A DNA stretch of 64,000 nucleotides from Escherichia phage vB-EcoP-XT73, in sequence record OR757436.1; one strand, given 5' to 3'. Positions 1 through 64,000 of this stretch are shown piece by piece (within the stretch, counting starts at the first letter, position 1; every line of letters starts with the position of its first letter). The translations under genes were made by a program, and so were the position numbers. The notes under the pieces were generated by a model. It was not told where the DNA came from and did not search any database. It worked only from the letters and a program-made list of their open reading frames with translations.

Positions 1-828
1 ATGACCTTCGGTATTCGATGGGGGGAGGTGGTAGCAATCGGTGGTGGTGTAGGTAGTGGTAAAACACTAATTGCTCACGAACTGGTTGCTCATCTGTGCT
101 TAGAGCATGGTTTTAATGGGGGTGGCTTCTTCTTGGAAGAGAAGGTAGGCATGTCTGTTAAGAACATCGCTGGTAAGTCAGCATCAATTCCTTTCCACCG
201 ACCTGATGTTGAATATGACGAGGAAGATTTGCGTAATGAAGCACTTCGTTATGCAGACAAATTCTTCTTGTATGACAACTTTGGGCAGAACGAATGGGAA
301 GACATTAAACAGTGTATCCGTTTCTGGGTAGTTGAAAACCAGTGTAAGTTCATCATTCTTGATAACATTACCGCTCTGGTATCTCATTTAACACCTTCAG
401 AGATTAACACTGAAATCAGTAAGATTGCTTCCGAGCTTGCTGGTATGTGTAAAGAATTAGACTTTACCGCTTTCGTGCTATCTCACCTTAATGCTCCGGC
501 AGGTGGTGCTCCTCACGAAGAAGGTGGACAGGTACGTGAAGTACAGTTCACTGGCTCTCGTTCTCTTATGCGTTGGTGTCAGTGTATCATTGGCTTTGAG
601 CGTGATAAGCAAGCTGACGGCTTAGCTAAGAACCTCTCAGTCATTCGATTATTGAAAGAACGTAACTACGGTCAGACTGGTGTCTGTTATACTAAGTATA
701 TCAGTGAAACCGGTAGACTTGTAGAAAGGGAAGACTTTGAAGTTGATGAAGATAATCCATTCGTTTTAACTAACGGAGAGGGTGCAGCTTCTCTCGTCAA
801 CCAAGCAGATGGAGCTTCACCGTGGTAA
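1..828 (+). CDS. DnaB-like replicative helicase, C-terminal domain (T7 gp4-like); 5' end lies outside the window
   Basis: Walker A-like GGGVGSGKT and a C-terminal stretch [32 protein letters not shown]...FERDKQ that aligns by eye with the T7 gp4 helicase region (LVICHLKNP...AHEEGRPVSITDLRGSGAL...ERNQQ). Confidence 0.8.
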
Positions 829-1376
829 AGAAAAAGAAAGTGTTTGCATTTGATATCGAAAGTAATGCACTATACGATGACATAACTAAAGTATGGTGTA
901 TTTACATTTTCGATGTTGAAACTGGTGAAAGGTGGGGCTACCGGCCTCACCAAATTGAAGATGGGATTCGTAAACTTACAGAAGCAGATGTACTAGTAGG
1001 TCATAATATTATTGACTTCGACTTACCTGCTCTGAAAAAGATATATCCCTCTTTGATTAAATATAATTTTAACGTCTTTGACACTCTGTGTCTTAGTCGA
1101 TATCTTAAACCTGACCGTATTGGTGACAGTCCTGAGTATCCGAAAGGTGACCCTAGACATGGCCCAAGAGGTCATGGTTTGAAGCAATGGGGTGAGTTCT
1201 TAGAGGAACTTAAAGGAGACTACGGTGAGCAAGAGGAAGCATGGGATGCTTTCACTGAAGATATGTTTACTTATTGTGAACAGGACGTTAACTTAACAGT
1301 TAAGGTTTATAAATACTTGTGTGAACTCACAGGATTTGACCCTTACGACCCACCTTCATTATATTGGAAAATGTAA
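822..1376 (+). CDS. DNA polymerase fragment 1: 3'-5' exonuclease domain (T7 gp5-like N-terminus)
   Basis: [48 protein letters not shown] and YCEQDVNLT match the T7 gp5 exo motifs (DIEANAL, HNGHKYDVPAL, DTLVLSRL, HALEAWGYRLGEMKGEY, YNVQDV). GTG start overlaps the helicase stop. The ORF stops at the exo/pol boundary. Confidence 0.85.
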
Positions 1377-1377
1377 A

Positions 1378-2739
1378 ATGATTGTTATCCCGATTAACCG
1401 AATTGAAGATAAGGTTGCTCAACAACCTGATATCACTGTCGGTCGTCACTTCATTGAACAGCTGATTAACAACAACTTGATTCCAGATGGTATCTGTCCC
1501 ATCATTACTGGTGGGGCTGTTCGTGACGCTGTTCTTAATAACATAGCACCTCATGACATCGATATCTTTATTGTCAGAGGACAGACACCAAGAACTCAAA
1601 ACACTTTCATCCGTCATGAACAGTGGCAAGCTCTTGGGCGTGAGATTGAAAGCAATGTGAAAGAGTGGCTAGAGTCACAAGATATTGAGTATTCATCTCT
1701 TCTTGCTGAAACTACAGATGAACCATATACAGGAACTTCCCAATTAACATTCACTGATATCATTGAATTTCAGTGGCAGGGAACTCGAATCCAATTCATG
1801 TTTAATTATCCCACTTCTATCGAAGAGGTATTGGATAATTTTCCTATGATGTGTCGTGGTGCGATGACCCTTGAAAACCTATTCATGACTCCTCATGGAT
1901 ATTTGGCTATGACCGCTCCCTGTCCAGTGGTTGTTTCTAGTCGTGAAATCAGATATGTTCACAAGAAGTGGCCTAATTCTCAGGTATTAAGATTCTCATC
2001 TCCAGCAGTTGCACATCAATACATGGCCCAAACTCGATACCTTCCCACACCTCAGCCGGTTAGTCATCTGGTCAACGAACGGGGTCAGGTTGCTCTTATT
2101 GAGGATACAACAAGTGCTCAGTATTGTGTTGACCGAGATATGAGTCTATTCTTTGGTATACCTTATGAAGAGATTCAGTTAATGTCGAGTCTTAACGGCT
2201 CTGGTCGGGTTCATGCGTATTGGTCTGAAGGGTTGACAAACTTAACAACTAATACAAGAGGAGATCTCCTTGGTCGGGAAGAGGAACCTAATCGGAACAA
2301 TGTAATTGAAGGGGTGTTTGTAGCCCCTGCAATGCGCCGAGCACAAGAGTCACGAAATCTAAGCTCTACTCGTAGAACATCTTTTGAAGAAACTCTTGGT
2401 GTTACTAGCGATTCATTTGAGCGGTGGTTGTCTAGACGTTCTAATGGTCAATCAAATGGTTTGACTGTTAGCCGTCACCAGTTCTCTGGTCAGAGTTTAG
2501 CTGTTGGTAATAGCAACGCACCTGTTATGGCTGTGTGGACCGATGAAGGTGTGGCCCAAGATGTGGTAAGTAGTCTTGATGTCCCTTCTCATGGTGAATT
2601 AGCTGAGACCGTCAGCCGCAATCTCGCTGATCGGTTTGTTGCTAACAACCCTGAAGTATTAGAGCCTCAAACCCGTACAGTTCGGTTTGCCGATGAAGCG
2701 GGTCGTGGATTTTCTTTTGACATGGAAACAAATAACTAA
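1378..2739 (+). CDS. Pol-beta-superfamily nucleotidyltransferase-domain protein (CCA-adding/poly(A)-polymerase-like head motif) with a low-complexity S/T/R-rich C-terminus
   Basis: Motif PIITGGAVRDAVLNNIAPHDIDIFIV resembles the GGAVRD...DxD signature of class II tRNA nucleotidyltransferases. ATG sits 1 nt after the exo-fragment stop (ATGTAAAATG), suggesting translational coupling. Confidence 0.5.
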   Translation: MIVIPINRIEDKVAQQPDITVGRHFIEQLINNNLIPDGICPIITGGAVRDAVLNNIAPHDIDIFIVRGQTPRTQNTFIRHEQWQALGREIESNVKEWLESQDIEYSSLLAETTDEPYTGTSQLTFTDIIEFQWQGTRIQFMFNYPTSIEEVLDNFPMMCRGAMTLENLFMTPHGYLAMTAPCPVVVSSREIRYVHKKWPNSQVLRFSSPAVAHQYMAQTRYLPTPQPVSHLVNERGQVALIEDTTSAQYCVDRDMSLFFGIPYEEIQLMSSLNGSGRVHAYWSEGLTNLTTNTRGDLLGREEEPNRNNVIEGVFVAPAMRRAQESRNLSSTRRTSFEETLGVTSDSFERWLSRRSNGQSNGLTVSRHQFSGQSLAVGNSNAPVMAVWTDEGVAQDVVSSLDVPSHGELAETVSRNLADRFVANNPEVLEPQTRTVRFADEAGRGFSFDMETNN

Positions 2740-2748
2740 GGAATAAAA

Positions 2749-3282
2749 ATGAGTTTACTAGGAAGTGTTGAACTACACGATGTAATTGATAATGGCTATC
2801 TGGATGCGGAGCATAAGTATGTTAACGCTGCTAGTGTGGATATCCGTATTGGTGATACTATCCTTGTTGAAGAACAGGCTGATGGCATCGTTGATATTGA
2901 TGCGAAAGAAAATCTTCAGTGGAAGGAAGTAAAAATCCCTGAAGAGGGCTTGGTTATCACTCCGGGTCAGTTCTTCTTGGCTCACTCTATGGAGGAGTTT
3001 AACCTTCCAGATAACATCTCAAGCCTGTTTGTTCTGCGTTCGTCTATGGCTCGTTGTGGTTTGAACCACCTTCACGCCGGATGGGCAGATGCAGGATTTA
3101 ACAGCAGTAAGCTGACATTTGAGTTCCATAACGTAACCAAGCATCATAGCTTACGAGTTCGTGCTGGTATGCGTGTTGGTCAGATGGTGATGTTTGAGCA
3201 CTCTCATGCAGGGGAACATTCCTATGCAGTGAAGGGTCGTTATAATAACTCTGAAGGTGTAGTTGCATCTAAAGGTGTGTAA
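2749..3282 (+). CDS. dcd: dCTP deaminase / dUTPase-superfamily protein
   Basis: 177 aa with SVDIRIGD, VITPGQFFLAHSMEEF and RSSMARCGL, typical of dCTP deaminases. Confidence 0.75.
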   Translation: MSLLGSVELHDVIDNGYLDAEHKYVNAASVDIRIGDTILVEEQADGIVDIDAKENLQWKEVKIPEEGLVITPGQFFLAHSMEEFNLPDNISSLFVLRSSMARCGLNHLHAGWADAGFNSSKLTFEFHNVTKHHSLRVRAGMRVGQMVMFEHSHAGEHSYAVKGRYNNSEGVVASKGV

Positions 3283-3489
3283 ATGACTGAAGAAGAGTTC
3301 CAAGAACTGAAAGGTTTGACTACCGAGGTTCAATTAAAAGCTATTACTTTTGGTCGAGCATGTCATCAATTTGATATATGCGTCGAAAGCAGTAAAGAAG
3401 CTTGTAAGAGCTATATGGATAAGAAGCACCTTGAATGGGGTAAAGCCTCTAACGATCTTTATAACTATATGAAGGGTTTAGTAAAATGA
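3283..3489 (+). CDS. hypothetical protein
   Basis: 68-aa ORF tightly packed between neighbours. Confidence 0.4.
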   Translation: MTEEEFQELKGLTTEVQLKAITFGRACHQFDICVESSKEACKSYMDKKHLEWGKASNDLYNYMKGLVK

Positions 3490-3683
3490 AAAAGTGGATT
3501 GTTCGTGTACATGATGATACGACTGGAGACTTGGTAGCTGTAGATTTTATTAACACTCGAGAACACGCCCGTAGGGTCAAAAACCAATACAAGTCTACTT
3601 TTAGACTCAATAAGGTTACAATAGGAAAAGCTATTGTGAATAACGAAGGTGCTCTTTTTGCCAACAGCAAGGTTTATTATTAA
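3486..3683 (+). CDS. small protein, paralogue family A
   Basis: Shares W-I/V-R-V ... F-T-R-x-x-A-R-x-x-K ... K-V-x-Y-Y pattern with the ORFs at 3683, 3892, 6442 and 13529. Confidence 0.5.
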   Translation: MKKWIVRVHDDTTGDLVAVDFINTREHARRVKNQYKSTFRLNKVTIGKAIVNNEGALFANSKVYY

Positions 3684-3892
3684 TGAGACCAATCACTATG
3701 AGACAGTTTTGGTTAGCAAAGATTAAGTGGGCATCAGGTGGTATGACTATGACTGCACTTCCTACTCGTCAACAGGCTCGAGATTTTAAAAAGACTATGC
3801 TTACTGGTGACGTGGTCAATAGTATCAGTATCCATAAGGCCAAGGAGTATTCTTCTGGTCGTGTTTATATCAGCGGAAAGGTACATTACTAA
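3683..3892 (+). CDS. small protein, paralogue family A
   Basis: Tandem paralogue; start overlaps the upstream stop. Confidence 0.5.
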   Translation: MRPITMRQFWLAKIKWASGGMTMTALPTRQQARDFKKTMLTGDVVNSISIHKAKEYSSGRVYISGKVHY

Positions 3893-4101
3893 TGAAAAAG
3901 ATGTGGGCGATTCGTGTTGTTTGGGATCTTGATCAACACACGAGAAAAGATAGCATCAAATTGTTTGACACTCGCAAAGAGGCTCGTATTGCTAAGAAAC
4001 AGTTGAAGACTCTGGGCACAATAGTAAAAAGCGCTGATATACATCGCTGGTACGAAGACCCTAACTCGGGTTCTTTTATGTCTAAAGTAATTTATTACTG
4101 A
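3892..4101 (+). CDS. small protein, paralogue family A
   Basis: MKKMWAIRVVWD...FDTRKEARIAKKQLK...KVIYY; third tandem copy. Confidence 0.5.
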   Translation: MKKMWAIRVVWDLDQHTRKDSIKLFDTRKEARIAKKQLKTLGTIVKSADIHRWYEDPNSGSFMSKVIYY

Positions 4102-4125
4102 TTGGTAGTAGATATGGTAACTCTC

Positions 4126-4134
4126 AAATGTATA
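4126..4134 (+). promoter_or_regulatory. AATGTATA promoter-like motif upstream of the 4174 gene
   Basis: aAATGTATAtagag about 40 bp upstream of the ATG; same core as the motifs near 9156 and 15352. Confidence 0.4.
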
Positions 4135-4173
4135 TAGAGTACAATAAGAATTTGTATTTTACAGGAGAGAGTT

Positions 4174-4500
4174 ATGTTAGATTTGAGTAAAGTGGCCCCG
4201 CCCACTGAAGAGATTACAAAATCCAAGGTGATGCAACAGTTTTATCATCGTGATATGCTTGGTCGCTTTATCAAGAATCGTGATGTTGTTGCTTGGTCTA
4301 TTGGTAATCAGGGATATCTGTTGAAGGTTCTTCAGGTTACAGGTTCAACTGCTAAGCGAGTTAAGGTGTATGACCCTGAAATGGGGCGTTCTAAGTCAGT
4401 AGACCCGCAGAACTGCATCGTAATTACCCAGCAGGTGATAGCAAATCTAGAAAGAAATGTAGCAAACTCTACTGAGTTAGAAGGAGAAGACCCTAAGTGA
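4174..4500 (+). CDS. hypothetical protein
   Basis: 108-aa ORF with AGGAGAGAG RBS upstream. Confidence 0.5.
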   Translation: MLDLSKVAPPTEEITKSKVMQQFYHRDMLGRFIKNRDVVAWSIGNQGYLLKVLQVTGSTAKRVKVYDPEMGRSKSVDPQNCIVITQQVIANLERNVANSTELEGEDPK

Positions 4501-4990
4501 TTCCAAAGGAATTGGAAGGGAAGATTGATGTAACAGAGGATGGTAGAGTATTTACTATAAAAAGTGGAAGGTTTTAACCCTCCACACTAATGGTGCCTAT
4601 TACAGAGTTACTATTTACTTTCCTGAAGGATTAAAGAATTTCTATGTCCACAGGCTGGTTGCTAGTAAGTACATACCGAACCCTGATAATCTTCCATGTG
4701 TCAACCATAAGGATGGCAATAAACTTAACAATCATAAAGATAATCTTGAATGGTGTACCCACCGAGAAAACTCTCAACATGCATCATCATTAGGTCTGAT
4801 GGTACAGAGGTTTGGAGAAGACAATCCGCAGTCTAAACTTACTCTAGAAGATGTAGAGTACTGTAGGAGAGTTTATATCCCTCGAGATAAAGAGTTTGGA
4901 GGCTCTGCCCTTGCAAGACGTTTTGGTGTCTCTCAGCAAGTGATATCAAAAGTTCTACTTAATCAAACTTGGAGGGAATATAATGCATAA
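4497..4990 (+). pseudogene. HNH homing endonuclease, interrupted by a frameshift at an A5 run (about 4559-4563)
   Basis: Frame 3 from GTG 4497 gives MIPKELEGKIDVTEDGRVFTIKSGRF then stops; the -1 frame continues YYRVTIYFPEGLKNFYVHRLVASKYIPNPDNLPCVNHKDGNKLNNHKDNLEWCTHRENSQHA to 4990. No in-frame start precedes the HNH core. Confidence 0.5.
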
Positions 4991-5546
4991 GAATGTTTTT
5001 GATTTACCTGAGATTGGTCGTGCCGAATATAATATGTTAGACCGATCAGAGCTTTCAATCTCTCGCCTTGAAACAATGCAGGGTATGATTAGTGGAAACA
5101 GCCTAGAACACATCCTGAGCTGCTTACAAGCTAACATAGAACTCTTGCATATCAAAGCTAAAAACTACCATTGGAACGTCTCTGGTGCAGGATTTCAGGG
5201 TGTTCATGGTATGTTTGATGAGCTGGAAGATTACGCACGACAAGTAGGAGATCGTATTGCTGAACGTATGCGTTACCACTGTGTTAAAGTGGACGCCACA
5301 GCAGCCAATTATCTCTCCCATGCTTGGTTCTCAGAGGGTAATGCTGACCTAGATATGGACGGTATGCTCTCTGATATGTGCATGACCTTGATGTGTATTA
5401 TTGAGAAGATGGATGAGTTTGATGGTGATTTAGCCACTTATCCAGTTGATCAGAGTATGCTTCAAGAAATTAATGAAGGTCTTGGCAAGTATTGCTACTT
5501 CGTCAAGAGCAACATGTCCCACTCAAGTGGCGATGTGTCTTACTAA
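4983..5546 (+). CDS. dps: Dps-like ferritin-family protein
   Basis: LHIKAKNYHWNVSGAGFQGVHGMFDELEDYARQVGDRIAERM aligns with the E. coli Dps ferroxidase region ([25 protein letters not shown]...DTMAERA), including the His/Asp/Glu positions. Confidence 0.7.
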   Translation: MHKNVFDLPEIGRAEYNMLDRSELSISRLETMQGMISGNSLEHILSCLQANIELLHIKAKNYHWNVSGAGFQGVHGMFDELEDYARQVGDRIAERMRYHCVKVDATAANYLSHAWFSEGNADLDMDGMLSDMCMTLMCIIEKMDEFDGDLATYPVDQSMLQEINEGLGKYCYFVKSNMSHSSGDVSY

Positions 5547-5608
5547 AAACCTCCGCCCTGTCTCCTAACCCGAGGTGGGGCGAACTTATTTATAAGGATA
5601 TAGATATA

Positions 5609-5787
5609 TGTTATCAGCAATCGTATGGGGTATTTGGGCTGTCTTTATTGGTGGTGGTATCTATTGGGCTTCTGGCAAGCTTATTGAAGAAACTCCTGAC
5701 AAGAAAGGTGAGATTCAAACAGCATCAACCATCATGGTTGTCGTAGCTGTTGTTATCCCATTCCTGCTTCACCTCCTGACTGCATAA
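5609..5787 (+). CDS. small two-segment membrane protein
   Basis: 59 aa (MLSAIVWGIWAVFIGGGIYWASGK...VVVAVVIPFLLHLL) with two hydrophobic segments; below the ORF-track length cutoff. Confidence 0.35.
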
Positions 5788-5796
5788 GGGTTTGAT

Positions 5797-5982
5797 ATGA
5801 TTTCACTGATTGTGTGGGCCGTGTGGTCGTTAATAGTTGGTACTGTTATATATAAAGCTCGAAATTTAGCAATTAAAGAAAACCCAGCAGAAGAGGATGT
5901 TAAAGCTATCAAGCTAGGCAGTGTTGTTCTGGTACATTTTGCTATAACACTACCTCTTGTTATTATTCTTTGTATGCTATAA
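5797..5982 (+). CDS. small two-segment membrane protein, paralogue of 5609
   Basis: MISLIVWAVWSLIVGTVIYKA...LVHFAITLPLVIILCML; same hydrophobic pattern as the upstream ORF. Confidence 0.4.
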   Translation: MISLIVWAVWSLIVGTVIYKARNLAIKENPAEEDVKAIKLGSVVLVHFAITLPLVIILCML

Positions 5983-6172
5983 GGAAACCAAAGAGTGAAA
6001 CTAAACCTACCTGAAGAATTACAAGCACATGCCATTATCGTTAGTGGCTGTGTGATGGGTCTTGGTCAAACAAAGAAGATTGCTCATGACTTAGCAAAAG
6101 GTCAGTATAAATCTTTTATTGTTGTTCCTGCTACCCAACGTCATATCAACCTGTTTATTAACAAGGAATAGA

Positions 6173-6445
6173 ATGTCTAAAGTGATTAAGTTTTATAGCG
6201 ATCAGTGTGCTCCATGTAAAGCAATGGCTCCTACCTTTGAGAAGGTTGTTAAGGAGTTCGATGTAGAAGTAGAAGAGATTAACATCCTTGAAGGTGATGG
6301 TCGTGAACAAGCTGTTAAGTATGGTGTAAGAAGCATCCCTGCTTTCGTTGTACCTGACCGTAATAGTGGTGCACACTATAGTCTCTCTGGTATGCAGACC
6401 GAAGCAAACCTGAAAGCATTCTTAACTACTGCCCTAGGTGTTTGA
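6173..6445 (+). CDS. thioredoxin
   Basis: FYSDQCAPCKAMAPTFEKV...KYGVRSIPAFVV aligns with the thioredoxin CxxC active site and the KYGIRGIPT strand. Start chosen at the internal ATG preceded by AAGGAA. Confidence 0.7.
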   Translation: MSKVIKFYSDQCAPCKAMAPTFEKVVKEFDVEVEEINILEGDGREQAVKYGVRSIPAFVVPDRNSGAHYSLSGMQTEANLKAFLTTALGV

Positions 6446-6651
6446 TTATGAAAAAATATTGGACGGTGGTATATTACCTCTACCAAGACCCGGCTATACC
6501 TGTTACAGAGCACTTTGCTACTCGTAAAGATGCTCGCCGTTTTAAGAAGGCTCTTAAGATGGCCCCAAAGATTTATAGTAAAGTAAGCTTACATAAATCA
6601 ACATTGTCAGAGATGGGAACCTTAGTGGTTTATTATGTAAAAGAATATTAA
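6442..6651 (+). CDS. small protein, paralogue family A
   Basis: MIMKKYWTVVYY...FATRKDARRFKKALK...LVVYY. Confidence 0.45.
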   Translation: MIMKKYWTVVYYLYQDPAIPVTEHFATRKDARRFKKALKMAPKIYSKVSLHKSTLSEMGTLVVYYVKEY

Positions 6652-6666
6652 TAAGGAAATTCACGG

Positions 6667-7323
6667 ATGAATGAACAATTACAAGCAACATTAATCGAAG
6701 CTATGGGAAGTGATCGTAGCGTAGTAAACGCAGCTCGAGTTTCCTTTGGCGTAACCCGTGAAGGTGATTTAAATGAACGTGATGAACGTCTCATCAACTT
6801 CCTCGCAAGAGAGAAGCATGTTACTCCATTCCGACACCCACAAGTCAGTTTCCGATGCAAAGCACCTATCGCAATTGCGAGACAGTTGGGCAAGCATCAG
6901 GTTGGATTCTCGTGGAACGAAATGTCCCGGCGGTATAAAGATGGAGCAGTTGAAGTCTTCATCCCTAAAGAGATTTTTGCGAGACCTTCGGACCTCCATG
7001 CAGGTTCAGGGGTTCAACTCATCGATGGAGAACGAGCTGAAGCATTAATGTTGATTAACGATGCATACGAAGCTTCTCTAGCAGCATATGACAAGTTGAT
7101 TGAATTCGTTGCACCAGAACAAGCCCGATTTGTTCTTCCTCAGGGAATGATCACTGAGTGGGTGTGGACTGGTTCTTTGTATGGCTGGTTTGAGTTGTGT
7201 CGTCAGCGACTATCCTCCCATGCTCAGTATGAAGTTCGAGTGTTTGCTCAATCTCTGGATGAAGAGATGGCTAAACTCTACCCAATCTCGTGGGCAGCTC
7301 TGAAGAAAACTTTGGAGAGTTAA
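6667..7323 (+). CDS. thyX: flavin-dependent thymidylate synthase (ThyX)-like
   Basis: 218 aa with HVTPFRHPQVSF and SWNEMSRRY segments resembling ThyX RHR and S-x-R-Y motifs; sits in the nucleotide-metabolism cluster. Confidence 0.55.
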   Translation: MNEQLQATLIEAMGSDRSVVNAARVSFGVTREGDLNERDERLINFLAREKHVTPFRHPQVSFRCKAPIAIARQLGKHQVGFSWNEMSRRYKDGAVEVFIPKEIFARPSDLHAGSGVQLIDGERAEALMLINDAYEASLAAYDKLIEFVAPEQARFVLPQGMITEWVWTGSLYGWFELCRQRLSSHAQYEVRVFAQSLDEEMAKLYPISWAALKKTLES

Positions 7324-7508
7324 TGACACATAAAGTGTGTAGCTTCTGTAAGAAAGAGAAGACTATCATCAACTTCAAACCTAATCCTGTAACTGGTCTG
7401 TCTCATGTTATGTGTCACTCTTGTAGGATATATCTTGAAACAAAGCACACCATTAACAGGTTGCATTATTATCACCCAACAACATTCAAATTTAAGGTTG
7501 TTAAATGA
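7323..7508 (+). CDS. small Cys-rich (zinc-ribbon-like) protein
   Basis: MTHKVCSFCKKEK...MCHSCRIY; start taken at the internal ATG after GGAGAG. Confidence 0.4.
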   Translation: MTHKVCSFCKKEKTIINFKPNPVTGLSHVMCHSCRIYLETKHTINRLHYYHPTTFKFKVVK

Positions 7509-7708
7509 AAACATTATGGACTCTTGACTGTCAAGATGATGACGGAGAGCGTTGGACTTGGAAATATTTCCTAGGGAAACCAACACCCGAGAACCCTGCT
7601 TTGGATTGTGCTTCATATGAAGATGCTAAGAAGCTGGTAAATGGAGAAAAGGTTTGGTCTCCGGATAATGAAGTTCAGTACTTTTTAACAGAACGGAAAT
7701 TTTCATAA
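7505..7708 (+). CDS. hypothetical protein
   Basis: 67-aa ORF, overlapping start/stop with neighbours. Confidence 0.4.
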   Translation: MKTLWTLDCQDDDGERWTWKYFLGKPTPENPALDCASYEDAKKLVNGEKVWSPDNEVQYFLTERKFS

Positions 7709-8031
7709 TGATTGACGGTAATACATTTAGGACTTCAAATGGAAGTGAAATAAGTCCCGCTGAAGTGATTAATCGGCACAGAAGGCAATTGATCATCCAT
7801 TCCTATTTGTATTACTGGTTGGATGACCCTATCTGGTCTGATGATAAATGGCAACAAGTTGCTAACGATTTGGTTGAGTTGCAAGCCTTGTATCCAGAGC
7901 CTACCGGAGTCTTTGACAATGAGTTCAAAGATTGGGATGGTTCTACAGGGATGCATCTCCCACATAACGAAGCTGTTGCTTGTATGGCGACAGCTGTTTA
8001 CAGACTTCATAAAGAGGTTAACTTCGCATGA
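7708..8031 (+). CDS. hypothetical protein
   Basis: 107-aa ORF. Confidence 0.45.
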   Translation: MIDGNTFRTSNGSEISPAEVINRHRRQLIIHSYLYYWLDDPIWSDDKWQQVANDLVELQALYPEPTGVFDNEFKDWDGSTGMHLPHNEAVACMATAVYRLHKEVNFA

Positions 8032-8228
8032 GCGTAGTTTATGTTCTAGAAAGATATGCTGAAGATCACAACAGTATTGTTGCCATATTTAAATATGCCC
8101 CAGATGTTGAGGATATTTTGAATGTGACTCACTTAACTGATGTTGATAAAATCAAAGACCTCATCAGGAATGACAATGCCCACATAGGTGACTCTCTGTG
8201 GTCTCTTACCGAATGGACATTGTGGTGA
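8028..8228 (+). CDS. hypothetical protein
   Basis: 66-aa ORF. Confidence 0.35.
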   Translation: MSVVYVLERYAEDHNSIVAIFKYAPDVEDILNVTHLTDVDKIKDLIRNDNAHIGDSLWSLTEWTLW

Positions 8229-8410
8229 AGTGCTCTAGATGTGAAGGGACAAACCTTCATTTAAGTAACAAGGTTATCAGAGAGCTTGCCAAAGGCTCTC
8301 CAACCAAAGGGAAGAACAAACGATTTACTAACGTCAGGGTTTATACAGCAATCTGTAAAGATTGTTTAACTACTGAATGTCATTACGAAGAAATTGGAGA
8401 GCGTAAATGA
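8198..8410 (+). CDS. small Cys-rich protein
   Basis: KCSRCEG ... CKDCLTTECH; the true start may be the internal Met (MDIVVK). Confidence 0.35.
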   Translation: MVSYRMDIVVKCSRCEGTNLHLSNKVIRELAKGSPTKGKNKRFTNVRVYTAICKDCLTTECHYEEIGERK

Positions 8411-9144
8411 GTCGTCGTCAATCACGGAAAGAATCACGGAAAGACCTTCGTCGGGAAGCACTTGTCACTCGTAAGGGTAAGCGCGAGTTTGAAGAGGTGG
8501 TTTTAGCAAAGCCTGTAGTCCCTCAGAACCAGTTCCAGTCTGAACTGCTCAATGCTATCAAGACTAAACAAGTTGTGTTCACAGACGCTCCTGCGGGCTG
8601 CGGGAAGACCTTTGTAATCACTTCCACAGTTATTGATGCACTGAAGAGTGGTAAGATTCAGAAGATCATTCTGAGTCGCCCTTCTGTTGGCATGGGTAAC
8701 TCACTTGGGTTGCTTCCGGGAGGAATGCGTGAGAAATTTGAACCATATCTGATGCCAATCATTGATGTTATTACTCAGAGATATGGTAAGGGGTTCTATG
8801 AATGCCAGCTCGGTAATAGTAACATTGAGTTTGTACCTCTGGAGTATCTCCGTGGTCGTTCTTTCAATGATGCTATCGTTATCGTTGATGAGTTCCAGAA
8901 CACCACTAAAGATGAAGCCTTCTCAATCATGACTCGATTGGGAGAAACCTCTCAGCTGTTCTGCATGGGTGATACAAACCAGCATGATATGCGTGGTCGT
9001 GAGAGTGGTCTTACTTGGGCTACTAACTTTATTGATGAACATGATCTGTATGAGTTCGCTGAGATTGTAGACGGCGAATCAGATGACATTGTTCGTTCTG
9101 GTTTCTGTAAAGCTATTGTTAAAGCAATGGAAAAGAAAGCTTAA
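8407..9144 (+). CDS. phoH: PhoH-like ATPase
   Basis: Walker A APAGCGKT and Walker B-like IVIVDEFQN in the PhoH arrangement. Confidence 0.85.
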   Translation: MSRRQSRKESRKDLRREALVTRKGKREFEEVVLAKPVVPQNQFQSELLNAIKTKQVVFTDAPAGCGKTFVITSTVIDALKSGKIQKIILSRPSVGMGNSLGLLPGGMREKFEPYLMPIIDVITQRYGKGFYECQLGNSNIEFVPLEYLRGRSFNDAIVIVDEFQNTTKDEAFSIMTRLGETSQLFCMGDTNQHDMRGRESGLTWATNFIDEHDLYEFAEIVDGESDDIVRSGFCKAIVKAMEKKA

Positions 9145-9155
9145 ACAGTAACTTA

Positions 9156-9164
9156 TAATGTATA
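9156..9164 (+). promoter_or_regulatory. TAATGTATA promoter-like motif
   Basis: acttaTAATGTATAct about 40 bp upstream of the 9201 start; shared with 15352. Confidence 0.45.
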
Positions 9165-9200
9165 CTCCTTAGTGTACACTGATATATTAAGGAGTTTTAA

Positions 9201-9524
9201 ATGGCAGACCATGTAGGAAAGAGAGATTATGCACAAGAAAGACGTACCGCCATCGCAAGGGGTGAAACGGGAATTGGTAGCAAGAGCGGAGATGCTCAGC
9301 GCCACCGTGCACGTCGCATCGTTGAAAAGCGCGATGGAAAAGCTGCTGTCAGAGGTAAAGACGTTGGACACAAGCGAGCCATCAAGTCAGGAGGCTCTAA
9401 TGCGTCAAGCAACTTACGTGTTGAAACAGTCAGCGGAAATCGTTCAGCTGGCGGCAAAAGTGGAGATCGAGCTGGGAAGGCAGCTGGCGCTGCTAAGCGA
9501 AAAGGAGCTTTAAGCTCCTCGTAA
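9201..9524 (+). CDS. basic, Gly/Arg/Lys-rich low-complexity protein
   Basis: AAGGAG sits 7 nt upstream of ATG 9201. An alternative overlapping frame (9229..9513) encodes a helical-looking 94-aa product; the sequence alone does not decide between them. Confidence 0.35.
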   Translation: MADHVGKRDYAQERRTAIARGETGIGSKSGDAQRHRARRIVEKRDGKAAVRGKDVGHKRAIKSGGSNASSNLRVETVSGNRSAGGKSGDRAGKAAGAAKRKGALSSS

Positions 9525-9532
9525 TATGAGGC

Positions 9533-9565
9533 TACCCAAATGGGTGGCCTTTTCTTTTATATAAA
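9533..9565 (+). terminator. rho-independent terminator
   Basis: ggctacccaaatgggtggcc hairpin followed by ttttcttttat. Confidence 0.6.
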
Positions 9566-9592
9566 CCGAATTAAACTTCTTAGGTAATAACT

Positions 9593-9841
9593 ATGTCTAT
9601 TGTAAAAACTGTAACTATTATTGATGTAATGACTGTCCGTCTGGTTAAGTGGAAATTCACCAACAATCATGGCATTGCTAATCTCATTGCAAACCAGATT
9701 GGTCATAACCCAAAAACAGCTCGTACTAACGTAATCCTCCGTGGTGCTGATGGGAAGTTCATTTCTTATAAGAATAAAGATGTAGAGAAAGAATTCCGTG
9801 TTGCAGTAGAAAACCTCATCCCATTCCCTAAAGGAGTTTAA
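9593..9841 (+). CDS. small protein, paralogue pair B
   Basis: ...HNPKTARTNVILRGADGKFISYKNK...LIPFPKGV; paralogous to the next ORF. Confidence 0.5.
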   Translation: MSIVKTVTIIDVMTVRLVKWKFTNNHGIANLIANQIGHNPKTARTNVILRGADGKFISYKNKDVEKEFRVAVENLIPFPKGV

Positions 9842-9842
9842 T

Positions 9843-10118
9843 ATGAATAAATTAGCTATGGTTCAGATTCGAGACATATACCCTAACCATCCGGAGAAAA
9901 CTTGGTCTTATCTGTTGACTGAAAGCAAGACTATTGACACATATCTTGCAGGGGTTGACACTATCCCAACCAGTATCACATTGCTCCCTCACAAAACAGC
10001 CAGAACCCATGTGATGTTACGTGACAGCAAAGGTAAGTTTATCTCTTATCGAGATGCTCGAATCAATAGCGAAATTAAATCTGCTATGGAATCTTTAACG
10101 CCATTCCCAAAAGGTTGA
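9843..10118 (+). CDS. small protein, paralogue pair B
   Basis: ...HKTARTHVMLRDSKGKFISYRDA...LTPFPKG. Confidence 0.5.
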   Translation: MNKLAMVQIRDIYPNHPEKTWSYLLTESKTIDTYLAGVDTIPTSITLLPHKTARTHVMLRDSKGKFISYRDARINSEIKSAMESLTPFPKG

Positions 10119-10281
10119 GTGATGAAAGAATATATTTACGTAGGAAAGCGCTGGGTCGGTGATGAATGGGAAGGTGGATACAGCGTTGTGAAAGCTTTTA
10201 AGTCTGAAGAAGATGCTAAGGCGTGGGTCTTAAAAGATGACGTTGGTGAGAGAACTTACATTGAAGTAGAGGTGGAGTAGA

Positions 10282-10698
10282 ATGCCATTACCAGCTAGAC
10301 ATCAAAACAGATTCCTAGTTCTCAAGTGGGATGATATCGAAATGAATCTCACTGAACACGAACTTGATTTGTTCCATGAACTGTTGTCAGAGATTCGCTC
10401 TGGTATCCCTGATCGTCAGTATGTAGTTATCAGTGATAAGCACCCTCAAGAGTTTGAAGAAGTTTGGGGTATGAAGTTAGCTTATATCCAGAGAGCTATT
10501 CGAGAAAGAGAAGAAGTCGCTAACCAAAGGGTTGTGGCCCATTTAGTACGAGAGCAACCTCGTGAAGCTGGGGCTAACCATGCACCACCTCCTCCTCGTA
10601 CAGTTATCAATGGGATGGTTAGGGCTTATAGTGACGAAGCTACCATGTTAGATGTGGTAGAAGATAACCAAGCATTTACAGATTTACTTTACCAATAA
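10282..10698 (+). CDS. hypothetical protein
   Basis: 138-aa ORF immediately upstream of the polymerase-domain gene. Confidence 0.45.
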   Translation: MPLPARHQNRFLVLKWDDIEMNLTEHELDLFHELLSEIRSGIPDRQYVVISDKHPQEFEEVWGMKLAYIQRAIREREEVANQRVVAHLVREQPREAGANHAPPPPRTVINGMVRAYSDEATMLDVVEDNQAFTDLLYQ

Positions 10699-10714
10699 TT
10701 TAAAGGAGTATAAA

Positions 10715-12559
10715 GTGAGCAACCCGGACGCTCTCCCATTTTTGACAGAGATGACTGTCGCTGATATAATCTCTAAGCAAGCGAAGCACGGAGTGAGTTT
10801 CAACCGAAGAAATGCTCGGTGGTATGTTCACCTCCTTAAAGAGATTATTGTTAATATTGACAAAGAACTGATTCCTCTCTTACCTAAGATGCGATTAGAT
10901 GGCTCTACTTACATGAAACCATTTAAGAAGTCTGGAGCTTTACAGAAATGGCCTCAAGCCTATTGTGATAGAGTTGGACTTAAGAGAGAAGACATTGGTG
11001 GAGCATTCACCTGTGTTGAATACGTAGACTTTGACCCATCGAAAGATGCACGAGTTAAAGAAGCCCTTATGGATGAGGGTTTTCTTCCTCCAGAGTTTAA
11101 CGTATCAAAGAAACCTTGGAATACTTTTGAAATCAAGAAAGATATGCGAAAGTATGGAACATACCAAGCATGGTATTCAGCTTGGATGCGAGGTAATGCT
11201 AAACAGAAGCAGACAGCCGAGATGGTTGACGCTGATATTAGGAAGTTCTTAGAAAAGCATTTTAGGTTTAAGACTAAGAACTATATGAAGGCTTATGTAT
11301 TTGGTTTAGGTTTAAATCCTAACCGACGTAGACCTATCACTTTTGACGAGATTAAGATAGCACTAGCTACCTCAAACAAGTGGCCTACAGCTCCTACAAA
11401 CCTCGAGGAGACTCTTGAAGAAGGGTTAGGGGGTGAGTTAGGAAGTGTCGGAAGTTTGCTTAAGAGACGCGTTGTAGCGGCTCACAGGCTAGGTCTTATC
11501 AGTGGACTAATAGCAAAGGAACGCGAAGATGGTAAACTTTCGGCAGAAGCTAACAGCTGCGCTACGCCGACTTTTCGATTCAAACATCGTATCGTGGTTA
11601 ATATTCCCTCCCGTGGTTTGTTTGGTCATGAGTGTCGCAGTTTGTTTGAGTCTGACTATAACTCAGATGATGATCACTCTCGTCCTTTCGTTATTACTAA
11701 CGTTGTTCCTGATGGTTGTTATATACGAAAAGGTACTAACGTAATTTACGAGAAAGGTAAGCCGGGGAAGAAAGATAAGCCTGTAGGTGCTTACAAATAT
11801 TACATACCCGCTGGTAAAGAAGTATTCTTAGGGTATGATGGTTCTGGGTTAGAGTTGCGTATGCTGGTACATTATCTAGTAAAAGAGTGCCTTGATATGA
11901 TGGAGGAGGCTAAACTAGAAAATGACAAAGTTAAATATCTAAGAGCTGAGAAAGGCTTAGAAGCTGCCTATACATACAGAGATGTACTGCTGTCTGGTGA
12001 TATTCATTCCCACAATCAGAAACTCGCTGGGCTTCCAACTCGTGACAATGCAAAAACCTTCATCTATGGATTCCTGTATGGAGCAGGAGCAGCTAAAATT
12101 GGGGAAATAGTTGGAGGGGGTGCTCAAGAAGGTGAAATTCTTAGAGAGCGATTCTTAGCGGAATGTCCTTGTATTCCTATCGTACTGGAGAGAGTTCAGG
12201 CCCGAGCGGAATCAGGCACTTTGGAAGGTGTGGATGGTCGTAAGTTAACTATGAGACGAGATGCTACTGGTAAGGTTATGGTGCATAAAGCACTGAATAC
12301 TCTACTTCAGAGTGCAGGTGCCATTGTCATGAAGTACTCTATTCTGTTTACAAACAAATGGGTAGAGCAGCAGAATATTAGAGGAAACAAAGTGATCGAT
12401 TATCATGATGAAGCACAGTGGTCTGTCAACCGTAACGACGTTGATAAAATGAAGAAGATAGCTGAGACTTGTGTTAAGAAGGCAGGTGAATATCTAAACA
12501 TGCACTGTGAACTAGCTTCTGATTGTAAAATCGGATTGAATTGGATGCAAACTCACTAA
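10715..12559 (+). CDS. DNA polymerase fragment 2: family A polymerase domain (T7 gp5-like)
   Basis: DGSGLELRMLVHY, GDIHSHNQKLAGLPTRDNAKTFIYGFLYGAG, ALNTLLQSAGA and YHDEAQ match T7 gp5 (DASGLELRCLAHF, GDIHTKNQ...PTRDNAKTFIYGFLYGAG, ALNTLLQSAGA, VHDEIQ). GTG start after AAAGGAG. The N-terminus aligns with T7 residues just after the exo domain. Confidence 0.9.
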   Translation: MSNPDALPFLTEMTVADIISKQAKHGVSFNRRNARWYVHLLKEIIVNIDKELIPLLPKMRLDGSTYMKPFKKSGALQKWPQAYCDRVGLKREDIGGAFTCVEYVDFDPSKDARVKEALMDEGFLPPEFNVSKKPWNTFEIKKDMRKYGTYQAWYSAWMRGNAKQKQTAEMVDADIRKFLEKHFRFKTKNYMKAYVFGLGLNPNRRRPITFDEIKIALATSNKWPTAPTNLEETLEEGLGGELGSVGSLLKRRVVAAHRLGLISGLIAKEREDGKLSAEANSCATPTFRFKHRIVVNIPSRGLFGHECRSLFESDYNSDDDHSRPFVITNVVPDGCYIRKGTNVIYEKGKPGKKDKPVGAYKYYIPAGKEVFLGYDGSGLELRMLVHYLVKECLDMMEEAKLENDKVKYLRAEKGLEAAYTYRDVLLSGDIHSHNQKLAGLPTRDNAKTFIYGFLYGAGAAKIGEIVGGGAQEGEILRERFLAECPCIPIVLERVQARAESGTLEGVDGRKLTMRRDATGKVMVHKALNTLLQSAGAIVMKYSILFTNKWVEQQNIRGNKVIDYHDEAQWSVNRNDVDKMKKIAETCVKKAGEYLNMHCELASDCKIGLNWMQTH

Positions 12560-12934
12560 ATTCAGAACTGAAAGATTGGAATACAAATGAACTAGTCTTA
12601 TTGATTAGTTCATAACAAGGAGATTGAAGTGGAAGAGATGCCATCGGATTGGTGTTATCGTCAGAGCGCCATCTGTAATGAACAAGGACGTCCTGATGAA
12701 GCTGAGTTTTATTTAGAACTCGCTGAACTATGGAAAGAGAGAGAGGAAAAGAATGACTGCAACTGAATTGAAAGAAACCATGTCCACTGAAGAAGGTAAA
12801 GCTTTCTTCCTAACTCAAGTACACTCTATGGGTAAAGATGCCCTTCGCCAAGCAGTCGTTGAGCTTACTGGTGTAGTGATTGACTTGAGTATTGAAAATG
12901 AAACACTTGAAGCTAAAGTAAAAAGTTAAATAAG

Positions 12935-12957
12935 AAGCTGCCTTAGGGCGGCTTTTC
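12935..12957 (+). terminator. possible terminator hairpin
   Basis: agctgccttagggcggctt followed by ttcttg; imperfect stem. Confidence 0.3.
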
Positions 12958-12975
12958 TTGTCTAAAGGATTTGAC

Positions 12976-13368
12976 ATGAATATTGGTTTAGATTACGATG
13001 ATACTTACACCTCAGATAAGAAGCTGTGGCGCTCTGTGGTGGCATTAATGCAAGCCAAAGGTTATGATGTGCGTTTTGTAACTTATCGCTTTGCAGAGCC
13101 TAATGGATATGATAATCACGACATTAAGATTGATGCAGAGTGTTTGCAGATTCCTATCATCTTTTGCAATGGTGTTCAGAAAGATAACGTATGTCGCCAG
13201 TTAGGTTTCTTTGTAGATATCTGGATTGACAACTTCCCTGTTGGAATCCCTAAGAAGGACCACCTAGATGGGATGCTGAAGGGCGTAAGACCTAATGACC
13301 TTAGGGCAGCACCTCCTGTAGAAATAGCCGCTCCTGTGTACTCTGAAGAGCCTCTGGTGATTCGATGA
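12976..13368 (+). CDS. hypothetical protein, possibly HAD-like phosphatase
   Basis: N-terminal IGLDYDDTYT resembles the HAD DxDxT motif; weak. ATG 12976 chosen because the upstream start would lie inside the hairpin. Confidence 0.35.
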   Translation: MNIGLDYDDTYTSDKKLWRSVVALMQAKGYDVRFVTYRFAEPNGYDNHDIKIDAECLQIPIIFCNGVQKDNVCRQLGFFVDIWIDNFPVGIPKKDHLDGMLKGVRPNDLRAAPPVEIAAPVYSEEPLVIR

Positions 13369-13528
13369 AAAAGTATAGTGTATGGTTTAACGAGGTAGAA
13401 GAAGGTTTTGATGAAGTTGGTGGATGGGTTAATATCCTAAACACTGATGATATAGAAGAGGCCGAGAAGTGCGCCCTAAACTATAACTCTGGATATTATG
13501 AAAGAAATTGGGAATACGAGGAAGAAGT

Positions 13529-13750
13529 ATGATTTGGATTCACACTTATAGAATTGGAAAGAAAGGGCTTACTACTGTTCACACATCTGAAGACAGTGCT
13601 AAAGCATCTCAGGCTGTACTGAAAGGAAAGATCACACCTTATGTAGTCGCTGAAGAAAAGAAAAGTCCTCCGGTTCTAGAATATCTAGGAACAGGTAAGG
13701 CTTACACAGCACTGGATGTTATTAACAACAAACAAGGAGATGTGGTGTAA
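13529..13750 (+). CDS. small protein, family A-like
   Basis: MIWIHTYRIGKKGLTTVHTSEDSAKASQAVLKG...; GAGGAAGAAG precedes the ATG. Confidence 0.4.
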   Translation: MIWIHTYRIGKKGLTTVHTSEDSAKASQAVLKGKITPYVVAEEKKSPPVLEYLGTGKAYTALDVINNKQGDVV

Positions 13751-13967
13751 AATGGAATACATTGATAAATACTCAAGTGAAGATTCAAAAGACGCTGAAG
13801 TTTTGTTCGTACTGAAAACAGACTGTTTAGAACATGGACAGCTTATCAACTTTATTGAATTGGCAAAACTTAAAGAAGAAATTGATCAACTATACAGTGA
13901 TGAGCAATCCAGATTACTTTCCTTGTCCCTGCTAGGTGACTTAACCTGTGATGGTTGCATGATATGA
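13740..13967 (+). CDS. hypothetical protein
   Basis: Small ORF; either ATG 13740 or 13752 is a possible start. Confidence 0.35.
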   Translation: MWCKMEYIDKYSSEDSKDAEVLFVLKTDCLEHGQLINFIELAKLKEEIDQLYSDEQSRLLSLSLLGDLTCDGCMI

Positions 13968-14437
13968 TAGAAGATCTTCTGGATGAGTTCTTTGTTTGTG
14001 ATTTATCATCTGGGAAAGTGTTCTGGAGAATTCACAACGGAACAAAATGCAGGCGGGGTGACGAGGCAGGAACTTCAAAAAAGGATGGAAGAGTGCTTAT
14101 TCGATTGAAAGGAAGAGCCATTTACAGATACCACATCATTTGGTATTTTGCTAATGGTGTTTTACCTAAAGATCAAATAGATCACATTGATCGAAACCCT
14201 TCCAACGATTCCATAGGCAACCTTAGAGAAGTTAACAACGAGAATAATTCTTGGAACAAGGGTTTGAACTCTAACAACACATCAGGAGCTAAGGGCGTAT
14301 ACCTCAATTCAAGAGGGAAGTACATAGCCAACATACATATTAGAGGTAAAACTAAATACCTAGGAACTTTCTCAACCCTAGAGGAAGCCGTCTCTGTTAG
14401 AAACAGAGCGGAGGAAGATCATAAATTAACTATCTAA
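13955..14437 (+). CDS. HNH endonuclease with AP2-like DNA-binding domain
   Basis: RYHIIWYFANGVLPKDQIDHIDRNPSNDSIGNLREV (HNH core) followed by GAKGVYLNSRGKYIANIHIRGKTKYLGTFSTLEEA (AP2-like). Confidence 0.7.
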   Translation: MHDMIEDLLDEFFVCDLSSGKVFWRIHNGTKCRRGDEAGTSKKDGRVLIRLKGRAIYRYHIIWYFANGVLPKDQIDHIDRNPSNDSIGNLREVNNENNSWNKGLNSNNTSGAKGVYLNSRGKYIANIHIRGKTKYLGTFSTLEEAVSVRNRAEEDHKLTI

Positions 14438-14446
14438 GAGGTCTTT

Positions 14447-15085
14447 ATGGCTGAAGTTTATTTTGCAGGAGATGGTCACTTAGGCCATCGAAACATCTGT
14501 AGTTTTCGTAAGCAATTTAAAAACATCGAAGAACATGACAAAGCAATTCTGGCTGCTTTTGACCACGTAACCAAACGTGATAAAGTTTTCTTTACCGGTG
14601 ATTGGGTGTTTGAAAAGTATGCCCTTGACATCATCGCTGAAGTTAGAGGAGAGAAGCATCTGGTCTTAGGAAATCATGACAGATTAGAACTTCTCCCTGA
14701 TATGATGAAAGTCTTCCGTAGAATCTCTGGTGACTTTAAATATAAAGAGTTTTGGGTAACTCATATTCCTATTCACTCTGATGAAATGAGAGGAAAGTAT
14801 AATATCTATGCTCATACTCATAATTCTACTATCAGAGATTGGAGATACTTTTGTACTTCTATGGAACAGATTGATTACAGAGCTGTGTCTCTGCAAGAAA
14901 TTCGTAAAGAGTTCGCTGCAAGAAAAAGCATTTTAGAAACTACATTATTTCCAGTGGGAGATAAAAGTAGAGAGCAATTGGATGAAATCCGAAAGAAGAT
15001 TCAATTAGAATCTCAAGCAGAATCTAACTTACTTTTTCAGAGAACAGTAGAACAAACTAGTTTTAAAGGTCTTTTAGAATGGTAG
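14447..15085 (+). CDS. calcineurin-like metallophosphoesterase
   Basis: GDGHLGH, TGDWV, LGNHD and HIPIH motifs. Confidence 0.7.
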   Translation: MAEVYFAGDGHLGHRNICSFRKQFKNIEEHDKAILAAFDHVTKRDKVFFTGDWVFEKYALDIIAEVRGEKHLVLGNHDRLELLPDMMKVFRRISGDFKYKEFWVTHIPIHSDEMRGKYNIYAHTHNSTIRDWRYFCTSMEQIDYRAVSLQEIRKEFAARKSILETTLFPVGDKSREQLDEIRKKIQLESQAESNLLFQRTVEQTSFKGLLEW

Positions 15086-15279
15086 AAGTTATTGTTTTAA
15101 GTTAAGTTTTCTTTTGATTTTAATAGAGAATCAAAGTCCTAGGAGTCCTCAACCTAAATCAAGGATTTCCTCAATTCTCTATTTTTATCTCGCAGGTGTC
15201 TCCTGCCCTTCGGTACTTGCAAGGGTTACGATGATTGCCCAATATACAAGCCTGCAATAGCTTTACTAGCTATACAATA

Positions 15280-15288
15280 TATACATTA
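15280..15288 (-). promoter_or_regulatory. inverted copy of the TAATGTATA motif within an AT-rich intergenic region
   Basis: Plus-strand tatacatta is the reverse complement of taatgtata; it points away from the plus-strand gene at 15419. Confidence 0.3.
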
Positions 15289-15351
15289 CTAGTGTGTTAT
15301 ATCTACTACCAAAGATACTTATATTATATAGTACCCTTATCGGTATAAGCG

Positions 15352-15360
15352 TAATGTATA
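15352..15360 (+). promoter_or_regulatory. TAATGTATA promoter-like motif
   Basis: gcgTAATGTATActatac about 60 bp upstream of the 15419 start. Confidence 0.45.
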
Positions 15361-15418
15361 CTATACATAACCGCTCAAAGAGAGCAACAATCTTTCAAAT
15401 TAAATAAGGAAATTAATA

Positions 15419-16165
15419 ATGAGCATGATCCCAACTATCGCAACTTCTTCTCGTAAATCCAACTACGATATTATCCCTGATGGTGAATATGAAGCACGTA
15501 TCGTTCGTGTAGTAGGTTTGGGTGTTCACAATCGTGATCCTTGGGTTGACCCGAAGACCAAAGCAGTAACTCCTAAGAATCCAGCTTTCCGTATGGATTT
15601 GGCTTTCGAGCTGATTGGTGTTGATGCTACTGGTAAAGATTCCGATGGTAAGGCATTAGAACCACGTCCTGCTTGCCAGTTCAAGAGTTATGATGTAAAC
15701 CCACGAGCTAAGAACTCTGGTATTCTTGATCTCTGCAAGATGATTGACCCAAGCATTCAAGCACTGAAAGGTGATCTGTCTTGGTTTAAGGATGTGTTGT
15801 TAGGTCAGCCTGTTAACATTCTGGTTAACTCCTACACTAACAAAGCTGGTGAAGTTAAAAACTCCATCAAGACCATTTCTCCAATCCCAACCAAATATCG
15901 TGCAGCAGTTGGTGAAGCTCGCAGTCCTCTGGTATTCTTCGAACCGTATGCGGAAACCGATGAGAACGTAGCATCCTATCAACTGATGTTCCCGTTCCAG
16001 CGCAACCTGCTTACTCAAGCTAATGACGCTAAGAACATGCCTCTGGCTGGTCGTGAAATTACTCGTGCTTCTGAAACAGAGCAGAAAGAAGCTACTCCTT
16101 CAATCCCTACGATTGATAAAGAGCCTGCTTCTACTTATGAAGATGACAACGACAGCCCATTCTGA
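15419..16165 (+). CDS. single-stranded DNA-binding protein (candidate)
   Basis: 248 aa ending in an acidic tail with terminal Phe (YEDDNDSPF), as in SSB and T7 gp2.5; located in the replication block. Confidence 0.5.
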   Translation: MSMIPTIATSSRKSNYDIIPDGEYEARIVRVVGLGVHNRDPWVDPKTKAVTPKNPAFRMDLAFELIGVDATGKDSDGKALEPRPACQFKSYDVNPRAKNSGILDLCKMIDPSIQALKGDLSWFKDVLLGQPVNILVNSYTNKAGEVKNSIKTISPIPTKYRAAVGEARSPLVFFEPYAETDENVASYQLMFPFQRNLLTQANDAKNMPLAGREITRASETEQKEATPSIPTIDKEPASTYEDDNDSPF

Positions 16166-16186
16166 TAACTCTCCTTGTTATAGCTT

Positions 16187-16212
16187 AGCCACCTTCGGGT
16201 GGCTTTTTTCGT
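16187..16212 (+). terminator. rho-independent terminator
   Basis: agccaccttcgggtggct hairpin followed by tttttcg. Confidence 0.65.
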
Positions 16213-16222
16213 TGGAGTCAAT

Positions 16223-16573
16223 ATGCAAAGCACTTTAAGTGATAATCTAGGATTTGTTATCTTCTCTGCTCTGGTGTTCTTTGGTGGTATGAAGTTTAAT
16301 GAGTACAGAACAGACAGTAACAATCTGGATAAAGAAAAGCATCAACAAGAGTTAGAGATTGAAAGAAGTAAGGCAGCTGATGAAGTTGCTCAGAGAGTTC
16401 TTACCGGTTTATCCAACTGGAAGAAGAACACGGAAACCGTTTATAAAGAGATGCATTATGAGAAAACTAAACCAGTTTTTTATAATGTCTGCGCTAGTGA
16501 TGACTACATCCGCATGTTCAACGAGCGACAGCAGCAGGCAATCGATGCCCTTACCAACAAACCTAAAAGCTGA
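16223..16573 (+). CDS. i-spanin (Rz-like) candidate
   Basis: N-terminal hydrophobic segment LGFVIFSALVFFGGM followed by a charged helical domain; a second ORF starts inside it in another frame. Confidence 0.4.
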   Translation: MQSTLSDNLGFVIFSALVFFGGMKFNEYRTDSNNLDKEKHQQELEIERSKAADEVAQRVLTGLSNWKKNTETVYKEMHYEKTKPVFYNVCASDDYIRMFNERQQQAIDALTNKPKS

Positions 16574-16714
16574 ATGTAGGGTTGACCTGCCTCTTTTAGA
16601 GAGTGCTCAAGGAAAGGCACTAGCCACTACGTTGGAGTGGTATCAGGACCAGTACACAGAATGTGCTGCTAATCACAATGGATTGTTAGAAGCTCTGAAA
16701 GAGCGTGGAGTAGA

Positions 16715-16718
<4 letters not shown>
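16458..16718 (+). CDS. o-spanin (Rz1-like) candidate, overlapping the 16223 gene
   Basis: MRKLNQFFIMSALVMTTSACSTSDSS looks like a signal peptide with a Cys near the cleavage region. It starts inside the upstream gene in a different frame and extends beyond it. The lipobox is atypical. Confidence 0.35.
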
Positions 16719-18091
<1,373 letters not shown>

Positions 18092-18092
18092 T

Positions 18093-18914
18093 ATGGAAGA
18101 CGTTAAGCTCCCTGAAGTAGCTATAGTGGATGCTGACGTTCTTCGATATGAAGTGGGTGCTCTTACTCAGGAGCATCCCTTTCTTGACACAGGACGTGTT
18201 CCAGTTGATTACAATTTCATGATTGAACGACTTCAGTACAAGATAGATACTATCATTGCTCGCTCAGGTTGCAGTAAGGTTGTGTTCTACTTCAGCGAAG
18301 GTGGTAACTTCCGTTTTGATGTTGCTAAGCAGCAAGACTACAAAGCAAATAGACCTCCCGGAGAAAGACCTTTTCACTGGCAAAATGTTGGTGATTACAT
18401 TAAAGGTAAATATGAATACATAGATGTATTTGGGAGAGAGGCTGATGATGCACTAGCTGAAAGGCAACGTAGGGATAAGAACACTATCATCTGTACTAGA
18501 GACAAGGATTTGTTGATAACTCCCGGATGGCACTACCGTTGGGCTTGTGGAGAAAGACAGAAAGAAGTTCCTCCTCACTATGTATCTGATTTAGTTTCGT
18601 GGCAAAACTTCTTCTATCAGATGTTGATTGGAGACGGTACAGATAATATCCCCGGATGTGGAGAACGTAAAGAAGTTATGTGGGGAGGTAAGCTCCAGCT
18701 TCGACGTCAAGGAATAGGGAAGAAAGCAGCAGCTAAGTTGTTGGCTGGTGTTACAGACAAGTGGACCATGTATCATATAGTACGAATGGAATATTATAAG
18801 AAGTTCGATACTGAAGATGAAGAGAAGATGCTTGAGAATGCTCGGCTGCTCTTTGTTGGTCAGACTCCGGAAGACCTATTTGATTGGTCGTGGCTCGAAA
18901 AAACTTGGGAATAA
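18093..18914 (+). CDS. 5'-3' exonuclease / flap endonuclease (FEN family)
   Basis: DADVLRYEV, YKANRPP, GREADDALA, TRDKDLLI and GDGTDNIPGCG in the FEN order. Confidence 0.8.
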   Translation: MEDVKLPEVAIVDADVLRYEVGALTQEHPFLDTGRVPVDYNFMIERLQYKIDTIIARSGCSKVVFYFSEGGNFRFDVAKQQDYKANRPPGERPFHWQNVGDYIKGKYEYIDVFGREADDALAERQRRDKNTIICTRDKDLLITPGWHYRWACGERQKEVPPHYVSDLVSWQNFFYQMLIGDGTDNIPGCGERKEVMWGGKLQLRRQGIGKKAAAKLLAGVTDKWTMYHIVRMEYYKKFDTEDEEKMLENARLLFVGQTPEDLFDWSWLEKTWE

Positions 18915-18924
18915 GGATATTATA

Positions 18925-19104
18925 ATGGGTAAATTTGACTATCGTTCATATGATGAAAACTCCTCCAATCGCGAATCTCGAAAAGAGCAGCGTATTAAAT
19001 ATAGTCATGAATTAGGCAATCGCTATATTAAAGAAAAGCGTGAAAAAGTATCACATCGAGTAGATAAACGTGTATGGGAAGAAGCTGATTATGGCGAAGT
19101 CTGA
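18925..19104 (+). CDS. hypothetical protein
   Basis: 59-aa charged ORF starting at the internal ATG (MGKFDYRSY...). Confidence 0.35.
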   Translation: MGKFDYRSYDENSSNRESRKEQRIKYSHELGNRYIKEKREKVSHRVDKRVWEEADYGEV

Positions 19105-19492
19105 GAAGACTAGATGCTCTGGAATGTGGACTGAAGCTCGTTACAATTCTTTCATCAAGTCAGGGATTCGTTCTCTGACTAGAAAGTGGAAGCCCATGTT
19201 CGATGCACTAGCAGACGCCAAGACAGAGCAGAAGATTAATCCAAAAACAGGCAGACTGGCAATGCACTTTAAGTGTGCCATGTGTGGTTCTGATCACCCT
19301 GTAAAGGATATGGCTATAGATCATATAAATCCTATCGTTCCTCTTGACCATGAAGCAACTTGGGATGAAATTATCTCTCGTGCTCTGTGTGAGAAAGAAG
19401 GTTTTCAGGTTCTGTGTAAAGACCCTTGTCATAAACTAAAAACTAAGATGGAAAATGATGCAAGAAAACAATTCAAAAAAGGAAATGAGTGA
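19070..19492 (+). CDS. HNH endonuclease
   Basis: CAMCGSDHPVKDMAIDHINPIVPLDHEATWDEIISRALCEKEGFQVLCKDPCHKLK; HNH core with Cys pairs. Confidence 0.7.
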   Translation: MYGKKLIMAKSEKTRCSGMWTEARYNSFIKSGIRSLTRKWKPMFDALADAKTEQKINPKTGRLAMHFKCAMCGSDHPVKDMAIDHINPIVPLDHEATWDEIISRALCEKEGFQVLCKDPCHKLKTKMENDARKQFKKGNE

Positions 19493-19712
19493 TGATCAAA
19501 AATCTACGCAACAAGTGCTTCGCTTTCGCTATCGCAATTGGAGAGGCGAGATTGCTGACCGGTCCGTTATTCCACTCCGAACCTCCGTTGCTAGCTCCCG
19601 TTTTCATAACGGTGGCAAACCTTGTTGGATTATGACAGCGATAGATGTAGAGAAAGATGAGATTCGAGAGTTCAAACTCTCTGACATTATTCAGTACTAC
19701 GATTTAATCTAG
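19455..19712 (+). CDS. hypothetical protein
   Basis: 85-aa ORF; start uncertain. Confidence 0.35.
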   Translation: MMQENNSKKEMSDDQKSTQQVLRFRYRNWRGEIADRSVIPLRTSVASSRFHNGGKPCWIMTAIDVEKDEIREFKLSDIIQYYDLI

Positions 19713-20131
19713 GAACTGACATGATCACACAAGCAGATAAAAATAAACTCTTCGACTTAATCCACGATCTATTAGAAGCTCAGAGCTTTATTGACAATGC
19801 CGAGACTTGGGAGATGGAAGCAGCTGGAAAAGCTTTTGATGAAAGCGAAGAGAAACTTACTAATTTTATAAACACAATCTAGGAGGGTATATGAATGAAG
19901 AAGTTGTTATCCTTGGCAGTAAATCAGATTGGTTCTATGGAGGCATCTCAGGATGCTTTGAAGATGAACATCCAGATTTCTGAAGAGAATTGGGATGTAT
20001 GAGGATGAATTTGATGGATTTTGAAAAGATAAAACAGAGCAAAATTGATATGATGAAAAAATTCAAAGCGGCTTATGATAAAGCTGTTAAAGAAGGAACT
20101 ATCACTTACAAGAAAATCTAGAAATAAATAA

Positions 20132-20165
20132 AGCCCCTTCCTTTCGGTTGGGGCTTTTCTTTTAT
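20132..20165. terminator. bidirectional terminator at the convergence of the plus and minus blocks
   Basis: agcccc-ttcctttcggtt-ggggct hairpin with T-rich flank (tttcttttat) on the plus strand and an A/T-rich flank on the other; lies between the last plus gene and the minus-gene stop at 20165. Confidence 0.6.
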
Positions 20166-23100
20166 CACTCCTTAGGTCGAACTCTTACACGGAGTCTCGA
20201 TTGACGCTTACTGCGTTCAAGCTTCTCTGACAATGAGCCACGTTTAATCTTCGGCTTCCCTTCGTCATTAAACTTCTCCAAGAACTGCAAGTACTCAGTA
20301 CGATTCGTTGTCTTGTAAGAAGGAATCTTAACATCAGGGTTCTCTTCAATCACACGTCTCATCTTCGCTACATCATCCCTGCCAAGCAACTTACTCTTAG
20401 CCTGTTCAGCTGTAGAACCAAAGATCTTCTCCAGTGCTCTGGATTTGTTACCACCTGCGGAAGAAGCACCAAGTTTAGCAATAGCAGAATAATCATCAGC
20501 ACTAAACCAAGCTACCGGATTATCGCCATACTTCTTCTTGTTTTCAGCAGCAGTCTGCAATGCACGTACAAAGCGACGGTTGTTACCAGCCTTATCTGCA
20601 CCATGAACCCTGTCTAAAACTTCAGCCACACTAGCTAACTCATCCAAGCTCTTCCCACTCAAGAAAGCTTTCTCTACTTTATCAGCAAAGACTTCTTCCT
20701 GCTGCTTAATACTTTCCAAGATATCAGAATTTGCTTGAGATTTTTCATCGTCAGGCAGAGCAGAACGAATCTTCTCCATCTCCATCTCTTCCTCTTGCAG
20801 TTTCTTAATATCAGAGTCAACCTTCTGAGCTTCCTCAATAGCCTTCCTAGTATCCGAATCCAAATTATCAATCTTACCTTCAGTATCTCCAGTAACCTTA
20901 ACAATCTCTTTCTCGATAGGAGTCATTGATTCGTACTTCTTAGCAAACTTCTCAACATCAGCCTCGATACGAGAACGAGCATTCTGATGTTCAGTTGGAG
21001 TCATAGGCTTCTCAAGAAGTGCATAACGGTTATCCATGTAGGAACCAGCAAACGCTTCAGCATCCTCTCTAGATATGCCCTTATCTTCCATAGTACGCAC
21101 CAGACGGCGATGAATGTCATCACGTTGACGTTGTACTGCCATAAGGTCATTCTCACGCTCTTGGGCCGCTTTAAGCTCTTCACTGCGCTTAACTCTCTTG
21201 TCCACATCAAACTTACGGTTCATCTCTTCCGCTTGCTCATACATCTTGTTCCACTTGGCCTGACGAGCATCTTCCTCTGCATCAGTTAAACGACGCTGAC
21301 GATCAAGGTAATCTGACTCGGCGTTGTGGATACGTTCAATGTAACTACGGAACTTCTCTGGAGGAACTGGAGAGTTCTTGTCATGGTGAGCAGCCAACTG
21401 TTTCAATGTACGAGATTCCTGAGCCTCACGAACAGGTTTAGGTAAACCTTCCATCATCTTCTCAATCTCACTCTTCTGAGCTGCAATAGCCTCTAGAGTT
21501 TTACGTTCATTCTCAACAGCAGCCTTAGCATCTGAACGAGCCTGAGCTTTGTTTTTCAGAGTGGCAAGACGTTCTTCACGAGCCTGTAAATGCTTAGCAG
21601 CAGCTTCATACTGAGAGTTCTTGTTAGCTTTGTTGAAGGCATTCACTTCTCTGTTATAGGTGTTAATAAACCCATCCCAAACATCCTTCATCTGACCAAC
21701 TTCCAAAGCCTCTTCTCTACCAGCCTTCTCTGAAGATTTAAACTTCCCATCTACATAATCATTCATCAGCTTACGCATAGCATCTTTCTGAGCAGGACGT
21801 AAAGGTTCTGAATCAATCAAAGTGTCAATCTCAGACTGAAGCTCTTTCTTCTGGTCAACCAGTTTAGGAGCATCTTTCTTATCAAAAGCTTTGTTCTCTT
21901 CTAGAGCTTGTTGATACAGTCTATCAAACTCATCCTCACGCTGCTTCTGATACAATCTTTCAGCACGACGTTTCAGACTATCCAAGTTAGTAACGTTCCC
22001 ACCTAAACCTTTCTCTTCAGCACGTAATGCCTTAGTAGCAATATCTTCTGGCAGACCACGTTCCTTAACCCATTCAGCAAAATTAGTTCGTACAGTGTTG
22101 TTCTTAGCAGTAGCAATACCTTGCTGAGAAGACAACTGGTTACGAGCCATTTCTTCATGACGTTCAGTGTTGATAGCATTATCTTCCTGACGAATACGAC
22201 GCATCAATTCCTTAGGATCACCTTTATAAGCCAAGAAGTTTTCAGCAGTAGCTTTAGCCTTAGCAGCCTTAGAGTACAGAGAACGAGCAAAGCGTTCTGC
22301 ACGATCTTTAGTAGCCTGACGAGCAGCACTAGACATAGCAGCTAAACGTTCTACACCACTTGCCGGTTTAACGTCCTGTACAGCTTCCTTAGGAGCTTTA
22401 GGAGCACGGGCAGGTAATGGCTCAGCTTTGACTGTTGGTTCCTCTACGGTTGGTTCTGGAGCCTGTGCGGCCTCTTCTTGAGCACGTTGCTGTTCCATTG
22501 CACGACGTTCCTCTAAAGGGTTACGAGCAGGGAGAGGTTCAGCCTGTGGAGCTTGTTCGACCGGAGCTTCTTGAGCCTGTGCTGCCTCTTCTTCAGCGCG
22601 ACGCTGTTCAGCCTGACGGATAGCACGTCTTTGCGCAACTAAATCACGAGCTGTAAGAGGGGTTTCTTGAGGAGCAGAAGAAGAAAGATTTTCTTCCGTC
22701 ACAGTACTAGAAGAAGGCTCCCGAACCGGTTCGGTTTCTACGTCATTTTGCGTCTTAAATTTAATGTCACCAACAACTGGTTCTTCTTCCATTTTAGCAC
22801 GAGCTTCATCAGCAGTAGACTTAGCACGAGCAACTTCCAAATCACCACGAGCCAGAGAGCGGATAGCTTCACTGTTAGATTCTTGTTGCTTAACACGTTG
22901 AGAGCGAGCACGCTGAGAAGAGAAGCGATTCAGAGCATACTTAGCAGCACCGAGTGTGTTCATAACCAGACTAGGAGAAGAAGCCTCACGGAATCCATCA
23001 TCAGTCAGGGACGTCCAACCACGGTCTTGGTTGCTCATGAACTTAGCTGTATTATTCAGAGTGTAAGCATCTTGAATAGGATTAAAACCTTCAGGCATAC

Positions 23101-24586
23101 CTTTCAGTTTCTTCAACCCACCAATAGCTTTCTTCATCTCTGGAGAAACATTATCAGCCATCTTCTGTAGTTCAGCAGCTTTCTCTACAAAGTTATTAAA
23201 GTCTTCACCATCACGAGCTTTGAATCGATTTGCTTCATTGTAGAAAGTCTTGTAAGCATCAATGAAATCACGGTCAGCTTGTGTACGGTTCTTAATGTCA
23301 ATCGGACTACCAGTAAAATCACCAGAAGCTCGGAGAGAAACTAACTCACGATCAAGATTATCCAGAACATCTGTAAGAGCTTTAGTGTTATCCTTTGTGT
23401 AATCAGCCATTGCATCTTTCATAGCAACAGCTTGCTTCTGGTTGTGCTCGTTATCAGCGAATGCTTTACCACGAACTTTAGAAGGAGAAGCCAAAGGATT
23501 GAGGCCAGGAATGTTAGAATGTTCTTTCTGAACAGAAGCAGCTTTCTCGGCACGAGCTTGGTCTGTATTAAGGATGCGCTGAGCAGCAGGAGAGTCTACA
23601 GCAACAGCATCTGTGATACGGAATCCGTTCTCATCCAGAAGGTTAAGGGCAGAAGCGGCGTTAGCAGTTTCAGCTTTAGAGTATGCTTCTTTCAGCTCAT
23701 CAATGTTCTTAGCACTACGAATTAATTCATCATCAGCAGCAATGTCAGTCTTTGCATACTCTGGAGTATTCTTAAAGACAGCAGAATCTGGACGACTAAT
23801 CAAACCATGGACACCACCAACTGCACCACCGAATGCAGCACCCATAGCGCCTTCTTCAATAGCACCTTCTAAGACATTAGAAAAGGTTGTGTCATCACCA
23901 TGTTTGTTCTGAGCTTCAGCAGCACCTACAAGAGCACCACCTTTAGCACCAGCCACTGCGTTACTAGCAACGTTCTGACCAATACGACCAAGTGTAGACT
24001 CAGCTGTACCAACAGCACCCGGAAGGATTCTCTGAGCTGCATAGTTAGCACCACCAACTAGAGCGGCATCCAGAACAGACTTATCTTCTCCCTCTTCAGG
24101 AGTTTGGTCTGCATATGCACGACCTGTCTCACGACCTGCAATGATAGCAGCGGCAGCTAATGGGTTAGCAACAGTCAAACCAATATCACCAACAACGCCA
24201 GCATATTGCCCAGCAGTTTTACCAATCCCATCCTCAATCTTATCCATACGATCTTTCAGAAGGTTCTGAGAGTTCTCTTGGATACGCTTACCATAACTAG
24301 TTTGTGCTCCAGCTAGATTCTCACCAATCTCAACTAAACCACCAATACCTTTAGCAGCACTAGCTGCAATGTTTGCACCACCAGATTGAAGAGCATTTGA
24401 CACACCTTGAGCAAACTCACCTATAGCACCACGTTCTTCTTGTTGTGGTTGTGCTACTGGTTGTTCCTCAGGAATAGAGCCACCTGCTGCCTTATATTGT
24501 TCTCTCATTTGAGCTTGACGCTCCGGAGAGGCATTCAGATACGCAGGAGCTTTGGAAGCTTCTTCCCACGGTTTAATGTTAGCCAT
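20165..24586 (-). CDS. large internal virion / ejection protein (about 1470 aa)
   Basis: Gly/Ala-rich N-terminal third, then long charged helical regions. Start taken at MANIKPW (ATG about 24586), preceded by AAAGGAGACG; the track ORF extends 15 codons further upstream. Confidence 0.55.
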   Translation of the reverse strand: MANIKPWEEASKAPAYLNASPERQAQMREQYKAAGGSIPEEQPVAQPQQEERGAIGEFAQGVSNALQSGGANIAASAAKGIGGLVEIGENLAGAQTSYGKRIQENSQNLLKDRMDKIEDGIGKTAGQYAGVVGDIGLTVANPLAAAAIIAGRETGRAYADQTPEEGEDKSVLDAALVGGANYAAQRILPGAVGTAESTLGRIGQNVASNAVAGAKGGALVGAAEAQNKHGDDTTFSNVLEGAIEEGAMGAAFGGAVGGVHGLISRPDSAVFKNTPEYAKTDIAADDELIRSAKNIDELKEAYSKAETANAASALNLLDENGFRITDAVAVDSPAAQRILNTDQARAEKAASVQKEHSNIPGLNPLASPSKVRGKAFADNEHNQKQAVAMKDAMADYTKDNTKALTDVLDNLDRELVSLRASGDFTGSPIDIKNRTQADRDFIDAYKTFYNEANRFKARDGEDFNNFVEKAAELQKMADNVSPEMKKAIGGLKKLKGMPEGFNPIQDAYTLNNTAKFMSNQDRGWTSLTDDGFREASSPSLVMNTLGAAKYALNRFSSQRARSQRVKQQESNSEAIRSLARGDLEVARAKSTADEARAKMEEEPVVGDIKFKTQNDVETEPVREPSSSTVTEENLSSSAPQETPLTARDLVAQRRAIRQAEQRRAEEEAAQAQEAPVEQAPQAEPLPARNPLEERRAMEQQRAQEEAAQAPEPTVEEPTVKAEPLPARAPKAPKEAVQDVKPASGVERLAAMSSAARQATKDRAERFARSLYSKAAKAKATAENFLAYKGDPKELMRRIRQEDNAINTERHEEMARNQLSSQQGIATAKNNTVRTNFAEWVKERGLPEDIATKALRAEEKGLGGNVTNLDSLKRRAERLYQKQREDEFDRLYQQALEENKAFDKKDAPKLVDQKKELQSEIDTLIDSEPLRPAQKDAMRKLMNDYVDGKFKSSEKAGREEALEVGQMKDVWDGFINTYNREVNAFNKANKNSQYEAAAKHLQAREERLATLKNKAQARSDAKAAVENERKTLEAIAAQKSEIEKMMEGLPKPVREAQESRTLKQLAAHHDKNSPVPPEKFRSYIERIHNAESDYLDRQRRLTDAEEDARQAKWNKMYEQAEEMNRKFDVDKRVKRSEELKAAQERENDLMAVQRQRDDIHRRLVRTMEDKGISREDAEAFAGSYMDNRYALLEKPMTPTEHQNARSRIEADVEKFAKKYESMTPIEKEIVKVTGDTEGKIDNLDSDTRKAIEEAQKVDSDIKKLQEEEMEMEKIRSALPDDEKSQANSDILESIKQQEEVFADKVEKAFLSGKSLDELASVAEVLDRVHGADKAGNNRRFVRALQTAAENKKKYGDNPVAWFSADDYSAIAKLGASSAGGNKSRALEKIFGSTAEQAKSKLLGRDDVAKMRRVIEENPDVKIPSYKTTNRTEYLQFLEKFNDEGKPKIKRGSLSEKLERSKRQSRLRVRVRPKE

Positions 24587-24624
24587 AACGTCTCCTTTTA
24601 TAAATAAAAATGTCCTACCCCCTA

Positions 24625-24633
24625 TATACATTA
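24625..24633 (-). promoter_or_regulatory. TAATGTATA promoter-like motif (minus strand) upstream of the large virion protein gene
   Basis: Plus-strand tatacatta about 40 bp upstream of the minus-strand start. Confidence 0.45.
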
Positions 24634-24653
24634 TAGAAGGCAGGACTTAGGTC

Positions 24654-26309
24654 TTATTGAGCGAACCAGCTGGTGTCTTCAACAGCTGATAAAGCACCGT
24701 TTAGTTTAGGATTGGTTGCTGCACCACCAACTGCCTCTTCTGCCTGTTCAGAGAAAACACCGAGTGGGTCATAGAAACCACCAGAAGGAATTGCACGGTT
24801 AACCAATGCAGTAGCCCTCTTCTTATCCATACCTGAACCAATGTACGCTTCGATAGTAGCTCTCTTAGCATCAGCAACACCTTTCATTGCAGATGTATGA
24901 CCAACATTAGCCTGCTTACGGGCATAAGAAAGAGCAGAGTCAGTAGGACGCCATCCTGACTTAAGAGCAAACTTGTTGCCAACACGAATGAAGATTGATG
25001 GGTCTTCTGCGAAGTGTCCCAAGTCTTCTTCGGTAAGGGAACGAGTAGCACCGATTTCAGCCCTTGCGGAGTTCATGATAGCCTGCATGTAAGCAGAACG
25101 AGCTGTCTGGTAGTCTTTATCTTTAACTGCTTTGTCAGCCAAATCCAAGTCTTTGTTGGACTGGTTAAACAGACCACCTTTCTCTGCCCACTGCTTAGCA
25201 ACTGTACCTTCAGCTGTGTTCTGAGCAAGACGAACTTCTTTCGGGTTAAAGTTAAAACTCTGAGCAACTTGTTCAGCACGTTCAGCCTTAACTTTATCAC
25301 GATAACCAATCAACTCTTTCTGACGTTCAAAGTTCATGTCAGTTCTCTTTTCAGCAGCACGACGAGTTTCCTCAGCACGTTCACGCATAGACTGCTCTTG
25401 AATCTGTTGACGTCTATCCCATTCAGCATTCTGACGTTCTTCACGAGCAGCATACAGAGCTTCCTGTTGAAGAGGGTCTTTAGCTTTCATCTTCAGAAGA
25501 GAAGGATCACCCTGAGCTATAGCAGCTGCAATTGAGTCTTGAGAGAAACCTTGTTCAATCAGAGCATCACGGTTAGCTTCCAGTTGCTTTTTAGTCTCAT
25601 CTTGATTAGCCATCCCCTGACCAATCTGGAATGCTTCGATAGGAGATTTACCTGACATGATAGAAAGACCTACACCCATTAAACCTGTATAGAAACTAGA
25701 GTTCTGATAGAAAGGTTCTTTCTGTAACTTCTTCCAAGCTTCTGAAGGATCTTTAGCTTTTGCAACTTGCAAGATATCATTGTTAACACGCTCTTGATCT
25801 TTAGTACGAGTAGCAGCAGCCATTCCGTCACCGGTGTCTTGTCCTTGAGCAAGAGTATTAACAACACCTTGTGCTTGTTCAACCTGAGAAGGAGTAAACT
25901 CCATAGGACCAGTTTCTAGTGGCTTGGCAGGAGGTGTCACCGGAAGAGGGTCACTAGGCATAAGTCCAGCATCCTGCAAACCTTGATCAGTAGATAAATT
26001 AGGATTAGCTGCTACAGGGGCTGGTGCTCCAATGTCAATACCCTGAAGACTTGTTGGGGTTCCTTGATTCTGTTGTTCCATAAGACGTTGCTGGAATCCC
26101 GGATTCACCATAGCATTCTGATCTTCTTCTGCCTGAGAGACAAGACCTGCGAGAGATGAAGGTACAGCAGGACGCTGGTACATAGAAACATCCGCTGTCT
26201 GAGTAGGTCTAGCCATATAAGGAGAGGCCGAAGCCGCTCCCGGATTAACACCATAGAAAGTATTTCTCGGGTCACGACTTCTGACCTGAGCGTAAGTTGT
26301 CTGTTGCAT
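24654..26309 (-). CDS. virion structural protein (internal protein candidate)
   Basis: 551 aa; in the virion block, tightly spaced with neighbours. Confidence 0.45.
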   Translation of the reverse strand: MQQTTYAQVRSRDPRNTFYGVNPGAASASPYMARPTQTADVSMYQRPAVPSSLAGLVSQAEEDQNAMVNPGFQQRLMEQQNQGTPTSLQGIDIGAPAPVAANPNLSTDQGLQDAGLMPSDPLPVTPPAKPLETGPMEFTPSQVEQAQGVVNTLAQGQDTGDGMAAATRTKDQERVNNDILQVAKAKDPSEAWKKLQKEPFYQNSSFYTGLMGVGLSIMSGKSPIEAFQIGQGMANQDETKKQLEANRDALIEQGFSQDSIAAAIAQGDPSLLKMKAKDPLQQEALYAAREERQNAEWDRRQQIQEQSMRERAEETRRAAEKRTDMNFERQKELIGYRDKVKAERAEQVAQSFNFNPKEVRLAQNTAEGTVAKQWAEKGGLFNQSNKDLDLADKAVKDKDYQTARSAYMQAIMNSARAEIGATRSLTEEDLGHFAEDPSIFIRVGNKFALKSGWRPTDSALSYARKQANVGHTSAMKGVADAKRATIEAYIGSGMDKKRATALVNRAIPSGGFYDPLGVFSEQAEEAVGGAATNPKLNGALSAVEDTSWFAQ

Positions 26310-26322
26310 ATTTATCTCCTAA

Positions 26323-27291
26323 TTAAGAACTAGCCATCCCGCCAATCACCCCTCCAGCCAAGGCACCCCAAGGACCAAAAGAAGAGCCAGCTGCTGCACC
26401 ACTCATAGCTCCACCAAGGAAACCACCTTTGCCACCAGATGTTTTAGTAGTTGTAGTTTGTCCGAGAGCACCGTTAAGTACACCTGCTGCACCTAGTTGG
26501 TTGTTAATGTCCTGCCATCCCCAGTTAGCTGCGTTCTGAGCATTCTGGTAGGCATTATCATATTCATTCTGTTGTTGCTGTTGTTGCTGCAACCCTGCAT
26601 TCCATTGATTCATCATTTGCTGTTGAGACAAATTAGCACCTTGCTGGCCTAAGTTAGAAAGATTAGAACCGATAGTAGAAAGACCTGAGAGAGCAGCTGC
26701 CTGATTCTGCCTATTACCAGAGAGGATGCTTTCAGCTTGACTAATAGCTGAGTTATAGGCGCTATTGGTAATATCTGTTGCTTGTCCTTGCATCTGATTC
26801 AGAGCATCGCCTTGAGCGAAAGATTTAGCCATACGAGCACCTGAACCCTGCTGACCAGCATACTGTTGAGCTAACTGAGGCAAAGCATTACGTGCTAGGT
26901 TCTGTTGAACTTGTTCGTTATTAGCTGTAATAGCTGCTTGCACAGCATCGTCATCATACAATTGACCAGCAAGAGCACCAATCTGTTCTCCAGTAACCCC
27001 ACCTTGTCCAGAAAGGCTCTGGTAGCCTTTATAGGCATTATCTAGATAACCCAACCCTTGGCCTGCTGCATCCATGTATTGTTGTGAGAGAGTCCCTAGA
27101 GCACCAGATTGTGCCAAGTTGTTAAGAGCTTCTGTCTGGTTGTTATTAAACCCTACATTGTCACGATAAACATAATCCCCTGAACTAGTATTACCAATCT
27201 GCTGGTTAAGCTGGTCAATATACTGTTGAATGTATTCAGGGCGAATCATTTGAGAAGTAGTCTTACTACCCCCGCCTCCGAAAAGTCCCAT
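26323..27291 (-). CDS. Q/N/G-rich low-complexity virion protein
   Basis: 322 aa with poly-Q (QQQQQQQNEY) and Gly-rich termini. Confidence 0.45.
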   Translation of the reverse strand: MGLFGGGGSKTTSQMIRPEYIQQYIDQLNQQIGNTSSGDYVYRDNVGFNNNQTEALNNLAQSGALGTLSQQYMDAAGQGLGYLDNAYKGYQSLSGQGGVTGEQIGALAGQLYDDDAVQAAITANNEQVQQNLARNALPQLAQQYAGQQGSGARMAKSFAQGDALNQMQGQATDITNSAYNSAISQAESILSGNRQNQAAALSGLSTIGSNLSNLGQQGANLSQQQMMNQWNAGLQQQQQQQNEYDNAYQNAQNAANWGWQDINNQLGAAGVLNGALGQTTTTKTSGGKGGFLGGAMSGAAAGSSFGPWGALAGGVIGGMASS

Positions 27292-27303
27292 ATTAAATCT
27301 CCT

Positions 27304-28350
27304 TTAGTTTGCTCCGAATGCCCCTAAGACCCCACCTAAGATATTATTACCCGTTGTGGATAACCAGTTAGACTGACCTTTCTGTTGAGAAAGATTAGAA
27401 CCTCCAATCATAGGACCAGCCATTCCAGATTGCCCACCTGAGTTGTTATAGGAACTCCAAGCATTCTGAGTCTGTTGGTTAGGAGAGAAAACTCCCATAC
27501 GACCTGCAATACCCAAACCAGTGATACCAGCACCTAGGAGCTGTTGTCCAGTATTAATCCCCGGAGCAGCATTCTTAATCGTGTATCCAGCCATAGGACT
27601 TACACTATTTAGTACATTAAGCTGATTGTTAAGCTGATTCCATCCATACTGCTGAGAGCCGATAGCATTCTGCCAATTAATATCAGCCTGAGCTTGGGCT
27701 TGTTGCTGTTGCAGATTGCCAGCCATGAGTTGATTCTGAATGGCCTGTTGAGTTGCCTGAACACCTTGAGCACCTAGGTTGAGGTTCTGTCCAGCTAGAC
27801 CGGATTGAGCACCAAGTAACCCTCTCTGGAAGTTCTGGTCTTGTTGCAAAGCACTTACACCCATATTCTTGCCACTGATAGTACGAGACAGGTTTGTATT
27901 AGCACCATTCAAAGCAGCCCCTTGAGCCGCAGCCCTACGGAGAGAACCAGAATCAGAGCCAAGAGAGACATTAGAAGCTGCTTTGCTAGTAGCTTGTGCA
28001 AGAGCTGAGTTGTTTAGTCCTTTACTAAAGTTATTAACACCCTCAGCCGTAACTCCACCACCATTGACAATATTCTGATACTGTTGAGCAAGAGAGTTGA
28101 GTTGGTCCAAACCTTGCTGTGTACGAGGTGTGTACATATCAGCTAATTGCTTTTGAGTTGTAGAAGCTGCTAAGTTATTCAGAGCACCTTGTTGGTTGCC
28201 ATTAAACCCAGCCAGCTGTTGGGAAATAAATCCCTGATCGTTGTTCTGCATATTCTGAGCATTAGCAACAATCTGCTTCAGCAGGGCATCAACCTGAGAG
28301 GAAGGAGCCACTGTGGTTTTGCTAGAAGCTGATTTTCCAAATAAAGACAT
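27304..28350 (-). CDS. Q/N/G-rich low-complexity virion protein
   Basis: 348 aa, similar composition to the adjacent gene. Confidence 0.45.
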   Translation of the reverse strand: MSLFGKSASSKTTVAPSSQVDALLKQIVANAQNMQNNDQGFISQQLAGFNGNQQGALNNLAASTTQKQLADMYTPRTQQGLDQLNSLAQQYQNIVNGGGVTAEGVNNFSKGLNNSALAQATSKAASNVSLGSDSGSLRRAAAQGAALNGANTNLSRTISGKNMGVSALQQDQNFQRGLLGAQSGLAGQNLNLGAQGVQATQQAIQNQLMAGNLQQQQAQAQADINWQNAIGSQQYGWNQLNNQLNVLNSVSPMAGYTIKNAAPGINTGQQLLGAGITGLGIAGRMGVFSPNQQTQNAWSSYNNSGGQSGMAGPMIGGSNLSQQKGQSNWLSTTGNNILGGVLGAFGAN

Positions 28351-28369
28351 AAGTCCTCCTTAATGACTA

Positions 28370-29152
28370 TTACTTAACACCAATGCTAGCCAAACGTCTA
28401 AGCACTGCTTGTGTTTGTGGACTGTACTGAGAACCTGCTGCATGAGGTGTACTCACTCTCTGAACTGTTTGAGAAGTAGGAGGTTTACCAGCAAGCATAG
28501 CAGCTACTCCTAATACTGCATTACCAAAGTTCTGTTGAGGCTTCTGGTCTTCACCTTCCTGTACTTCATCAGAGTAAAACTCTACCGGATTACCACCTAA
28601 AGCACCTGTCTTAGAAGCAGAAATCTCTGCCTGAGTTGGAGCTTGTGCAGCCTTCTCTCTATTTAGATTTTCTGGATTAAACTGGTTGACCGGTTGGACA
28701 GCTTGCAAAGCTCCAATAGGGTTAGCAATCTGAGAAGCTGCATCACCATAGAAAGGGAGAAAATGTTTGTTGTTCATTGAATCAAGAGCCTGAGGGGTAA
28801 ACCCTCTTTTACCAGCGAACATCTGCTTAGCACCACCTATACCTTCTGAATAACCAACCATTGCTTTCTTAACATCACCATTAAAAGCCTTTAAGTTATC
28901 TCTAATATAACGAGCACCCATGTCAATATTTTTTGCTGGGTCCAGTCTATCTTCCAGCTTATATCCATAGTCTTTAGCCAACCCTTTACTGATCTGCATT
29001 AAACCTACAGGACCAGTTCCAGAGGCCACTTTAGGACGTCCACTAGACTCTCTTTGGATTACAGCATGAATCAAAGCAGCTGGTATTCCATACTTCTTTG
29101 AAGCCTGTTGAACCATTGGGTCTAGTTCTTCAATACCCATTTTAATTGCCAT
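28370..29152 (-). CDS. lytic transglycosylase (SLT domain), probably virion-associated
   Basis: AALIHAVIQRESSGRP...GLMQI matches the SLT catalytic Glu-Ser and GLMQ motif. Confidence 0.75.
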   Translation of the reverse strand: MAIKMGIEELDPMVQQASKKYGIPAALIHAVIQRESSGRPKVASGTGPVGLMQISKGLAKDYGYKLEDRLDPAKNIDMGARYIRDNLKAFNGDVKKAMVGYSEGIGGAKQMFAGKRGFTPQALDSMNNKHFLPFYGDAASQIANPIGALQAVQPVNQFNPENLNREKAAQAPTQAEISASKTGALGGNPVEFYSDEVQEGEDQKPQQNFGNAVLGVAAMLAGKPPTSQTVQRVSTPHAAGSQYSPQTQAVLRRLASIGVK

Positions 29153-29164
29153 AATATCTCCTTG

Positions 29165-30196
29165 TTATAGTCCAGCAAAAACCTTAGCTGCATTCATTAC
29201 AGGAACTGATAGATTAACTACAGTGTCAGCTCCTAGGTCGTAATTTTGATCCCACTGAAATAGGTATCTTCCATAGCCAGTTCCTATGCTAGAGCCGCTC
29301 ATTGTGTGAGATCTCATTTGCTGATATCTCCATCCACTACCTTGGCCTTTTATTGCACCTATTCCAGAAGTAAGAGGTATCATAGGATACGACATTCCAG
29401 TGTTACCACCACCTGAACCTATAAAAGTATCTACAGTGAAAGGTGTTCTGTTAGTAGAGAAGACGCACTGAGTGGTGCCCGGAGAGTAGATATTCAAACC
29501 CCCGTTATGCTCAGGAACGCCAGCTCCGTTGCAGAATACGGCAATCCTCACAAAGACGGACCCTCCTTCATTAGTGTTTCCGTTGACATAAGGCCTATTC
29601 TGATAGACTCGAACAATCCTGTCATCAGATGTGTAAGATAAACCAACCCCTCCATCAGACCAATTAGCAAATACAACAGCATTGGTCATATTGAACCCAC
29701 CAATATTTGGTATCTGAAGGGAGTTGTTTATGGTCCCCTGCCAAGCCCAAATACATTGACCAACAACCCCACTATCCGATATTGAGAAGTAGTCTGCTGT
29801 ATTGGAAAAGGTAATTCCATAATTCCTATCCGCTCTAGGCCATATTTGGTATACGTTGAACCCACAGTCGAACAGAGGGTTACTACCTGGGTTCTGATTC
29901 AGAGTGACTCTAAAAGAGGAGTTGTTTTCTACGTAGATATCATTCACACAATAAACATCAGGAACTAGGTTAGGAGGGACTTCCCATTGCCAGCATAAAG
30001 AACCAGTAGGAACAATAACTATCTGACCACTGCCATCCCACCCACTAATAGGGAAAGACCTCCCTGCCCCGTTAAAGTTAAAACTTCCTCTTATACTATT
30101 CTTGAACTGAGGGAAAGTACTTCCACTGTCTATGAAAAGAGGGGCTGGTGTAGCTGGTCCCGGCCCTACCGGTTGTGTCCAAATTCCATATGCCAT
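29165..30196 (-). CDS. virion structural protein
   Basis: 343 aa, Gly/Ser/Asn-rich beta-type composition. Confidence 0.4.
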   Translation of the reverse strand: MAYGIWTQPVGPGPATPAPLFIDSGSTFPQFKNSIRGSFNFNGAGRSFPISGWDGSGQIVIVPTGSLCWQWEVPPNLVPDVYCVNDIYVENNSSFRVTLNQNPGSNPLFDCGFNVYQIWPRADRNYGITFSNTADYFSISDSGVVGQCIWAWQGTINNSLQIPNIGGFNMTNAVVFANWSDGGVGLSYTSDDRIVRVYQNRPYVNGNTNEGGSVFVRIAVFCNGAGVPEHNGGLNIYSPGTTQCVFSTNRTPFTVDTFIGSGGGNTGMSYPMIPLTSGIGAIKGQGSGWRYQQMRSHTMSGSSIGTGYGRYLFQWDQNYDLGADTVVNLSVPVMNAAKVFAGL

Positions 30197-30197
30197 A

Positions 30198-31166
30198 TCA
30201 CCAACTCCCTATCCTAATTCTCAGAGCACCACTTCCATCATAGAAGTCTATCCTGTTTCCATTCATCCATAATTGTGCCCCACCTGTGCCACCCATAACG
30301 AAATCACCTCCAACAGTAAACCTCCAGTTAGTACCTGACATTGTACCAGCAGTTATTTTATCAGCAGACAAACTTTGAATCTGAGCATTGGTGATTGATA
30401 CGTTGGTAATCTGCCCCCACTCAATAGTAGCAGTTGCAATTTGAGCAGAGGTGATAACTACGTTAGTGATATCAGCAAACTCCATAACAGCTCTACCGTT
30501 CTCAACCCTGAATGGGGTACTTCCTGACGTGCCATCAGATACCACAAACTTATCAGCTGTTACTTGGAACTGGCTTATAGTGCCATTGTTTGTTAGCTTT
30601 ACCCCTGCTGTCTTGCCGTTTACTGTGGAATTAACACCCCAAGTAGCCTCATACTCGGTGAGCTTCATATATTGAGATGCACTTCCTGTGCCATTAGTGA
30701 GATCAGATTGAATAAGAGCTATCTCTTGTCCTTGGTCGTTAACAATCCCTTCGACAGTTTGGATAGATGCTGTATTTCCTTCTATAGACGTTTTGATACC
30801 GGACACAGTTGAATCCAGCTTGACAGGAGGACTAACAGAATTATCCCAAATGTCATCAGTGGATAGATTACCCATTTGTGTTATGATATCTGCAATGGCA
30901 GTCTCAATCTCTGTAGTAACACGGTTCTCTAGTTCATCGAATTGTAAATTCATAGCATGAAGAGCTTTAATACGAACATCAATCTCCTCATGGATTTCAT
31001 CTATAGCTTGGAACATTTGATTAGTTGCAGTACTGATATTCTGGAGTTCATCATATATTGCAACGTTGTTAGTTTCTACACTCTCAGAGGTGTTTAGAAA
31101 ACCCACACTATAAGGTTGTGTTGTGTTGTTTCTTCCGGTATTCTTACGAAAGCCACCAGCACCCAT
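30198..31166 (-). CDS. virion structural protein (tail fibre-like)
   Basis: 322 aa; helical N-terminus then a T/S/G-rich region with repeated ITNV/ITSAQI segments. Confidence 0.4.
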   Translation of the reverse strand: MGAGGFRKNTGRNNTTQPYSVGFLNTSESVETNNVAIYDELQNISTATNQMFQAIDEIHEEIDVRIKALHAMNLQFDELENRVTTEIETAIADIITQMGNLSTDDIWDNSVSPPVKLDSTVSGIKTSIEGNTASIQTVEGIVNDQGQEIALIQSDLTNGTGSASQYMKLTEYEATWGVNSTVNGKTAGVKLTNNGTISQFQVTADKFVVSDGTSGSTPFRVENGRAVMEFADITNVVITSAQIATATIEWGQITNVSITNAQIQSLSADKITAGTMSGTNWRFTVGGDFVMGGTGGAQLWMNGNRIDFYDGSGALRIRIGSW

Positions 31167-31179
31167 ATAACCTCCTTCT

Positions 31180-31212
31180 TATAAACAAGAAAAGGGAGCA
31201 CGAAGCTCCCTT
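31180..31212 (-). terminator. rho-independent terminator (minus strand)
   Basis: Minus-strand gggagcttcgtgctccc followed by ttttcttgt, just downstream of the 985-aa gene. Confidence 0.5.
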
Positions 31213-31216
31213 AGTA

Positions 31217-34174
31217 TTATCTTCGCCCGCCAACAGCAAATTCAATAGTTAGGCCATTGATAGCTGCATTACTGTTAACATCATTATCTATAACATTATA
31301 GAATAGATACGGATGGTTCAGTCGGACACCTACATGTCTGTCCACACCAATCGTATAAGACTTTTCACTGTGAATATGTCTATCTTCCTGATCAGAATAC
31401 TGACTACCGCCAGCTTGGAATATATAGGTACCTGACCCTGTTACTTGTGGACGGAATCGGTTTATGTGCTTCTGATTCCATTCGTTAGTTACATTGTCAA
31501 AATCTATACCAGTTCTTTCCAGTTTCATCTCTAAAGGCTTCTTGACAACAATATCATTCAACCTATCGAATGAGTAGTCATAAGGACCTACATCCACTTG
31601 GTAAAAGCCTTTCATCCAAGAACCTACTACAGTGACTCTCTGACGGAAGTTAGTAGAATCCTTTCTCCACACAAGTTCACTGATTGAAGGGTCATCCCAA
31701 GTATACTCTTGGAAATCCACCCAAGTAGGACCTTTCTCTAGAGTTGGAGGATCAACTAAACCGATACAATGAGAGAATGGGATTGTACGGAAAGACCATG
31801 TATCAAACTCATAGTTCCATACAGCGGCTTTAGTACAAGCAAAACTCCCAGCAGGCTCTCCGGGTCCAACATAGAGAATCCACACTTCCTTCTTATCTTG
31901 ATGTAAGTGAACCTTAGTGGCTAAAGGGTTTACTAAACAGATTTCGTTGATAAGCATGTTCTTGACCCTGTTGGATGCAATAGATTTCTTAGTTGCACCA
32001 TTGTGTAGAATAACATCATTCTGAGTAACAACAAAGTGACTGCTCTCAACTTCAACCACACACTCAGGAGCTAAGATTCCAGAATCGTTGAAGAGCTTCT
32101 TGAACATTAGTGGTTGATATGTGTTGTTAGTTGGGGATCCGATGTAAGTCTCAAACTCTGTGTAGATAAATAAGTAATCCTTAAGAGGAAGAATCTCAAC
32201 TAAACTACCGTTTGAGTCAGCTAAATCTATATACCCAGCATATCCATTTTCCAGAGCCTCAGTCTGACCTACAACGTTTGCCGCTAAGTCTGAAGTCACA
32301 TATCTATCGTAAGCAAAATCATCCCATAAAGTAGGTGCCTTATTCTCATTAGCGTAATTAGACCAGCGAAGGCGAAGAGGATAGTGAGTGGTAACCCCTG
32401 ATGCATTAGACTCTCGCATATTAAGAGCAAATAGGCGATTATTAAATGCACGAATCCTTTCGCACTTCCAGTTATATTTTACAACAGATGGGTTTCCGTT
32501 AGCATCAACTATCGTCTGCTCCCCCCACCCCGGAAGATCTGTGAAGTACTCAGAGGCAAACTCTTTTACTTGAGGGGTTTCGTAGTGAGTGGTGAATACT
32601 GCGCAGTTAGAAATAATCGTATTGTACCAAGGATATTCCTCAAACGCTTCATAGTCTCTACGAGCTACCTGACTAGCAGTACAGGTTATCTTCACTTTGC
32701 CAGTCTTAATAGCAGTTAAGGTAAAGGAAGGCCCAGTAGTGGAAGTAGAGGATACATATCCCGGCTGATCTACCACCCAATTATAAAGATAGTCTCCTTC
32801 AGGGAATGCCGTTGCAGTTATTACTAATTCATCTCCAACATCAATTTCAGTATCCACAATGTCAAGAGTTAAAGTTTCAAGTTGAGCTGACCTTGACATA
32901 ACTGCATTTAAAGAATAGGCTTCGACTCCATCAACCATAGAATAGTCATAAAAAGGGTTGCCCTCTGACATAGCCGAAGTGTCGATACCTGAATCCGTAG
33001 AACTCGGTTCTTCAGGAGGAGCTGATGCAGCAGCAAAAAGGGTTCTACTTGACAGCTCAACTCTAACACTACAGGTAGCTGTCCTCTCACCTTCTTCCGT
33101 AGTTGCTGTTATAACTGTGAACCCAGCTGTGAGTCCAGAGATAGTACCTTGAAGACCTGTTCCAGAAACAGTAGCAATATTTGGATTAGAGGAGGTCCAA
33201 GTTATTTTCTGATTTGCAGCATTTGATGGGATTAAACTAGCATACAAGACATATGACGCCCCACGGTTAATTTGTAAATCTGTTTGACTCAAAGATATAC
33301 TGTCAATTTGATTAATAACACTAACAGAACATTCTGAGGTCTTAGACCCATTGCTTGCAGTTATTAGTGCATTACCTACTCCTTGAGCGGATAAAACTGC
33401 TGTAGTAGTATCACCGTTAGGAGCTACAGAAATAATGGCTGGGTTAGAAGAAGTCCATGTTAGAGGGGTCTTACTGGATGTTGCTGTAAGTGTGGTTGTT
33501 CCGCCTTTACGGAGTTGGACAGAGTCCCGGTTAAGGAAGATACCAGAATCAGAATCAACAACCCTTACGGAGATGCTGGCAGTCACAGAATCATCTTCAT
33601 TAGAGACAGTGACAGTAAAGCTGCCCTCATTAGATAAGACACTCAATGTAGCTTTCTTACTATCATCAGGATCAACTAGTATTGAACCATAAGAAGGATT
33701 ACTAACCTCCCACACAAGAGATGGTGTAGTAACACCCTCCGGAAGAAGAGATACCTCAAGAGTCTTGCTTTCATTAAAATTCATAATGACAGACGTTTCT
33801 TTAGGGATGATCTCCGTTAGTACAGGATTTATCTTAACATAAGACACAGCTTTTTTGGTGACTGTAGCCACTCTTAGACTAACATCAATCATAGATTCGT
33901 TGTTCAGTCTAAAAATACTCTTATCTGTACCTACCAGCAAGAAGCTATTGTTAGCGCTAAAGTAGTCAAAAGGCATTGAAGCGAATGATAATGGTTTTAT
34001 TTCTTTATCACTCTCAACGTAAGAAAGAGGGGCAGAGCCCCCCGTTTTAAACACACGCTGTTCTACAAACCGAGCATTGATTGCATTAGTGAATGCATTA
34101 GGAGCCAGATCTGTAGGAGATTGGTCGGCAATAACACCAACCGCACCCAAAGATTTTATTGGGTAGAGAGCCAT
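31217..34174 (-). CDS. large structural protein with Ig-like (BIG2-type) domains
   Basis: 985 aa with two repeats resembling bacterial Ig-like domains (…TWTSSNPAIISVAPNGD… and …ITWTSSNPNIATVSGTG…). Confidence 0.5.
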   Translation of the reverse strand: MALYPIKSLGAVGVIADQSPTDLAPNAFTNAINARFVEQRVFKTGGSAPLSYVESDKEIKPLSFASMPFDYFSANNSFLLVGTDKSIFRLNNESMIDVSLRVATVTKKAVSYVKINPVLTEIIPKETSVIMNFNESKTLEVSLLPEGVTTPSLVWEVSNPSYGSILVDPDDSKKATLSVLSNEGSFTVTVSNEDDSVTASISVRVVDSDSGIFLNRDSVQLRKGGTTTLTATSSKTPLTWTSSNPAIISVAPNGDTTTAVLSAQGVGNALITASNGSKTSECSVSVINQIDSISLSQTDLQINRGASYVLYASLIPSNAANQKITWTSSNPNIATVSGTGLQGTISGLTAGFTVITATTEEGERTATCSVRVELSSRTLFAAASAPPEEPSSTDSGIDTSAMSEGNPFYDYSMVDGVEAYSLNAVMSRSAQLETLTLDIVDTEIDVGDELVITATAFPEGDYLYNWVVDQPGYVSSTSTTGPSFTLTAIKTGKVKITCTASQVARRDYEAFEEYPWYNTIISNCAVFTTHYETPQVKEFASEYFTDLPGWGEQTIVDANGNPSVVKYNWKCERIRAFNNRLFALNMRESNASGVTTHYPLRLRWSNYANENKAPTLWDDFAYDRYVTSDLAANVVGQTEALENGYAGYIDLADSNGSLVEILPLKDYLFIYTEFETYIGSPTNNTYQPLMFKKLFNDSGILAPECVVEVESSHFVVTQNDVILHNGATKKSIASNRVKNMLINEICLVNPLATKVHLHQDKKEVWILYVGPGEPAGSFACTKAAVWNYEFDTWSFRTIPFSHCIGLVDPPTLEKGPTWVDFQEYTWDDPSISELVWRKDSTNFRQRVTVVGSWMKGFYQVDVGPYDYSFDRLNDIVVKKPLEMKLERTGIDFDNVTNEWNQKHINRFRPQVTGSGTYIFQAGGSQYSDQEDRHIHSEKSYTIGVDRHVGVRLNHPYLFYNVIDNDVNSNAAINGLTIEFAVGGRR

Positions 34175-34183
34175 ACTTCCTCC

Positions 34184-34987
34184 TTAACTAATACGTCTCC
34201 AGATATATGCTGCACGGAAAGGTGGTAGCGTATTTATAGGTTGACGAGATACGTCATCATAGCCAAATGTTGCATTGCCAGTGATAGAGTGGGTGTGGGT
34301 ATCAGAACTTGTTACAGCAGAATATCCACTACCTGGACTGTACCAGTTAGGTGAGCTATTATGACCACTTGCATCTCCACGTCCAAATGATGTAGTGTGT
34401 GAGTGTGTATAGTTAGAAAGAGAAAAACTTGAACCAGAGATTGTAGTCAATGGCAGGTTCTCTGTCTTAACTGTGTTGTAAACACGACCACCTGTAGCAC
34501 CAGCAGTAAACTCCACACGCTGAGCATTAGGGACTGTCCCATCAGGGTTCACAACCCCAGCACCCATGATAACACCAGTAACTGCTGTCCAGATACCAAA
34601 CCCTAAAGATGTAGAATCTCCAGGGTTAATATCTTCCTCAGTGATGTAATAAGACCCAACCCTGTAAATCTTATTCTGCATCCAGTTGAGCATAAAAGAT
34701 TCCATTTGAGCTTTGGTGGTAAAGTCGCTATTACCAGTACCTGCTGTACCGTTCTTAATCATCAGACCACCAACATCCATATAGTCACCAGCAAAAGAGA
34801 TCTTGTCAGAGATGGCGGCTAGTGTATCAGAATCTACTGTCATAGGCTCAGTTAAGTTGGGGAATGTGTTCTGTAATACTTGCTTAACTAGGCGCAGCTG
34901 GGCTGCACCTTCATAGATATAATCTCTATCACGAGGATAGAGAGGGTTTAAGTCGGTAACTACTACCGCATTAGTTTCAATAGCCAA
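34184..34987 (-). CDS. tail fibre / receptor-binding-like protein
   Basis: 267 aa, G/S/T-rich with His-x-His segments (YTHSHTTSFG, THTHSITG) as in fibre tip domains. Confidence 0.4.
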   Translation of the reverse strand: MAIETNAVVVTDLNPLYPRDRDYIYEGAAQLRLVKQVLQNTFPNLTEPMTVDSDTLAAISDKISFAGDYMDVGGLMIKNGTAGTGNSDFTTKAQMESFMLNWMQNKIYRVGSYYITEEDINPGDSTSLGFGIWTAVTGVIMGAGVVNPDGTVPNAQRVEFTAGATGGRVYNTVKTENLPLTTISGSSFSLSNYTHSHTTSFGRGDASGHNSSPNWYSPGSGYSAVTSSDTHTHSITGNATFGYDDVSRQPINTLPPFRAAYIWRRIS

Positions 34988-34999
34988 GAGGCACCTCCA

Positions 35000-35491
35000 T
35001 TAATATTTACCTTCGGTATAAAGATCAGCTTCTGCAACCCTTCTGTTATGAAGACCCTGACTTCTCTGCTTCACTCCCTTGACCGTTATCTTATCCCAAC
35101 GAAGAAATTCAGAATATACATCCCCTTTAACATCTCCATTGATAACCTTCCTTAACTTAGATGTGCTCAAAGCCCCACTACCAACATTAAAGTTGAAAGA
35201 GGTGAGTGCATCAAACTCATGAACTAGCAAAGGAACCTTTATGTTCTTCTGAGTAGCACGAACAGAGTCTTGTGTGTCTCTATCTAGCAGAGCTAGACAA
35301 TCCTCTATAGAATACGTTAATCCTTGTCTAACCGGATAACCATTCATATCGCGCGTAGCCCCTACACATATCGTCCAGATACCTGCGGAATCTTTATAAG
35401 CCTTAGTTCTCATACCCTCATGCTTCATGATAAATTCAATTCCAGCTGGGCTTAAGTTTAATTGTACAGGTGGCAATGCGGCGTTATCCAT
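35000..35491 (-). CDS. lysozyme (T4 e-like, GH24)
   Basis: HEGMRTKAYKDSAGIWTICVGATRD places the Glu, Asp and Thr catalytic residues at GH24 spacing. Confidence 0.8.
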   Translation of the reverse strand: MDNAALPPVQLNLSPAGIEFIMKHEGMRTKAYKDSAGIWTICVGATRDMNGYPVRQGLTYSIEDCLALLDRDTQDSVRATQKNIKVPLLVHEFDALTSFNFNVGSGALSTSKLRKVINGDVKGDVYSEFLRWDKITVKGVKQRSQGLHNRRVAEADLYTEGKY

Positions 35492-35520
35492 TTCTAACCT
35501 CCTTTTGTAGTCCCTTTAGA

Positions 35521-35739
35521 TTAAGGTAATATCTTTCTCAGAGCGTTAGATTCAGCATCAGGACAAATAACAACTAAGTTATTTTGAATTATTCTCTGCT
35601 TACATTGAGAACTAAGTTTCTCTACTGGAGCAGGGATATTTACTAATGGGTGAACTGCACCTACAGGAACTGCGGTCGACACCACAACACCTGCACCTAA
35701 ACACACCAAACCATATGCAGCTTGTTTCATCATTTTCAT
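35521..35739 (-). CDS. small membrane protein (holin candidate)
   Basis: 72 aa with one long hydrophobic segment (AAYGLVCLGAGVVVSTAVPVGAV); immediately precedes the lysozyme gene in the direction of transcription. Confidence 0.35.
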   Translation of the reverse strand: MKMMKQAAYGLVCLGAGVVVSTAVPVGAVHPLVNIPAPVEKLSSQCKQRIIQNNLVVICPDAESNALRKILP

Positions 35740-35854
35740 TTAAGTGTCTCCTATATATTAACCTCTTGAGATATATTAGTTTCATTACCCATCAAGAAAA
35801 GGTACTGCTAAAAATTCTTGATGGGCTGTTCTTATCACATATAGAGTATCAAGA

Positions 35855-38800
35855 TCATATCAATCCATAGATGATGTTGTGAAGAACACACCCCCCAACT
35901 GCGCCACCTATGTTGAAATTAATTTCAGCCTTACTGGACCCTGGAGGAACTGAATCAATAACAGCATAGAAACTGAACGAGTTGTTACTAGGTATGTAAT
36001 ATCCAATAGACTCAGAAACTGCATTACCTGCTGAATCTAGAAACCTAATAGATGCTAGTGTAGTGGTTGTATTCTTAGCCCAAAAACCAAACTGAAAGTA
36101 TCTTCCGGGATGACACTCACTCACTGATTGGGTGAAGTTTGCCGAGCTAGTCGTATCTGGGACACCAAAAGAGAATGATGTGTTAAACATAGGAGACGAA
36201 CTCGGAACATCATTGGGTTGAGAAACTGACACTACCCCTGATCCTGTTTGACTAAATGTCCAGTTAGATGTATTTAAGAATTGCCCGGAACCATTACTAA
36301 GACTATTAATGTAAGGGCTTACAATAGATCCAAGATCCCACCTACTTAAGACAAAACCAGCTCTAGGGTAACATCCGTTAGACACAACTCTCTTACTATC
36401 ACCGCCGATGAGTTGGCGAGTAGGGAAACCAGTGGCTAGAGTATTGTTGCCATACAGAGGTAGAGAGCAGTTTGTCAGAGAAACAAAACCATCCCCATTA
36501 CTTACTATAGGGACAGAACTAAAACCTACAGGGACCAAAATTGTCGAATCTTTTATGCTCAATCTCGAACTACCATTAACAGAAAAAGAAACAAAAGACT
36601 GATCCGGTTGATACTCAATGTTCCCATTAGAAAAAACAACTGTGGCGTTGTCTGTCATTATAATGGTTGGGTCAAAATATCCAGACTTTTTCCCAGCAGG
36701 AAGTGAACACGTATCAAAGATGAATTGTCCATTCTCAAAAGTAAAAGGTCCTCCGTTATCCACGCACCAGCAGTGATTGAACTTTATAACTTCTCCAGAG
36801 TTCGCTCTTGATTTAAAAACAACCGTGTCCGTAAAGCTTCTACTTATTGCACATTTGTCAAAAAGGATCCTATATGAATTATCAAGGAATTCAAGACCAG
36901 CTGTTGAGATAAAACCACAATTTTCTATCCGAACTTCCGACACCTCCCCACTATCAGTCCCTCCAATTACAACCTTTCTGGCACCTAGACCAACAAAGGA
37001 CACTCCTGATATCTTAGCTGTTGAAGAAATCGAATCTCTAAGCCCATAATCTGTGTTTGAATTTATAATCTTCAAGAAATATTGACCTGTTGCTCCAGCC
37101 CCTTCCTGAAGCTTACAATTATTATAGCCTATCAAGGCTCCTTTAGAAACGTCAATAGCTATCTCAGATAATACGGATCCAGAAGTTGGAACTATACAAT
37201 CGTAACCAGAGGAGTTCACTTTGTTGATATAAACAGCAATATCCCCGCTGCCAGTGTAGCCTGCATCAAACACAGAAGCTTCTCCAGAGAATAGCAACCT
37301 CTTCCATTTTACAGAAACTCCACTGAAAACCACCACCCCATCAGCTGTTTCTGAATTGTCTATTGCTACAAACACACCCCCTCCCATATTAGCCCCTTCG
37401 ACATAAGATCTTACAAAGACTTTGTCGCCTACAGAAGCTCCCTCTAAGGTCTGAAGTTGTTCAATAGAGGGGAGATCTCCAATAAGATTAAACCCTGTAG
37501 GCAGGCCTAGTTCTTGAGAGACCACATTAGATACCTGACCTAATGCCACTGCTTCGTCACTCTCAACGGCGTTTGGTATACGTATAGGTTGAGAAAAAGT
37601 TACCTTATTTGTCATCGAAGTAATATCTGAGTTAGCCCCACTCTTAGCCGCAACCAGTGCGAGCCTTGCCGTGTCCGGAGAAGAGGCTCCTGTACCACCT
37701 TTCGAAATAGGAACAATATTTTCTACAGAAACATCACCTAATCCTAAATTAGATCTAGCAATAGTAGTATTAATTGCTCCTGTACCACCTTTCGAAATAG
37801 GAACAATATTTTCTACAGAAACATCACCTAATCCTAAATTAGATCTAGCAATAGTAGTATTAATTGCTCCTGTACCACCTTTCGAAATAGGAACAATATT
37901 TTCTACAGAAACATCACCTAATCCTAAATTAGATCTAGCAATAGTAGTATTAATTGCTCCTGTACCACCTTTCGAAATAGGAACAATATTTTCTACAGAA
38001 ACATCACCTAATCCTAAATTAGATCTAGACCCCTCTGCCGTGGAAGAACCCGTACCTCCTTGGAGCAGAGAGAGAGGTGTGGTTAGGCCTGAGAGGGAGG
38101 TAATATCTGAGTTAGAGCCACTCTTAGCTGCACCGGTAATCTGCTCAACAGTATAGTCTCCGGCCTGCGGTGATACAACACCTGTCCGTGAGTTAAAACT
38201 GGAAACCACCTGTAAAGAAACTTCTCCTGTTTGAGCAACACCCCCATTAAGAGATACTGACCGAACAGAGGGGATTAGATTAGCAATGTCAACCATTGAG
38301 GTTCTATACAGCCCACCAGAGTCCTTATCTACGAAAAAACCATAATCATCCGACACAGGAATACCAACAGGAGTTTCCCCAATGTCTGAAATTGTACCAT
38401 CTGTTCCGTCACGACCCGGCTTCCCTTCTGGAATACCAAAAGAGAATACACCAGTTGTATTGTCATAGGAACCCGTTGCCAAACTACCTGGGGGTAGTAG
38501 CGTCGTCTGTACCGTCATATTAGAAATAATATCAAGCTGTTCTAGGACTTGCTGCGTTGCTTCTCTTGAAAGATCTGTAGCTGCATTTGTATTGTCAATA
38601 GCCTGTCCCGTAGACTGAATAAGACCTAGAAGAGTCTGATTCTGTGCTTCAAAGTCTTCTTTAAGTTGCTTAATGTCAGACTCTAGCAGGAACCCTTGAG
38701 CGTATAGACGTTCTACCTCAGCAAGAATCTCATCTACTGAAGAATATTTAGTCTGGGATAACAGCGCCCAATATTTAGCATCAGCTGCATACTCAGCCGC

Positions 38801-38890
38801 TGATTTATAAGCACCAATTGATCCTTCTGTAGCACCAAATTGGCCTACATTATTCACCGCTGTAGGTGCTGAATTGTTGTAACTGATCAT
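35855..38890 (-). CDS. tail fibre / tailspike protein with repeated fibre motif
   Basis: 1011 aa; four or more copies of SNLGLGDVSVENIVPISKGGTGAINTTIAR, and a Gly/Ser/Asn-rich C-terminal half. Confidence 0.7.
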   Translation of the reverse strand: MISYNNSAPTAVNNVGQFGATEGSIGAYKSAAEYAADAKYWALLSQTKYSSVDEILAEVERLYAQGFLLESDIKQLKEDFEAQNQTLLGLIQSTGQAIDNTNAATDLSREATQQVLEQLDIISNMTVQTTLLPPGSLATGSYDNTTGVFSFGIPEGKPGRDGTDGTISDIGETPVGIPVSDDYGFFVDKDSGGLYRTSMVDIANLIPSVRSVSLNGGVAQTGEVSLQVVSSFNSRTGVVSPQAGDYTVEQITGAAKSGSNSDITSLSGLTTPLSLLQGGTGSSTAEGSRSNLGLGDVSVENIVPISKGGTGAINTTIARSNLGLGDVSVENIVPISKGGTGAINTTIARSNLGLGDVSVENIVPISKGGTGAINTTIARSNLGLGDVSVENIVPISKGGTGASSPDTARLALVAAKSGANSDITSMTNKVTFSQPIRIPNAVESDEAVALGQVSNVVSQELGLPTGFNLIGDLPSIEQLQTLEGASVGDKVFVRSYVEGANMGGGVFVAIDNSETADGVVVFSGVSVKWKRLLFSGEASVFDAGYTGSGDIAVYINKVNSSGYDCIVPTSGSVLSEIAIDVSKGALIGYNNCKLQEGAGATGQYFLKIINSNTDYGLRDSISSTAKISGVSFVGLGARKVVIGGTDSGEVSEVRIENCGFISTAGLEFLDNSYRILFDKCAISRSFTDTVVFKSRANSGEVIKFNHCWCVDNGGPFTFENGQFIFDTCSLPAGKKSGYFDPTIIMTDNATVVFSNGNIEYQPDQSFVSFSVNGSSRLSIKDSTILVPVGFSSVPIVSNGDGFVSLTNCSLPLYGNNTLATGFPTRQLIGGDSKRVVSNGCYPRAGFVLSRWDLGSIVSPYINSLSNGSGQFLNTSNWTFSQTGSGVVSVSQPNDVPSSSPMFNTSFSFGVPDTTSSANFTQSVSECHPGRYFQFGFWAKNTTTTLASIRFLDSAGNAVSESIGYYIPSNNSFSFYAVIDSVPPGSSKAEINFNIGGAVGGCVLHNIIYGLI
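37686..38030. repeat. tandem array of identical 90-bp repeats (about 3.8 copies) inside the tail fibre gene
   Basis: gctcctgtaccacctttcgaaataggaacaatattttctacagaaacatcacctaatcctaaattagatctagcaatagtagtattaatt recurs at about 37686, 37776 and 37866 with no mismatches seen, plus a partial fourth copy. Confidence 0.85.
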
Positions 38891-38899
38891 ATTATCTCC

Positions 38900-39652
38900 T
38901 TATACACGAGAAGTACGAATACCATAAATATCAGGCAAGCTGCTCTGAAGCCGAGTCATGTTATTCGGAATTGCGATAGGTGAACCTGAGTACTCTTGTT
39001 TCTTATTCTGCTCTACCATTTCATCAAGGATAGCTTTTCCTAATGCTGACCATTTCTGAACTCCGTTGTCATCTTGAACAAACAAGCAAGCATGACGTAG
39101 AGTAAAGTACAGAAGAAGTTCTGGTGCGATAGTAAGAATAGCACTAGTGTCTGTGTCTTCATGGAATTCCGGTGGGTCTGCATAATAACTAAGAATTACT
39201 GAGTTTTCTGCTGGAATCAAAGGACTTCCATCATCAGGGTAATACGGAGTGTCTGCTTCGATGCTAGGATAGAAAATGAAACGACTACCGAAACGAGCAA
39301 AGTTAACAGGTTGATTGTTCCAATGAGATGGGTTAATTGTTCCATGCTGTCTACGATAGCTAATCTCTTCAGGAGATGTTACTTGGAAGATTGTACCATC
39401 TTTGGCTCTCATCATCCATTGAGCTTCTAAGTAATCAGGAGGAATGTAAGCTACTCCATCTTTAATATCTAAATACACTTCTTTTTCCAGAGGAGGGATA
39501 CGTAAATTACGATAAATCTCTTTCTCTGCAAAGTTAATAAAGTTTGGAATTTGATTAACAAATTCGTCATCGTCCCTATCTGCCCAGAGGGCCACGGCCT
39601 TCTTTAGCCACCCATAGGTATTGATGGGGTATTGAACATCTGGCATTGCCAT
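38900..39652 (-). CDS. virion protein (head-tail adaptor candidate)
   Basis: 250 aa, between capsid genes and tail fibre. Confidence 0.35.
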   Translation of the reverse strand: MAMPDVQYPINTYGWLKKAVALWADRDDDEFVNQIPNFINFAEKEIYRNLRIPPLEKEVYLDIKDGVAYIPPDYLEAQWMMRAKDGTIFQVTSPEEISYRRQHGTINPSHWNNQPVNFARFGSRFIFYPSIEADTPYYPDDGSPLIPAENSVILSYYADPPEFHEDTDTSAILTIAPELLLYFTLRHACLFVQDDNGVQKWSALGKAILDEMVEQNKKQEYSGSPIAIPNNMTRLQSSLPDIYGIRTSRV

Positions 39653-39685
39653 AGGTTGTCCTCCTTGTTATATGTAGACAAAGAA

Positions 39686-39694
39686 TATACATTA
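39686..39694 (-). promoter_or_regulatory. TAATGTATA promoter-like motif (minus strand)
   Basis: Plus-strand tatacatta about 35 bp upstream of the minus-strand start at 39652. Confidence 0.45.
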
Positions 39695-39753
39695 CACACT
39701 AGCTTGTATAGGTCTTAAAACGAAAAAACCCCGCCCGAAGGCAGGGTCTAATT

Positions 39754-40197
39754 TTAAGCAGCAGGTGTTACACCTGTGAATTCACAAGTGGCTGTTACAA
39801 GAGGTTTAGTCTCGTGTGTAGCTGTAACAGAGACTGCACCCGTAGCAGTATCAGCAAGAGTCAAAAGACCAGCTGCACTAACAGTGCCCGCTTCCGGAGG
39901 AGTTACCTCAAAAGTATAGTCACTTCCGGTAGAGTTTGTTGCTGTAAACATAGTAGAGAATGCGGTTGTTGATCCACCCACCTTCCCTGAAATCGGACCT
40001 CGGCTAACAAGGGTAGGTTCAGGGTCAGCAATAGCTGAGATCGTAGATGTACCGGATTTACCACCTTTAGTAGCTTTCACTGTAATCGGGGTTTCTTGCG
40101 ACGCACTCGGTGCAGTATACAGTCCAGAAACAGAAATAGCCCCACCACCCTCAACGGACCAAACAAATCCAGTTGTTGATGTGGAGCTATCACTCAT
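39754..40197 (-). CDS. capsid-associated protein with Ig-like fold (decoration candidate)
   Basis: 147 aa, T/S/G/A-rich beta-type sequence directly downstream of the major capsid gene; a hairpin with a T tract follows on the minus strand. Confidence 0.35.
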   Translation of the reverse strand: MSDSSTSTTGFVWSVEGGGAISVSGLYTAPSASQETPITVKATKGGKSGTSTISAIADPEPTLVSRGPISGKVGGSTTAFSTMFTATNSTGSDYTFEVTPPEAGTVSAAGLLTLADTATGAVSVTATHETKPLVTATCEFTGVTPAA

Positions 40198-40280
40198 TTG
40201 TGCTGTAGCTGTAAACTGCTGAGTAGCCCCCGTCGGAAGGCTTGCAACCGACGAAGGACTAACAGTTATGGTATCTACTG

Positions 40281-41342
40281 TTACGCCGCCACTGCCTTTC
40301 CCGCAGCAGTGAACAGAACACCGGAAGCATACGGGTTGCGGTGACGCAGACCAACTTCCATCTCAATCATCCATTTTTCGTAAGAACCATCTTTAGCCAG
40401 TTCAGTACGTTTCGGAGCACGCAGAACCATCTGAGTCCAGTCAGCGCTACGGAAGAAGTAAACTGCATCGGTAGGCATCCAACGGTTAACGATGATTTTG
40501 TAGCTCTGGCCCAGCGGGTCAGTGATGCTGTTAACTTCGTAAATGAACTGCTTGGTGTTTTCAAAGATACGCTTACGTGAACCCTGAGTATTTTCTTGCA
40601 GACCAGCGAAGATCTTAGCATGAGCCGGGTTAATCATGATGATATCTGCTTCAGAACCAGCGGTGTACAGTTGCAGAGTCATATCAAAGATATCTGCTTC
40701 ATCAAAGCCGATGTTAGTAGCCGGGTTAGAAGCGTTCTGTGCAACTTTAACAGTGATTGCACCAGTATCCGGGTCAGCAGGACCATTCTTGGTCTTGTCA
40801 ACAACGCCGCCAGCCAGACCACCGTGAGCACACAGGAACTGGAATGCACCAGTCTTACGAGCTGCATGGGTGTCGTTCTTGCCAATCTGATCTGGGTCAG
40901 CGGCAGAGTTAGTCAGGTATTGGTCAGCCAGAACGTCGGTACGAGCCTGACCAGACAGAAGGATTTTCTCGAGGTCACGCTTGATCTCTTTACCTTTCTT
41001 CTCCAGCTGGTACATCAGTTCGCGACCACGACCGTAGTTAGCGGTGGTGTTAGCAGTGTCAGAAACACGAACAACCTTACGCAGAATCTGAGTAACGTTA
41101 GACTTGATAACAGTCGGTTTCATTTCGCCGTCTTCAGCACGAGAGCCTTCGACGTGTGCGTTATTACCATCAACGCTTGCCAGTGCATCGGTCTGCCAGC
41201 TAAAGATAGTCTGGTTGATAGACTCTTTACCGGTCATGGATACGAACGGGGTATCCTGAGGGGACAGAACAGAAATCCAGTTAGCAAAAGAAAGTTTTTT
41301 ACCATTCTGGTCATACGATACAAATAAAGTTGGATTAGCCAT
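40281..41342 (-). CDS. major capsid protein
   Basis: 353 aa, directly downstream of the scaffold gene. Confidence 0.7.
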   Translation of the reverse strand: MANPTLFVSYDQNGKKLSFANWISVLSPQDTPFVSMTGKESINQTIFSWQTDALASVDGNNAHVEGSRAEDGEMKPTVIKSNVTQILRKVVRVSDTANTTANYGRGRELMYQLEKKGKEIKRDLEKILLSGQARTDVLADQYLTNSAADPDQIGKNDTHAARKTGAFQFLCAHGGLAGGVVDKTKNGPADPDTGAITVKVAQNASNPATNIGFDEADIFDMTLQLYTAGSEADIIMINPAHAKIFAGLQENTQGSRKRIFENTKQFIYEVNSITDPLGQSYKIIVNRWMPTDAVYFFRSADWTQMVLRAPKRTELAKDGSYEKWMIEMEVGLRHRNPYASGVLFTAAGKAVAA

Positions 41343-41383
41343 GTTATGTTAGCTCCTATACTATTAAATAATTAATTTGTCGA

Positions 41384-42469
41384 TTAATCTACGAGGAATT
41401 TGAATGCGTCTTCGTGACTAACGCGACCCTCTGCGAATGCCTTGGCAACCTTAGCGTTGTCTGGCTTATTGGAAGTACGAGACTTTGCAGCATCAGACTT
41501 CACAACCTTGCGTGGAGCACCGGGACGTTTAATCTTAGCCATCACCTGCTGCTTACCTTTATCAAATTGGTATGCTTTATGGAGAGCTAGGAAAATAGAC
41601 GGACGGTTTTCCTTCAATACTTCTTCTTCAGTAGCACCTAAGTCAATTGCATATTGCATTAAGTTTTGATATAAGTTTTCATCCCAATTTGGAATCTCAC
41701 GTTTCAGAATATTAACGCACTCAATACTTTTGGCTTGGAAAGCTTCCTGTTCTTTAGCTGCTGCTTCCTGCTTAACACGCATCTGAGCCTGTTCAAGCTG
41801 GTTACGACGAGCTGTGTACTTCTCTAGGAAACGTTTGTTTTCAACATATGCTTGAGGATCTTCTACTGCAAGCTTGTCCCAATCAAATCCGTTGTAATCT
41901 TCAATTACTCGGTCTGCTTCTAAAGACGCTAATTCTAATACATCCTTCAAACCTACTACACGTTCCTCAAATGCTTCCATGTGACGCTGAAGAGTTGATT
42001 CTCGTTCGGTCATGTCAGCACCAGTAAGATAGCCATTGGAGAGTTCTTCAATAGTCATCTCACGTCCATCAGGAAGGGTGATAACGGTTTCGTAGTCTAC
42101 ATCAAAGACCTCACCATCACCGTCAGCAGAATCATCTTCATACCCTGCATCGCTTGAGTCTTCCTCTTCTGCTTCAGTGTTTTCATCACCTTCATCAGAG
42201 TCATCCCCATCTTCTTCGACTTCGCCTTCCTCATCATGATCTTCCCAACCATCTTCATCTTCGAACTTAAGCTCATCGCTTTCACCGAGAAGGTCGGTAT
42301 CAAAGTCGAAATTGTCACCGATATCTTCCGGGAACTCATCGTCAATGTCCACTTCTGGTTCTTGTTCAGATTCTAATCGACCAAGTTCTTCTTTAAAAGA
42401 ACCTTTCAGGTCATCCAGTTGGAGGAAAGATTTAAAATCGTTCGGGTCAATATAATTATCTTGTGGCAT
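41384..42469 (-). CDS. scaffolding protein
   Basis: 361 aa, very acidic N-terminal half (Asp/Glu runs) and helical C-terminal half, between portal and capsid genes. Confidence 0.6.
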   Translation of the reverse strand: MPQDNYIDPNDFKSFLQLDDLKGSFKEELGRLESEQEPEVDIDDEFPEDIGDNFDFDTDLLGESDELKFEDEDGWEDHDEEGEVEEDGDDSDEGDENTEAEEEDSSDAGYEDDSADGDGEVFDVDYETVITLPDGREMTIEELSNGYLTGADMTERESTLQRHMEAFEERVVGLKDVLELASLEADRVIEDYNGFDWDKLAVEDPQAYVENKRFLEKYTARRNQLEQAQMRVKQEAAAKEQEAFQAKSIECVNILKREIPNWDENLYQNLMQYAIDLGATEEEVLKENRPSIFLALHKAYQFDKGKQQVMAKIKRPGAPRKVVKSDAAKSRTSNKPDNAKVAKAFAEGRVSHEDAFKFLVD

Positions 42470-42705
42470 TATGAAACATCTCCTGCACTATTGATAGCAG
42501 CTTTTATGACCTCTTTTAAGCTACCCACCATTTTATACTTTTGATAACAATCTTCGCGTTTCTTATTCTCATGAGGTTCAGTTTGAACTATCTCTGTCAT
42601 GAGTCTTTCTTTCAATGCCTCTAATGCTGCGTCAAGACTGCCGTTAAGATTGAGAGCCGCCAAAGCGGCGGCGTGCTCTTTATTGAATTGATGCCTAATG
42701 TTCAT
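42469..42705 (-). CDS. hypothetical protein
   Basis: 78-aa ORF between portal and scaffold. Confidence 0.4.
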   Translation of the reverse strand: MNIRHQFNKEHAAALAALNLNGSLDAALEALKERLMTEIVQTEPHENKKREDCYQKYKMVGSLKEVIKAAINSAGDVS

Positions 42706-42714
42706 TCGACGTCC

Positions 42715-44958
42715 TTACTTTTTACTTCCAAGACGTTTGCCTGGAATCCGTGAATCTTTGAGAGAAGCTTGTTGCTCTTTCTTAGTTACATTTGCTTCTT
42801 TCTTCTGGAGTTCCAAAGTTTTATCCTGAACACGAGATTGCTGAACAATCTTCTCTTGGTCAACCTGATGTTCCATAACCATCTGCAATTCTTTCAGTAC
42901 AGACTCATACTGACGGACCTGCTGTTGCATAAGAGCTAACTTGTGCTTAGCTTGTTCCAGAGTTGCATTGTTATCTTCTTTACGGTTTTCCAGAGTCATA
43001 GCATCTGCTGCATTTTCTTGCTTGAACTGCAACTCTTCCTGACGCAGACTTAATTCATCCGCAGCTTTCTGCTGTTCGAATGTAGTACGTTCACGCTGGT
43101 CGAATGCATCAGCAATCATCTTCTGAGAAGAAGCCTGTACGTTCTCAACCTGTGCTTTAGTCATCTCGAGCTGGAGGATTTCCATCGGAGACGGCTCAGG
43201 AGGCTGATACTGTTCCAGAGGCAGTAGGTATTTGTGAGTGTCTTTAATACCCATCAACTCAAAGATCTGTGCAGTCATGTAACGGTCTTGCTCCAAACCG
43301 AAGAGAGGTGCTAACTGTGCATCTGCTGCAATCAGCTGCTTCAAGCTAATCAGTTTCTGTGCACGTTCTGCTTTTTCATTAGGAGAGATAGCTACAACAA
43401 CTTGAAGATTGTGACGAGCTGGTAATTGTTTCGGATTTACCTGAACCATACCACGAGGGGTTTGTACCTCAATAGGAACTTCACCATTTTCTCTGATAAG
43501 GCTATAAATACCACGCATCAATTCAACCATACCATTGTGAGCAATGTTACGACATACCATACGGAGACGGTTCTGTGCAGCATTCATCATCAAGCCTACG
43601 GTTGCATAAGCGTTATCGTTCTTAAACACATCAGGGTTGATACCCATGCCAAGTTTAGTTACACCAGTACGTGTCTCTTTAAGCTCCTCAGACATACCTA
43701 GGAGGCCATCAATACCTTGAGGTAGGTTATGGTATGGGAACAGGTCGATAGCGTCCTGACGTTCCATTTCAACCACTCCACCGGGACGGTTATCAAGCAG
43801 AGAGCGACGATCGTATGCACCAACAAGAGCTTTGTATCGACCATAGTTAGCATTGTTGACGTTATCAATATAACCACGAACTAACGCGGTACGTAAATCC
43901 TGAATATCTTTCGTAATGTCATAGACTGACTGACCATAGAAGGAACCCGGAATCGGATACGGACAGAAGGTTACAAACGGAATGTGAGTTACTTCTTCAG
44001 TGTGAAGGATATGCTCACCAGCTTGAATAACCTGATAGAGTTTAGATTCTTTATTCTTATCTAGAACACCAGTACGGATGTAGTGCTCATAAACCCAAAC
44101 CATAGTAGCGATATCTTCAGTATCTGTGCCAATGTCAGCATCAATGTCCTGACGCCAGTCAGTACGAGACCAAGCAACTGTAGATTGAGTGGTATCCATC
44201 GTGTCTGTCCAGTCATTAAATGCTTCAATCTCATCTTTAGGGAAGCCCATAGCAACCAGATCTTCTTTAGAACGACGTACACGATGACAGAAATATTGTG
44301 CATCTGCAAAAGAGGTAGCATGTTCATCAACAAAGATTTGCTCTGAAGGAACATATTCAACTTTCACACGTTTAACAGTTTGTTCATAAGTAACTTTAAC
44401 ATCTACTGTACCGTCTTCATTTTCTTCAGTGAAGATTTCCAGATTCTTGAGTCCACCAGCTTCTAATCCCTGAACATATGCAGCCAACGCTTCCGGTGGT
44501 ACACCTTCAGCTTCTTCAGTTTGAGTAGAAGTGTGCTCATCCCAATAATACTTGATAAAAGAGTTACGAGTAACTAGACATTCTTGTGCAGCAGAGGAGA
44601 TAATATTGTATCCCGGATTGTCACGCAGAAGAATTTGGTTAACTAGTTTAGTTGCTACATCAGCAGCATCAGAGTCCTGTTGGTTATCAGCTACAAAAGT
44701 AACTGCTTCATCACCAGAACAGAATACGTTAATAATATCTTGCAATGTACCGTTAACGGATTCCCAAACAGTACGATCTACCCAACTAGAGCTGCCAGCA
44801 GTTACTGGTGCAGGTAAGTTACCATAGAAATATTCCCAAGCTTCACGAGCATAGCCCTTAACAGCCATGTCAACGTAACCTTGAGCGTAATTAAAACGAC
44901 GTTGAAGGTCAACACGTAACTCGTCCAACACCTCTTCACTATATTTTTGCTTAGCCAT
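42715..44958 (-). CDS. portal protein
   Basis: 747 aa, immediately downstream of TerL and upstream of scaffold; RBS GGGAGAGAA. Confidence 0.7.
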   Translation of the reverse strand: MAKQKYSEEVLDELRVDLQRRFNYAQGYVDMAVKGYAREAWEYFYGNLPAPVTAGSSSWVDRTVWESVNGTLQDIINVFCSGDEAVTFVADNQQDSDAADVATKLVNQILLRDNPGYNIISSAAQECLVTRNSFIKYYWDEHTSTQTEEAEGVPPEALAAYVQGLEAGGLKNLEIFTEENEDGTVDVKVTYEQTVKRVKVEYVPSEQIFVDEHATSFADAQYFCHRVRRSKEDLVAMGFPKDEIEAFNDWTDTMDTTQSTVAWSRTDWRQDIDADIGTDTEDIATMVWVYEHYIRTGVLDKNKESKLYQVIQAGEHILHTEEVTHIPFVTFCPYPIPGSFYGQSVYDITKDIQDLRTALVRGYIDNVNNANYGRYKALVGAYDRRSLLDNRPGGVVEMERQDAIDLFPYHNLPQGIDGLLGMSEELKETRTGVTKLGMGINPDVFKNDNAYATVGLMMNAAQNRLRMVCRNIAHNGMVELMRGIYSLIRENGEVPIEVQTPRGMVQVNPKQLPARHNLQVVVAISPNEKAERAQKLISLKQLIAADAQLAPLFGLEQDRYMTAQIFELMGIKDTHKYLLPLEQYQPPEPSPMEILQLEMTKAQVENVQASSQKMIADAFDQRERTTFEQQKAADELSLRQEELQFKQENAADAMTLENRKEDNNATLEQAKHKLALMQQQVRQYESVLKELQMVMEHQVDQEKIVQQSRVQDKTLELQKKEANVTKKEQQASLKDSRIPGKRLGSKK

Positions 44959-45184
44959 CTATTCTCTCCCTCGGTTGATAGCTTAAATAAAAGAAGGGAG
45001 GACAAACCTCCCCTCTTGTTTTTCTTTCTAGCTGCACTTAAGGTAGCAAATCACCTGAATTTCTTAACCATAAGACTAAAAGGGAGGTCGTAGCCTACTC
45101 TCCCCAACAAGCCGCCAGAATGCTTGTCCCCTACACTAGAAAGACCAATTTCTGGCCTAAGTCTCTCTAGAAACTCTTAGGATT

Positions 45185-46726
45185 TTAGTAGCTCTGATTC
45201 CATCTGCTTACGTTTGCCTCATACAAAGAAGCGCTTCCGTAGCTAACATCATGCTTAGAGCGACCACGATGTGTAACAGAGCACGCTGAATAGCGCATTG
45301 CATCCATTAAGTCATCATGTTCTTTAATAATCTTACCAACCTTACGGTGATATCTAGCTTTCTCTTCGAATAGCTTAGCGTTAGCGGCTGTGTTAAAGAC
45401 TTTAAAGCGTCCACTCATCATTCTTTCTCGGATATCTGTGATTCCCGGTTCTACAAAGAAGTTCTTTTTACCATCCATTCCAATTTTGTTGTAGAAGGTC
45501 TCACTCTGTACGTTAACTCCTGCATTCTTATAGAATTGAGCAACAGATGAGCCACTACCTTTCTCAGTATTGTCCGCATCATGCGGTAGGATGACAGGAA
45601 TCCACTGACCACGACCATTAATAGCTGGAGCATGATACACTGGAGTAAAGCCACCTTCTTTATATGAGTCGTAAACATAGATAGTATCCGTGTTTGCATC
45701 GTAAGCTGTCCAAACAGCAGCAGTTGGGTGATCAATACCAATATCAATTGCACAGACACGTTTCCACGTATCAGGAATTTCGAATGGTTCACATTTAATT
45801 GTGTCATCCGATACATCATATATCAAACCACTTCCTAACAATGGCATACCTTTTGAACGCATCTCTAACTGCCACGCTGGAATACCTTCAGTCATATCTT
45901 TTATATCTTGGTCAGTGATGTGTCCACCTAGGTCTGCATGAGCATCCCACCAAGAAGCATTCTGGAAATACAGAGAACCTGTGTTCTCATCTCCTTCACC
46001 TTTCATAAATTTATCTACCAGTTCAGTTAAACCGTTCTCTGGTGTAGCTGTAATTGTAACTAGACCTTTAGTTGTGAGTGTACGTGTGACGCACTGTGCG
46101 AATATAGCCATAGACTCGTATGGATCTTCTTCGTCTAACCAAATGTAGTCAACTGTTGCACCCATCAATGTGTGTTCACCCTGTTGGGTTGAACGGAATT
46201 CTAATGTACTTAAACCGTCAAACTCTCCTCTCTCATTTTGATGTTTGATTTGTACGATTTGAAGTTTGTTACCATCTCGTTCTATCGTATCAATGACGAT
46301 AGCATCACGAGGAATGACACCTGTCCCTAATAAATTTGTATCCTTTCCGATAGGTGTACCAAACAATTCCTTTTGCAATACTTTCCTTGTGGAATCCCCT
46401 GTAATACCAACTGCCCATGCTAAGATAGGTCTTTTAAATTTATATCCTGTCCACCAAGTTGGGTAGCGACCTGTGACATGACAAGCAAACTCGTATGCCT
46501 CGCTATAAGATTTACCAACACGGTTCGCTGCACACAAGAATCTAAAGCGATGCTTCAATCCTGCTGCATAAAATTTCTTTTGGAAGTCATACGCCTTGAA
46601 AGACAAAATCTTATTATACTTCCTCCATTGGTCACGCTCTTTCAACATATTCAATAGTGCTTTCTTTTCGTCTACACTAAGGTTGTTACCAGTTAGAGCT
46701 TCATAAATTTGTTTATCTAATGACAT
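45185..46726 (-). CDS. terminase large subunit
   Basis: 513 aa with Walker A-like AANRVGKS and Walker B-like VDYIWLDEED, then a nuclease-type C-terminal half. Confidence 0.8.
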   Translation of the reverse strand: MSLDKQIYEALTGNNLSVDEKKALLNMLKERDQWRKYNKILSFKAYDFQKKFYAAGLKHRFRFLCAANRVGKSYSEAYEFACHVTGRYPTWWTGYKFKRPILAWAVGITGDSTRKVLQKELFGTPIGKDTNLLGTGVIPRDAIVIDTIERDGNKLQIVQIKHQNERGEFDGLSTLEFRSTQQGEHTLMGATVDYIWLDEEDPYESMAIFAQCVTRTLTTKGLVTITATPENGLTELVDKFMKGEGDENTGSLYFQNASWWDAHADLGGHITDQDIKDMTEGIPAWQLEMRSKGMPLLGSGLIYDVSDDTIKCEPFEIPDTWKRVCAIDIGIDHPTAAVWTAYDANTDTIYVYDSYKEGGFTPVYHAPAINGRGQWIPVILPHDADNTEKGSGSSVAQFYKNAGVNVQSETFYNKIGMDGKKNFFVEPGITDIRERMMSGRFKVFNTAANAKLFEEKARYHRKVGKIIKEHDDLMDAMRYSACSVTHRGRSKHDVSYGSASLYEANVSRWNQSY

Positions 46727-46887
46727 ACTTCCTCCAGTTTAAAAATAGAAAAGGGAAAGTCCCTTCGTCAAAGAACCTCCCCTCTCCACTACAAGGGTAC
46801 ACTGCAAAAGAACATCGTGGCAATAAAACTATAACAACCCTCAGATTGCTAATCAGATGATCTTCGACAGCTCCCTGTTTCCTTTAA

Positions 46888-47361
46888 TTAACTCTCGTCC
46901 GCTTCCTCCCCCTTTTCAGCGTCCTCAGAGTTGTCTTCTTCTGGAGGCATAACGTCGATACCAAGTGCTCCAGTCAAGAAGTCCTTGATTTGTGCATTCA
47001 ATGATTCTTCGTTAATTACATTCTCTTCCTCAATCTTAACTTCAACAGAGGCCGCCTTAGGATATACCAGATCTGCAACTTTTGATGCAGCCTTGAATCT
47101 AAGATCAGGTGGAATATTAGGATCTTCGTAAATTTGAATTAACACTTCATCAGGAGACAAATGACTTGCAGCAACACGGTCCAACATTAATTGTGTCAGT
47201 TTACCTCTACTACCTCTGGGTCGTCCGAATTTATTTCCCTTTTGAAACTTCCCATTGCTTGGGTTCATACCACGGCCTTCAAGTTCTTCCGTTACTCCGG
47301 GTAATCTTCCTGTAATCTCAGCTACCTGTGCAGGCGTGAGTTCTCCGTTTTCTCCAAACAT
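46888..47361 (-). CDS. terminase small subunit (candidate)
   Basis: 157 aa with GNKFGRPRGSRG and an acidic C-terminus, directly upstream of TerL. Confidence 0.55.
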   Translation of the reverse strand: MFGENGELTPAQVAEITGRLPGVTEELEGRGMNPSNGKFQKGNKFGRPRGSRGKLTQLMLDRVAASHLSPDEVLIQIYEDPNIPPDLRFKAASKVADLVYPKAASVEVKIEEENVINEESLNAQIKDFLTGALGIDVMPPEEDNSEDAEKGEEADES

Positions 47362-47417
47362 TTTATACTCCTTCTACATTATCAACAACACAAAAAGCCT
47401 CCCAAGGGAGGCAAACA

Positions 47418-48050
47418 TTACTTACAATCACCAACGGACAGGTTAAACATCTTACCTAAAGTAACTATCTCACCCTCCCACGGAAGTTCTACACCCTTCT
47501 CTTCCTCTAAAAGAATAGAGCCGTCGACCAAAAATTTTTCGTAGTCTCGCAGTGCGTCGTCTACTAACTCACTCTTGTGAATCCACGTAATTGTTTCTGT
47601 ACCATCTTCTTCGATTCGAACATCACGATGCCATTCATCTTTAGAGGTAATGTAATCATGGAGCATTTCATATTCAGCTTCTTCAATCATCTCAATCATT
47701 GCACGAGCATAGTCAGGAAGGTGATCATGTTTAGTAGATTCATATTCAACTACTTCCAGAGTAGATGGTTGTGTTTTAGTTTTAGAGTTAGGGCGAGTAG
47801 TATGAATCAAATCTAACATGTTTTTGTTCTCCGTAATATTTGGTTTAAGAATACTTCCACTATACAAATCTTGTACAGCCAGTCCTGAGATGTTTCCCAT
47901 AGTTTCTAAATGTTGTAAGCTACAACCAGAGCGACATAGCTGTGAATTATACTCGTTAAGGTCCATCGCTTGGGTGTGGAAAGGAGAGCCAGAAGGGAAA
48001 CTACCTCCATAAATACCTTCCATGTTACGTGCGATTATTTGATTATTCAT
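47418..48050 (-). CDS. hypothetical protein
   Basis: 210-aa ORF at the head of the minus-strand block. Confidence 0.45.
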   Translation of the reverse strand: MNNQIIARNMEGIYGGSFPSGSPFHTQAMDLNEYNSQLCRSGCSLQHLETMGNISGLAVQDLYSGSILKPNITENKNMLDLIHTTRPNSKTKTQPSTLEVVEYESTKHDHLPDYARAMIEMIEEAEYEMLHDYITSKDEWHRDVRIEEDGTETITWIHKSELVDDALRDYEKFLVDGSILLEEEKGVELPWEGEIVTLGKMFNLSVGDCK

Positions 48051-48297
48051 CTGTCTCTCCCTTGCTGTAATCTTTATACGTTTCTACTTTGTAAGTGCAG
48101 AATGCTCTAAAGAAGAGCCAACCTAAGCTACTCACATCAATGGTAATATCGAAATCTGTTTCATCATCTAGGTCAACAAGACGACCTAAGCATGTAGCTT
48201 CCATCCCATCTTCAGAGTCACTATTGACTACGAAAGCGTATGTCTCCGTTCTGAACCGAGGCACTATCTCTGATAAAAAGTCTAATACTAAATTCAT
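48043..48297 (-). CDS. hypothetical protein
   Basis: 84-aa acidic ORF, first gene of the minus-strand block; RBS AGGAG. Confidence 0.45.
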   Translation of the reverse strand: MNLVLDFLSEIVPRFRTETYAFVVNSDSEDGMEATCLGRLVDLDDETDFDITIDVSSLGWLFFRAFCTYKVETYKDYSKGETDE

Positions 48298-48342
48298 AAC
48301 TCTTCTCCTCTGAATAAGAGTATAAAGGGCTAGTCATATCTA

Positions 48343-49281
48343 ACCCGTAAAGGCCACGTCATCAAAGATGACTACCTCATACTAACAACCCGTGTACTCT
48401 GAAGTAAAGGGCATGTCATAAAGGCACCCTCATGTTAAGGCCATGTCATTAGTCATACTTGATACATCTTGCTATAGAGAAGCAGATGAATAAACAGAAG
48501 ACTATTACTAACCAAAAGATTATTTCCATTAAGACCTATCCACCCACGTACTGAATCTCAACTTACCACATTCCTTACACTTCCATGTTGATAGGTAGAG
48601 ACCGTGTATTCTTTCATCCCCGTAAGCTTTACGAAGAAGGTAGTAATTGTGCTTACACTTCATCCGTCTAAATACTTTAATTAGATTCATTAAGTTCTCT
48701 CTTAAGCTTATATATAACAGTTCAAAATTCTGATTTGACCGAGTGGGGCTAGGCCCTCTGCGGCGAATTGTTAAAAAGGGGGAGTCCTCAAATAAAAAAT
48801 GGTTATTGGCAATGCCTTTACACCTTCTTCCACGTTCCAACCTTTCCCCGTGCCTACTCCCCGTAATTATTTCCCCGTGTATACCATCCTATTCATTACC
48901 TACCCGTTTATTTAGTACCCCTTTACTGAATGGATGAAAGGCTAGCACTGTATAGGCACATTCATAACCAGGATAATAATACCGTATTGTTACCGTTCAG
49001 CTCCCCATAGTTTGATTGTAAATAGTTTCAATAGTGATTGTTATGAGTGCAATAATGATGTATGTATTAATTAAGTGGATAATGGTTGATGTGTGTTATT
49101 GTTTCTTTTAATTACTTTCTTTTTCAGCGTGCATGAGCGTAGCGAATGGTCTTTGATGTTTGAGTTATACAATTATTTAAGTGGTATATTATTACCGCAC
49201 TATCTGGCAATGTTCCCCCGTGGTCTGTCCTGCGGTTGTATGTTCCCCGTCCTATAGAGATAGTAGAAATATTTTACCCGT
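48343..49281. repeat. non-coding region with at least 9 dispersed copies of a (T)(T)CCCCGT(G/A) motif and 3 copies of a CA(T/C)GTCAT motif
   Basis: Copies seen at about 48343, 48388, 48617, 48846, 48859, 48873, 48902, 49216, 49245 and 49276; lies between the divergent minus and plus blocks with no convincing ORF. Confidence 0.6.
48529..48664 (-). CDS. small zinc-ribbon-like protein
   Basis: MKCKHNYYLLRKAYGDERIHGLYLSTWKCKECGKL shares a C-K-H ... C-K-x-C-G pattern with the small ORFs at 58889 and 59062; weak RBS. Confidence 0.3.
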
Positions 49282-49554
49282 AGGACTTGCTTTCTTTATT
49301 AAGAAGTAGTAAATTGTATTCATCGAAGCGAAGCAGTGATGCAAAGTAGCTAGATGGTAGTAAGCTCCATGAAGGATAATCGTCCTAAGTAGTGGAGAAT
49401 GTTTAAAGATAAGGACTCTGCGATTGACTGGTGAAAGCTGGAACACTATCGAGTCAGTGAAGAGGCCAACTGAGCAATGGCCCTACGTATAAAAGAGAAA
49501 TACGTGCTATCTTGTGAAACATGAAACCAAATACACATCAATGAGGATTCACAA

Positions 49555-50046
49555 ATGGCTAAAGTAATGCAGGTAGTTAATCTGGCAAGCTATGTACTGG
49601 TTGCCGCGATCGGTGTTAGTGCACTGGTAACATCTCTTTCTGATAAGGCTATCGCTAGTCCAGCTCCTGCAACTAATGCCGCTGATGTTTTCGCTAGTTC
49701 CATTAATAAAGGTTGGATGATTTGCAACGGTGCGGATAGTGACGGCAATACCATCGCGTTAAAGATGAAATTTAGTAACGTAACAAATGAAGGCGTTCTC
49801 TTTCAATCTAAGACGTTGGATGGTCAGCCTAACAGTGATCTGGTACTCAAGCGTGCTGATAATGATGCGGATATGGTGACGTATGGCACTGTACAACGTT
49901 ACGAAGACGTTAAAGCTGTAACCAACCTAGTGAGTTATGGTCCGGTCAATGAGTCGATGATTGCTACCACTGTTTACAATAACGCTGATAACGCTGTTTA
50001 TACTATTCACGTTAATCTGTCAAATTGTATTAAAGCTAGCAAATGA
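49555..50046 (+). CDS. secreted/periplasmic protein (signal-peptide-like N-terminus)
   Basis: MAKVMQVVNLASYVLVAAIGVSALVTSLS; RBS GAGGA. Confidence 0.5.
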   Translation: MAKVMQVVNLASYVLVAAIGVSALVTSLSDKAIASPAPATNAADVFASSINKGWMICNGADSDGNTIALKMKFSNVTNEGVLFQSKTLDGQPNSDLVLKRADNDADMVTYGTVQRYEDVKAVTNLVSYGPVNESMIATTVYNNADNAVYTIHVNLSNCIKASK

Positions 50047-50150
50047 AAAAATTAATTTGCAATACTAGCTCAACCTTGCTATCTTTAGCTTTCACCGCGA
50101 TTGCTACGGCAATAGCATATTATGTTCTTGTTGTTTTGGGAGTGTAGGTT

Positions 50151-50402
50151 ATGGCTATCAAAGAAGTTAAATTGTCTAACGGTTTTTCCTGTTTCGTCGG
50201 TCGTTCTGAAATCATGTTTAATACACTTGATGGTCAGATAACTTTTCCTATCGTCACTTTTTGCAAGATGGAATATCAGCCTCTTAAGGACTGGTTAGCC
50301 TTTGCTAATTTCGAAATTAACCGCGATGACTTCCGCTCAATCTATATTGACGGTGATTTGACTCTGGCTAACCTGCTTAGTGAAGGATTAATACATGGCT
50401 AA
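50151..50402 (+). CDS. hypothetical protein
   Basis: 83-aa ORF. Confidence 0.4.
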   Translation: MAIKEVKLSNGFSCFVGRSEIMFNTLDGQITFPIVTFCKMEYQPLKDWLAFANFEINRDDFRSIYIDGDLTLANLLSEGLIHG

Positions 50403-50649
50403 AGAGCATAGCTTTACTATCCCGACTTACAATTACGGTGAGATTGATTTCTCATATACGGATAACTCTGACAAGTGTCTAATCTTGTTTGTTGTCGGTG
50501 ACAATATTAATGCGATCGACTTCCCTGCGGTCGCTCTAATCATGGATGGCGTTAAAGCAGGCCATTATCTGGCGCAACGTGGGATTCTTCTGTCGCTGGA
50601 AGAAATCGAACTACTTAGAGTAGCACTATTTAAAGGTAAAGGCAACTAA
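50395..50649 (+). CDS. hypothetical protein
   Basis: 84-aa ORF overlapping the upstream stop. Confidence 0.4.
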   Translation: MAKEHSFTIPTYNYGEIDFSYTDNSDKCLILFVVGDNINAIDFPAVALIMDGVKAGHYLAQRGILLSLEEIELLRVALFKGKGN

Positions 50650-50848
50650 TGATCCATGATTATTTTTGGCGGTGCTTGTTCGTTGTTACAGTGGCGTTAT
50701 TCGTAGCTGATATGCTTTATTCTTACATTCTATAGAGTCCGGTTGTGTTATTTCTGTTTTTGTTTGTCGTTGGCTTCATTTCTTTAAATTATTTATTGAT
50801 TGTTGCCGCTTTCGATATTCTTAAACTCATTACTAAAGGTTAACTATT

Positions 50849-51214
50849 ATGTGGTTTATTAAATTCGTCGTTAAAACGGTTGTAGGCTTTTTTCTGGTTG
50901 TTCTTCTGTTGGGTGTCCTGCTATCAGCTATGGGTAGCGTTAAGGCTGCAACATTTTCCCCTGCTACGGTTGACGGCTTGCAATGTACCTACCTTGTAGA
51001 AAACTATTCGACTGGTAAAAAGTCACCTAAGGTTATTATTTTACATGTAAATGATTTCGAGCATGTACAATCATACGCTAAGACTATTCAGCTAGTGAAT
51101 GAAACCACTGGCAAACAAATCACGGTCGATCACTTGATGCGCTCGTCGTTGACGCTCTTTGACGAGTCTATGAATGAAGTAGAATCCGGTAACGGTCAGT
51201 GTGTAAATCCTTAA
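50849..51214 (+). CDS. membrane-anchored or secreted protein
   Basis: N-terminal hydrophobic stretch VVGFFLVVLLLGVLLSAMGSVKA. Confidence 0.45.
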   Translation: MWFIKFVVKTVVGFFLVVLLLGVLLSAMGSVKAATFSPATVDGLQCTYLVENYSTGKKSPKVIILHVNDFEHVQSYAKTIQLVNETTGKQITVDHLMRSSLTLFDESMNEVESGNGQCVNP

Positions 51215-51293
51215 TCCTTGTGGGCCTGTTCTTTTTGACCATTGTCGGTGCAATGGGCCTTTTCTATGCTGTCATAATGTTAGGAGTTTAAAA

Positions 51294-51617
51294 ATGAAGA
51301 AGTTAATCGTTGGCTTGGCTGTTGGTTTGTCTTTGTTTGCTGGTAGTGCTAGCGCATACATGAAATGCGGAAGCATTGGAGTGGTCACAGCCTCTAATGG
51401 TGCTAAAAATCTCACCGCTTTAGGTAAGACTTGGTCCGCTACTGAGGTTATCACTTTAGAAAATGGCTTAAAGGCTGTAATCTATGATAACCGGAAAGAT
51501 GGTTCAATTCTTCGGGTTGTTCCTACGGAAGATGGGAAAACGGTTGCCATTATCTATTATCGAGATGCGGAATCTAATCTTAATGGTAATCCTGTGCTTT
51601 CCGGTATGTGCCGATAG
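51294..51617 (+). CDS. secreted protein with Sec-type signal peptide
   Basis: MKKLIVGLAVGLSLFAGSASA followed by a hydrophilic mature region. Confidence 0.5.
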   Translation: MKKLIVGLAVGLSLFAGSASAYMKCGSIGVVTASNGAKNLTALGKTWSATEVITLENGLKAVIYDNRKDGSILRVVPTEDGKTVAIIYYRDAESNLNGNPVLSGMCR

Positions 51618-51954
51618 TCTATCTGATGCTCTAAATCCTTCCTATAAGCCTCCTAGTGAGGCTTTTCTCATTTCTAAGGTGATTGTATTCCTTACCCTCC
51701 TTTAGCTCATTGTGATGCGTCTGAGAGCGTCAAATAGTGCTTTACAAGCCTGTTTTAGTATGTTATTCGCGTGCGCGTTCCTTTACCTACTCCTCTACGA
51801 AAAAGTTTAAAATAATTTGCTTTGCCCTATTGCATTACTCACTGGTTGGCGTATACTTCAATTCATCGGGTACGATGAAAAACATACAAGGCAAGAAATT
51901 GCCCCGCTCTTTAAAAATCAGGCTAGAAAGTGAAAAAATACTTGAAAAAAGTAT

Positions 51955-51982
51955 TTGACAACTGGAAAGCCTAACCTATAAT
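51955..51982 (+). promoter_or_regulatory. sigma70-type promoter (consensus -35 and -10)
   Basis: TTGACA, 16-nt spacer, TATAAT, preceded by A-tracts. Confidence 0.6.
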
Positions 51983-52101
51983 GAGCATAAGTCAGCGATG
52001 ACGTGAAACATCCCCGCTCTTTAAAAACTTATCATCTTGCCCTTTCGCATAGATTCAAGCGAGATAAGGGAAAAGAATAAAAGAAGATGATAAAAAAGAG
52101 G

Positions 52102-52130
52102 TTGCAAACGTGGTTAAGGTAGTTCATACT
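52102..52130 (+). promoter_or_regulatory. sigma70-type promoter candidate
   Basis: TTGCAA, 17-nt spacer, CATACT, A-rich upstream. Confidence 0.45.
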
Positions 52131-52407
52131 AACCACAAGTTAACAAAACAACGTTAACTAGTTCCCAAGTCAACGTATCGCGGGAAAGGTGGCACATAGT
52201 GCAGCGAGTAGTTCGGGAGTAGGCGCCCCGTTAATGAATAAGTAAGCCTTTAATGATGCAGTGATTAGCAGACACTATAAAAGGCTAAAAACGCTCTTTA
52301 ACAATATGGATCATAAGTTTAAGCCTTATCGCTTAATCTTCAATCAAATAAAGCTGGTTGATATATCCTCCCAATAGCGGGAACGACGAAAAAGATTAAA
52401 AAAGCGG

Positions 52408-52436
52408 TTGACAGCAAAAACATCATGGTCCATACT
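52408..52436 (+). promoter_or_regulatory. sigma70-type promoter candidate
   Basis: TTGACA, 17-nt spacer, CATACT, preceded by aaaaaagcgg. Confidence 0.5.
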
Positions 52437-53357
52437 GAGCACTCACTAAGCAAAACACCGCTTCAGTGAAAAGCGAAACAACGGCTAACAGTTGCATGAC
52501 GTGAGAAAGCACGTCGATAGATTTACCGCTCTTTAATAATTTAAACATTCCCCTATATCGGTTAAATATGTTTGATGATAATAACCATCGGAAAACATAC
52601 CAGATAAAACGGTGTAAAACTCCCTAAAATATCAGGGTAAACAGTTTTACATTCCCTTACTGGAAACGCCACCACTGATAAGCGGATTCATTGAGTACAC
52701 GCAACGGCTTAAGCTAATCGCCCACGGTTAAGGGTAGCGGCGGCCATCGCTAACACGGTGCTACAGTGAAAGAAACTAATCAGGGTAGGCAATCCCGACG
52801 AATTAACGCTCAATTGAGAGCGGCGGGGAGTGGTTAAAAAGTGGCAAATTGCTATTTAACAATAAGGTTTAATGCGAACGTTTACGATGTGAACGGCTTG
52901 AGATTCATCACAAGATGAAAGTACATAGCCGGTTTATGTAGTAAACCTGCCGAAAGATATAAAACGCCGGAATACTAGGCGGTTAGTGACTTTTTCGCAA
53001 TAGTATCCCGTAGTGGGCGATGACTAGCGAAAGAGAGCTGATATAAAAGGATAAGCGGGAGCGAAAGCAAAGTAAACGATATTGCCGACGGTTACAGTAA
53101 TGTAATTAAATAGAGTCGGACGCATAGCCTTATTGTGATGATTGATCATCGCTATCAGGTCGGCTTCGTTTATAGCGACTAATTAAAGATACCAGATGAA
53201 ACATCACGGATAAGGGGGCGGCAAGGTTAACTCCTGACAAGACCGCCCCGCTTATCAATAATTACTTAACAATGAGTGATTATCGATAAGTCAATGGCGA
53301 CTTAAAAAGCTCATAGAGAGCGGGGCATAGTGCCCTTACAATTGAAAGGTGAATATC

Positions 53358-54257
53358 ATGGCTAAAATTTTTAATCTGGTAAAAGAATCTGGTTTTAACG
53401 CACTGGCTAACAACATTCGTAGCAACAACGCGGCGATTAAACAAGATGTTTCTAATTTTCTGTTAGGGCACTTGCAGCACTTCCGCAGTAACGGCAAGAA
53501 GTTAGATGTATTGCAGTCGGCGGTTGATTTTCTGTTAACCGAACGTTTCCGCGATATGGATGTGATCGCCACTGCAATTACTTTCTTAACCCCAATCAAG
53601 TTTAACACCGATGCGGCAAATGGTCGTAAGAAGTGGATTAATCTGGAAGGTGAAGCGAAAGCGAAAGAAGATGCGAAAGAAGCGCAAATTAAGGCCAAAA
53701 TGGAACAAAACCGTGCTCGCTGGTCAAATGCTTTCGAAAATTTTGCTTTAGGCCGTGAAATTGAAGTCGATAACCCTAACTTCTACAAGGGTTGCAATGA
53801 CAACGTGGCGGCACACCTGCAAATCCCGGCGAAAAACAAGGAAGATTTTAATCAGGATATTTACGCTTTAGTTGAACGCTTGAATGCAATCCGTATCGAA
53901 GCCAAATTGTTGGCTGATGAGCGCAATGGCGCTACCAGTGATAATACTATTGCCTTGAGTGAAGAAGTGGGGAAAGTTAAAAAGTCCTTTGATTCACTCA
54001 TCAAGAAAGTCACGGCCTCAACGGTAGCGATCTCGGATGATTATCTGATGAACGCATCAAGCAAGGAATTAGGATCACTCGATTCATACGCTGATGAAAT
54101 GGAAAAGACTGTTGCAGCTATGCAGGAGAAGTTAGAAAGTCTGCGCGGTCGTATCTCTTCAACGGTTGCTACCCGTACCGAACAAGCTGCGAAAGAAGAA
54201 GAGGAAGAAGTATTGCGCAAGGCAGCTGAGATTATGGCGGCACGTCAGGCAGCATAA
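53358..54257 (+). CDS. hypothetical early protein
   Basis: First long ORF downstream of the promoter cluster; GAAAGGTG RBS before ATG 53358; charged helical sequence. Confidence 0.5.
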   Translation: MAKIFNLVKESGFNALANNIRSNNAAIKQDVSNFLLGHLQHFRSNGKKLDVLQSAVDFLLTERFRDMDVIATAITFLTPIKFNTDAANGRKKWINLEGEAKAKEDAKEAQIKAKMEQNRARWSNAFENFALGREIEVDNPNFYKGCNDNVAAHLQIPAKNKEDFNQDIYALVERLNAIRIEAKLLADERNGATSDNTIALSEEVGKVKKSFDSLIKKVTASTVAISDDYLMNASSKELGSLDSYADEMEKTVAAMQEKLESLRGRISSTVATRTEQAAKEEEEEVLRKAAEIMAARQAA

Positions 54258-54288
54258 GTAAGACAATTCTAATAAACATGAGGCGCTA

Positions 54289-54318
54289 TCTTAACGGGTA
54301 GCGCCTTTTCTTTTATCA
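54289..54318 (+). terminator. rho-independent terminator
   Basis: ggcgctatc-ttaacgg-gtagcgcc hairpin followed by ttttcttttat. Confidence 0.6.
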
Positions 54319-54359
54319 GTGCATTGATTCAGTGCATTAATCAAAGAATATAATCAAAG

Positions 54360-54587
54360 GTGACGATCATGTTAATTACGCATACCACGATTTATCGGAA
54401 TCTTGTCAACGGTCAACATTACCGACTATCTAAAAAGTATGGCGTTGAATGTAAATGTGCTATTACCGGTGAATGGTATCCGTCGCCAATGAAGATTGAA
54501 ACGTTGGAACGCGAAGCGATCAGCTATATTATCACGCAAGAAACAACGTTAGGCCGTATCTTAAGAAAGCTGGGATTAAGAAAATGA
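54360..54587 (+). CDS. hypothetical protein
   Basis: 75-aa ORF. Confidence 0.4.
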   Translation: MTIMLITHTTIYRNLVNGQHYRLSKKYGVECKCAITGEWYPSPMKIETLEREAISYIITQETTLGRILRKLGLRK

Positions 54588-54808
54588 TATTCAGTAGCAA
54601 TTTTGGCAAGTGTCCTATTTGTGAGAAACATCGCAGCACGGGAAACCATCGCAAATGTAGTAAGATATTACAGCGCCAACGTGATAACAAACATTGGGAT
54701 ACTGTACACACCAACCAACGTAAGGAAGAAGTTAGAAAAATGGCTGTTAAAGCGTCATTTGCTCAATCCACCCGTATTGAACACATTCAAAGGTATCAAG
54801 CATTATGA
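54584..54808 (+). CDS. small basic Cys/His-containing protein
   Basis: FGKCPICEKHRSTGNHRKCSK; an overlapping alternative frame (54603..54815) also exists. Confidence 0.35.
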   Translation: MIFSSNFGKCPICEKHRSTGNHRKCSKILQRQRDNKHWDTVHTNQRKEEVRKMAVKASFAQSTRIEHIQRYQAL

Positions 54809-55014
54809 TCACTAACATCTCAGAATTTAAGAAGGCTCCTTCCCGACTGTTAGGCCGTCGTGTTGTATATCTTTATAGCAACAAAGGTAAATGTACAACC
54901 GGACGAATTACAACGGTGAGTAGTGCTAACAAGAAGCTGTTAAAGTTATGCGTGGCTATGGATGATGGTACAATCCTGCTACGCAGTTGGAAATCGTTTA
55001 GTTTACTTGATTAA
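54805..55014 (+). CDS. hypothetical protein
   Basis: 69-aa ORF. Confidence 0.4.
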   Translation: MITNISEFKKAPSRLLGRRVVYLYSNKGKCTTGRITTVSSANKKLLKLCVAMDDGTILLRSWKSFSLLD

Positions 55015-55083
55015 GTTGTTTGTTCAAGCCTATCCCCTTGATGGGCTTGCCCGATATAACTTATCACTGAAAGGAATAAGATT

Positions 55084-55527
55084 GTGGCTAAATCTAAAAT
55101 CAGCATGAAGGGCGGTCGTTGTTTTGCTATCTCTGAATTAGAGAAAGAGAAACCAAAGGCAACCAATCACGTCAGTAAGCGTAGTTTAAAACGTCGTGCT
55201 GCAAAGGCTGAAGCTGAATCCCATATCCCTTCTAGTGTGGCAAAACGTGTAGGCCATCGTGTCCATCGTGCTGATGCGTTATTGTTAGCCGATCATAAAC
55301 GTTCTTTGTTAAAGAGCGGGGGAGCTAAAACAGAAGAGGAGAAGAAGTTAGAAATCTTCTGTAATGGTCGCACCCGTGGTAAACAGAAGTTTAAGGGTAG
55401 CACGAAAGACCCTCAGGCTTTTCCTAAGACAAGCCAGTGTGCGCCTGATGTTTTCTACGCAGATAGTAAACACAAATGGGGAGTTGAAAAATACATTGAC
55501 CCCATAAAAGAGGCGAGGGTAAAATGA
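55084..55527 (+). CDS. strongly basic protein (nucleic-acid-binding candidate)
   Basis: 147 aa rich in Lys/Arg/His. Confidence 0.4.
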   Translation: MAKSKISMKGGRCFAISELEKEKPKATNHVSKRSLKRRAAKAEAESHIPSSVAKRVGHRVHRADALLLADHKRSLLKSGGAKTEEEKKLEIFCNGRTRGKQKFKGSTKDPQAFPKTSQCAPDVFYADSKHKWGVEKYIDPIKEARVK

Positions 55528-55706
55528 TTTATTCAGAGATTCTAAATAAAGTCAGAGAGATGCGGAAAGGTGATGCAGTAGTTGATGTTTTGGTTCATCT
55601 GGTAGCATCCTTGCAAGAAGAAAACGATTTGCTAAAGAAGGAGATAGAATCTAGAAGTAGAGAAAGGGATAGGGAGTCATTACGGAATAGCACCCCTCTC
55701 TTTTAG
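55524..55706 (+). CDS. hypothetical protein
   Basis: 60-aa helical ORF. Confidence 0.35.
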   Translation: MIYSEILNKVREMRKGDAVVDVLVHLVASLQEENDLLKKEIESRSRERDRESLRNSTPLF

Positions 55707-55759
55707 TACTATGACGCTCTTTCTGTCACGTCGTGCCCTCTCCCCATTTGAAGCTTCCG

Positions 55760-55880
55760 CATAGCCGCCTTTGAGCGGCTTTTTGCGTTGCTATAAGTGC
55801 ATTTGCGAGTGTATTTATAGCAACGGTCATGTGTTGCTTTCAGGTTTGCCCCGGCTACGGCTGGGGCTTTTTTATGCCCG
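55760..55880 (+). terminator. two tandem hairpin terminators
   Basis: agccgcctttgagcggct + ttttt, then gccccggctacggctggggc + tttttt. Confidence 0.5.
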
Positions 55881-55922
55881 TAAAACAGGAGGTAGCAAGT
55901 TCTGATAACAACGGCCCAGCTA

Positions 55923-56312
55923 ATGTTGACATTGACTATTTATTATGAGGCAGGGAACCAGCCAACCGCATGTAAGGCTTTAGTTGCGGATACCGTAATA
56001 AATAGAATGGCTCAACGAAAACTGACCGCTGAACAGGTGATAAGACAAAAGAACCAGTTTGAGTGGATTCCGGTACTATTAAAACAGGAGAAACCTTATA
56101 AACGTTATGTAAAGCTGATTCGTGACAAGAATCCGATGACTAAGCAAGCCATTGGAGAAAGCGAGCGACTTGCTAAACGTGCCCTTAAGAAGAATTATGT
56201 TCCGCTGTATAGTGGGACTTACTTTCAGAGTAAGAGCGAAGGGGTGCCAAAATGGTATGCCAATCCTATATATTGTGGTGATTTAGTGTTCGATAATAGC
56301 TCTAGGGAATAA
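55923..56312 (+). CDS. cell-wall hydrolase, SleB/CwlJ-like domain (candidate)
   Basis: IYYEAGNQPTACKALVADTVINRMAQ...NQFEW resembles the Hydrolase_2 motif; the start may lie upstream at a non-ATG codon. Confidence 0.4.
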   Translation: MLTLTIYYEAGNQPTACKALVADTVINRMAQRKLTAEQVIRQKNQFEWIPVLLKQEKPYKRYVKLIRDKNPMTKQAIGESERLAKRALKKNYVPLYSGTYFQSKSEGVPKWYANPIYCGDLVFDNSSRE

Positions 56313-56511
56313 TCACTAGTGCCAGATTTGACAAACTAAATTCCTTTATAAACCAACCACTTAGTAAATTTATTGAAAAAGATGGTAGTATTCTGGGACT
56401 ATGAGTAATGCTCTGTATATAGACCCTTTGAAAATTTCTTAGAAAATAAGTTTACTAAATATAACTTACTTAAATAATATTACTTTTAATCTCTGATAAA
56501 GGGTAAATAAT

Positions 56512-56808
56512 ATGACTTTAGAAGTATATAAATTCCTTTTTGTAAGCTGTTTAACTATCAGCGTTATAGGATTTATTGTTCTCAGAAACAAAGCAGCAAG
56601 CTGGGAGAGAATGTATAGATCTCTAGTCCGAGTGGATGAGATGTATAATGAGAAAGTTAAAGTAACACTCAACGATCTTATTATGCAAGTTGAAGACAGA
56701 AACAAGCGTCTTCAGAATCTCAATCATGAAGTGTTGCGCCTTGCTCGTGCTAATGAAGACTTGCGAGTGGCTATTGCTAAGCAGCAGGAGATTAACAGTG
56801 AAAGTTAA
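56512..56808 (+). CDS. membrane-anchored coiled-coil protein
   Basis: N-terminal hydrophobic segment FLFVSCLTISVIGFIVL followed by a heptad-like region. Confidence 0.45.
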   Translation: MTLEVYKFLFVSCLTISVIGFIVLRNKAASWERMYRSLVRVDEMYNEKVKVTLNDLIMQVEDRNKRLQNLNHEVLRLARANEDLRVAIAKQQEINSES

Positions 56809-57031
56809 TATCAAGCCCGATCATACCACACTTCGTTTAAATAACATGAGGCCGGGTGCCCTGTTTCATTTTAAAGGCTCCCTCTATATCAGAACCGGAT
56901 TAACAACTGACTATCACGTCAATTGTGTTAACGTGGTTTCTGGAGAGCTTATTGTTATCAGCAAAAACGAAGTCTGCCAAGTGCGCAACGATCTCCACAT
57001 AACCAACATAGAGGCTAAAGATGAAGATTGA
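56800..57031 (+). CDS. small protein, paralogue family C
   Basis: GTG start overlapping the upstream stop; ...LRLNNMRPGALFHF...YHVNCVNVVSGELI fits the family pattern. The longer track ORF (56690..57031) overlaps the upstream gene and is taken as an over-extension. Confidence 0.45.
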
Positions 57032-57275
57032 TCTTAACCTTAAAGCTAAAGAATTGCGTGTGGGTGATTTGAAACTTGGCGATGTGTTCCAAGTTAAGGC
57101 AACATGTATTGATTATTACATGATCGTTCAGTTATATACACCACATGTGTCAGAGACTGATCTTCGGAATGGTTGTGTAGTTCTTAATTTAAGAACCAAT
57201 CAAGTAATGAAGCTAGATTCAAACTTACCTGTTTCAGTTATCCATGATGCAGTAATTACCAACAAAGAAGAGTAA
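57021..57275 (+). CDS. small protein, paralogue family C
   Basis: KELRVGDLKLGDVFQV...YYMIV...GCVVLNLRTNQV. Confidence 0.5.
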   Translation: MKIDLNLKAKELRVGDLKLGDVFQVKATCIDYYMIVQLYTPHVSETDLRNGCVVLNLRTNQVMKLDSNLPVSVIHDAVITNKEE

Positions 57276-57575
57276 CATCGACTTATAGCCCTTGTGTTTA
57301 TCAGAGGGCTATGTGAGGGTGTTCCTCATTAACTTATTAATTCAGGCATATGCCACACCGCTAGGGAGAGCTTGCTCGAACATCCGGTGTTAGACTAAAA
57401 CCTGTTAATTTTCGAAAGACTTTCTGATATGTAGGGGTACATATCGGTTTGGGATTCAGGAGACTTCCTAGGGGTAGGGAGTCTTCACCAGTTTGTAGAG
57501 TAGGTGGCTCTATTGTAAGAGTCATCCGCTATATCAACTGGCAATAATGCCTCCACTAACAAAGAGAGATAGGTA

Positions 57576-57719
57576 TGAAAGTATCAACCAAACGTATGAA
57601 CCGCCCTGAACGTATGGATGCAGTAGCTAACGGTGCTCTGAAACTGGAAGGCTTCTGGATTCATGCAATGTCAGCCATCCGTAACAAGCAAGGTAATTGG
57701 ACTTATGCCGGTTAAAACA
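57576..57719 (+). CDS. small basic protein (47 aa)
   Basis: AGAGAGATAGG precedes the ATG; below the ORF-track cutoff. Confidence 0.3.
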
Positions 57720-57914
57720 GCTCATGTGATAGGTATGCGAGAGATCATTCGCATTGCCTTGATGGAACACACTGATCGAAACATGCAACTAACGCAAATC
57801 TCTAAGTGTCTTAATTGCTCAAGAGATATGGCTAAGGAATTAATGTTCGCATTCCTTTATAATGCAGAAGATGGGTTTTTACAAAACCGTCTGCTTGGTT
57901 TAAAACAGAAATAA
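57705..57914 (+). CDS. hypothetical protein
   Basis: Start taken at the internal Met (MPVKTAH...) of the track ORF 57663..57914; a hairpin with T tract follows. Confidence 0.35.
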   Translation: MPVKTAHVIGMREIIRIALMEHTDRNMQLTQISKCLNCSRDMAKELMFAFLYNAEDGFLQNRLLGLKQK

Positions 57915-57999
57915 ATAAATAAAAGGCTGCCCAATCGGGTGGCCTTTGTTGTTTTAATTAAGGGACAGCTCTTACTTAAACTAACAAGAGGAAGCTCAA

Positions 58000-58176
58000 A
58001 TGTCTAAGCAAACAATCAAGAATACACAAGCTGGTTACTCTTATGTTAACTCTCCTTGCTGTGGTGCTCGTGTTAATCTGGTTAAAGAAGAGGTTCGTAT
58101 CGTTCAGCGTGGAGCTACTGTTGTTCGTTCATGCTGTGTCTGTGGTAATGACATCTTTATTAAAGGTAAAGTATGA
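58000..58176 (+). CDS. small Cys-rich protein
   Basis: About 58 aa with SPCCGARV ... CC-x-C; below the ORF-track cutoff. My hand reading of this stretch was off by one base against the ORF track, so the 3' end is approximate. Confidence 0.3.
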   Translation: MSKQTIKNTQAGYSYVNSPCCGARVNLVKEEVRIVQRGATVVRSCCVCGNDIFIKGKV

Positions 58177-58397
58177 TTATCGTCCACTCTGAACCTAAAG
58201 ATAATACTTTTGGTAGTCTACGTAATGGTGATGTATTCTCTCTAGAAATAGACGGGGATACAAAACCTCCTTTATACATGAAGGTTATGCACAGACATGC
58301 TATCTGTATAAAGAATCCTGAAACAAGATTCACCTTTGATAGAACTTGCCCTGTCAAATACTATCAAGCTACCCTAAATGTTAGGAGAGTAGGATGA
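58173..58397 (+). CDS. small protein, paralogue family C
   Basis: DNTFGSLRNGDVFSL...LYMKVMH...HAICIKNPETRF. Confidence 0.5.
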   Translation: MIIVHSEPKDNTFGSLRNGDVFSLEIDGDTKPPLYMKVMHRHAICIKNPETRFTFDRTCPVKYYQATLNVRRVG

Positions 58398-58645
58398 AAA
58401 ACTTCCAAGCTGCACCAATAACTAAAGCGATCGCAGTTAGTGATGTGATGATGACTGTTCCTCTGAACACTCGTTACATTGCAATTGACAAGATGGGTTA
58501 TGTATGGGCTTGGAAGATTAAGCCTAGCTATAACGCATTGTTTGACGAGTTTGTTTGTACTGGTACTTACAGTCCTACATTCTTGGGTTTATTTGGAGAG
58601 TTTGAAGGTCAGTATAAAATCATTACTCTCCCTGCTTGTGTTTGA
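58394..58645 (+). CDS. small protein, paralogue pair D
   Basis: RYIAIDKMGYVWAWKIKP; shares the Y-I/L-A-x-D-x-x-G-x-V-W/Y core with the next ORF. Confidence 0.45.
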   Translation: MKNFQAAPITKAIAVSDVMMTVPLNTRYIAIDKMGYVWAWKIKPSYNALFDEFVCTGTYSPTFLGLFGEFEGQYKIITLPACV

Positions 58646-58654
58646 GGTTCTGGT

Positions 58655-58886
58655 GAAGACTAAAGAGGTTAAATATTTTGGTGAAGTTATTAAAATAGGT
58701 AACTCTATAAGATATTTAGCAACTGATAGCAACGGCGAAGTGTATGGGTTTACTCATAAGCCAGAAATTCGTGGGTATGCTTGGGCACTCCCTTATGGAA
58801 CTCCATTCGAGACTGGAGGGGCTGTTTATCTTAATGATAATGGACCTCTGTTTGGGTGGAAAACATCTCTCGTTGAGGTGGTATAA
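58655..58886 (+). CDS. small protein, paralogue pair D
   Basis: RYLATDSNGEVYGFTHKPEIRGYAWALP; non-ATG start assumed just after the upstream stop. Confidence 0.35.
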
Positions 58887-58888
58887 TT

Positions 58889-59053
58889 ATGTTCAAGTGG
58901 TTTAAATATCTCTTCCATCTCCATGAGTGGGAGACAATCAAAGCGGTTAGTTTAAATACATACAATGAGTTTGGTAAACTGGAAAGTACCGGAACTCGTT
59001 ACATACTTCGATGTAAAACATGTGGTCATATCACTAAGCGGGATATGATCTAA
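58889..59053 (+). CDS. small H-E-W / C-x-x-C protein
   Basis: MFKWFKYLFHLHEWETIK...RCKTCGH; 54 aa. Confidence 0.35.
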   Translation: MFKWFKYLFHLHEWETIKAVSLNTYNEFGKLESTGTRYILRCKTCGHITKRDMI

Positions 59054-59061
59054 GAGGTGTT

Positions 59062-59271
59062 ATGTTCTTTCGTAAGAAAAAGCCCGAAGATTCTGGATGT
59101 AAACATGAGTGGGTGATCACTGAAAACTTACATATCACTCACGCTAAAGACACTCCAGTTGAAGCGAAAGAGTCTCGTGTATCTCGTGTCTGTAAACGCT
59201 GTTTGAAAATAGAACAGCATAAAGTCCCCGGTCATATAGGTCATGATGTGGCCTTGCGTATCTTCAGTTAA
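59062..59271 (+). CDS. small H-E-W / C-x-x-C protein
   Basis: ...CKHEWVITEN...VCKRCLK; paralogue of the 58889 ORF. Confidence 0.4.
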   Translation: MFFRKKKPEDSGCKHEWVITENLHITHAKDTPVEAKESRVSRVCKRCLKIEQHKVPGHIGHDVALRIFS

Positions 59272-59289
59272 ACAAATTCAGAGGTTAAT

Positions 59290-59598
59290 GTGAAACAAAA
59301 GCATTTTATCATCTCAACCTTACTACTAATGACAACCATTGGTATCATCTCTGTTAATAGTGCAGAGATTGGGGTTAAGTATCAGAGTGTTCAGCAATGC
59401 ACTCTTAAAGAGCATAGCTTAACTGGTATCAAAGAATCTCATGGTATGGTAAGAGATGGGCTTCTGTTTGTAGAAACAACTTCTGGTAATCGTGTCATGG
59501 CTACTGATGGCAAAGAAACAAAGTATGCCTACTTCCCTGATACAACAGGCTACTACACTTTTGAAGAGAAGGATTGTAAGAAGTCTTTCTCTTTATAA
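59290..59598 (+). CDS. secreted protein with signal peptide
   Basis: MKQKHFIISTLLLMTTIGIISVNSAE. Confidence 0.5.
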   Translation: MKQKHFIISTLLLMTTIGIISVNSAEIGVKYQSVQQCTLKEHSLTGIKESHGMVRDGLLFVETTSGNRVMATDGKETKYAYFPDTTGYYTFEEKDCKKSFSL

Positions 59599-59607
59599 AA
59601 GAATCAA

Positions 59608-59682
59608 GTCCCTATAGTTAAAAGGATATAACAGATTTCTTCTAAAAATCCATTCTAGGTTCGAGTCCTAGTGGGGACGCCA
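59608..59682 (+). tRNA. tRNA-Arg (anticodon TCT)
   Basis: Hand-folded cloverleaf: acceptor gtcccta/tggggac (one G-U), D stem gtta/taac with GG in the loop, anticodon stem gattt/aaatc with loop cTTCTaa, T stem ctagg/cctag with loop ttcgagt, discriminator G and encoded CCA. Confidence 0.75.
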
Positions 59683-59702
59683 AATCAAATAGGAGGTGTG
59701 TT

Positions 59703-60002
59703 ATGAGTTGGGGTGGTGTAATATCCTTAATCGGTATCTTCATCGTCTGTGTGGCCCTTACAGGCTGTGTACAGAGCCGTCCTGATGGATGGTGTGCAGT
59801 AGCAGTGGATGGTATTTGTGTATCTCGCTGGCATAAAGGTGAGAAGGTTCCTTCTGGTGAGATTGATATGCGCTGGAACGGAGCAACCTGCTCTAATGCT
59901 AACCCTTCTATCAACGAAGAGAAATCTACACCGGATAATGTTGTGATTGATACAGCGTTGTGGTGTGGTGGCTCTGTAACAACAACCGGTAAGGAGTGGT
60001 GA
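59703..60002 (+). CDS. lipoprotein
   Basis: Signal peptide ISLIGIFIVCVALTGC with lipobox L-T-G-C; six further Cys in the mature part. Confidence 0.55.
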   Translation: MSWGGVISLIGIFIVCVALTGCVQSRPDGWCAVAVDGICVSRWHKGEKVPSGEIDMRWNGATCSNANPSINEEKSTPDNVVIDTALWCGGSVTTTGKEW

Positions 60003-60003
60003 T

Positions 60004-60201
60004 ATGAATTATACATCTACAAAGGTGTTAATTGATTCGATTAATAGCTCCTCAGAAGCTGTACAGGAGCGTTTAATACAAGATGTTAGCAATGACATTA
60101 AGTTCTTTGTTAAACGCCGCCTGTTAGGTTCTAAGGCTTATTACAGAGCTAAAGCAGAGTTAACTAAGAGAGTGTTTCTCTTACATGGCTTGGTATATTA
60201 A
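60004..60201 (+). CDS. hypothetical protein
   Basis: 65-aa ORF. Confidence 0.4.
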   Translation: MNYTSTKVLIDSINSSSEAVQERLIQDVSNDIKFFVKRRLLGSKAYYRAKAELTKRVFLLHGLVY

Positions 60202-60210
60202 GGAACTTAT

Positions 60211-60432
60211 ATGAAATTAGATTCTAAACAATCCCTTAAAACTGTTGAACTATCCACACTGCCAAACGGAAGTATTTTTGGTCATGATAAACACTTCTGG
60301 ATTAAAACAGACTACTTGAACGATGGGTATATCACCTGTGTCAATCTTTGGAATGGCTCAGTGGATGGCTATCGCCCTAGTGCAAAAGTAGTCCCTCAGC
60401 CTGATGCAAAGGCTATAGGTTTAGTTTATTAA
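60211..60432 (+). CDS. small protein, paralogue family C
   Basis: KTVELSTLPNGSIFGH...FWIKTDY...GYITCVNLWNGSV. Confidence 0.5.
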   Translation: MKLDSKQSLKTVELSTLPNGSIFGHDKHFWIKTDYLNDGYITCVNLWNGSVDGYRPSAKVVPQPDAKAIGLVY

Positions 60433-60441
60433 GGAGTTTAT

Positions 60442-60615
60442 ATGAGCTGTTTTGGTGGTGGTGAAATAGATGACGATTATGACATGGAATCCAACGGTAC
60501 ATGTCCTGATTGTGGATGTGAGACGTGGGATGGTGTGTCAGTATACCCTGCCTGTAGTTACTCACCAGTGATCTGTAAAACATGTGGTGATCAGCCATGT
60601 GACCAATCTTGTTAA
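60442..60615 (+). CDS. small Cys-rich protein
   Basis: 57 aa with CPDCGCE ... CKTCGDQPC; below the ORF-track cutoff. Confidence 0.3.
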   Translation: MSCFGGGEIDDDYDMESNGTCPDCGCETWDGVSVYPACSYSPVICKTCGDQPCDQSC

Positions 60616-60624
60616 GAGGTTAAT

Positions 60625-60882
60625 ATGGACGGAGAAGTGGTTTCATATATAGCCATGACTTACTTGGTAGGTTGGTGGGTTGCAGTGTTGGTGGTGACGT
60701 GGTGCTTCAAGAGAGGGAAGTTTAAAACTTTCCTACATACTCCTTGGGGGAACCCTGACGAAATTGCAATTTGGGTTGTGATCTTCTTCTGGCCTGTTAT
60801 CTTATTATTCTTTATCATCTTCCCAATCCTACTACTATTTGACACTGTATTATGTAGGCTTACTAATTTTATAGTAAAGTAA
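60625..60882 (+). CDS. small integral membrane protein
   Basis: Two or three hydrophobic segments (LVGWWVAVLVVTW ... IAIWVVIFFWPVILLFFIIFPILLLF). Confidence 0.5.
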   Translation: MDGEVVSYIAMTYLVGWWVAVLVVTWCFKRGKFKTFLHTPWGNPDEIAIWVVIFFWPVILLFFIIFPILLLFDTVLCRLTNFIVK

Positions 60883-61530
60883 TATCGTGAAGGATTCTTA
60901 CGAGAGTCCTTTGAGATAGGACTTCAGATCTCCTATCAAACTAACATTCATGTAACTAGCCCATAAGGGCGTTACCCTTTAATAACCCAGCCCACTAAGG
61001 GGGCGGGAGTTTAGTGCTGGATTAGCATAACGCTTATTCCCACAAAGGCAACCGATTGTTAGATCTTACATGCAATATTAATTAATAGGATAAGGGAGGA
61101 TTCGTCCCCTCCCCCTATTTATAAATTATCAGGAGGGTGCATTAGCTGATTAGCTGTAGAAGGGAGGCTGATATCTACAGCGTGGCCCAGAGTTAGTGTA
61201 CTCTCCTGATGAGTAGATACCTCATCACGGTAAGCTGTGGAATAATCTTTACAGAAGTTACTTAAAGTAGCCTGTACGGCCCTCAGCAAAGAGTCCGGAC
61301 GATATCTGAGTGACTTTAAAAACAGATGGAGCCAGGTGGAATCCCTGGCAATCAATTACAGGTATAGCTTATGAGGCTAATTAATGCAGAGCCTATGGTA
61401 AAGCAGTCGCCCGTGGTCAAATGACCGTATGCCCATTGGGTGCATCCCTTTGGTGATGGCTAGGGAGTCCGAGCGTAGGTCCGAACCCTACACCTGTAAC
61501 CAAATCAAACAATATCTAATTGGAGGATGT

Positions 61531-61842
61531 ATGAAAGCTCGAAGAACTATATGGACTCCGATTCAGATTGAAAATCTTCGGAGACTAATCAAAGAGTACT
61601 CTGTTCAAGAGGTTGCTCAGATTATGAATGTAACGGAGAATGCAGTTAATACAGCTTGCACTAAGTTTGGTATATCAAGAGCTGCAATCCGAGTCAAGTG
61701 GTCTAAAGAAGAAGACCAGTTCCTTATCCGTAATGCTGGGTTCATGTCTATTCAGAGAATGGCTGACATGCTCGGTAGAAGCTATGCTGCTGTACAGAAC
61801 AGGGCATGTATGCACCTTAACATTAGCCTTAAACTTAAATAG
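61531..61842 (+). CDS. DNA-binding protein candidate with two helix-turn-helix-like repeats
   Basis: Start at the internal ATG after GGAGG; two similar segments (SVQEVAQIMNVTENAVNTACTKFGIS and SIQRMADMLGRSYAAVQNRACMHLNIS). Confidence 0.4.
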   Translation: MKARRTIWTPIQIENLRRLIKEYSVQEVAQIMNVTENAVNTACTKFGISRAAIRVKWSKEEDQFLIRNAGFMSIQRMADMLGRSYAAVQNRACMHLNISLKLK

Positions 61843-61850
61843 GAATCAAT

Positions 61851-62105
61851 ATGAAAGTTAACGAGTTAAATAGAACTACCAAGACTGTGAAACTCCATAC
61901 TCTGAAGAAGGGTGATACATTCCGTTTAGAGGAGAATGGACCAATCCACATGGTCTGCACTGCGGCATCTACTAATTGGGTGGAAGTTGCACGAGATCGA
62001 GTAGTGTGTGTCAGGCTGGAAGATGGTAATCTGAGTGGTCCGGTCGAGAGGATTCCTGTTATCCCTGTTAAAGTTGAAGCTAACGTTATTAAGGGTTCTA
62101 AATGA
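61851..62105 (+). CDS. small protein, paralogue family C
   Basis: KTVKLHTLKKGDTFRL...IHMVCTA...RVVCVRLEDGNLSG. Confidence 0.5.
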   Translation: MKVNELNRTTKTVKLHTLKKGDTFRLEENGPIHMVCTAASTNWVEVARDRVVCVRLEDGNLSGPVERIPVIPVKVEANVIKGSK

Positions 62106-62347
62106 AGATCATCCCAAAGATTAAAGATAACACTGTTTCATTGGCTACAATTATTCCCGGAAACCCTTTCGTAGTTCAAAGAGGAACAGCATCCCCTCAG
62201 TATTACATCCGTGTCAATAATGTGTCCAACAAAATCTCTGTCGAAGAAGGTTGGATTACTATAGTCAATCTTCTTACTGGTGTATTAGGTGTTATGAAAA
62301 GTGATGCCCCAGTTGAAGTAATTCGTATGTCAGTGGTTCAGGAGTAG
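62102..62347 (+). CDS. small protein, paralogue family C
   Basis: NTVSLATIIPGNPFVV...QYYIRV...GWITIVNLLTGVLG. Confidence 0.5.
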   Translation: MKIIPKIKDNTVSLATIIPGNPFVVQRGTASPQYYIRVNNVSNKISVEEGWITIVNLLTGVLGVMKSDAPVEVIRMSVVQE

Positions 62348-62352
62348 TGTAG

Positions 62353-62595
62353 ATGAGCACAATACATATCAAGGTCCATCACAAAGAAGAAAAGAAACTC
62401 TTTGTTAAAGATCTATCAATCGCTGATATCTTCACTTTAAAAGAAGATGATAATCAGGTCATCTATTTGATGATGCCTGTGACTGGAGGGTATCGAAGGG
62501 CTGTTTGTTTGGGTACAGGTGTACCTCGTCCTGTTGCTGATACTCTTGAAGTTGGTGAGAAGTTTAGTAAGGCTGAAATCATCTTAACTCCATAG
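62353..62595 (+). CDS. small protein, paralogue family C
   Basis: KKLFVKDLSIADIFTL...VIYLMMP...RRAVCLGTGVPR. Confidence 0.5.
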   Translation: MSTIHIKVHHKEEKKLFVKDLSIADIFTLKEDDNQVIYLMMPVTGGYRRAVCLGTGVPRPVADTLEVGEKFSKAEIILTP

Positions 62596-62603
62596 GAAAA
62601 CAA

Positions 62604-62720
62604 ATGAGACGTAAAGCATATTCTTATGACGATATGATTAACCAGAAAGGCTTCGGTCAACGACAGCCTGACGGTTCAATTATCTGGTTCGTAAACGGGC
62701 AGAAAAAGGTAGCTAAATAA
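62604..62720 (+). CDS. small basic protein (38 aa)
   Basis: MRRKAYSYDDMINQKGFGQRQPDGSIIWFVNGQKKVAK; below the ORF-track cutoff. Confidence 0.25.
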   Translation: MRRKAYSYDDMINQKGFGQRQPDGSIIWFVNGQKKVAK

Positions 62721-62825
62721 GCCTTCTTCTCTCCTCCTTTTAGTACTATGACGCCTCTCTGTGGGCGGACCAATTTGCGTAGGGAATTCCCTCTACGCAG
62801 CCATAATTTTTAAGGAATTTCCCCT

Positions 62826-63059
62826 ATGTCTAAAGTAAGCGCAATTGATGCAATCCGTCAACCGTTCCAGTTCCAATCCAAATCAACCCAAACCTTCAGC
62901 GAGCCTAAGCAAATTCGCTTGGGTGGCACAGAGAAGACTGTATTTGATCTGGCTAAAAACAAGAGCGTTACTGTAGTTGATGGTGGCACTCTGGTTAACG
63001 TTTCCCATCGTATCCGCACTGGCAAAACTGCCAAAGATCGTGCTAAGAAAGGTGAATAA
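62826..63059 (+). CDS. hypothetical protein
   Basis: 77-aa ORF with upstream AAGGAA. Confidence 0.45.
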   Translation: MSKVSAIDAIRQPFQFQSKSTQTFSEPKQIRLGGTEKTVFDLAKNKSVTVVDGGTLVNVSHRIRTGKTAKDRAKKGE

Positions 63060-63301
63060 TGAAAATAGGGCAACCAGCTAAGGATGTTCTAGCGAAGATT
63101 AGTGATATCTCTATTGGGGAGGTTTTCTCAGCAGAGCACTTTTCAAGTTACTACATGAAAATCCCTGACACTAAAGTAGAGGGTTGCATCACCCCCGCCA
63201 ACGCAGTTAACCTGAACACAGGGCATTTGTCTGCATTCAAACCTGATTCACAGGTTACTGAAATCAAAGATGCCTACCTTGCCTTTGGTGGGGATAAATA
63301 G
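63059..63301 (+). CDS. small protein, paralogue family C
   Basis: KISDISIGEVFSA...SYYMKI...GCITPANAVNLNTGHL. Confidence 0.5.
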   Translation: MKIGQPAKDVLAKISDISIGEVFSAEHFSSYYMKIPDTKVEGCITPANAVNLNTGHLSAFKPDSQVTEIKDAYLAFGGDK

Positions 63302-63302
63302 T

Positions 63303-63518
63303 ATGATAGAACTTGTGTCTGTCGTTTACAGATTACACTATCGTCTAGATAAAGGAAAATCCTATAAATGCAAGAGTAAGACAGGGAATCTGTGCTCTGT
63401 AGAGAATAACTCTGGTCAATGGGTGAATGTTCCTTGTTGCTGGTTCAGGAAAGATTTGACTAGCAAAGAGATTGACGAAATTCTTAGTGATGATTTTGTA
63501 AAATCAGGTGATTTTTAG
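63303..63518 (+). CDS. hypothetical protein
   Basis: Start at the internal ATG of the track ORF 63270..63518. Confidence 0.35.
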   Translation: MIELVSVVYRLHYRLDKGKSYKCKSKTGNLCSVENNSGQWVNVPCCWFRKDLTSKEIDEILSDDFVKSGDF

Positions 63519-63755
63519 TTGTAGTAACGCCTATAGCCTTCCCTCCGGAGGGCTATGTGAGTTATTCTGACTCAACCAACCTAATCTTAATATATTTCCC
63601 GTATGGGGCCGATGCTAGGGCGAGGAATAATCCTCAAACATCCGTCGGATAGATATTTTAAGAGCAGGTTATCCACAGATATTGGGTAATATCTTTTTGG
63701 ATTTAAAGCTTGGCTCTTTTCGGAGAGTCCTTTTTTAAATTCAACGAGAGGAAAT

Positions 63756-63908
63756 ATGTCTAAATTAGATTTAAAACTGCTAGCAGCAGCGGTAGTGATT
63801 TGTGCACTAGCACTGGTAACGCAGAGAACATCTGGATTTATTCAGTGTTTCTTTTCTGGGCAATCCACTTATCAGTGGGTTATTGACGAGTGTAAACAAC
63901 AGGAGTAA
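63756..63908 (+). CDS. small membrane/secreted protein (50 aa)
   Basis: MSKLDLKLLAAAVVICALALVT...; GAGAGGAAAT RBS. Confidence 0.3.
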   Translation: MSKLDLKLLAAAVVICALALVTQRTSGFIQCFFSGQSTYQWVIDECKQQE

Positions 63909-63910
63909 GT

Positions 63911-64000
63911 ATGAATACACGTCCCATTAAGGGCAACGTTAATATTGAAACTCTGAACAAGGTTGCATCAAATCTCGGTGGAATGTCCAACGAGGATCTT
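63911..64000 (+). CDS. hypothetical protein, 3' end outside the window
   Basis: ATG after AGGAG; ORF runs to the window edge. Confidence 0.3.
   Translation, partial: MNTRPIKGNVNIETLNKVASNLGGMSNEDL

Follow-up and report, generated by a model that had tools for sequence, protein, structure and literature searches.

A T7-type DNA polymerase encoded as separate exonuclease and polymerase genes in a Kuravirus, with evidence for an ancient gene fission

The window analyzed here is a stretch of 64,000 nucleotides from Escherichia phage vB-EcoP-XT73 (OR757436.1). The phage is a Kuravirus (phiEco32-like), and the window is 97.6% identical to phage vB-EcoP-XT18. Features bearing on its DNA polymerase are collected in Table 1. 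The canonical architecture, with exonuclease and polymerase on one polypeptide, is absent, and two ORFs separated by 9,338 bp are found in its place. The start of the exonuclease ORF, a GTG codon at 822, overlaps the primase/helicase stop codon (826-828) and is preceded at a distance of 7 nt by GGAG. The polymerase ORF likewise begins with a GTG codon, preceded by a Shine-Dalgarno sequence of its own. A first-pass annotation, made from the sequence alone, had placed both ORFs at these positions, with separate starts and a spacing of 9.3 kb, and had likened each by eye to the matching part of T7 gp5. All of these points were borne out, the likeness to gp5 by the profile alignments given below.

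Table 1. Positions of genes and other features of the window considered in this analysis
Feature	Position	Strand	Basis
Primase/helicase gene, T7 gp4-like, 3' part (truncated by the window edge)	1..828	+	Pfam DnaB_C, E 7e-9; XT18 and 172-1 annotation
Stand-alone 3'-5' proofreading exonuclease subunit (predicted), 184 aa	822..1376	+	Pfam DNA_pol_A_exo1, E 1.7e-9
Nucleotidyltransferase	1378-2739	+	Weak PolyA_pol match
dCTP deaminase	2749-3282	+	Pfam / annotation
HNH gene, frameshifted	4497-4990	+	1-base deletion
Ferritin/Dps-like protein	4983-5546	+	Pfam / annotation
Thioredoxin, 90 aa, CAPC motif	6173-6445	+	Pfam Thioredoxin, E 2.5e-13
ThyX	6667-7323	+	Pfam / annotation
Stand-alone NAD-ligase Ia domain	7708-8031	+	Pfam / annotation
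PhoH	8407-9144	+	Pfam / annotation
Shine-Dalgarno AAGGAG	10703..10708	+	Sequence read; 6 nt upstream of polymerase GTG 10715
Polymerase subunit (thumb, palm, fingers), 614 aa	10715..12559	+	Pfam DNA_pol_A, E 1e-20
Divergent 3' patch of the polymerase gene, codons ~379-614	11848..12559	+	Comparison with other Kuraviruses
5'-3' exonuclease, T7 gp6/FEN-like	18093..18914	+	Pfam 5_3_exonuc_N, E 6.6e-6, 26.4 bits (below the 34.3-bit cut-off)

When the exonuclease ORF was compared with PDB sequences using phmmer, residues 3-182 of T7 gp5 were matched (E 1e-11). A profile of 40 homologues aligned its residues 8-182 with gp5 residues 2-198 (99.7% probability, E 5e-26). The ExoI, ExoII and ExoIII motifs of a DEDDy 3'-5' exonuclease are present, but on a separate ORF of 184 aa, and D11, E13, N62, D67, Y151 and D155 are invariant in the 40 homologues. 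The C-terminal tail, “GFDPxxPP”, is also conserved. Comparison with phage 172-1 gave a dN/dS of 0.12, which corresponds to purifying selection, and the product name in RefSeq is “DNA polymerase exonuclease subunit”. Judged from its sequence, this ORF is a complete T7-type 3'-5' exonuclease.

The polymerase ORF was treated in the same way. Its best phmmer match in the PDB was T7 gp5 (E 9e-37; Klenow, 1.4e-9), and its profile aligned residues 3-614 with gp5 residues 205-704 (100% probability, E 2e-54). An AlphaFold model with a pLDDT of 90.4 was searched against the PDB using Foldseek, and the top 27 matches were all T7 gp5 (E 2.5e-25). Motif A contributes D375 and E380, motif B contributes R443, K447 and Y451, and motif C contributes H564-D565-E566; none of these residues varies among 44 homologues. 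Motif B (RDNAKTFIYGFLYGAG) matches T7 at every residue, the tyrosine equivalent to T7 Y526 among them. Purifying selection is strong on this half as well (dN/dS of 0.03-0.09). Insertions specific to the lineage were located at about residues 137-237 (helical) and 318-368 (beta-rich). Residues ~59-110 align with the thioredoxin-binding region of gp5 (gp5 262-338) but are about 25 aa shorter, and only the C-terminal part of this segment is clearly homologous; not all members of the T7-like PolA cluster have a thioredoxin-binding domain in the thumb. By these comparisons the ORF is a complete T7-type polymerase domain. Neither Pol I, Pol theta nor any other PolA subfamily comes as close to it in sequence and fold as T7 gp5 does, and the enzyme is a T7-like family A polymerase (PolA cluster #5 of Czernecki et al. 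2023) of the split sub-type.

The break between the two ORFs falls in the linker between the exonuclease and polymerase domains. Nothing is missing on either side. Aligned with fused relatives (35% identity or less), the products are collinear, and in those relatives the end of the exonuclease profile adjoins the start of the polymerase profile within a few residues. Halves encoded in this way might be joined after transcription or translation by a split intein, by trans-splicing introns or by programmed frameshifting. Two observations in relatives point in that direction: a sub-threshold match to a group I intron lies between two polymerase ORFs, at motif B, in Salmonella phage PKM.Hi.22.6, and an intron in the LUZ24 polymerase gene has been reported (PMC3517423). 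In the window, however, no stretch is left over that could form intein halves, since residues 8-182 of the exonuclease and 3-614 of the polymerase are all homologous to gp5. Pfam gave no Hint domain, a scan of positions 1-14000 gave no Rfam family at threshold and no intron, and the 26 genes between the halves have starts of their own. We consider such joining highly improbable. The first-pass annotation had stated that the break lies exactly at the domain boundary and is not due to an intein or intron, and both statements stand.

The 26 genes of the interval (1378..10698) are all on the same strand as the two halves, according to the ORF list, Pfam and the annotation of XT18 and 172-1; the initial count had been about 15. 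In addition to the genes named in Table 1, the interval holds 18 small ORFs without assigned function. Those that had been named at first (nucleotidyltransferase, dCTP deaminase, Dps, thioredoxin, ThyX, PhoH and HNH) are all present. Note that the HNH gene is not unbroken, as it carries a real or apparent frameshift of 1 base at 4572-4575, and that the match for the nucleotidyltransferase is weak. Promoter-like sites were no more frequent than in shuffled sequences (28 versus 30.4), so their number is uninformative on the operon structure between exonuclease and polymerase. One perfect consensus site (sigma-70, 10742-10770) stands out in that scan. The 5'-3' exonuclease further downstream is also encoded separately, which is normal in T7-type replication modules, where this gene stands alone; it is listed for the group in the paper on phage YF01 (PMC9965538).

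The thioredoxin encoded in the interval may be a processivity partner of the polymerase subunit, a role for which we regard it only as a candidate. The same hypothesis has already been published for phage Privateer. This part of our interpretation is weak because the TBD-like segment of the polymerase is shortened and because LUZ24-like members have no annotated thioredoxin.

Relatives were then compared across the locus. In all, 54 independent phage records cover the 13-kb region collinearly at 80% or more, so that misassembly does not account for the arrangement. The order primase/helicase, exonuclease, variable gap, polymerase was kept at every locus examined, with the exonuclease gene always directly after the primase/helicase gene. 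Only the size of the gap varies: it is ~1.95 kb in Bruynoghevirus SIIA-P2, 2.5 kb at locus L007 (with four HNH genes within it), 5.95 kb in Salmonella phage PKM.Hi.22.6, 8.3 kb at locus L006 and 9.0-9.8 kb in Kuraviruses. The ~73 best homologues of the polymerase (at least ~37% identity) all lack an exonuclease domain and start at the same junction, and fused PolAs reach ~35% identity to it at the most. All genomes examined, from a clade of considerable depth, have both genes. In a neighbor-joining (NJ) tree the split clade is monophyletic, with a bootstrap value of 96/100, and takes in 7-11-like and LUZ24-like phages. The window shares the arrangement of this phiEco32-like/7-11-like/LUZ24-like clade, as its polymerase starts at the exonuclease/polymerase linker and its exonuclease gene is directly downstream of the primase/helicase gene.

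These comparisons bear on whether the split could be a recent disruption or an artefact, arising from a sequencing or assembly error or from a fresh mobile insertion, with one or both halves being pseudogenes. The mobile HNH genes in the region and the 1-base frameshift in one of them would be in keeping with such an event. Against it are the identical layout in the 54 records and in distant lineages, the lack of any fused homologue above ~35% identity, the strong purifying selection with all catalytic residues intact, and the start signals on each half. The probability of this explanation is negligible, and the comparative data refute it. The first-pass annotation had named an artefact, or relatives with an intact fused gene, as findings that would overturn its claim. 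Neither was encountered: the layout recurs in dozens of genomes, fused PolAs appear only at ~35% identity or less, and alignment with T7 gp5 and the polymerases of relatives gave the same split in all relatives examined. The presence of the layout in all of these relatives, throughout the clade, excludes an artefact and a recent disruption, and likewise an intein or intron. On the evidence of sequence comparison, the split is real, ancient and fixed, and predates the divergence of several phage families.

The interpretation that we favor, and hold to be probable, is that the gene of a T7-type family A polymerase underwent fission long ago, that the split became fixed, and that the two halves most likely reassemble non-covalently. 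The ancestral gene would have come immediately after the primase/helicase gene, the order in which genes 4 and 5 stand in T7, and the cut would have fallen in the short linker that joined the 3'-5' exonuclease domain to the polymerase domain. The exonuclease half would have kept its place, its start overlapping the helicase stop codon, and the polymerase half would have gained its own ribosome-binding site and start codon. Cargo consisting of homing-endonuclease genes, nucleotide-metabolism genes and small ORFs may then have piled up at the new intergenic site, pushing the polymerase gene downstream until the gap reached the 9.3 kb and 26 genes of today. In a gp5-like, non-covalent assembly, proofreading of the primer end produced by the 614-aa polymerase subunit would fall to the 184-aa subunit, and a thioredoxin, encoded by either the phage or the host, may serve as the processivity factor. 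Sequence comparison shows the fission and where it lies, how old and how conserved it is, and that both halves are under purifying selection. A two-subunit enzyme had been asserted in the first-pass annotation; in the sense of a physical complex we infer it, together with proofreading in trans and any role of thioredoxin. The literature was searched for biochemical work on the “exonuclease subunit” of phages of this kind, and nothing but unrelated genome notes came up.

The two products may also have ceased to cooperate. The polymerase would then replicate without a bound proofreader, and the 184-aa DEDDy nuclease would act independently, for example in degradation of host DNA, in processing of recombination ends or together with the translationally coupled primase/helicase. 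This would agree with the distance of 9.3 kb and the separate translation signals, and with the coupling of the exonuclease gene to the helicase gene, not to the polymerase gene, in every lineage. T7-type exonucleases of stand-alone size are also common in metagenomes (235 aa or less in 45 of the best 150 cluster representatives), a count that should be considered only indicative because true genes and contig-end fragments are inseparable without contig context.

The 3' end of the polymerase gene is relevant to the same question. The patch listed in Table 1 is 63-72% identical in nucleotides and ~72% identical in amino acids to other Kuraviruses, while the remaining part of the gene is 94-99% identical. 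The recombination junction was placed at 11780-11848, inside the stretch encoding motif A, and the patch is common to XT18 and XT32. When its donor was sought among 175 homologues, nothing closer than 72-76% was found. Intron-bearing polymerase alleles (P0013, P0015-17) were ruled out as the source, being 70-73% identical. The exonuclease that coexists with the divergent patch shares 95-99% identity with its counterparts in other Kuraviruses. Because the exonuclease is nearly unchanged beside a patched polymerase, palm and fingers can be exchanged without co-variation in the exonuclease. This exchange of the catalytic region without a matching change is what an independent nuclease would allow. 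Note that the swap does not bear either way on an interface at the thumb or the N-terminal palm, and does nothing to support a tight, co-evolving complex.

Independence of the nuclease is harder to reconcile with the co-occurrence of the two genes in all genomes examined from this deep clade, and with products that are still exactly collinear with fused enzymes, segments next to the linker included. Czernecki et al. state that family A polymerases need the exonuclease domain for structural stability, and the interface is retained in their AlphaFold model of another split PolA (PMC10201439). We therefore regard an independent nuclease, in any of the roles above, as unlikely, and continue to favor reassembly of the two halves.

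A more elaborate version of this interpretation is possible, although we find it doubtful. It would combine a single ancient fission, shared by Kuravirus, 7-11-like and LUZ24-like phages and independent of the frameshift in cyanophage S-SBP1, with a hotspot at which homing-endonuclease and nucleotide-metabolism genes collected and the gap grew from ~2 to nearly 10 kb, and a three-part holoenzyme held together by features evolved in compensation: the conserved exonuclease tail, the two polymerase insertions and the thioredoxin encoded in the gap. If it were true, the ratio of exonuclease to polymerase, and hence the fidelity of replication, could be set independently.

Both RefSeq product names and three or more papers already record the split, and a deposited phage shares ~98% identity with the window. 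As a discovery the split carries little weight, and its residual value is that of a natural experiment, in which a family A replicase has operated in several phage families with its proofreading subunit separated from it. The comparative picture, with one cut point, a monophyletic clade, an exonuclease gene that keeps its place beside the helicase gene and a gap ranging from 2 to 10 kb, provides a clean starting point for biochemistry. Separation of exonuclease and polymerase was described as common to the whole phiEco32-like group in PMC9965538 (2023). It is noted for LUZ24-like phages and phiEco32 in PMC3517423 (2012), which cites the 2008 phiEco32 paper, and split T7-like PolAs were analyzed in PMC10201439 (Czernecki et al., NAR 2023).

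Among known systems, other Kuraviruses (172-1, AVV18_gp093 and gp066; YF01, gp70 and gp49) have the same genes in the same order, with DNA that is 91-98% identical. The window differs from them in the divergent 3' third of its polymerase gene, as do XT18 and XT32, and in its frameshifted HNH gene, and in essentially nothing else. The “DNA polymerase part I / part II” of LUZ24-like phages (Bruynoghevirus) belongs to the same split clade, with the same cut point and the exonuclease directly after the primase gene. Their polymerase is 38% identical to that of the window over 99% of its length but is shorter (~530-545 aa), and their gap of only ~2-2.5 kb contains small ORFs and HNH genes, with no nucleotide-metabolism block and no annotated thioredoxin. 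In the PolA of S-SBP1-like cyanophages, which is also T7-type with a shortened TBD, exonuclease and polymerase are on two genes, and the AlphaFold complex superposes on the unsplit enzyme (PMC10201439). Those genes are adjacent and overlapping owing to a recent +1 frameshift, whereas those of the window are 9.3 kb apart and derive from an older fission. T7 gp5, which acts with E. coli thioredoxin, is the best match in sequence and structure for both halves, but is a single chain of 704 aa with a thioredoxin-binding loop ~25 aa longer and without the two insertions of the window polymerase (~137-237 and ~318-368).

Some T4-related phages are said, in work by Petrov and Karam, to split their family B polymerase into gp43A and gp43B, with mobile-endonuclease DNA between the ORFs; that cut reportedly interrupts the polymerase itself, away from the exonuclease/polymerase boundary, and the gap is shorter than in Kuraviruses. 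In the E. coli Pol III core, polymerase (alpha, DnaE) and DEDD-type proofreading (epsilon, DnaQ) are on separate polypeptides of one enzyme, and in archaeal PolD (DP2/DP1) the two activities are likewise divided; the assembly proposed here for the Kuravirus halves would resemble them in function. Pol III alpha belongs to family C and PolD to family D, with folds unrelated to family A. The association of subunits has been demonstrated biochemically for both enzymes, whereas in Kuraviruses we only infer it. The comparison of split polymerases with PolD was also drawn in PMC10201439.

Both ORFs described in the first-pass annotation were found in the ORF list as claimed, each with a GTG start and its own translation signal (see table). 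For the exonuclease product (exo), residues 3-182 of T7 gp5 were the only PDB sequence match (E 1e-11); for the polymerase product (pol), T7 gp5 (9e-37) ranked far above the Klenow fragment (1.4e-9). AlphaFold2 modelled the pol subunit with confidence (mean pLDDT 90.4), and the top 27 Foldseek matches of this model in the PDB were all T7 gp5 (E 2.5e-25, TM ∼0.57). Profiles derived from 40 exo and 44 pol homologues were aligned to T7 gp5, which placed exo residues 8-182 on gp5 2-198 (E 5e-26) and pol residues 3-614 on gp5 205-704 (E 2e-54). Both products are thus collinear with the matching parts of gp5, with the break at the exo/pol boundary, as had been proposed. In the gp5 structure described by Doublie et al. 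in 1998, the exonuclease domain is said to end at about residue 187 and the polymerase domain to start at about residue 202. Taking these limits together with the profile mapping, the break lies in the inter-domain linker, with no loss or duplication. The cut also sits in the linker when the concatenated products are aligned with natural fusions, an alignment in which the split lineage has a short added tail at the C-terminus of exo (consensus GFDPxxPP...), together with a few added residues at the N-terminus of pol.

Exo residues D11, E13, N62, D67, Y151 and D155 (DEDDy) are invariant among the 40 stand-alone exo homologues, as are D375 and E380 (motif A), R443, K447 and Y451 (motif B) and H564-D565-E566 (motif C) among the 44 pol homologues. 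In motif B, pol and T7 share one identical sequence (RDNAKTFIYGFLYGAG). Values of dN/dS relative to phage 172-1 were 0.12 for exo and, for pol, 0.03 (codons 1-368) and 0.09 (codons 369-614); neither gene is decaying.

To place the layout among known phages, window positions 1-13000 were compared with GenBank phages by megablast. Of the 99 records matched, nearly all came from Escherichia phages in the genus Kuravirus (phiEco32-like, Gordonclarkvirinae), with vB-EcoP-XT18 at the top (97.6% identity, 99% of the query). Coverage was collinear over at least 80% of the region in 54 records, so the layout belongs to a well-sampled phage genus and not to a single assembly. An assembly artefact was ruled out by the recurrence of this layout across Kuravirus records and distant lineages. 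Among 120 pol homologues drawn from a 5.8-billion-protein collection, the top ∼73 (down to ∼37% identity) all lack an exo domain, and each has its N-terminus within a few residues of a common junction. Most homologues from ∼35% identity down are fused, with 0-6 residues between the end of the exo profile and the start of the pol profile. Recent disruption of an intact gene was ruled out on these grounds, since the split is found in all closer homologues.

An intein was rejected because gp5-homologous sequence covers both ORFs fully and no Hint domain was found (Pfam). A gap-spanning intron was likewise rejected: the interval from the exo stop to the pol start (the gap) contains 26 genes, and Rfam gave no match within window 1-14000. 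Some relatives do have an intron-type interruption, which, unlike the exo/pol split, falls inside motif B. In Salmonella phage PKM.Hi.22.6 (L005, 20446-22901) pol occupies two ORFs broken at approximately window codon 447; a match to the group I intron family (RF00028), below threshold at 24.8 bits and E 7e-4, spans the space between them. Among metagenomic pol proteins of the Kuravirus-like kind, several end at about residue 450 (P0013 and P0015-P0017 are listed with the motif B interruption).

Neighbour joining of 95 sequences grouped the 52 long split polymerases into a single clade, apart from all others, in 96 of 100 bootstraps. Its members are Kuraviruses, 7-11-like Salmonella phages, relatives of Vp_R1 and BUCT695, many metagenomic contigs and LUZ24-like Pseudomonas phages (Bruynoghevirus), whose pol is 38% identical across 99% of its length. 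A few shorter exo-less sequences fell outside this clade and may represent additional fissions or genes that have been truncated.

At every locus opened, exo was immediately 3′ of the primase/helicase gene, which corresponds to the gene 4–gene 5 order of T7, and pol was farther along the same strand. In the window, GTG 822 overlaps the primase/helicase stop codon (826-828). Gap lengths were ∼1.95 kb in Bruynoghevirus SIIA-P2, 2.5 kb in a LUZ24-like metagenomic contig (L007), 5.95 kb in PKM.Hi.22.6, 8.3 kb in metagenomic contig L006 (pol 45% identical; DCD, PhoH, Trx, ThyX and ferritin in the gap), 9.0 kb in 172-1, 9.3 kb in the window and 9.8 kb in XT18. Four of the eight gap genes of L007 (7469-10008) encode HNH_3 endonucleases, with a fifth immediately after pol, and XT18 has one HNH gene beside thyX additional to those of the window; from such genes, the interval appears to be a site in which homing endonucleases insert.

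Features of the exo-pol region and further sites in the window
Feature	Position	Strand	Evidence
exo start signal	GGAG 7 nt 5′ of GTG 822	+	sequence read
exo, 184 aa	822-1376		Pfam DNA_pol_A_exo1, E 1.7e-9
Nucleotidyltransferase, 453 aa	1378-2739		weak PolyA_pol/CCA-adding head-domain match, E 7e-4
HNH gene	4497-4990		frameshifted; intact in XT18
Thioredoxin, 90 aa, CAPC motif	6173-6445		E 2.5e-13
107-aa ORF	7708-8031		Pfam Nlig-Ia, E 2.7e-35 (Ia domain of NAD-dependent DNA ligase, which binds NAD+)
dCTP deaminase	gap		E 3.5e-34
Ferritin/Dps-like protein	gap		E 3.5e-7
ThyX	gap		E 1.4e-43
PhoH	gap		E 4.2e-56
pol start signal	AAGGAG 6 nt 5′ of GTG 10715	+	sequence read
pol, 614 aa	10715-12559		Pfam DNA_pol_A, E 1e-20
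Sigma-70 consensus site	10742-10770	+	TTGACA, 17 nt, TG-TATAAT; 12/12 matches
Divergent pol patch (codons ∼369-614)	11780-12559		63-72% nt identity
Sigma-70 consensus site	51955		perfect match
Macro-domain protein, downstream	16715-17158		E 5e-9

About 15 intervening genes had been claimed, but 26 were counted, all on the same strand, from the ORF list and the XT18 and 172-1 annotations. Pfam bore out the functions named for dCTP deaminase, the ferritin/Dps-like protein, thioredoxin, ThyX and PhoH. The nucleotidyltransferase has a long C-terminal half without domain assignment. The named HNH gene is present, although not intact: relative to XT18, one T is lost from a T5 homopolymer (T-run 4572-4575), which points either to a genuine pseudogene or to a sequencing error in the homopolymer. 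Note that the 107-aa ORF, named plainly “DNA ligase” in deposited genomes, is the Ia domain alone, without adenylation or OB domains.

The pol gene is a mosaic. Over the first ∼1,065 nt it shares 94-99% identity with 172-1 (99% amino acid identity to the SGF2 type), and from motif A to the stop amino acid identity to any other homologue found is only ∼72%. The junction is inside the conserved motif A coding stretch. This patch is common to the window, XT18 and XT32, and a donor lineage was not found among the homologues. The first of the two perfect sigma-70 promoter consensus sites, the only ones in the 64-kb window, lies 27 nt into the coding sequence of pol; 172-1 and XT18 have an identical copy, distant relatives lack it, and its predicted −10 element shares bases with the conserved VADII codons.

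The best-supported reading is a two-piece gp5 enzyme in which exo and pol would form a complex. The 184-aa DEDDy nuclease would dock non-covalently on the 614-aa polymerase and proofread its primer terminus, much as the epsilon subunit of E. coli Pol III does for alpha. The arguments for this are indirect: exo and pol strictly co-occur, they are collinear with gp5, their active sites are intact and both are under purifying selection; no biochemistry on the exo/pol products of such phages was found in the literature. The main rival reading, which we consider improbable, is a nuclease that now works alone, perhaps with the helicase, to whose gene exo is translationally coupled. For the two-piece enzyme there is structural precedent, as the complex that AlphaFold predicts for another split T7-like PolA can be superposed on an unsplit enzyme, and the exo domain is stated to be needed for stability of family A polymerases (PMC10201439).

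A thioredoxin partnership with pol is a hypothesis already published for phage Privateer; a thioredoxin gene is present within the gap both here and in distant contig L006. This idea is weaker than the two-piece model because pol has ∼25 aa fewer than T7 in the segment that aligns to the thioredoxin-binding loop of gp5 and no thioredoxin is annotated in the LUZ24-like members examined. As a history, the polymerase gene would have been split where it stood, as is documented for S-SBP1 with its adjacent genes, and mobile and metabolic cargo would then have gathered at the new intergenic site. The full scenario, a single ancient fission followed by cargo accretion, with features that compensate for the split and a holoenzyme of three parts that is tunable and includes the phage thioredoxin, is tentative and somewhat doubtful; if true, it would be of moderate interest.

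The split is confirmed and its interpretation supported, and the finding was previously known. RefSeq names 172-1 gp093 “DNA polymerase exonuclease subunit” and gp066 “DNA polymerase”, with XT18 annotated likewise. The same separation was stated for LUZ24-like phages in the phage tf paper (PMC3517423, 2012), which for the E. coli case refers to the phiEco32 genome paper of 2008. Our additions are modest: the cut is mapped exactly, the long-split clade is found to be monophyletic, exo is seen to be anchored to the helicase gene, and the expansion of the gap is graded. Split T7-like PolAs were analysed as a class by Czernecki et al. (PMC10201439, 2023), who studied the S-SBP1 type and apparently left the long-distance split uncovered. 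In S-SBP1 the two genes are adjacent, whereas exo and pol of the window are 9,338 bp apart.

Follow-up and report, generated by a model that had tools for sequence, protein, structure and literature searches.

Gene organization of the nucleotidyltransferase locus

The DNA analyzed here is a 64,000-nucleotide stretch from Escherichia phage vB-EcoP-XT73 (OR757436.1), referred to below as the window. Over its first 6 kb, the window shares 97% identity with Escherichia phage vB-EcoP-XT18 and 92–95% with about 70 further podophages of the phiEco32 type (Kuravirus, Gordonclarkvirinae). Within this region, an open reading frame of 453 codons without internal stops encodes a nucleotidyltransferase (NTase), flanked by the genes for the exonuclease (exo) subunit of the DNA polymerase and a dCTP deaminase (Table 1). 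The match to PHROG 12715 ('nucleotidyltransferase') spans the full length of the NTase with 832 bits, and the protein is 78–89% identical, again over the full length, to its Kuravirus counterparts. Among these, phiEco32 gp73 (annotated as phi32_73, 'nucleotidyltransferase') and SU10 gp74 are the same gene with no essential difference. The gene and its label as a nucleotidyltransferase or CCA-enzyme-like protein are already public, so that an earlier sequence-only reading of this locus repeats the existing annotation. The annotations of the orthologues were derived solely from the motif. The gene is also commented on in the paper describing the BASEL collection.

Table 1. Features at and around the NTase gene in the window
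Feature	Position	Strand	Basis
DNA polymerase 3'-5' exonuclease subunit	822..1376	+	Pfam DNA_pol_A_exo1, E 1.7e-9; PHROG 'DNA polymerase exonuclease subunit'
Sigma-70-like hexamers TTGACC-18-TATATT, candidate internal promoter	1336..1365	+	Consensus scan, 10/12 matches
Junction TAA-A-ATG, exo subunit / NTase	1374..1380	+	Read from sequence
NTase gene, 453 aa + stop; orthologue of phiEco32 gp73 / SU10 gp74	1378..2739	+	ORF and translation, PHROG, identity
Folded catalytic domain, aa 1-286: Pol-beta/class II-like head and helical sub-domain	1378..2235	+	
Motif A, T44-GGAVRD...H59-D60-I-D62-IFIV: NTP-binding GG turn and metal-binding Asp pair	1507..1575	+	Sequence, conservation
E130, candidate third carboxylate, strand 125-133	1765..1767	+	Acidic position in relatives
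F155-P156-M-M-C159-R-G161	1840..1860	+	hhalign alignments; P156 invariant
Y193-V-H-K196-K197-W-P199, conserved basic helix motif	1954..1974	+	Conservation, alignment
Disordered, indel-rich tail, aa 287-453	2236..2736	+	pLDDT, alignment, dN/dS
dCTP deaminase	2749..3282	+	Pfam DCD, E 3.5e-34
ThyX	6667-7323		

The stop codon of the exo ORF (TAA, 1374–1376) is followed by a single nucleotide, A1377, and then by the ATG of the NTase at 1378, confirming that the two genes are separated by 1 nt. An alternative in-frame GTG is located at 1321. We assign the start to ATG 1378 rather than to this GTG, because the sequence M-I/Y-x-I-P begins at the ATG in all of the relatives, which belong to three genera. 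In most relatives, the spacing between the exo stop and the NTase start ranges from -4 to +2 nt, while in one it is +18 nt. The Shine-Dalgarno match of the NTase is weak, consisting of GGA located 11 nt upstream. The helicase and exo ORFs overlap by 7 nt, and tight packing is the rule across the operon. Thus, the close spacing noted in the sequence-only reading holds, but the translational coupling that was deduced from it is a plausible reading of the geometry, and a non-specific one, since the entire operon is packed tightly. The sigma-70-like hexamers a short distance upstream of the NTase start could possibly serve as an internal promoter. A promoter is annotated at the equivalent place in phage SU7, but the number of sigma-70-like hits in the region does not exceed that in shuffled sequences.

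The order primase/helicase, exo, NTase and dCTP deaminase is preserved in Kuravirus, Nieuwekanaalvirus and Suseptimavirus, and likewise in four metagenomic phages that are more distant. In all of the relatives examined, the NTase gene is present and locked in position within the replication and nucleotide-metabolism operon. The Nieuwekanaalvirus and Suseptimavirus orthologues occupy the same position and are 31–37% identical to the window protein over residues 1–290. An apparent allele exchange in phage TH34, which is labelled Kuravirus and carries an SU7-type NTase, was rejected: the entire TH34 locus is 90% identical to SU7, and the label is wrong.

The catalytic domain and the C-terminal tail

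In the AlphaFold2 model, calculated with an alignment of 44 sequences, residues 1–286 were predicted confidently (pLDDT mostly 80–95). A β-strand (residues 39–44) leads into the G45-G46 turn and a helix (residues 46–53), followed by a strand (residues 61–67) with D60 and D62. The domain is completed by two further strands (residues 125–133, with E130, and 136–146), a small hairpin, and a helical part that extends to about residue 270. This arrangement follows the pattern of the Pol-beta superfamily, in which a strand, a G[GS] turn, a helix and a DxD strand are accompanied by a further carboxylate on a neighboring strand. Neither the CD-NTase or cGAS-like signalling enzymes nor the MenT and AbiEii toxins were the closest structural or profile match to the NTase.

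The class II motif A, GGxVRD...DxD, is present as G45-G-A-V-R-D50 and D60-I-D62. The two stretches that had first drawn attention to the protein, TGGAVRDAVLN and HDIDIFIV, are located at residues 44–54 (nt 1507–1539) and 59–66 (nt 1552–1575), respectively, as had been read from the sequence. Conservation was assessed in 57 family members from outside Kuravirus, all of which share less than 60% identity with the window protein. G45, G46, R49, D50, D60, D62, F64, I128, Q139, P156, Y193 and K197 are invariant in all 57. The position of E130 is acidic in 48 of these divergent members (Glu in 44, Asp in 4), and that of K196 is Lys or Arg in 54. Given that G45, G46, R49, D50, D60 and D62 are invariant and that the predicted fold matches class II NTases, the match to motif A is not due to chance. 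Structure prediction, which had been proposed as a check of the CCA-enzyme-like motif, therefore supports the assignment, with both Asp residues of the pair retained in all 57 members. E130 is a candidate catalytic carboxylate, and the basic helix Y193–P199 may bind phosphate or nucleic acid. The overall pattern is that of a working active site, and on this basis we predict that the NTase is catalytically competent.

The F155...G161 segment lines up with an F-D-x-x-x-C-x-G motif of Gad2 and the small phage NTases, which are described below, with the Asp changed to the invariant P156. In the alignment of the small NTases, F131 and D132 are nearly invariant, and F106 and D107 are invariant in that of Gad2. 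Among class II enzymes, motif B ('RRDF') looks similar to the F-D motif and may be its equivalent. The Y193...P199 segment aligns with K-Y-P in the small NTases and with Q-K-Y-x-D-K-G-Y in Gad2.

The remaining residues, 287–453, have pLDDT values below 50 throughout. This tail cannot be aligned between genera and is missing from relatives of 282–287 residues. It had been described as rich in Ser, Thr and Arg, and these residues are indeed enriched (S 11%, T 8%, R 10%), but only modestly as compared to the domain (S 6%, T 7%, R 6%). The tail also contains 9% Asn and no Lys, and its net charge is -6.

Comparison with CCA-adding enzymes and poly(A) polymerases

The structural neighbors of the NTase model are CCA-adding enzymes, and the domain is predicted to adopt the class II head fold; only about 160 residues superpose between the model and the CCA-enzyme structures. 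The Pfam PolyA_pol head (PF01743), which the sequence-only reading had suggested as a check, does match the NTase with an E-value of 6.7e-4, but the score of 20.4 bits is under the gathering score of 23, and the match spans only positions 3–85 of the 126 in the profile. Among the family members, 22 of 44 are matched by PF01743 at E-values up to 0.1, with a best E-value of 4.7e-5. A sequence search of the PDB with the single NTase protein gave no match, and a search with the family profile gave only non-significant matches, with CCA enzymes at an E-value of 1.5 over the motif.

Class II CCA enzymes and poly(A) polymerase I (PAP I) consist of head and neck, body and tail domains. In the neck, motif B (RRD) is responsible for ribose sensing and motif D (EDxxR) for base templating. 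The NTase lacks the neck, body and tail domains. Neither RRD or [RK][RK]D nor EDxxR or [ED]DxX[RK] occurs in the first 300 residues of the window protein, and the neck-type motifs found in some relatives are located at no conserved position. In addition, no match to PF12627, the RNA-binding region of PAP I, or to any other RNA-binding domain was found in Pfam at E-values up to 1. Since these domains are missing, the NTase has neither a templating pocket nor a tRNA-binding surface. We propose that its head descends from the class II CCA-adding enzyme and poly(A) polymerase lineage. The class II-like head thus bears out part of the initial description as a CCA-enzyme-like nucleotidyltransferase, whereas the parts that distinguish a CCA-adding enzyme are absent.

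Kinship with Gad2 and the small phage nucleotidyltransferases

Most of the Kuravirus NTase proteins carry a precomputed tag for PF26128 (Gad2). The tag of P0002, which is 92% identical to the window NTase, reads 'Gad2 (weak)', with an E-value between 1e-5 and 1e-3. The Brevibacillus Gad2 has been verified by experiment, and all of its close homologues are also tagged with PF26128. Pairwise BLAST between the NTase and Gad2 gave no match, the Kuravirus proteins escaped detection by a narrow HMM derived from 120 close homologues of Gad2, and the Gad2 profile matched nothing in the PDB. Word-indexed searches returned only Gordonclarkvirinae-type proteins, and a scan of IMG/VR for further relatives of the NTase yielded only three loci.

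An exhaustive HMMER search with the NTase family profile retrieved 331 cluster representatives, about 30 of which fall into the core family. The remaining representatives are small proteins (170–400 residues) that match the core region, and those looked up are tagged with PF26128. With hhalign, the core family aligned to the small proteins with 99.5% probability (E 1e-22) over residues 1–220, and the small proteins aligned to the Gad2 family with 99.0% (E 5e-18). The direct comparison of the core family with Gad2 gave 61% probability (P 7.9e-5) over 171 columns, as compared to 0.042 for the reversed control. Along this alignment the motifs of the NTase and Gad2 are collinear, namely GGAVRD/GGTITS, DIDIF/DLDVYF, IQFMF/IQLIH, FPMMCRGA/FDFTVCMGC and YVHKKW/QKYEDKGY. 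A bridge between the two families is provided by P0151, which was found by the Kuravirus profile at an E-value of 8e-7 across 1.8 billion proteins and whose match to the SPbetaL7 gene annotated as Gad2 reaches 7e-9. No NTase–Gad2 alignment reaches past Gad2 residue 195. The kinship is therefore remote, confined to the NTase core, and visible only at the profile–profile level and through intermediates. On these comparisons, the NTase very probably belongs to a phage-specific group of Gad2-like nucleotidyltransferases, an assignment in which we have high confidence.

Gad2 (PF26128) is encoded by the Bacillus phages SPbetaL6 and SPbetaL7 and a Brevibacillus prophage and, like the NTase, has an N-terminal Pol-beta/class II-like core. 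The shared motifs are the GG turn, DxD-(I/V)-(F/Y)-F, I-Q-x-(M/I), F-x...C-x-G and the basic K-(W/Y) helix, and the secondary structures in the Gad2 model follow the same order as those of the NTase for about 200 residues. On the other hand, Gad2 has GG(T/A)ITS in place of GGAVRD, and D107, invariant in its F-D-x-x-x-C-x-G motif, aligns with the invariant P156 of the NTase. The Gad2 model also contains a β-rich C-terminal domain of about 150 residues, with 12 strands between residues 250 and 376, whereas the NTase has helices up to residue 270, followed by disorder. Moreover, the gad2 gene is located in a variable anti-defence locus, while the NTase gene is locked inside the replication operon. 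According to a preprint, Gad2 is genetically required for the escape of SPbetaL7 from Gabija and is predicted to be a nucleotidyltransferase.

The small NTases (170–300 residues), found in podophages and others, include PHROG 1614, LUZ24 gp42, the proteins labelled 'nucleotidyltransferase' in LKD16, fHe-Yen3-01, PP2 and phiAS7, and PF26128-tagged metagenomic proteins. They share GGAxRD, DIDIF, Q-x-I and K-Y/W-P with the NTase, and were matched to it by Foldseek in BFVD with target TM-scores of 0.5–0.65. They lack the extra helical segment (residues 200–286) and the long tail of the NTase, and they keep the Asp of the F-D motif, where the NTase family has Pro together with a conserved acidic residue at E130. 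Their genes often adjoin replication genes: that for LUZ24 gp42 directly follows a 5'-3' exonuclease gene, and that for P0111 lies directly upstream of a family A polymerase. Domain fusions in distant homologues were uninformative; one match of 1455 residues consists of four concatenated genuine class II enzymes.

Evolutionary rate of the NTase within the operon

We computed amino acid identities to the window across the genera and the metagenomic relatives. The C-terminal part of the helicase is 83–92% identical, the exo subunit 61–87% and the dCTP deaminase 80–96%. For the NTase domain (residues 1–286) the value falls to 30–38%, and the tail is unalignable. The DNA similarity to SU7-type phages ends at position 1383 and restarts at 2770, in line with the gene borders. 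In pairwise comparisons of eight Kuravirus genomes (28 pairs), the median dN/dS is 0.009 for the helicase, 0.029 for the dCTP deaminase, 0.077 for the exo subunit, 0.142 for the NTase domain and 0.397 for the NTase tail, and the synonymous divergence is likewise highest in the NTase domain. The NTase gene is functional and constrained, yet it is by far the fastest-evolving gene of a highly conserved block.

Possible functions of the NTase

We tentatively favor, as the best explanation of these observations, that the NTase is a Gad2-like counter-defence enzyme. A strict catalytic core, a fast-changing remainder and a hypervariable disordered tail would fit a variable host target, and Gad2 is the only functional precedent within the group. 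An enzyme acting in the conserved replisome on an invariant substrate, such as tRNA ends or the chemistry of DNA, should show the same degree of conservation as its neighbors. In this mechanism, the NTase would be produced early or in the middle of infection, alongside the replication proteins. With an NTP or dNTP as the donor, the GG turn and D60/D62, together with Mg2+ and probably E130, would move a nucleotide onto an acceptor that is either part of a variable host factor or monitored by one. The likeliest target would be a defence of the nuclease/helicase type, of which Gabija is an example, or the ends of DNA or RNA that these systems detect, and the variable tail might act as a recruiting or decoy arm.

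Several observations weigh against this explanation. The negative BLAST and narrow-HMM results leave the link to Gad2 remote, and neither the Asp of the F-D motif nor the β-rich domain is retained in the NTase. Likeness to Gad2 also predicts little about the mechanism of the NTase. A universal, position-locked gene is unlike the patchy distribution of anti-defence genes, and a DNA-directed role fits this feature equally well. The high divergence may reflect weak constraint; the dN/dS values are well below 1 everywhere. PADLOC and NCBIfam scans of the NTase gave no match, we found no functional study or experiment on the protein in the literature, and a check of the BASEL paper describing these phages did not turn up Gabija.

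A DNA-directed role, the main rival of this explanation, is unlikely, although several lines of evidence speak for it. In this case, DNA 3' ends would be extended with untemplated (deoxy)nucleotides, or the enzyme and the neighboring dCTP deaminase would jointly contribute to a covalent modification of DNA. The gene order, in which the NTase abuts the exo subunit, is strict across the subfamily, and more distant members (LUZ24 gp42, P0111) also adjoin replication genes. Gordonclarkvirinae resist restriction-modification systems, and the BASEL authors single out this gene pair and raise DNA modification to account for the resistance. The resistance does not stem from loss of sites, since the window retains 29 EcoRV, 9 EcoKI, 9 EcoRI and 104 EcoP1 sites; these numbers are normal or mildly reduced, and site avoidance was rejected as the cause. 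Furthermore, the Asp is missing from the motif that aligns with motif B, and in class II enzymes loss of this Asp could loosen the preference for ribonucleotides. However, no DNA-modification pathway is known to use a class II-type Pol-beta NTase. Uracil-containing DNA is also unlikely, since ThyX together with the dCTP deaminase provides the ordinary route to dTTP. A core replisome or modification enzyme should, in addition, be conserved like its neighbors (80–96%) rather than at 30–38%, and modification of these genomes is not reported in the BASEL paper.

Tailing of RNA 3' ends in the manner of a poly(A) or poly(N) polymerase, with the effect of either targeting transcripts of the host or phage to decay or stabilizing them, is quite improbable. 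The Arg- and Ser-containing tail could be imagined as a non-specific RNA-binding arm, but it is net negative and is lost in some relatives. In addition, the PF12627 region is missing, and the gene context contains no pointer to RNA metabolism.

The old GenBank label corresponds to repair of tRNA 3' (CCA) ends, which would counter damage done to the acceptor end by nucleases or toxins of the host, and this was also a role suggested by the sequence-only reading. It agrees with the class II signature in motif A, with the CCA-adding enzymes as structural neighbors, and with the profile of the small-NTase group, which in the PDB picks up class II CCA enzymes as well as PAP I (E-values from 2e-6 to 5e-4). 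However, the RRD and EDxxR motifs and the tRNA-binding domains are missing, and the Pfam head falls below threshold. tRNA is an invariant substrate, yet the identity between sister genera is 30–38%. Finally, the host has its own Cca, and the sole phage tRNA (Arg-TCT, 59608-59682) encodes its own CCA. We conclude that the NTase is very probably not a CCA-adding enzyme; tRNA repair is very unlikely, and less likely than counter-defence. A degenerate, catalytically inactive NTase fold serving as a structural or binding module would agree with the Asp-to-Pro replacement and the high rate of evolution, but is the most improbable explanation, given that G45, G46, R49, D50, D60, D62, Q139, Y193 and K197 are invariant over deep divergence.

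Implications

What is new here, as compared to the public annotation, is that the NTase is set apart from CCA-adding enzymes and placed beside Gad2 and the small phage NTases, that it has an Asp-to-Pro change in the conserved F-D motif, and that its gene is a hot spot of divergence. For annotation, genes of this type that are labelled 'class II CCA-adding enzyme' should not be assumed to function in tRNA repair.

As common coliphages that infect a broad range of hosts, Gordonclarkvirinae are considered for therapy, and their resistance to restriction has been reported without a known mechanism. Extending the counter-defence explanation, we consider it a decidedly speculative, improbable idea that gp73-type enzymes are the factor behind the broad immunity resistance of this subfamily. 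As Gad2-like enzymes of Gram-negative phages without the ribose-sensing Asp, they might draw on (d)NTPs for capping the ends of phage DNA or for nucleotidylating a defence nuclease or helicase of the host, with their hypervariable surface and tail tracking different defence alleles. If true, this would offer a first mechanistic insight into the way in which Gad2-class enzymes overcome defences that sense DNA ends or nucleotides.

Within the large group of small phage NTases, Gad2 alone has been tested. A universal, position-locked and very fast-evolving NTase is a tractable test case for this group, as the BASEL collection supplies the phages (Bas86-94) and the tools of E. coli genetics apply. 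It may reveal what Gad2-class enzymes transfer, and onto what, and offers a lead on two questions, the mechanism of the Gad2 class and the immunity resistance of Gordonclarkvirinae.

Genes around the nucleotidyltransferase and elsewhere in the genome

The family A DNA polymerase is encoded in two pieces, an exonuclease subunit and a polymerase-domain ORF, and the 9.3 kb gap between them holds nucleotide-metabolism genes. Inside the exonuclease gene, 13 nt 5' of the nucleotidyltransferase ATG, lies a sigma-70-like element (TTGACC-18-TATATT), and phage SU7 has an annotated promoter at the equivalent position. The number of sigma-70-like matches in this region is not above that of shuffled controls.

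The three small ORFs, which lie end to end, are paralogues with 25-28% identity and a common W...TR..AR..K...KV.Y pattern, and their counterparts in phiEco32 are genes 69-71. The single tRNA gene has its 3' CCA encoded in the genome.

Features in the window and in loci from other phages or metagenomic contigs (L numbers; coordinates are those of each locus)
Feature	Location	Remarks
3'-5' exonuclease subunit	822-1376	family A polymerase
Sigma-70-like element	1336-1365
dCTP deaminase	2749-3282
Small tandem ORFs	3486-3683, 3683-3892, 3892-4101	65-69 aa each
ThyX, flavin-dependent thymidylate synthase	6667-7323	PF02511, E 1.4e-43
Polymerase-domain ORF	10715-12559	PF00476, E 1e-20
tRNA-Arg	59608-59682	anticodon TCT
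PF26128-tagged nucleotidyltransferase	L017 5001-5555	metagenomic contig; surrounded by early genes (Macro, Acb5, T5-A2-like)
PF26128-tagged nucleotidyltransferase	L018 291-965	directly 5' of family A polymerase
PF26128-tagged nucleotidyltransferase, LUZ24 gp42	L011 5956-6900	directly 3' of 5'-3' exonuclease
Gene set 5' of helicase	L001 319-1512, L001 2019-2438, L007 1-2286	related phages

Related phages and small nucleotidyltransferases

The genomic settings of the small nucleotidyltransferases tagged with PF26128 (Gad2) differ widely. In related phages, genes for an ATP-grasp/RimK-like ligase, an amidoligase, a glutamine amidotransferase and a gamma-glutamyl cyclotransferase are found just 5' of the helicase. 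This set, which is peptide- or amide-bond-forming, belongs to the region beyond the left end of the window, on its upstream side.

The Kuravirus label of Escherichia virus TH34 (MT446407.1, an UNVERIFIED record) seems wrong from sequence comparison, because its locus is nearer to Suseptimavirus SU7 (90% identity) than to the window (only 79-87% in the flanks).

Restriction-site usage and base supply

Site usage across the whole 64-kb window is skewed. CCWGG (10 found, ~71 expected), PstI (none, ~12 expected) and GATC sites (136, ~238 expected) are depleted, while CAGCAG/CTGCTG is enriched (73 against ~20 expected). Over the same 64 kb, depletion was absent for EcoRV (29 sites), EcoKI (9) and EcoP1 (104), and only mild for EcoRI (9 found, ~20 expected). 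Therefore, site loss does not explain the restriction resistance reported for these phages in the BASEL-collection paper.

The BASEL-collection paper also carries the suggestion that these phages have dU-containing DNA. The genome has a GC content of 41.8%, and its dCTP deaminase and ThyX together are an ordinary dC-to-dT supply route, which counts against that suggestion.

Follow-up and report, generated by a model that had tools for sequence, protein, structure and literature searches.

Middle and late promoter sites of a phiEco32-type sigma factor in Escherichia phage vB-EcoP-XT73, with an inverted seventh copy as a candidate promoter

Phage phiEco32 has its own sigma factor, gp36, and the promoters it reads form a well-characterised class, with biochemistry from 2012 and structure from 2025. 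A consensus, six validated promoters and transcription starts 6–8 bp downstream of a 9-bp element have been described (Lavysh et al. 2022, PMC8948821, among other sources), and published in vitro transcription and cryo-EM work demonstrates that promoters P26 and P68 are used by the gp36 holoenzyme and that gp79 shuts off sigma-70. The cryo-EM structure of the gp36 holoenzyme with gp79 on P68 (PDB 9M7Y) reveals that the gp36 C-terminal domain contacts -37G and -34A, beyond the 9-mer (PMC12276001).

We analyzed a 64,000-nucleotide stretch of Escherichia phage vB-EcoP-XT73 (OR757436.1; hereafter the window), in which an earlier note had proposed that a recurrent 9-mer is a phage-specific promoter element and had likened it to the sigma-dependent promoter motif of phiEco32-type phages. 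The comparison was sound: the window comes from a phiEco32-like Kuravirus, sharing 93.8% identity with phiEco32 and 99.5% with phage XT32, and carries orthologous promoters. The motif is the published promoter element of the phage's own sigma factor, an identification that is correct and not new. As the re-discovery of a known promoter class, the analysis has its value in laying out correctly how this genome is transcribed, in middle and late units, three of each, with terminators at their boundaries; only an inverted seventh copy and the conserved, structured non-coding stretch after it appear to be undescribed.

Six sites at the positions of validated phiEco32 promoters

Using blastn against phiEco32 (NC_010324), we found that six sites align base for base with P68, P58, P40, P26, P13 and P6, each on the coding strand ahead of the ortholog of the corresponding middle (68, 58, 40) or late (26, 13, 6) gene. 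On the plus strand, the P68 ortholog carries AAATGTATA as its -10-like element at 4126..4134 (phiEco32 46862, minus strand), with gene 68 from 4174; the P58 ortholog carries TAATGTATA at 9156..9164 (phiEco32 42937, minus strand), with gene 58 from 9201; and the P40 ortholog carries TAATGTATA at 15352..15360 (phiEco32 36632, minus strand), with gene 40 from 15419. The late sites lie on the minus strand, with TAATGTATA at 24625..24633 for P26 (phiEco32 26014, plus strand; gene 26 from 24586) and at 39686..39694 for P13 (gene 13, a virion structural protein, from 39652), and TAATGTAGA at 47373..47381 for P6 (gene 6 from 47361). The P13 and P6 orthologs are each immediately preceded by a terminator-like hairpin, at 39749-39726 and 47412-47397 respectively. 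The variants at individual sites are those of the published Table S3, including TAATGTAgA at P6 and aAATGTATA at P68, and orthologous positions with identical variants recur in genomes of three genera. The promoter set varies across the group, since ES17 and SU7 lack the P58 site and KBNP1711 lacks that of P6.

Most details of the earlier description hold. Five of the copies it listed are exact and the one at 4126 has a single mismatch, while the one-mismatch copy at 47373 is as described. Motif ends lie 39, 36, 58, 38 and 33 nt from the start codon for 4126, 9156, 15352, 24625 and 39686, near the 35–60 bp claimed, but only 11 nt away for 47373. A gene does start beside that last site, at 47361, but its label as small terminase finds no confirmation, gene 6 being of unknown function in PHROGs.

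The protein proposed as the reader of the motif likewise proves well chosen. The sigma factor gene occupies 17181..17825 on the plus strand (the program-made open reading frame begins one codon earlier, at 17178), and its product is identical to phiEco32 gp36 at 210 of 214 positions (98%), retains the DNA-contact residues E79, H80, Y83, R84, W90, S91, S94, N95, Y186 and R187, belongs to phrog_1740 (RNA polymerase sigma factor) in PHROGs, and has the gp36 chain 9m7y_F as its nearest solved structure (E=5e-144). Its description as ECF-sigma-like was right about a sigma factor but generous about the family: the Pfam Sigma70_r2 model scores gp36 at 19 bits, under the 24-bit threshold, and by sequence the protein appears only loosely ECF-like. 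Six sites orthologous to validated promoters together with an ortholog of their sigma factor thus support the earlier interpretation and place it among known findings. The motif is almost certainly the -10-like core (tAATGTAtA, with AATGTA at -14 to -9) of phiEco32-like middle and late promoters. Where transcription starts, its dependence on the sigma factor and the temporal class of each promoter are taken from the phiEco32 literature, and we infer the same behavior here from sequence.

On the phiEco32 model, host RNA polymerase with sigma-70 would first transcribe the early genes, after which the two-domain gp36 ortholog would be made and join the host core polymerase. The N-terminal sigma2-like domain would read the 9-mer, the C-terminal sigma4-like domain would contact bases near -37 and -34, and transcription would begin 6–8 bp downstream of the 9-mer, from 4126, 9156 and 15352 into middle genes and from 47373, 39686 and 24625 into late structural and packaging genes. 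The small phage protein gp79 would displace sigma-70 and stabilize the gp36 open complex; its gene should lie just outside the window, as window position 1 corresponds to phiEco32 50747 and phiEco32 gene 79 (52601-52849) to a place ~1.9 kb past the window edge.

Sequence upstream of the 9-mer agrees with the contacts that cryo-EM places at -37 and -34. Across seven site classes in five genomes, -34A is present in 32 of 32 promoter instances and -38T in 29 of 32, and -37 is G or A. The P68 ortholog has GGTAGTAGAT at 4104..4113 (plus strand; -37 to -28), which includes -37G and -34A, and the P26 and P13 orthologs have TAAGACCTA in common at -38 to -30 (24648..24656 and 39709..39717, minus strand). 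The sequence upstream of the P58 ortholog is unrelated, a point of difference from phiEco32.

The inverted copy and the non-coding core downstream

The remaining exact copy, correctly reported in the earlier note as inverted, lies on the minus strand at 15280..15288 (phiEco32 36704, plus strand), back-to-back with the P40 ortholog, and is here called Pinv. Its upstream element, GGTAGTAGAT at 15301..15310 (minus strand), is identical to that of the P68 ortholog and stands at an equal distance from the 9-mer, and a composite -35/-10 pattern searched in IMG/VR has exactly two matches per Kuravirus genome, P68 and Pinv. Nine matches in other IMG/VR contigs were rejected, as they lie in unrelated contexts and their count is that expected by chance. 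By these sequence criteria Pinv qualifies as a candidate gp36 promoter. It is absent from the lists of six phiEco32-type promoters in secondary sources, and a literature search for Kuravirus transcription start maps or a replication origin returned nothing beyond the papers cited here.

Pinv recurs in 23 of 24 relatives (18 of 18 fetched genomes and 5 of 6 metagenome contigs). The metagenome scan contributed just a single loop variant and a contig whose motif is mutated. In more distant relatives, whose gp40 is 67-69% identical, a short intergenic region contains TAATGGATA and the inverted copy is absent. The minus strand downstream of Pinv holds no open reading frame; there the predicted Pinv transcript coincides with a conserved non-coding core at 15122..15273 (minus strand) with three hairpins, which in Pinv sense are a 5′ hairpin at 15273-15257, another made of GCAGG/CCUGC, and a long one that ends at 15122. 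This ~150-nt core is better conserved than the adjacent gene. For 14800-15500, Rfam gave no more than an miRNA match at chance level (E=0.27), scoring far under the gathering cutoff, and a simple terminator scan of 14900-15500 returned nothing because the hairpin loop exceeds the limit of the scan. A paper on AIEC small RNAs was considered and discarded as irrelevant.

We give about even weight to a reading in which Pinv would be an extra P68-type (middle) gp36 promoter for a ~150-nt structured non-coding RNA in the 40/41 intergenic region. It is possible, though we doubt it, that the copy does not work, as a duplicate of P40 or P68 left behind as a relic, or else as a decoy for the sigma factor, the core serving only as a plus-strand operon terminator. 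The long hairpin is indeed followed by TTTTT on the plus strand and so also resembles an intrinsic terminator closing the upstream operon, no start site for Pinv turned up in the literature, no minus-strand open reading frame follows it, and in one metagenomic relative the critical G is mutated, giving TAATATATA. Against this, both Pinv elements are invariant among relatives while the 12-nt spacer between them varies freely, and Pinv persists where P58 or P6 has been lost. In ES17-type genomes an insertion parts Pinv from P40 and Pinv stays with the downstream core. The segment from the hairpin to Pinv is invariant although it lies beyond the plus-strand terminator, and compensatory changes and G-U pairs in the 5′ hairpin fit the Pinv-sense strand only, a covariation that comprises few independent changes.

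Less probable still is that the P40/Pinv pair and the structured core form a replication origin, which a Pinv transcript would prime or activate by analogy with the origins of T7 and T4, made up of a promoter and AT-rich DNA. The site does fall amid the clustered replication genes of a phage that encodes T7-like DNA polymerase and primase-helicase, the adjacent DNA is AT-rich, with the GC minimum of the window at 14-16 kb, and the core of most relatives contains direct repeats TAGGGACT-CC-TAGGGACT with a 10-bp period. In the window, however, the repeat spacing is 9 bp, the GC skew tracks the direction of transcription with no inflection at 15.2 kb, and the literature search gave no mapped origin for this phage group.

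Returning to Pinv as a promoter, we tentatively join two proposals that we hold only as a pair, and with somewhat less than even confidence: that gp36 promoters of all classes may be bipartite, composed of T-R-R-N-A at -38 to -34 and the 9-mer, where GGTAGTAGAT (P68, Pinv) as against TAAGACCTA (P13, P26) might set middle or late timing; and that Pinv, kept across three Gordonclarkvirinae genera, may direct a highly structured ~150-nt RNA, stabilized by its 5′ hairpin, that acts as a small RNA or as a transcript activating or priming a replication origin. If active, Pinv would extend what is described of phiEco32 regulation by a non-coding RNA or a transcript linked to an origin, and would offer those who study gp36 a second natural case of the P68-type -35 element, a lead of modest interest to specialists in phage transcription.

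Motif counts and alternatives for the whole set

The whole-window search with statistics that the earlier note had proposed found, on both strands, five exact copies of TAATGTATA (plus strand at 9156 and 15352; minus strand at 15280, 24625 and 39686) against 0.74 expected; none of 100 shuffles reached five and one reached four. Allowing one mismatch over the whole window gives 19 copies against 20.9 expected, without overall excess, so the 9-mer alone is insufficient to define a promoter. Only 4126 and 47373 are supported among the 14 one-mismatch copies, and they gain this support from orthology and not from counting. The seven sites all fall between genes, in a window of which ~86% is coding and 14% intergenic, and exact copies at similar density inside coding regions, which the earlier note had named as evidence against its reading, do not occur. 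The site at 24625 has a 7-base overlap with an open reading frame owing to an in-frame ATG further upstream of the orthologous gene 26 start. Six of the seven sites face their downstream gene, the exception being Pinv.

It is very improbable that host sigma-70 drives these promoters, alone or in shared use with the gp36 holoenzyme, the host holoenzyme reading the 9-mer as an extended -10 element of an unusual kind. The SU10 genome paper suggests sigma-70-like hexamers overlapping some middle promoters, and at Pinv there is a weak overlapping sigma-70-like match (9/12), yet such matches are no commoner in these regions than in shuffles, and the published use of P26 and P68 by the gp36 holoenzyme, with sigma-70 shut off by gp79, speaks for the phage factor. 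Chance recurrence of a functionless AT-rich 9-mer in AT-rich intergenic DNA, with which the near-expected one-mismatch count and the single shuffle with four exact copies would agree, is effectively refuted by orthology to experimentally validated promoters, with identical variants in three genera, and runs counter to the exact-copy excess and its confinement to intergenic DNA.

Comparison with known promoter systems

The gp36 promoters of phiEco32 are the closest match to those of the window: the 9-mer and its variants, the six positions, a 98% identical sigma factor and -37G and -34A at P68 are alike, and nothing essential differs. The genomes do part ahead of the P40 region: small open reading frames lie there in phiEco32, and genes for an HNH endonuclease and a phosphoesterase in the window. 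The late promoters of Salmonella phage 7-11, a related podophage of the C3 morphotype, occupy equivalent positions and are read by a distant phage sigma homolog, SaPh711_gp47. That protein is ~15% identical, however, its promoters follow a two-part consensus, GTAAtg-16-aCTA, and phage 7-11 has no middle class, no gp79 homolog and no TAATGTATA sites.

Phage T4 late promoters carry the element TATAAATA, which gp55 recognizes in concert with gp33 and the sliding clamp. T4 and gp36 promoters are alike in that a minimal phage sigma factor redirects the host core to a strongly conserved, extended -10-type element with a weak or absent canonical -35. The proteins are unrelated, the activator is a DNA-loaded clamp in T4 and gp79 here, and gp36 touches -37 and -34 through a sigma4-like domain. 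Sigma factors of the bacterial ECF type (group IV) also consist of two domains, one sigma2-like and one sigma4-like, but their promoters combine a conserved AAC -35 element with a CGT-type -10 element, whereas the gp36 promoter is dominated by its 9-mer.

Copies of the motif in the window and the promoter set of phiEco32

A whole-window count with statistics, one of the checks that the earlier note had proposed, returned five exact copies of TAATGTATA (9156+, 15280−, 15352+, 24625− and 39686−), compared with a mean of 0.74 in 100 dinucleotide-preserving shuffles and with 0/100 shuffles reaching five. The observation of the earlier note is thus confirmed: copies had been placed at 4126, 9156, 15352, 24625 and 39686, which holds except that the site at 4126 is a one-mismatch copy, AAATGTATA, and both the one-mismatch copy reported at 47373 (TAATGTAGA) and the inverted copy at 15280, an exact TAATGTATA on the minus strand, are borne out. 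One-mismatch copies show no overall enrichment across the window (19 versus 20.9 expected), so that those at 4126 and 47373 have to be supported by other evidence. In a window that is ~86% coding, all seven sites are intergenic; an upstream ATG in frame accounts for a 7-base overlap with coding at 24625, which is only apparent. All but one of the sites are oriented toward the next gene, and the gap from motif to start codon at these gene-facing sites is 33–58 nt except at 47373 (11 nt).

Six promoters have been found experimentally in phage phiEco32, upstream of genes 6, 13, 26, 40, 58 and 68, with a single common consensus, tAATGTAtA, and transcription starting 6–8 bp downstream of it (PMC8948821; PMC4331800; PMC4281155). 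Supplementary Table S3 gives P13, P26, P40 and P58 as TAATGTATA, P6 as TAATGTAgA and P68 as aAATGTATA, and the same promoter set in five other phiEco32-subgroup phages (PMC8948821). Using blastn of the window against phiEco32 and a motif scan of phiEco32, we observed a one-to-one correspondence in which the minus-strand sites at 47373, 39686 and 24625 match the late promoters P6 (phiEco32 1678), P13 (9101) and P26 (26014), and the plus-strand sites at 15352, 9156 and 4126 match the middle promoters P40 (36632), P58 (42937) and P68 (46862). Those two published variants, P6 and P68, fall precisely on the one-mismatch copies.

The product of the ORF at 17178–17825, proposed in the earlier note to read the motif, is identical at 210/214 residues to gp36, the phage-encoded sigma factor of phiEco32; it is labelled RNA polymerase sigma factor in PHROGs, it has a single relative in the PDB, the gp36 chain in 9M7Y, and its true start is probably at 17181. 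In the 2025 cryo-EM structure of the RNAP–gp36–gp79–P68 open complex (PDB 9M7Y), gp36 recognises −14A, −13A, −12T and −11G through its N-terminal domain and touches −37G and −34A with its C-terminal domain; gp79 stabilises gp36 and dislodges region 4 of sigma-70 (PMC12276001). Every reported DNA-contact residue is unchanged in the window protein (E79, H80, Y83, R84, W90, S91, S94, N95, Y186 and R187). Together, the promoter mapping and gp36 orthology support the interpretation of the motif as a phage-specific promoter element read by the 17178 product, including the likeness to sigma-dependent promoters of phiEco32-type phages that the earlier note pointed out, and identify it as an already known promoter class.

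Over the region 15000–20000, identity is 99.5% with Escherichia phage vB-EcoP-XT32 and 93.8% with phiEco32; this region matches 98 phage records, nearly all from Gordonclarkvirinae coliphages. The window is reversed relative to the phiEco32 reference, with position 1 at phiEco32 50747 and the position of the gene for the activator gp79 ~1.9 kb beyond the left edge, and runs from middle genes (+) through late structural genes (−) into part of the early region. The early region holds a tRNA-Arg (anticodon TCT; 59608–59682, +), and a tRNA-Arg is annotated in phiEco32 too.

Promoter architecture and variation among relatives

Alignment of 32 promoter instances from seven site classes and five genomes revealed A at −34 in 32/32, T at −38 in 29/32 and purines at −37 and −36, a weak T-R-R-N-A signature at −38 to −34 common to all seven classes, in line with where the C-terminal domain of gp36 touches DNA in the cryo-EM structure. 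As aligned, these upstream bases agree with the 2025 structure and soften the older "single element" description. In every genome aligned, −38 to −30 reads TAAGACCTA at both P13 and P26 (window 39709–39717 and 24648–24656, minus strand), and within IMG/VR the composite P13/P26 pattern is confined to the five Kuravirus-like genomes, all of which have it; a tie between the two upstream sub-types and middle versus late timing is speculation. Not every member of the subfamily has all six published promoters, since the P58 motif is absent from ES17 (genome L045) and SU7 (L044) and the P6 motif from KBNP1711 (L046); P13, P26, P40, P68 and the inverted copy, here named Pinv, are universal. Three more distant relatives (82–90 kb contigs L008–L010; gp40 67–69% identical) carry TAATGGATA at about 2370–2400, in the short gap that precedes the gene-40 homolog. 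This gap contains AGCTT-rich repeats in tandem and lacks an inverted copy; TAATGGATA may represent a shifted promoter specificity.

GC-rich terminator-like hairpins, each followed by a T-run, directly precede the orthologs of P13 and P6 (39726–39749 and 47397–47412, minus strand), giving the unit order terminator, then promoter. The P6 hairpin overlaps the −38 to −32 region of P6 (TGGGAGG). With only 11 nt from the P6-type element to the gene-6 ATG (47361–47381, minus) and a start 6–8 bp downstream of the element, gene-6 mRNA would be nearly leaderless, with a leader of 3–5 nt and no AGGAG Shine-Dalgarno. Gene 6 is of unknown function in PHROGs, which does not confirm the label "small terminase". 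At P40, a near-perfect 19-bp palindrome, TAATGTATAcTATACATaA (15352–15370), has the promoter element as its left half, so that the other strand reads TTATGTATA, a copy with one mismatch. The relatives keep this palindrome, which could serve as a regulator site or as a 5′ structure of the transcript.

The inverted copy Pinv and its downstream element

Pinv (15288–15280, minus strand; phiEco32 36704+) stands back-to-back with P40 within the 315 bp that separate genes 40 and 41, and is absent from the six-promoter lists of PMC8948821, PMC4331800 and PMC4281155. Upstream of P40/Pinv, where phiEco32 has small ORFs 41–43, the segment 13955–15085 has no blastn match to phiEco32 and carries two other ORFs, one HNH homing-endonuclease-like (Pfam HNH_3) and one for a calcineurin-like phosphoesterase (Pfam Metallophos). 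Pinv carries GGTAGTAGAT at −37 to −28, identical to P68 in sequence and distance and including the G and A contacted by gp36 in the structure. In an IMG/VR scan, the composite Pinv/P68 pattern has exactly two matches, P68 and Pinv, in each of five Kuravirus-like genomes; the remaining matches are unrelated and attributable to chance. Pinv is present in 23/24 relatives (18/18 fetched genomes of Kuravirus, Suseptimavirus and Nieuwekanaalvirus; 5/6 metagenomic contigs) and is retained where the P58 or P6 motif is missing. The sixth contig (L054, ERZ1034915 NODE-75) has TAATATATA as its inverted copy near 9053, with the critical −11 G lost and the downstream core intact. ES17-type genomes carry a ~180 bp insertion between Pinv and P40 and still join Pinv to the conserved downstream-side sequence. 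Both Pinv elements are invariant and the 12-nt spacer between them is freely variable, and fixed elements with a free spacer typically mark a bipartite promoter. These results, together with those on the downstream element below, suggest that Pinv is more than a stray copy.

Pinv, its upstream element and the downstream core span 15122–15310 (minus strand). The predicted +1 at 15273 opens a 6–7 bp hairpin with five sequence versions. Compensatory changes in it run from U-A to G-C and from C-G to U-A or A-U, and one pair changes from G-C to G-U, which can pair on the Pinv-sense strand only. Across 16 distinct sequences, the covariation score of this hairpin exceeds 500/500 shuffles and all slid controls, with double changes in two pairs only, and in 16/16 the fold of the sense strand is more stable than that of its complement (−46.8 versus −39.5 kcal/mol). 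The downstream core, ~100 nt in length, contains an invariant GCAGG/CCUGC hairpin and a second, long one that ends at 15122, and is 93–98% identical across genera compared with 82–85% for adjacent gene 40 in the same genera. The minus strand downstream of Pinv holds no ORF, and the region has no Rfam match. The reading we favour, at about even odds, takes Pinv as a candidate seventh gp36 promoter for a small structured RNA.

On the plus strand, TTTTT directly follows the long hairpin, which probably also terminates the upstream operon; such a role would explain part of the core conservation but not the invariant stretch between the long hairpin and Pinv. The candidate promoter with its conserved downstream element is the sole lead worth an experiment. 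GC skew is uninformative on a further possible reading, to which position, direct repeats and AT-richness point and nothing else does, that the Pinv region is an origin of replication by analogy with those of T7 and T4, where an unwinding region comes after a promoter.

Follow-up and report, generated by a model that had tools for sequence, protein, structure and literature searches.

Genes of the Dps family have been annotated in phiEco32-like coliphages since 2008. In the RefSeq record of phiEco32 the product of phi32_67 (YP_001671812) is described as "DNA binding protein; member of the Dps family", and CDS67 of phage SU10 "contains a DPS domain" and was among the few genes common to all five C3 phages sequenced by that time (PMC4281155). 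The SU10 protein has been found by mass spectrometry (6 peptides, 35.8% coverage) in a PEG precipitate prepared with no CsCl step, in which DNA polymerase and thioredoxin were present as well (PMC4281155). As this sample was not CsCl-purified, the detection is evidence of expression and not of virion membership. Dps-like genes have also been noted in Lactobacillus phages (PMC6669764) and in the gut "Gratiaviridae" and "Flandersviridae" (PMC8008677), and the function of the Dps homologue of Proteus phage Privateer is called unverified by its authors (PMC7881722). The literature searched yielded no study in which a phage Dps had been examined biochemically or genetically.

We have analyzed a stretch of 64,000 nt from Escherichia phage vB-EcoP-XT73 (OR757436.1; below, the window), in which an earlier note, made from the sequence alone, had described a phage-encoded Dps-like ferritin (Table 1). 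The region shows 94–98% DNA identity to Kuravirus Escherichia phages, that is, phiEco32-like C3 prolate podophages, and the protein is identical to that of phage XT32 (100%), with 98 and 97% identity to the SU10 and phiEco32 proteins, respectively. The likeness to gp67 of phiEco32 and SU10 extends over all 187 residues, the key residues are identical, and the genes are placed alike, following gp68 and preceding thioredoxin and ThyX; in XT73, however, a frameshifted HNH gene is inserted directly upstream of the Dps gene.

As the records and papers on phiEco32 and SU10 already name the Dps family, the identification was known before, and as annotation it adds nothing to the entry for phiEco32 gp67. 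The interest of the gene rests on its physiology, on the N-terminal extension, and on a possible association with the virion. The earlier note regarded it as an unusual accessory gene, a view that does not hold: the gene is conserved in all phiEco32-like C3 podophages, and gp67 is on record as a Dps family member (PMC4281155, PMC7881722). All related C3 podophages carry homologues, in each case next to nucleotide-metabolism genes, and hence this is a conserved gene of the lineage.

Table 1. Features of the XT73 Dps locus (positions in the window) and Dps-containing head modules of three viral contigs (positions in the respective contig)
Feature	Position	Strand	Details
Candidate gp36-sigma promoter AAATGTATA	4126–4134	+	Matches phiEco32 element tAATGTAtA; upstream of gp68 homologue
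gp68 homologue	4174–4500	+	108 aa, no family match; first gene of the probable operon
HNH homing-endonuclease gene	4497–4990	+	Free-standing, frameshifted; inserted between gp68 homologue and Dps
Shine-Dalgarno GGAGGG	4971–4976	+	Strong site, 6 nt 5' of Dps ATG; read from sequence
Dps-like mini-ferritin CDS	4983–5546	+	ATG start, 187 aa plus stop; orthologue of phiEco32 gp67 and SU10 gp67
Kuravirus-specific N-terminal extension	4983–5117	+	Residues 1–45; alignments, model
Dps four-helix-bundle core (predicted)	5118–5516	+	Residues 46–178; AlphaFold2 model and Foldseek
His63 and Trp64 codons	5169–5174	+	Ferroxidase ligand and conserved Trp (E. coli H51, W52); invariant
His75 to Asp79 codons	5205–5219	+	Second His ligand and conserved Asp (E. 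coli H63, D67); invariant
Asp90 to Glu94 codons	5250–5264	+	Carboxylate ligands from two-fold partner subunit (E. coli D78, E82); invariant
Terminator-like hairpin (tentative)	5554–5582	+	11 pairs (7 G-C), weak T tract; just 3' of Dps stop
L019, head module	195–7228		Order: portal, minor head protein, Dps
L025, head module	475–6915		Dps between head maturation protease and large terminase
L031, head module	472–7248		Dps between head maturation protease and large terminase

Family Membership and Selection

The assignment to the Dps-like ferritins is borne out by sequence matches, by the active-site residues and by the predicted fold. In profile searches, proposed in the earlier note as a check, the XT73 protein scores above the gathering threshold of Pfam family PF00210 (Ferritin; 30.7 bits against 24.5, E 3.5e-7) and matches PHROG 3636 with E 4e-55, residues 35–180 covering positions 2–149 of the 149-position profile. 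The motifs quoted in that note are all present, YHWNV at residues 62–66, VHGMFDELEDY at 74–84 and DRIAERM at 90–96. A phmmer search against PDB sequences returned Dps proteins nearly throughout, the top one being Dps2 of Mycobacterium smegmatis (E 2e-9).

Still, narrower models are not matched: the protein reaches 35 bits with the NCBIfam model for E. coli-type Dps (equivalog NF006975), whose cutoff is 114, and is likewise far under the cutoffs of the haloarchaeal and cyanobacterial DpsA models of NCBIfam. Among 1.84 billion cluster representatives, 606 match at E≤0.001, 13 at E≤1e-10 and just two at E≤1e-30. By these comparisons, the XT73 protein is a divergent outlier within the Dps family, which weighs against reading it as a functional mini-ferritin.

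The best solved matches are M. smegmatis Dps2 (2z90, 4m35), Bacillus subtilis MrgA (2chp) and B. anthracis Dlp-2 (1jig), which share with the phage protein the order of helices, including helix BC, and the ferroxidase ligands (E 2e-9; TM-score on target about 0.8–0.9). The identity to them, however, is only 22–27%, and the phage protein differs in having an acidic 45-residue extension, a DMCMTLMC stretch and a C-terminal Tyr.

With E. coli Dps the protein shares the family and the ferroxidase residues, but the alignment is limited to 41 residues (39% identity), and the Lys-rich N-terminus of the host protein is absent. Hence the gene, termed a phage copy in the earlier note, is not a copy of host dps. 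Recent capture from the host is ruled out by this short alignment, the low equivalog score, the absence of a Lys-rich N-terminus and a GC content with no anomaly relative to the neighboring genes; it is further disfavored by the closest solved relatives being actinobacterial and Bacillus Dps proteins.

Comparison with the phiEco32 orthologue yields dN/dS of 0.077 for the whole gene and 0.014 for the Dps core, so strong purifying selection acts on the gene. Positions 4983–5546 thus contain a genuine gene and not a chance ORF.

Ferroxidase Center and Predicted Fold

H63, W64, H75, D79, D90 and E94 form invariant columns in alignments comprising 25 database relatives, including those from Kuravirus, four homologues from other C3 podophages, and the Dps proteins of Listeria and E. 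coli. By the checked residue numbering of the latter two, the equivalent residues are H51/W52/H63/D67/D78/E82 in E. coli and H31/W32/H43/D47/D58/E62 in Listeria. A lack of conserved His/Asp/Glu metal ligands had been named at the outset as the observation that would count against a Dps-like ferritin. Since every one of these ligands is present and invariant, no such objection arises, and a pseudo-enzyme that has lost its ligands is ruled out as well.

An AlphaFold2 model built from a 26-sequence alignment has mean pLDDT of 81, with the core blocks at 79–96. Modelled helices comprise residues 41–65 (A), 72–98 (B), 125–150 (C) and 154–176 (D), with a short helix BC at 107–112. All 50 of the 50 matches listed by Foldseek against PDB are Dps or Dps-like proteins (TM-score on target 0.73–0.90). 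The predicted topology is thus that of Dps, a four-helix bundle whose long crossover loop holds a short BC helix, and the bundle anticipated in the earlier note is seen in the model, helix BC included.

The best functional analogue is Dps (Flp) of Listeria innocua, which is likewise acidic, has no basic tail and carries identical ligands. The acidic pore residues of this protein are partly conserved, D150 aligning with D121 and D156 lying near D130; on the other hand, the identity is 21%, and the Listeria protein has no N-terminal extension. Listeria Dps guards DNA by removing iron and H2O2, and does so with no binding to DNA.

By analogy with characterized Dps proteins, the phage protein would form a hollow dodecamer of 23 symmetry. 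Ferroxidase sites between two subunits, with H63, H75 and D79 contributed by one of them and D90 and E94 by the partner, would take up Fe(II), which would be oxidized there, preferably by H2O2, with Fe(III) being kept as a mineral core. As iron is stored and H2O2 consumed, both reactants of the Fenton reaction would be removed at a time of rapid phage DNA and dNTP production. This would protect replicating phage DNA, shielded chemically and not by coating, and also the redox-sensitive enzymes of nucleotide synthesis encoded alongside, namely thioredoxin and ThyX in XT73 and, in related phages, anaerobic ribonucleotide reductase too. We find it reasonably probable that the product is a functional Dps-type mini-ferritin of middle infection that sequesters iron and detoxifies peroxide during phage DNA synthesis. 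Behind this reading stand the family assignment, the complete ligands, the predicted fold, purifying selection, the conserved gene order and the expression of the SU10 orthologue, while the assembly, the enzymatic activity and the benefit to the phage are inferred. This mini-ferritin model leaves unaccounted for the 45-residue extension, the Cys/Met-rich helix C and the C-terminal Tyr.

In every phiEco32-like prolate podophage a mini-ferritin with an intact ferroxidase center has been retained beside nucleotide-synthesis genes, and purifying selection on it is strong. The gene bears on the question of whether iron and peroxide chemistry in infected cells is under active control by lytic phages.

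Gene Neighborhood and Expression Signals

The location of the gene in a block of replication and nucleotide-metabolism genes, as proposed in the earlier note, is confirmed by homologues on both sides. Upstream of it we find homologues of primase/helicase, exonuclease, nucleotidyltransferase and dCTP deaminase, and downstream, of thioredoxin, ThyX and PhoH.

A gp36-dependent promoter (consensus tAATGTAtA) has been mapped experimentally upstream of gene 68 of phiEco32 (PMC8948821), and thus the Dps gene of XT73 probably belongs to a middle operon, gp68 followed by Dps. The intergenic region before the gp68 homologue differs from that of phiEco32 at two positions, both outside AAATGTATA. Across the window the TAATGTATA motif is found at chance level, and the assignment of the promoter therefore rests on its position upstream of gp68 and on homology; with this basis, AAATGTATA probably serves as the middle promoter from which the Dps gene and the rest of its operon are transcribed. 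A scan for sigma-70 promoters near the Dps gene yielded nothing above chance. The hairpin downstream of the stop codon has a fold energy of –15.9 kcal/mol and a z-score of only –1.5, and since this energy is unexceptional, its role as a terminator is tentative.

The HNH ORF between the two genes overlaps the Dps start by 8 nt with its stop. Relative to phage XT18, whose counterpart is annotated as a 164-aa HNH homing endonuclease, the XT73 gene is disrupted by the loss of 1 nt from a run of T near 4572, and so it is either a pseudogene or the product of a homopolymer sequencing error. Among the phage records searched, the insertion is present only in XT18 and Bas94.

Several small ORFs surround the locus. 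Four of them, of 65–69 aa, are paralogous (3486–3683, 3683–3892, 3892–4101 and 6442–6651), three lying in tandem just upstream of the gp68–Dps operon. They have in common an N-terminal MKK.W, a TR..AR..K motif and a C-terminal Tyr, with no Pfam match; the proteins of the Dps clade likewise end in a conserved Tyr. Just downstream of the Dps gene are adjacent ORFs of 59 and 61 aa (5608–5787 and 5797–5982), also with no Pfam match, whose products are hydrophobic, membrane-like and mutually similar (MLSAIVWGIWAVFIGGGIYW... and MISLIVWAVWSLIVGTVIYK...). A single tRNA-Arg gene (anticodon TCT) is present on the plus strand of the window at 59608–59682.

The homologues of other C3 podophages, Salmonella phages SE131 and 7-11, Proteus phages Privateer and J3S, Cronobacter phage GAP52 and Aeromonas phage LAh_9, form one clade with the XT73 protein at 29–45% identity, retain the ligands, and share the nucleotide-metabolism neighborhood. 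They differ in being 146–156 aa long, with neither the N-terminal extension nor the C-terminal tail, and in adjoining anaerobic ribonucleotide reductase (RNR) genes, which the XT73 gene does not. In SE131, J3S, GAP52 and LAh_9 the Dps homologue lies among genes for thioredoxin, ThyX, dCTP deaminase and PhoH, and in these same four phages (loci L003–L006) NrdD/NrdG are found beside the shorter Dps gene. The recurring neighborhood of Dps, thioredoxin and RNR may indicate a link of dNTP synthesis to redox or iron chemistry.

Such a link could also be read as iron supply: the protein, instead of protecting, would buffer or donate iron for iron-dependent nucleotide synthesis by host class I RNR or by the phage Fe-S activase NrdG. 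The conserved adjacency to thioredoxin, ThyX and dCTP deaminase, together with NrdD/NrdG in Grimontviridae and Lahexavirus, would fit this role. The case for it, however, is drawn entirely from gene neighborhoods, in Kuraviruses no NrdD/NrdG adjoins the Dps gene, and to our knowledge Dps proteins are not established as iron donors; we regard iron donation as unlikely.

Charge, DNA Binding and the N-Terminal Extension

The whole protein has pI of 4.73 and a net charge of –14.8, with –3.3 for residues 1–45 and –1.2 for the C-terminal tail, and in this charge computation neither terminus carries the Lys/Arg-rich basic tail of the DNA-binding Dps subclass. In E. coli Dps the Lys-rich N-terminus is required for DNA binding, and tail-less acidic Dps proteins, such as that of Listeria, do not bind DNA. 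The earlier note described Dps as a protein that both binds DNA and sequesters iron; for XT73 the family part of this description stands, and the DNA-binding half does not fit the acidic protein and tails.

A protein coating or compacting phage or host DNA, in the manner of Dps in stationary-phase E. coli, might be expected from the "DNA binding protein" label, which is used for phiEco32 and its relatives and is also the family label of PHROG 3636, and from the location of the gene among replication genes. Yet with a pI of 4.7, a net charge of –15, two acidic tails and no Lys-rich one, we consider DNA binding or condensation very improbable; as the protein is strongly acidic and has no basic tail, the label itself is doubtful. 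The pI and the acidic tails are those expected of an iron-attracting shell and not of a DNA binder, in line with the proposed role in iron and peroxide removal.

The N-terminal extension opens with a conserved MHNNxFDLP, continues with a variable linker and contains a helix at approximately residues 19–37 with R28, L29 and M32; the helix has low confidence in the AlphaFold2 model, and R28 is invariant. It is less constrained than the core (dN/dS 0.34 vs. 0.014), and is absent from the 146–156-aa homologues of SE131, J3S, GAP52 and LAh_9. Among all ORFs of at least 40 aa in the window, only Dps itself has [FYW][DN]L[PA] near the N-terminus, and in these ORFs there is no sign of a common targeting tag. 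Further clade-specific features are the Cys/Met-rich DMCMTLMC on helix C and a nearly invariant C-terminal Tyr.

Dps Genes in Other Viruses and Association With the Virion

A tblastn search with the XT73 protein identified 138 out of 50,697 phage records, from Kuravirus, other C3 podophages and some Streptomyces and Synechococcus phages. With Listeria Dps as the query, 171 phage records were found, mainly of Streptomyces, Lactobacillus, Campylobacter and Clostridium phages. Dps-like genes are thus uncommon in phages, yet not limited to the phiEco32 group.

Moreover, in IMG/VR contigs unrelated to Kuravirus we observe Dps-like genes with all ferroxidase ligands inside head-morphogenesis modules. 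The layout of L019, L025 and L031 (Table 1) suggests a connection between capsid assembly and some phage Dps proteins. Phage proteins of 333–763 aa that are named "Prohead protease" in BFVD contain a region with a Dps-like fold. For the IMG/VR loci and the long matches of the representative search, Pfam gives the Ferritin domain only, with no protease–Dps fusion, and PHROGs yield one weak match, of P0133 to a head maturation protease family (E 0.0018). The 267-aa and 204-aa "fusions" of L025 and L031 overlap the upstream ORF and so are start-codon artefacts, and P0091, a cadherin-repeat protein of 4104 aa with nine matched stretches, is a spurious match. A literature search on Dps and prohead protease found no relevant papers. 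In two further contigs, L027 and L028 (3887–4879), a viral protein of 330–373 aa has a central Ferritin/Dps domain at residues 120–257, followed by a C-terminal region of about 115 residues with no assigned domain.

These genes raise the alternative that the phage mini-ferritin is associated with the virion, inside or on the capsid, travelling with the genome and protecting DNA or acting on entry, like an encapsulin cargo. Apart from the intact ligands in the head modules of the three unrelated contigs and the Dps-like fold in the BFVD proteins, it would account for the detection of the Privateer homologue by mass spectrometry in virions after a CsCl step gradient and equilibrium centrifugation; the supplements to that paper hold no spectral counts for Dps (PMC7881722). 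Several observations stand against it. In XT73 the gene is in the middle nucleotide-metabolism cluster, outside the structural module; the fusions to protease are confirmed neither by Pfam nor by PHROGs; and the Privateer homologue is devoid of the Kuravirus N-terminal extension, which therefore is no general targeting signal. Iron-loaded Dps cages, moreover, could co-band with phage in CsCl. The SU10 detection comes from the PEG precipitate with DNA polymerase and thioredoxin described above, and when the major gel bands of purified SU10 virions were analyzed by mass spectrometry, gp20–24 alone were assigned as internal or ejection proteins, gp67 not being mentioned (PMC9509320).

Given the Privateer detection and the Dps genes of head modules, we keep a capsid-associated role as a minority reading, one that seems quite unlikely for XT73. 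There is similarly little chance that Dps of the C3 prolate podophages is a true virion component, with the MHNNxFDLP extension being its docking element in Kuravirus; if true, phage capsids would be natural counterparts of ferritin-loaded encapsulins. The mini-ferritin of middle infection remains the reading that we favor.

Annotation of Orthologues

Many GenBank records of Kuravirus phages label the Dps orthologue "integrase" (for example, OR757435.1, 56388–56858, and protein P0005 of IME267), and we find no sequence support for this label. It is a propagated mis-annotation, and the "DNA binding protein" label seems to reflect the name of the family rather than any experiment; in all likelihood neither label is right. 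An erroneous integrase entry could flag lytic phages as temperate, which matters for the evaluation of phages for therapy. In the XT32 record the Dps orthologue, besides being labelled "integrase", has a truncated start.
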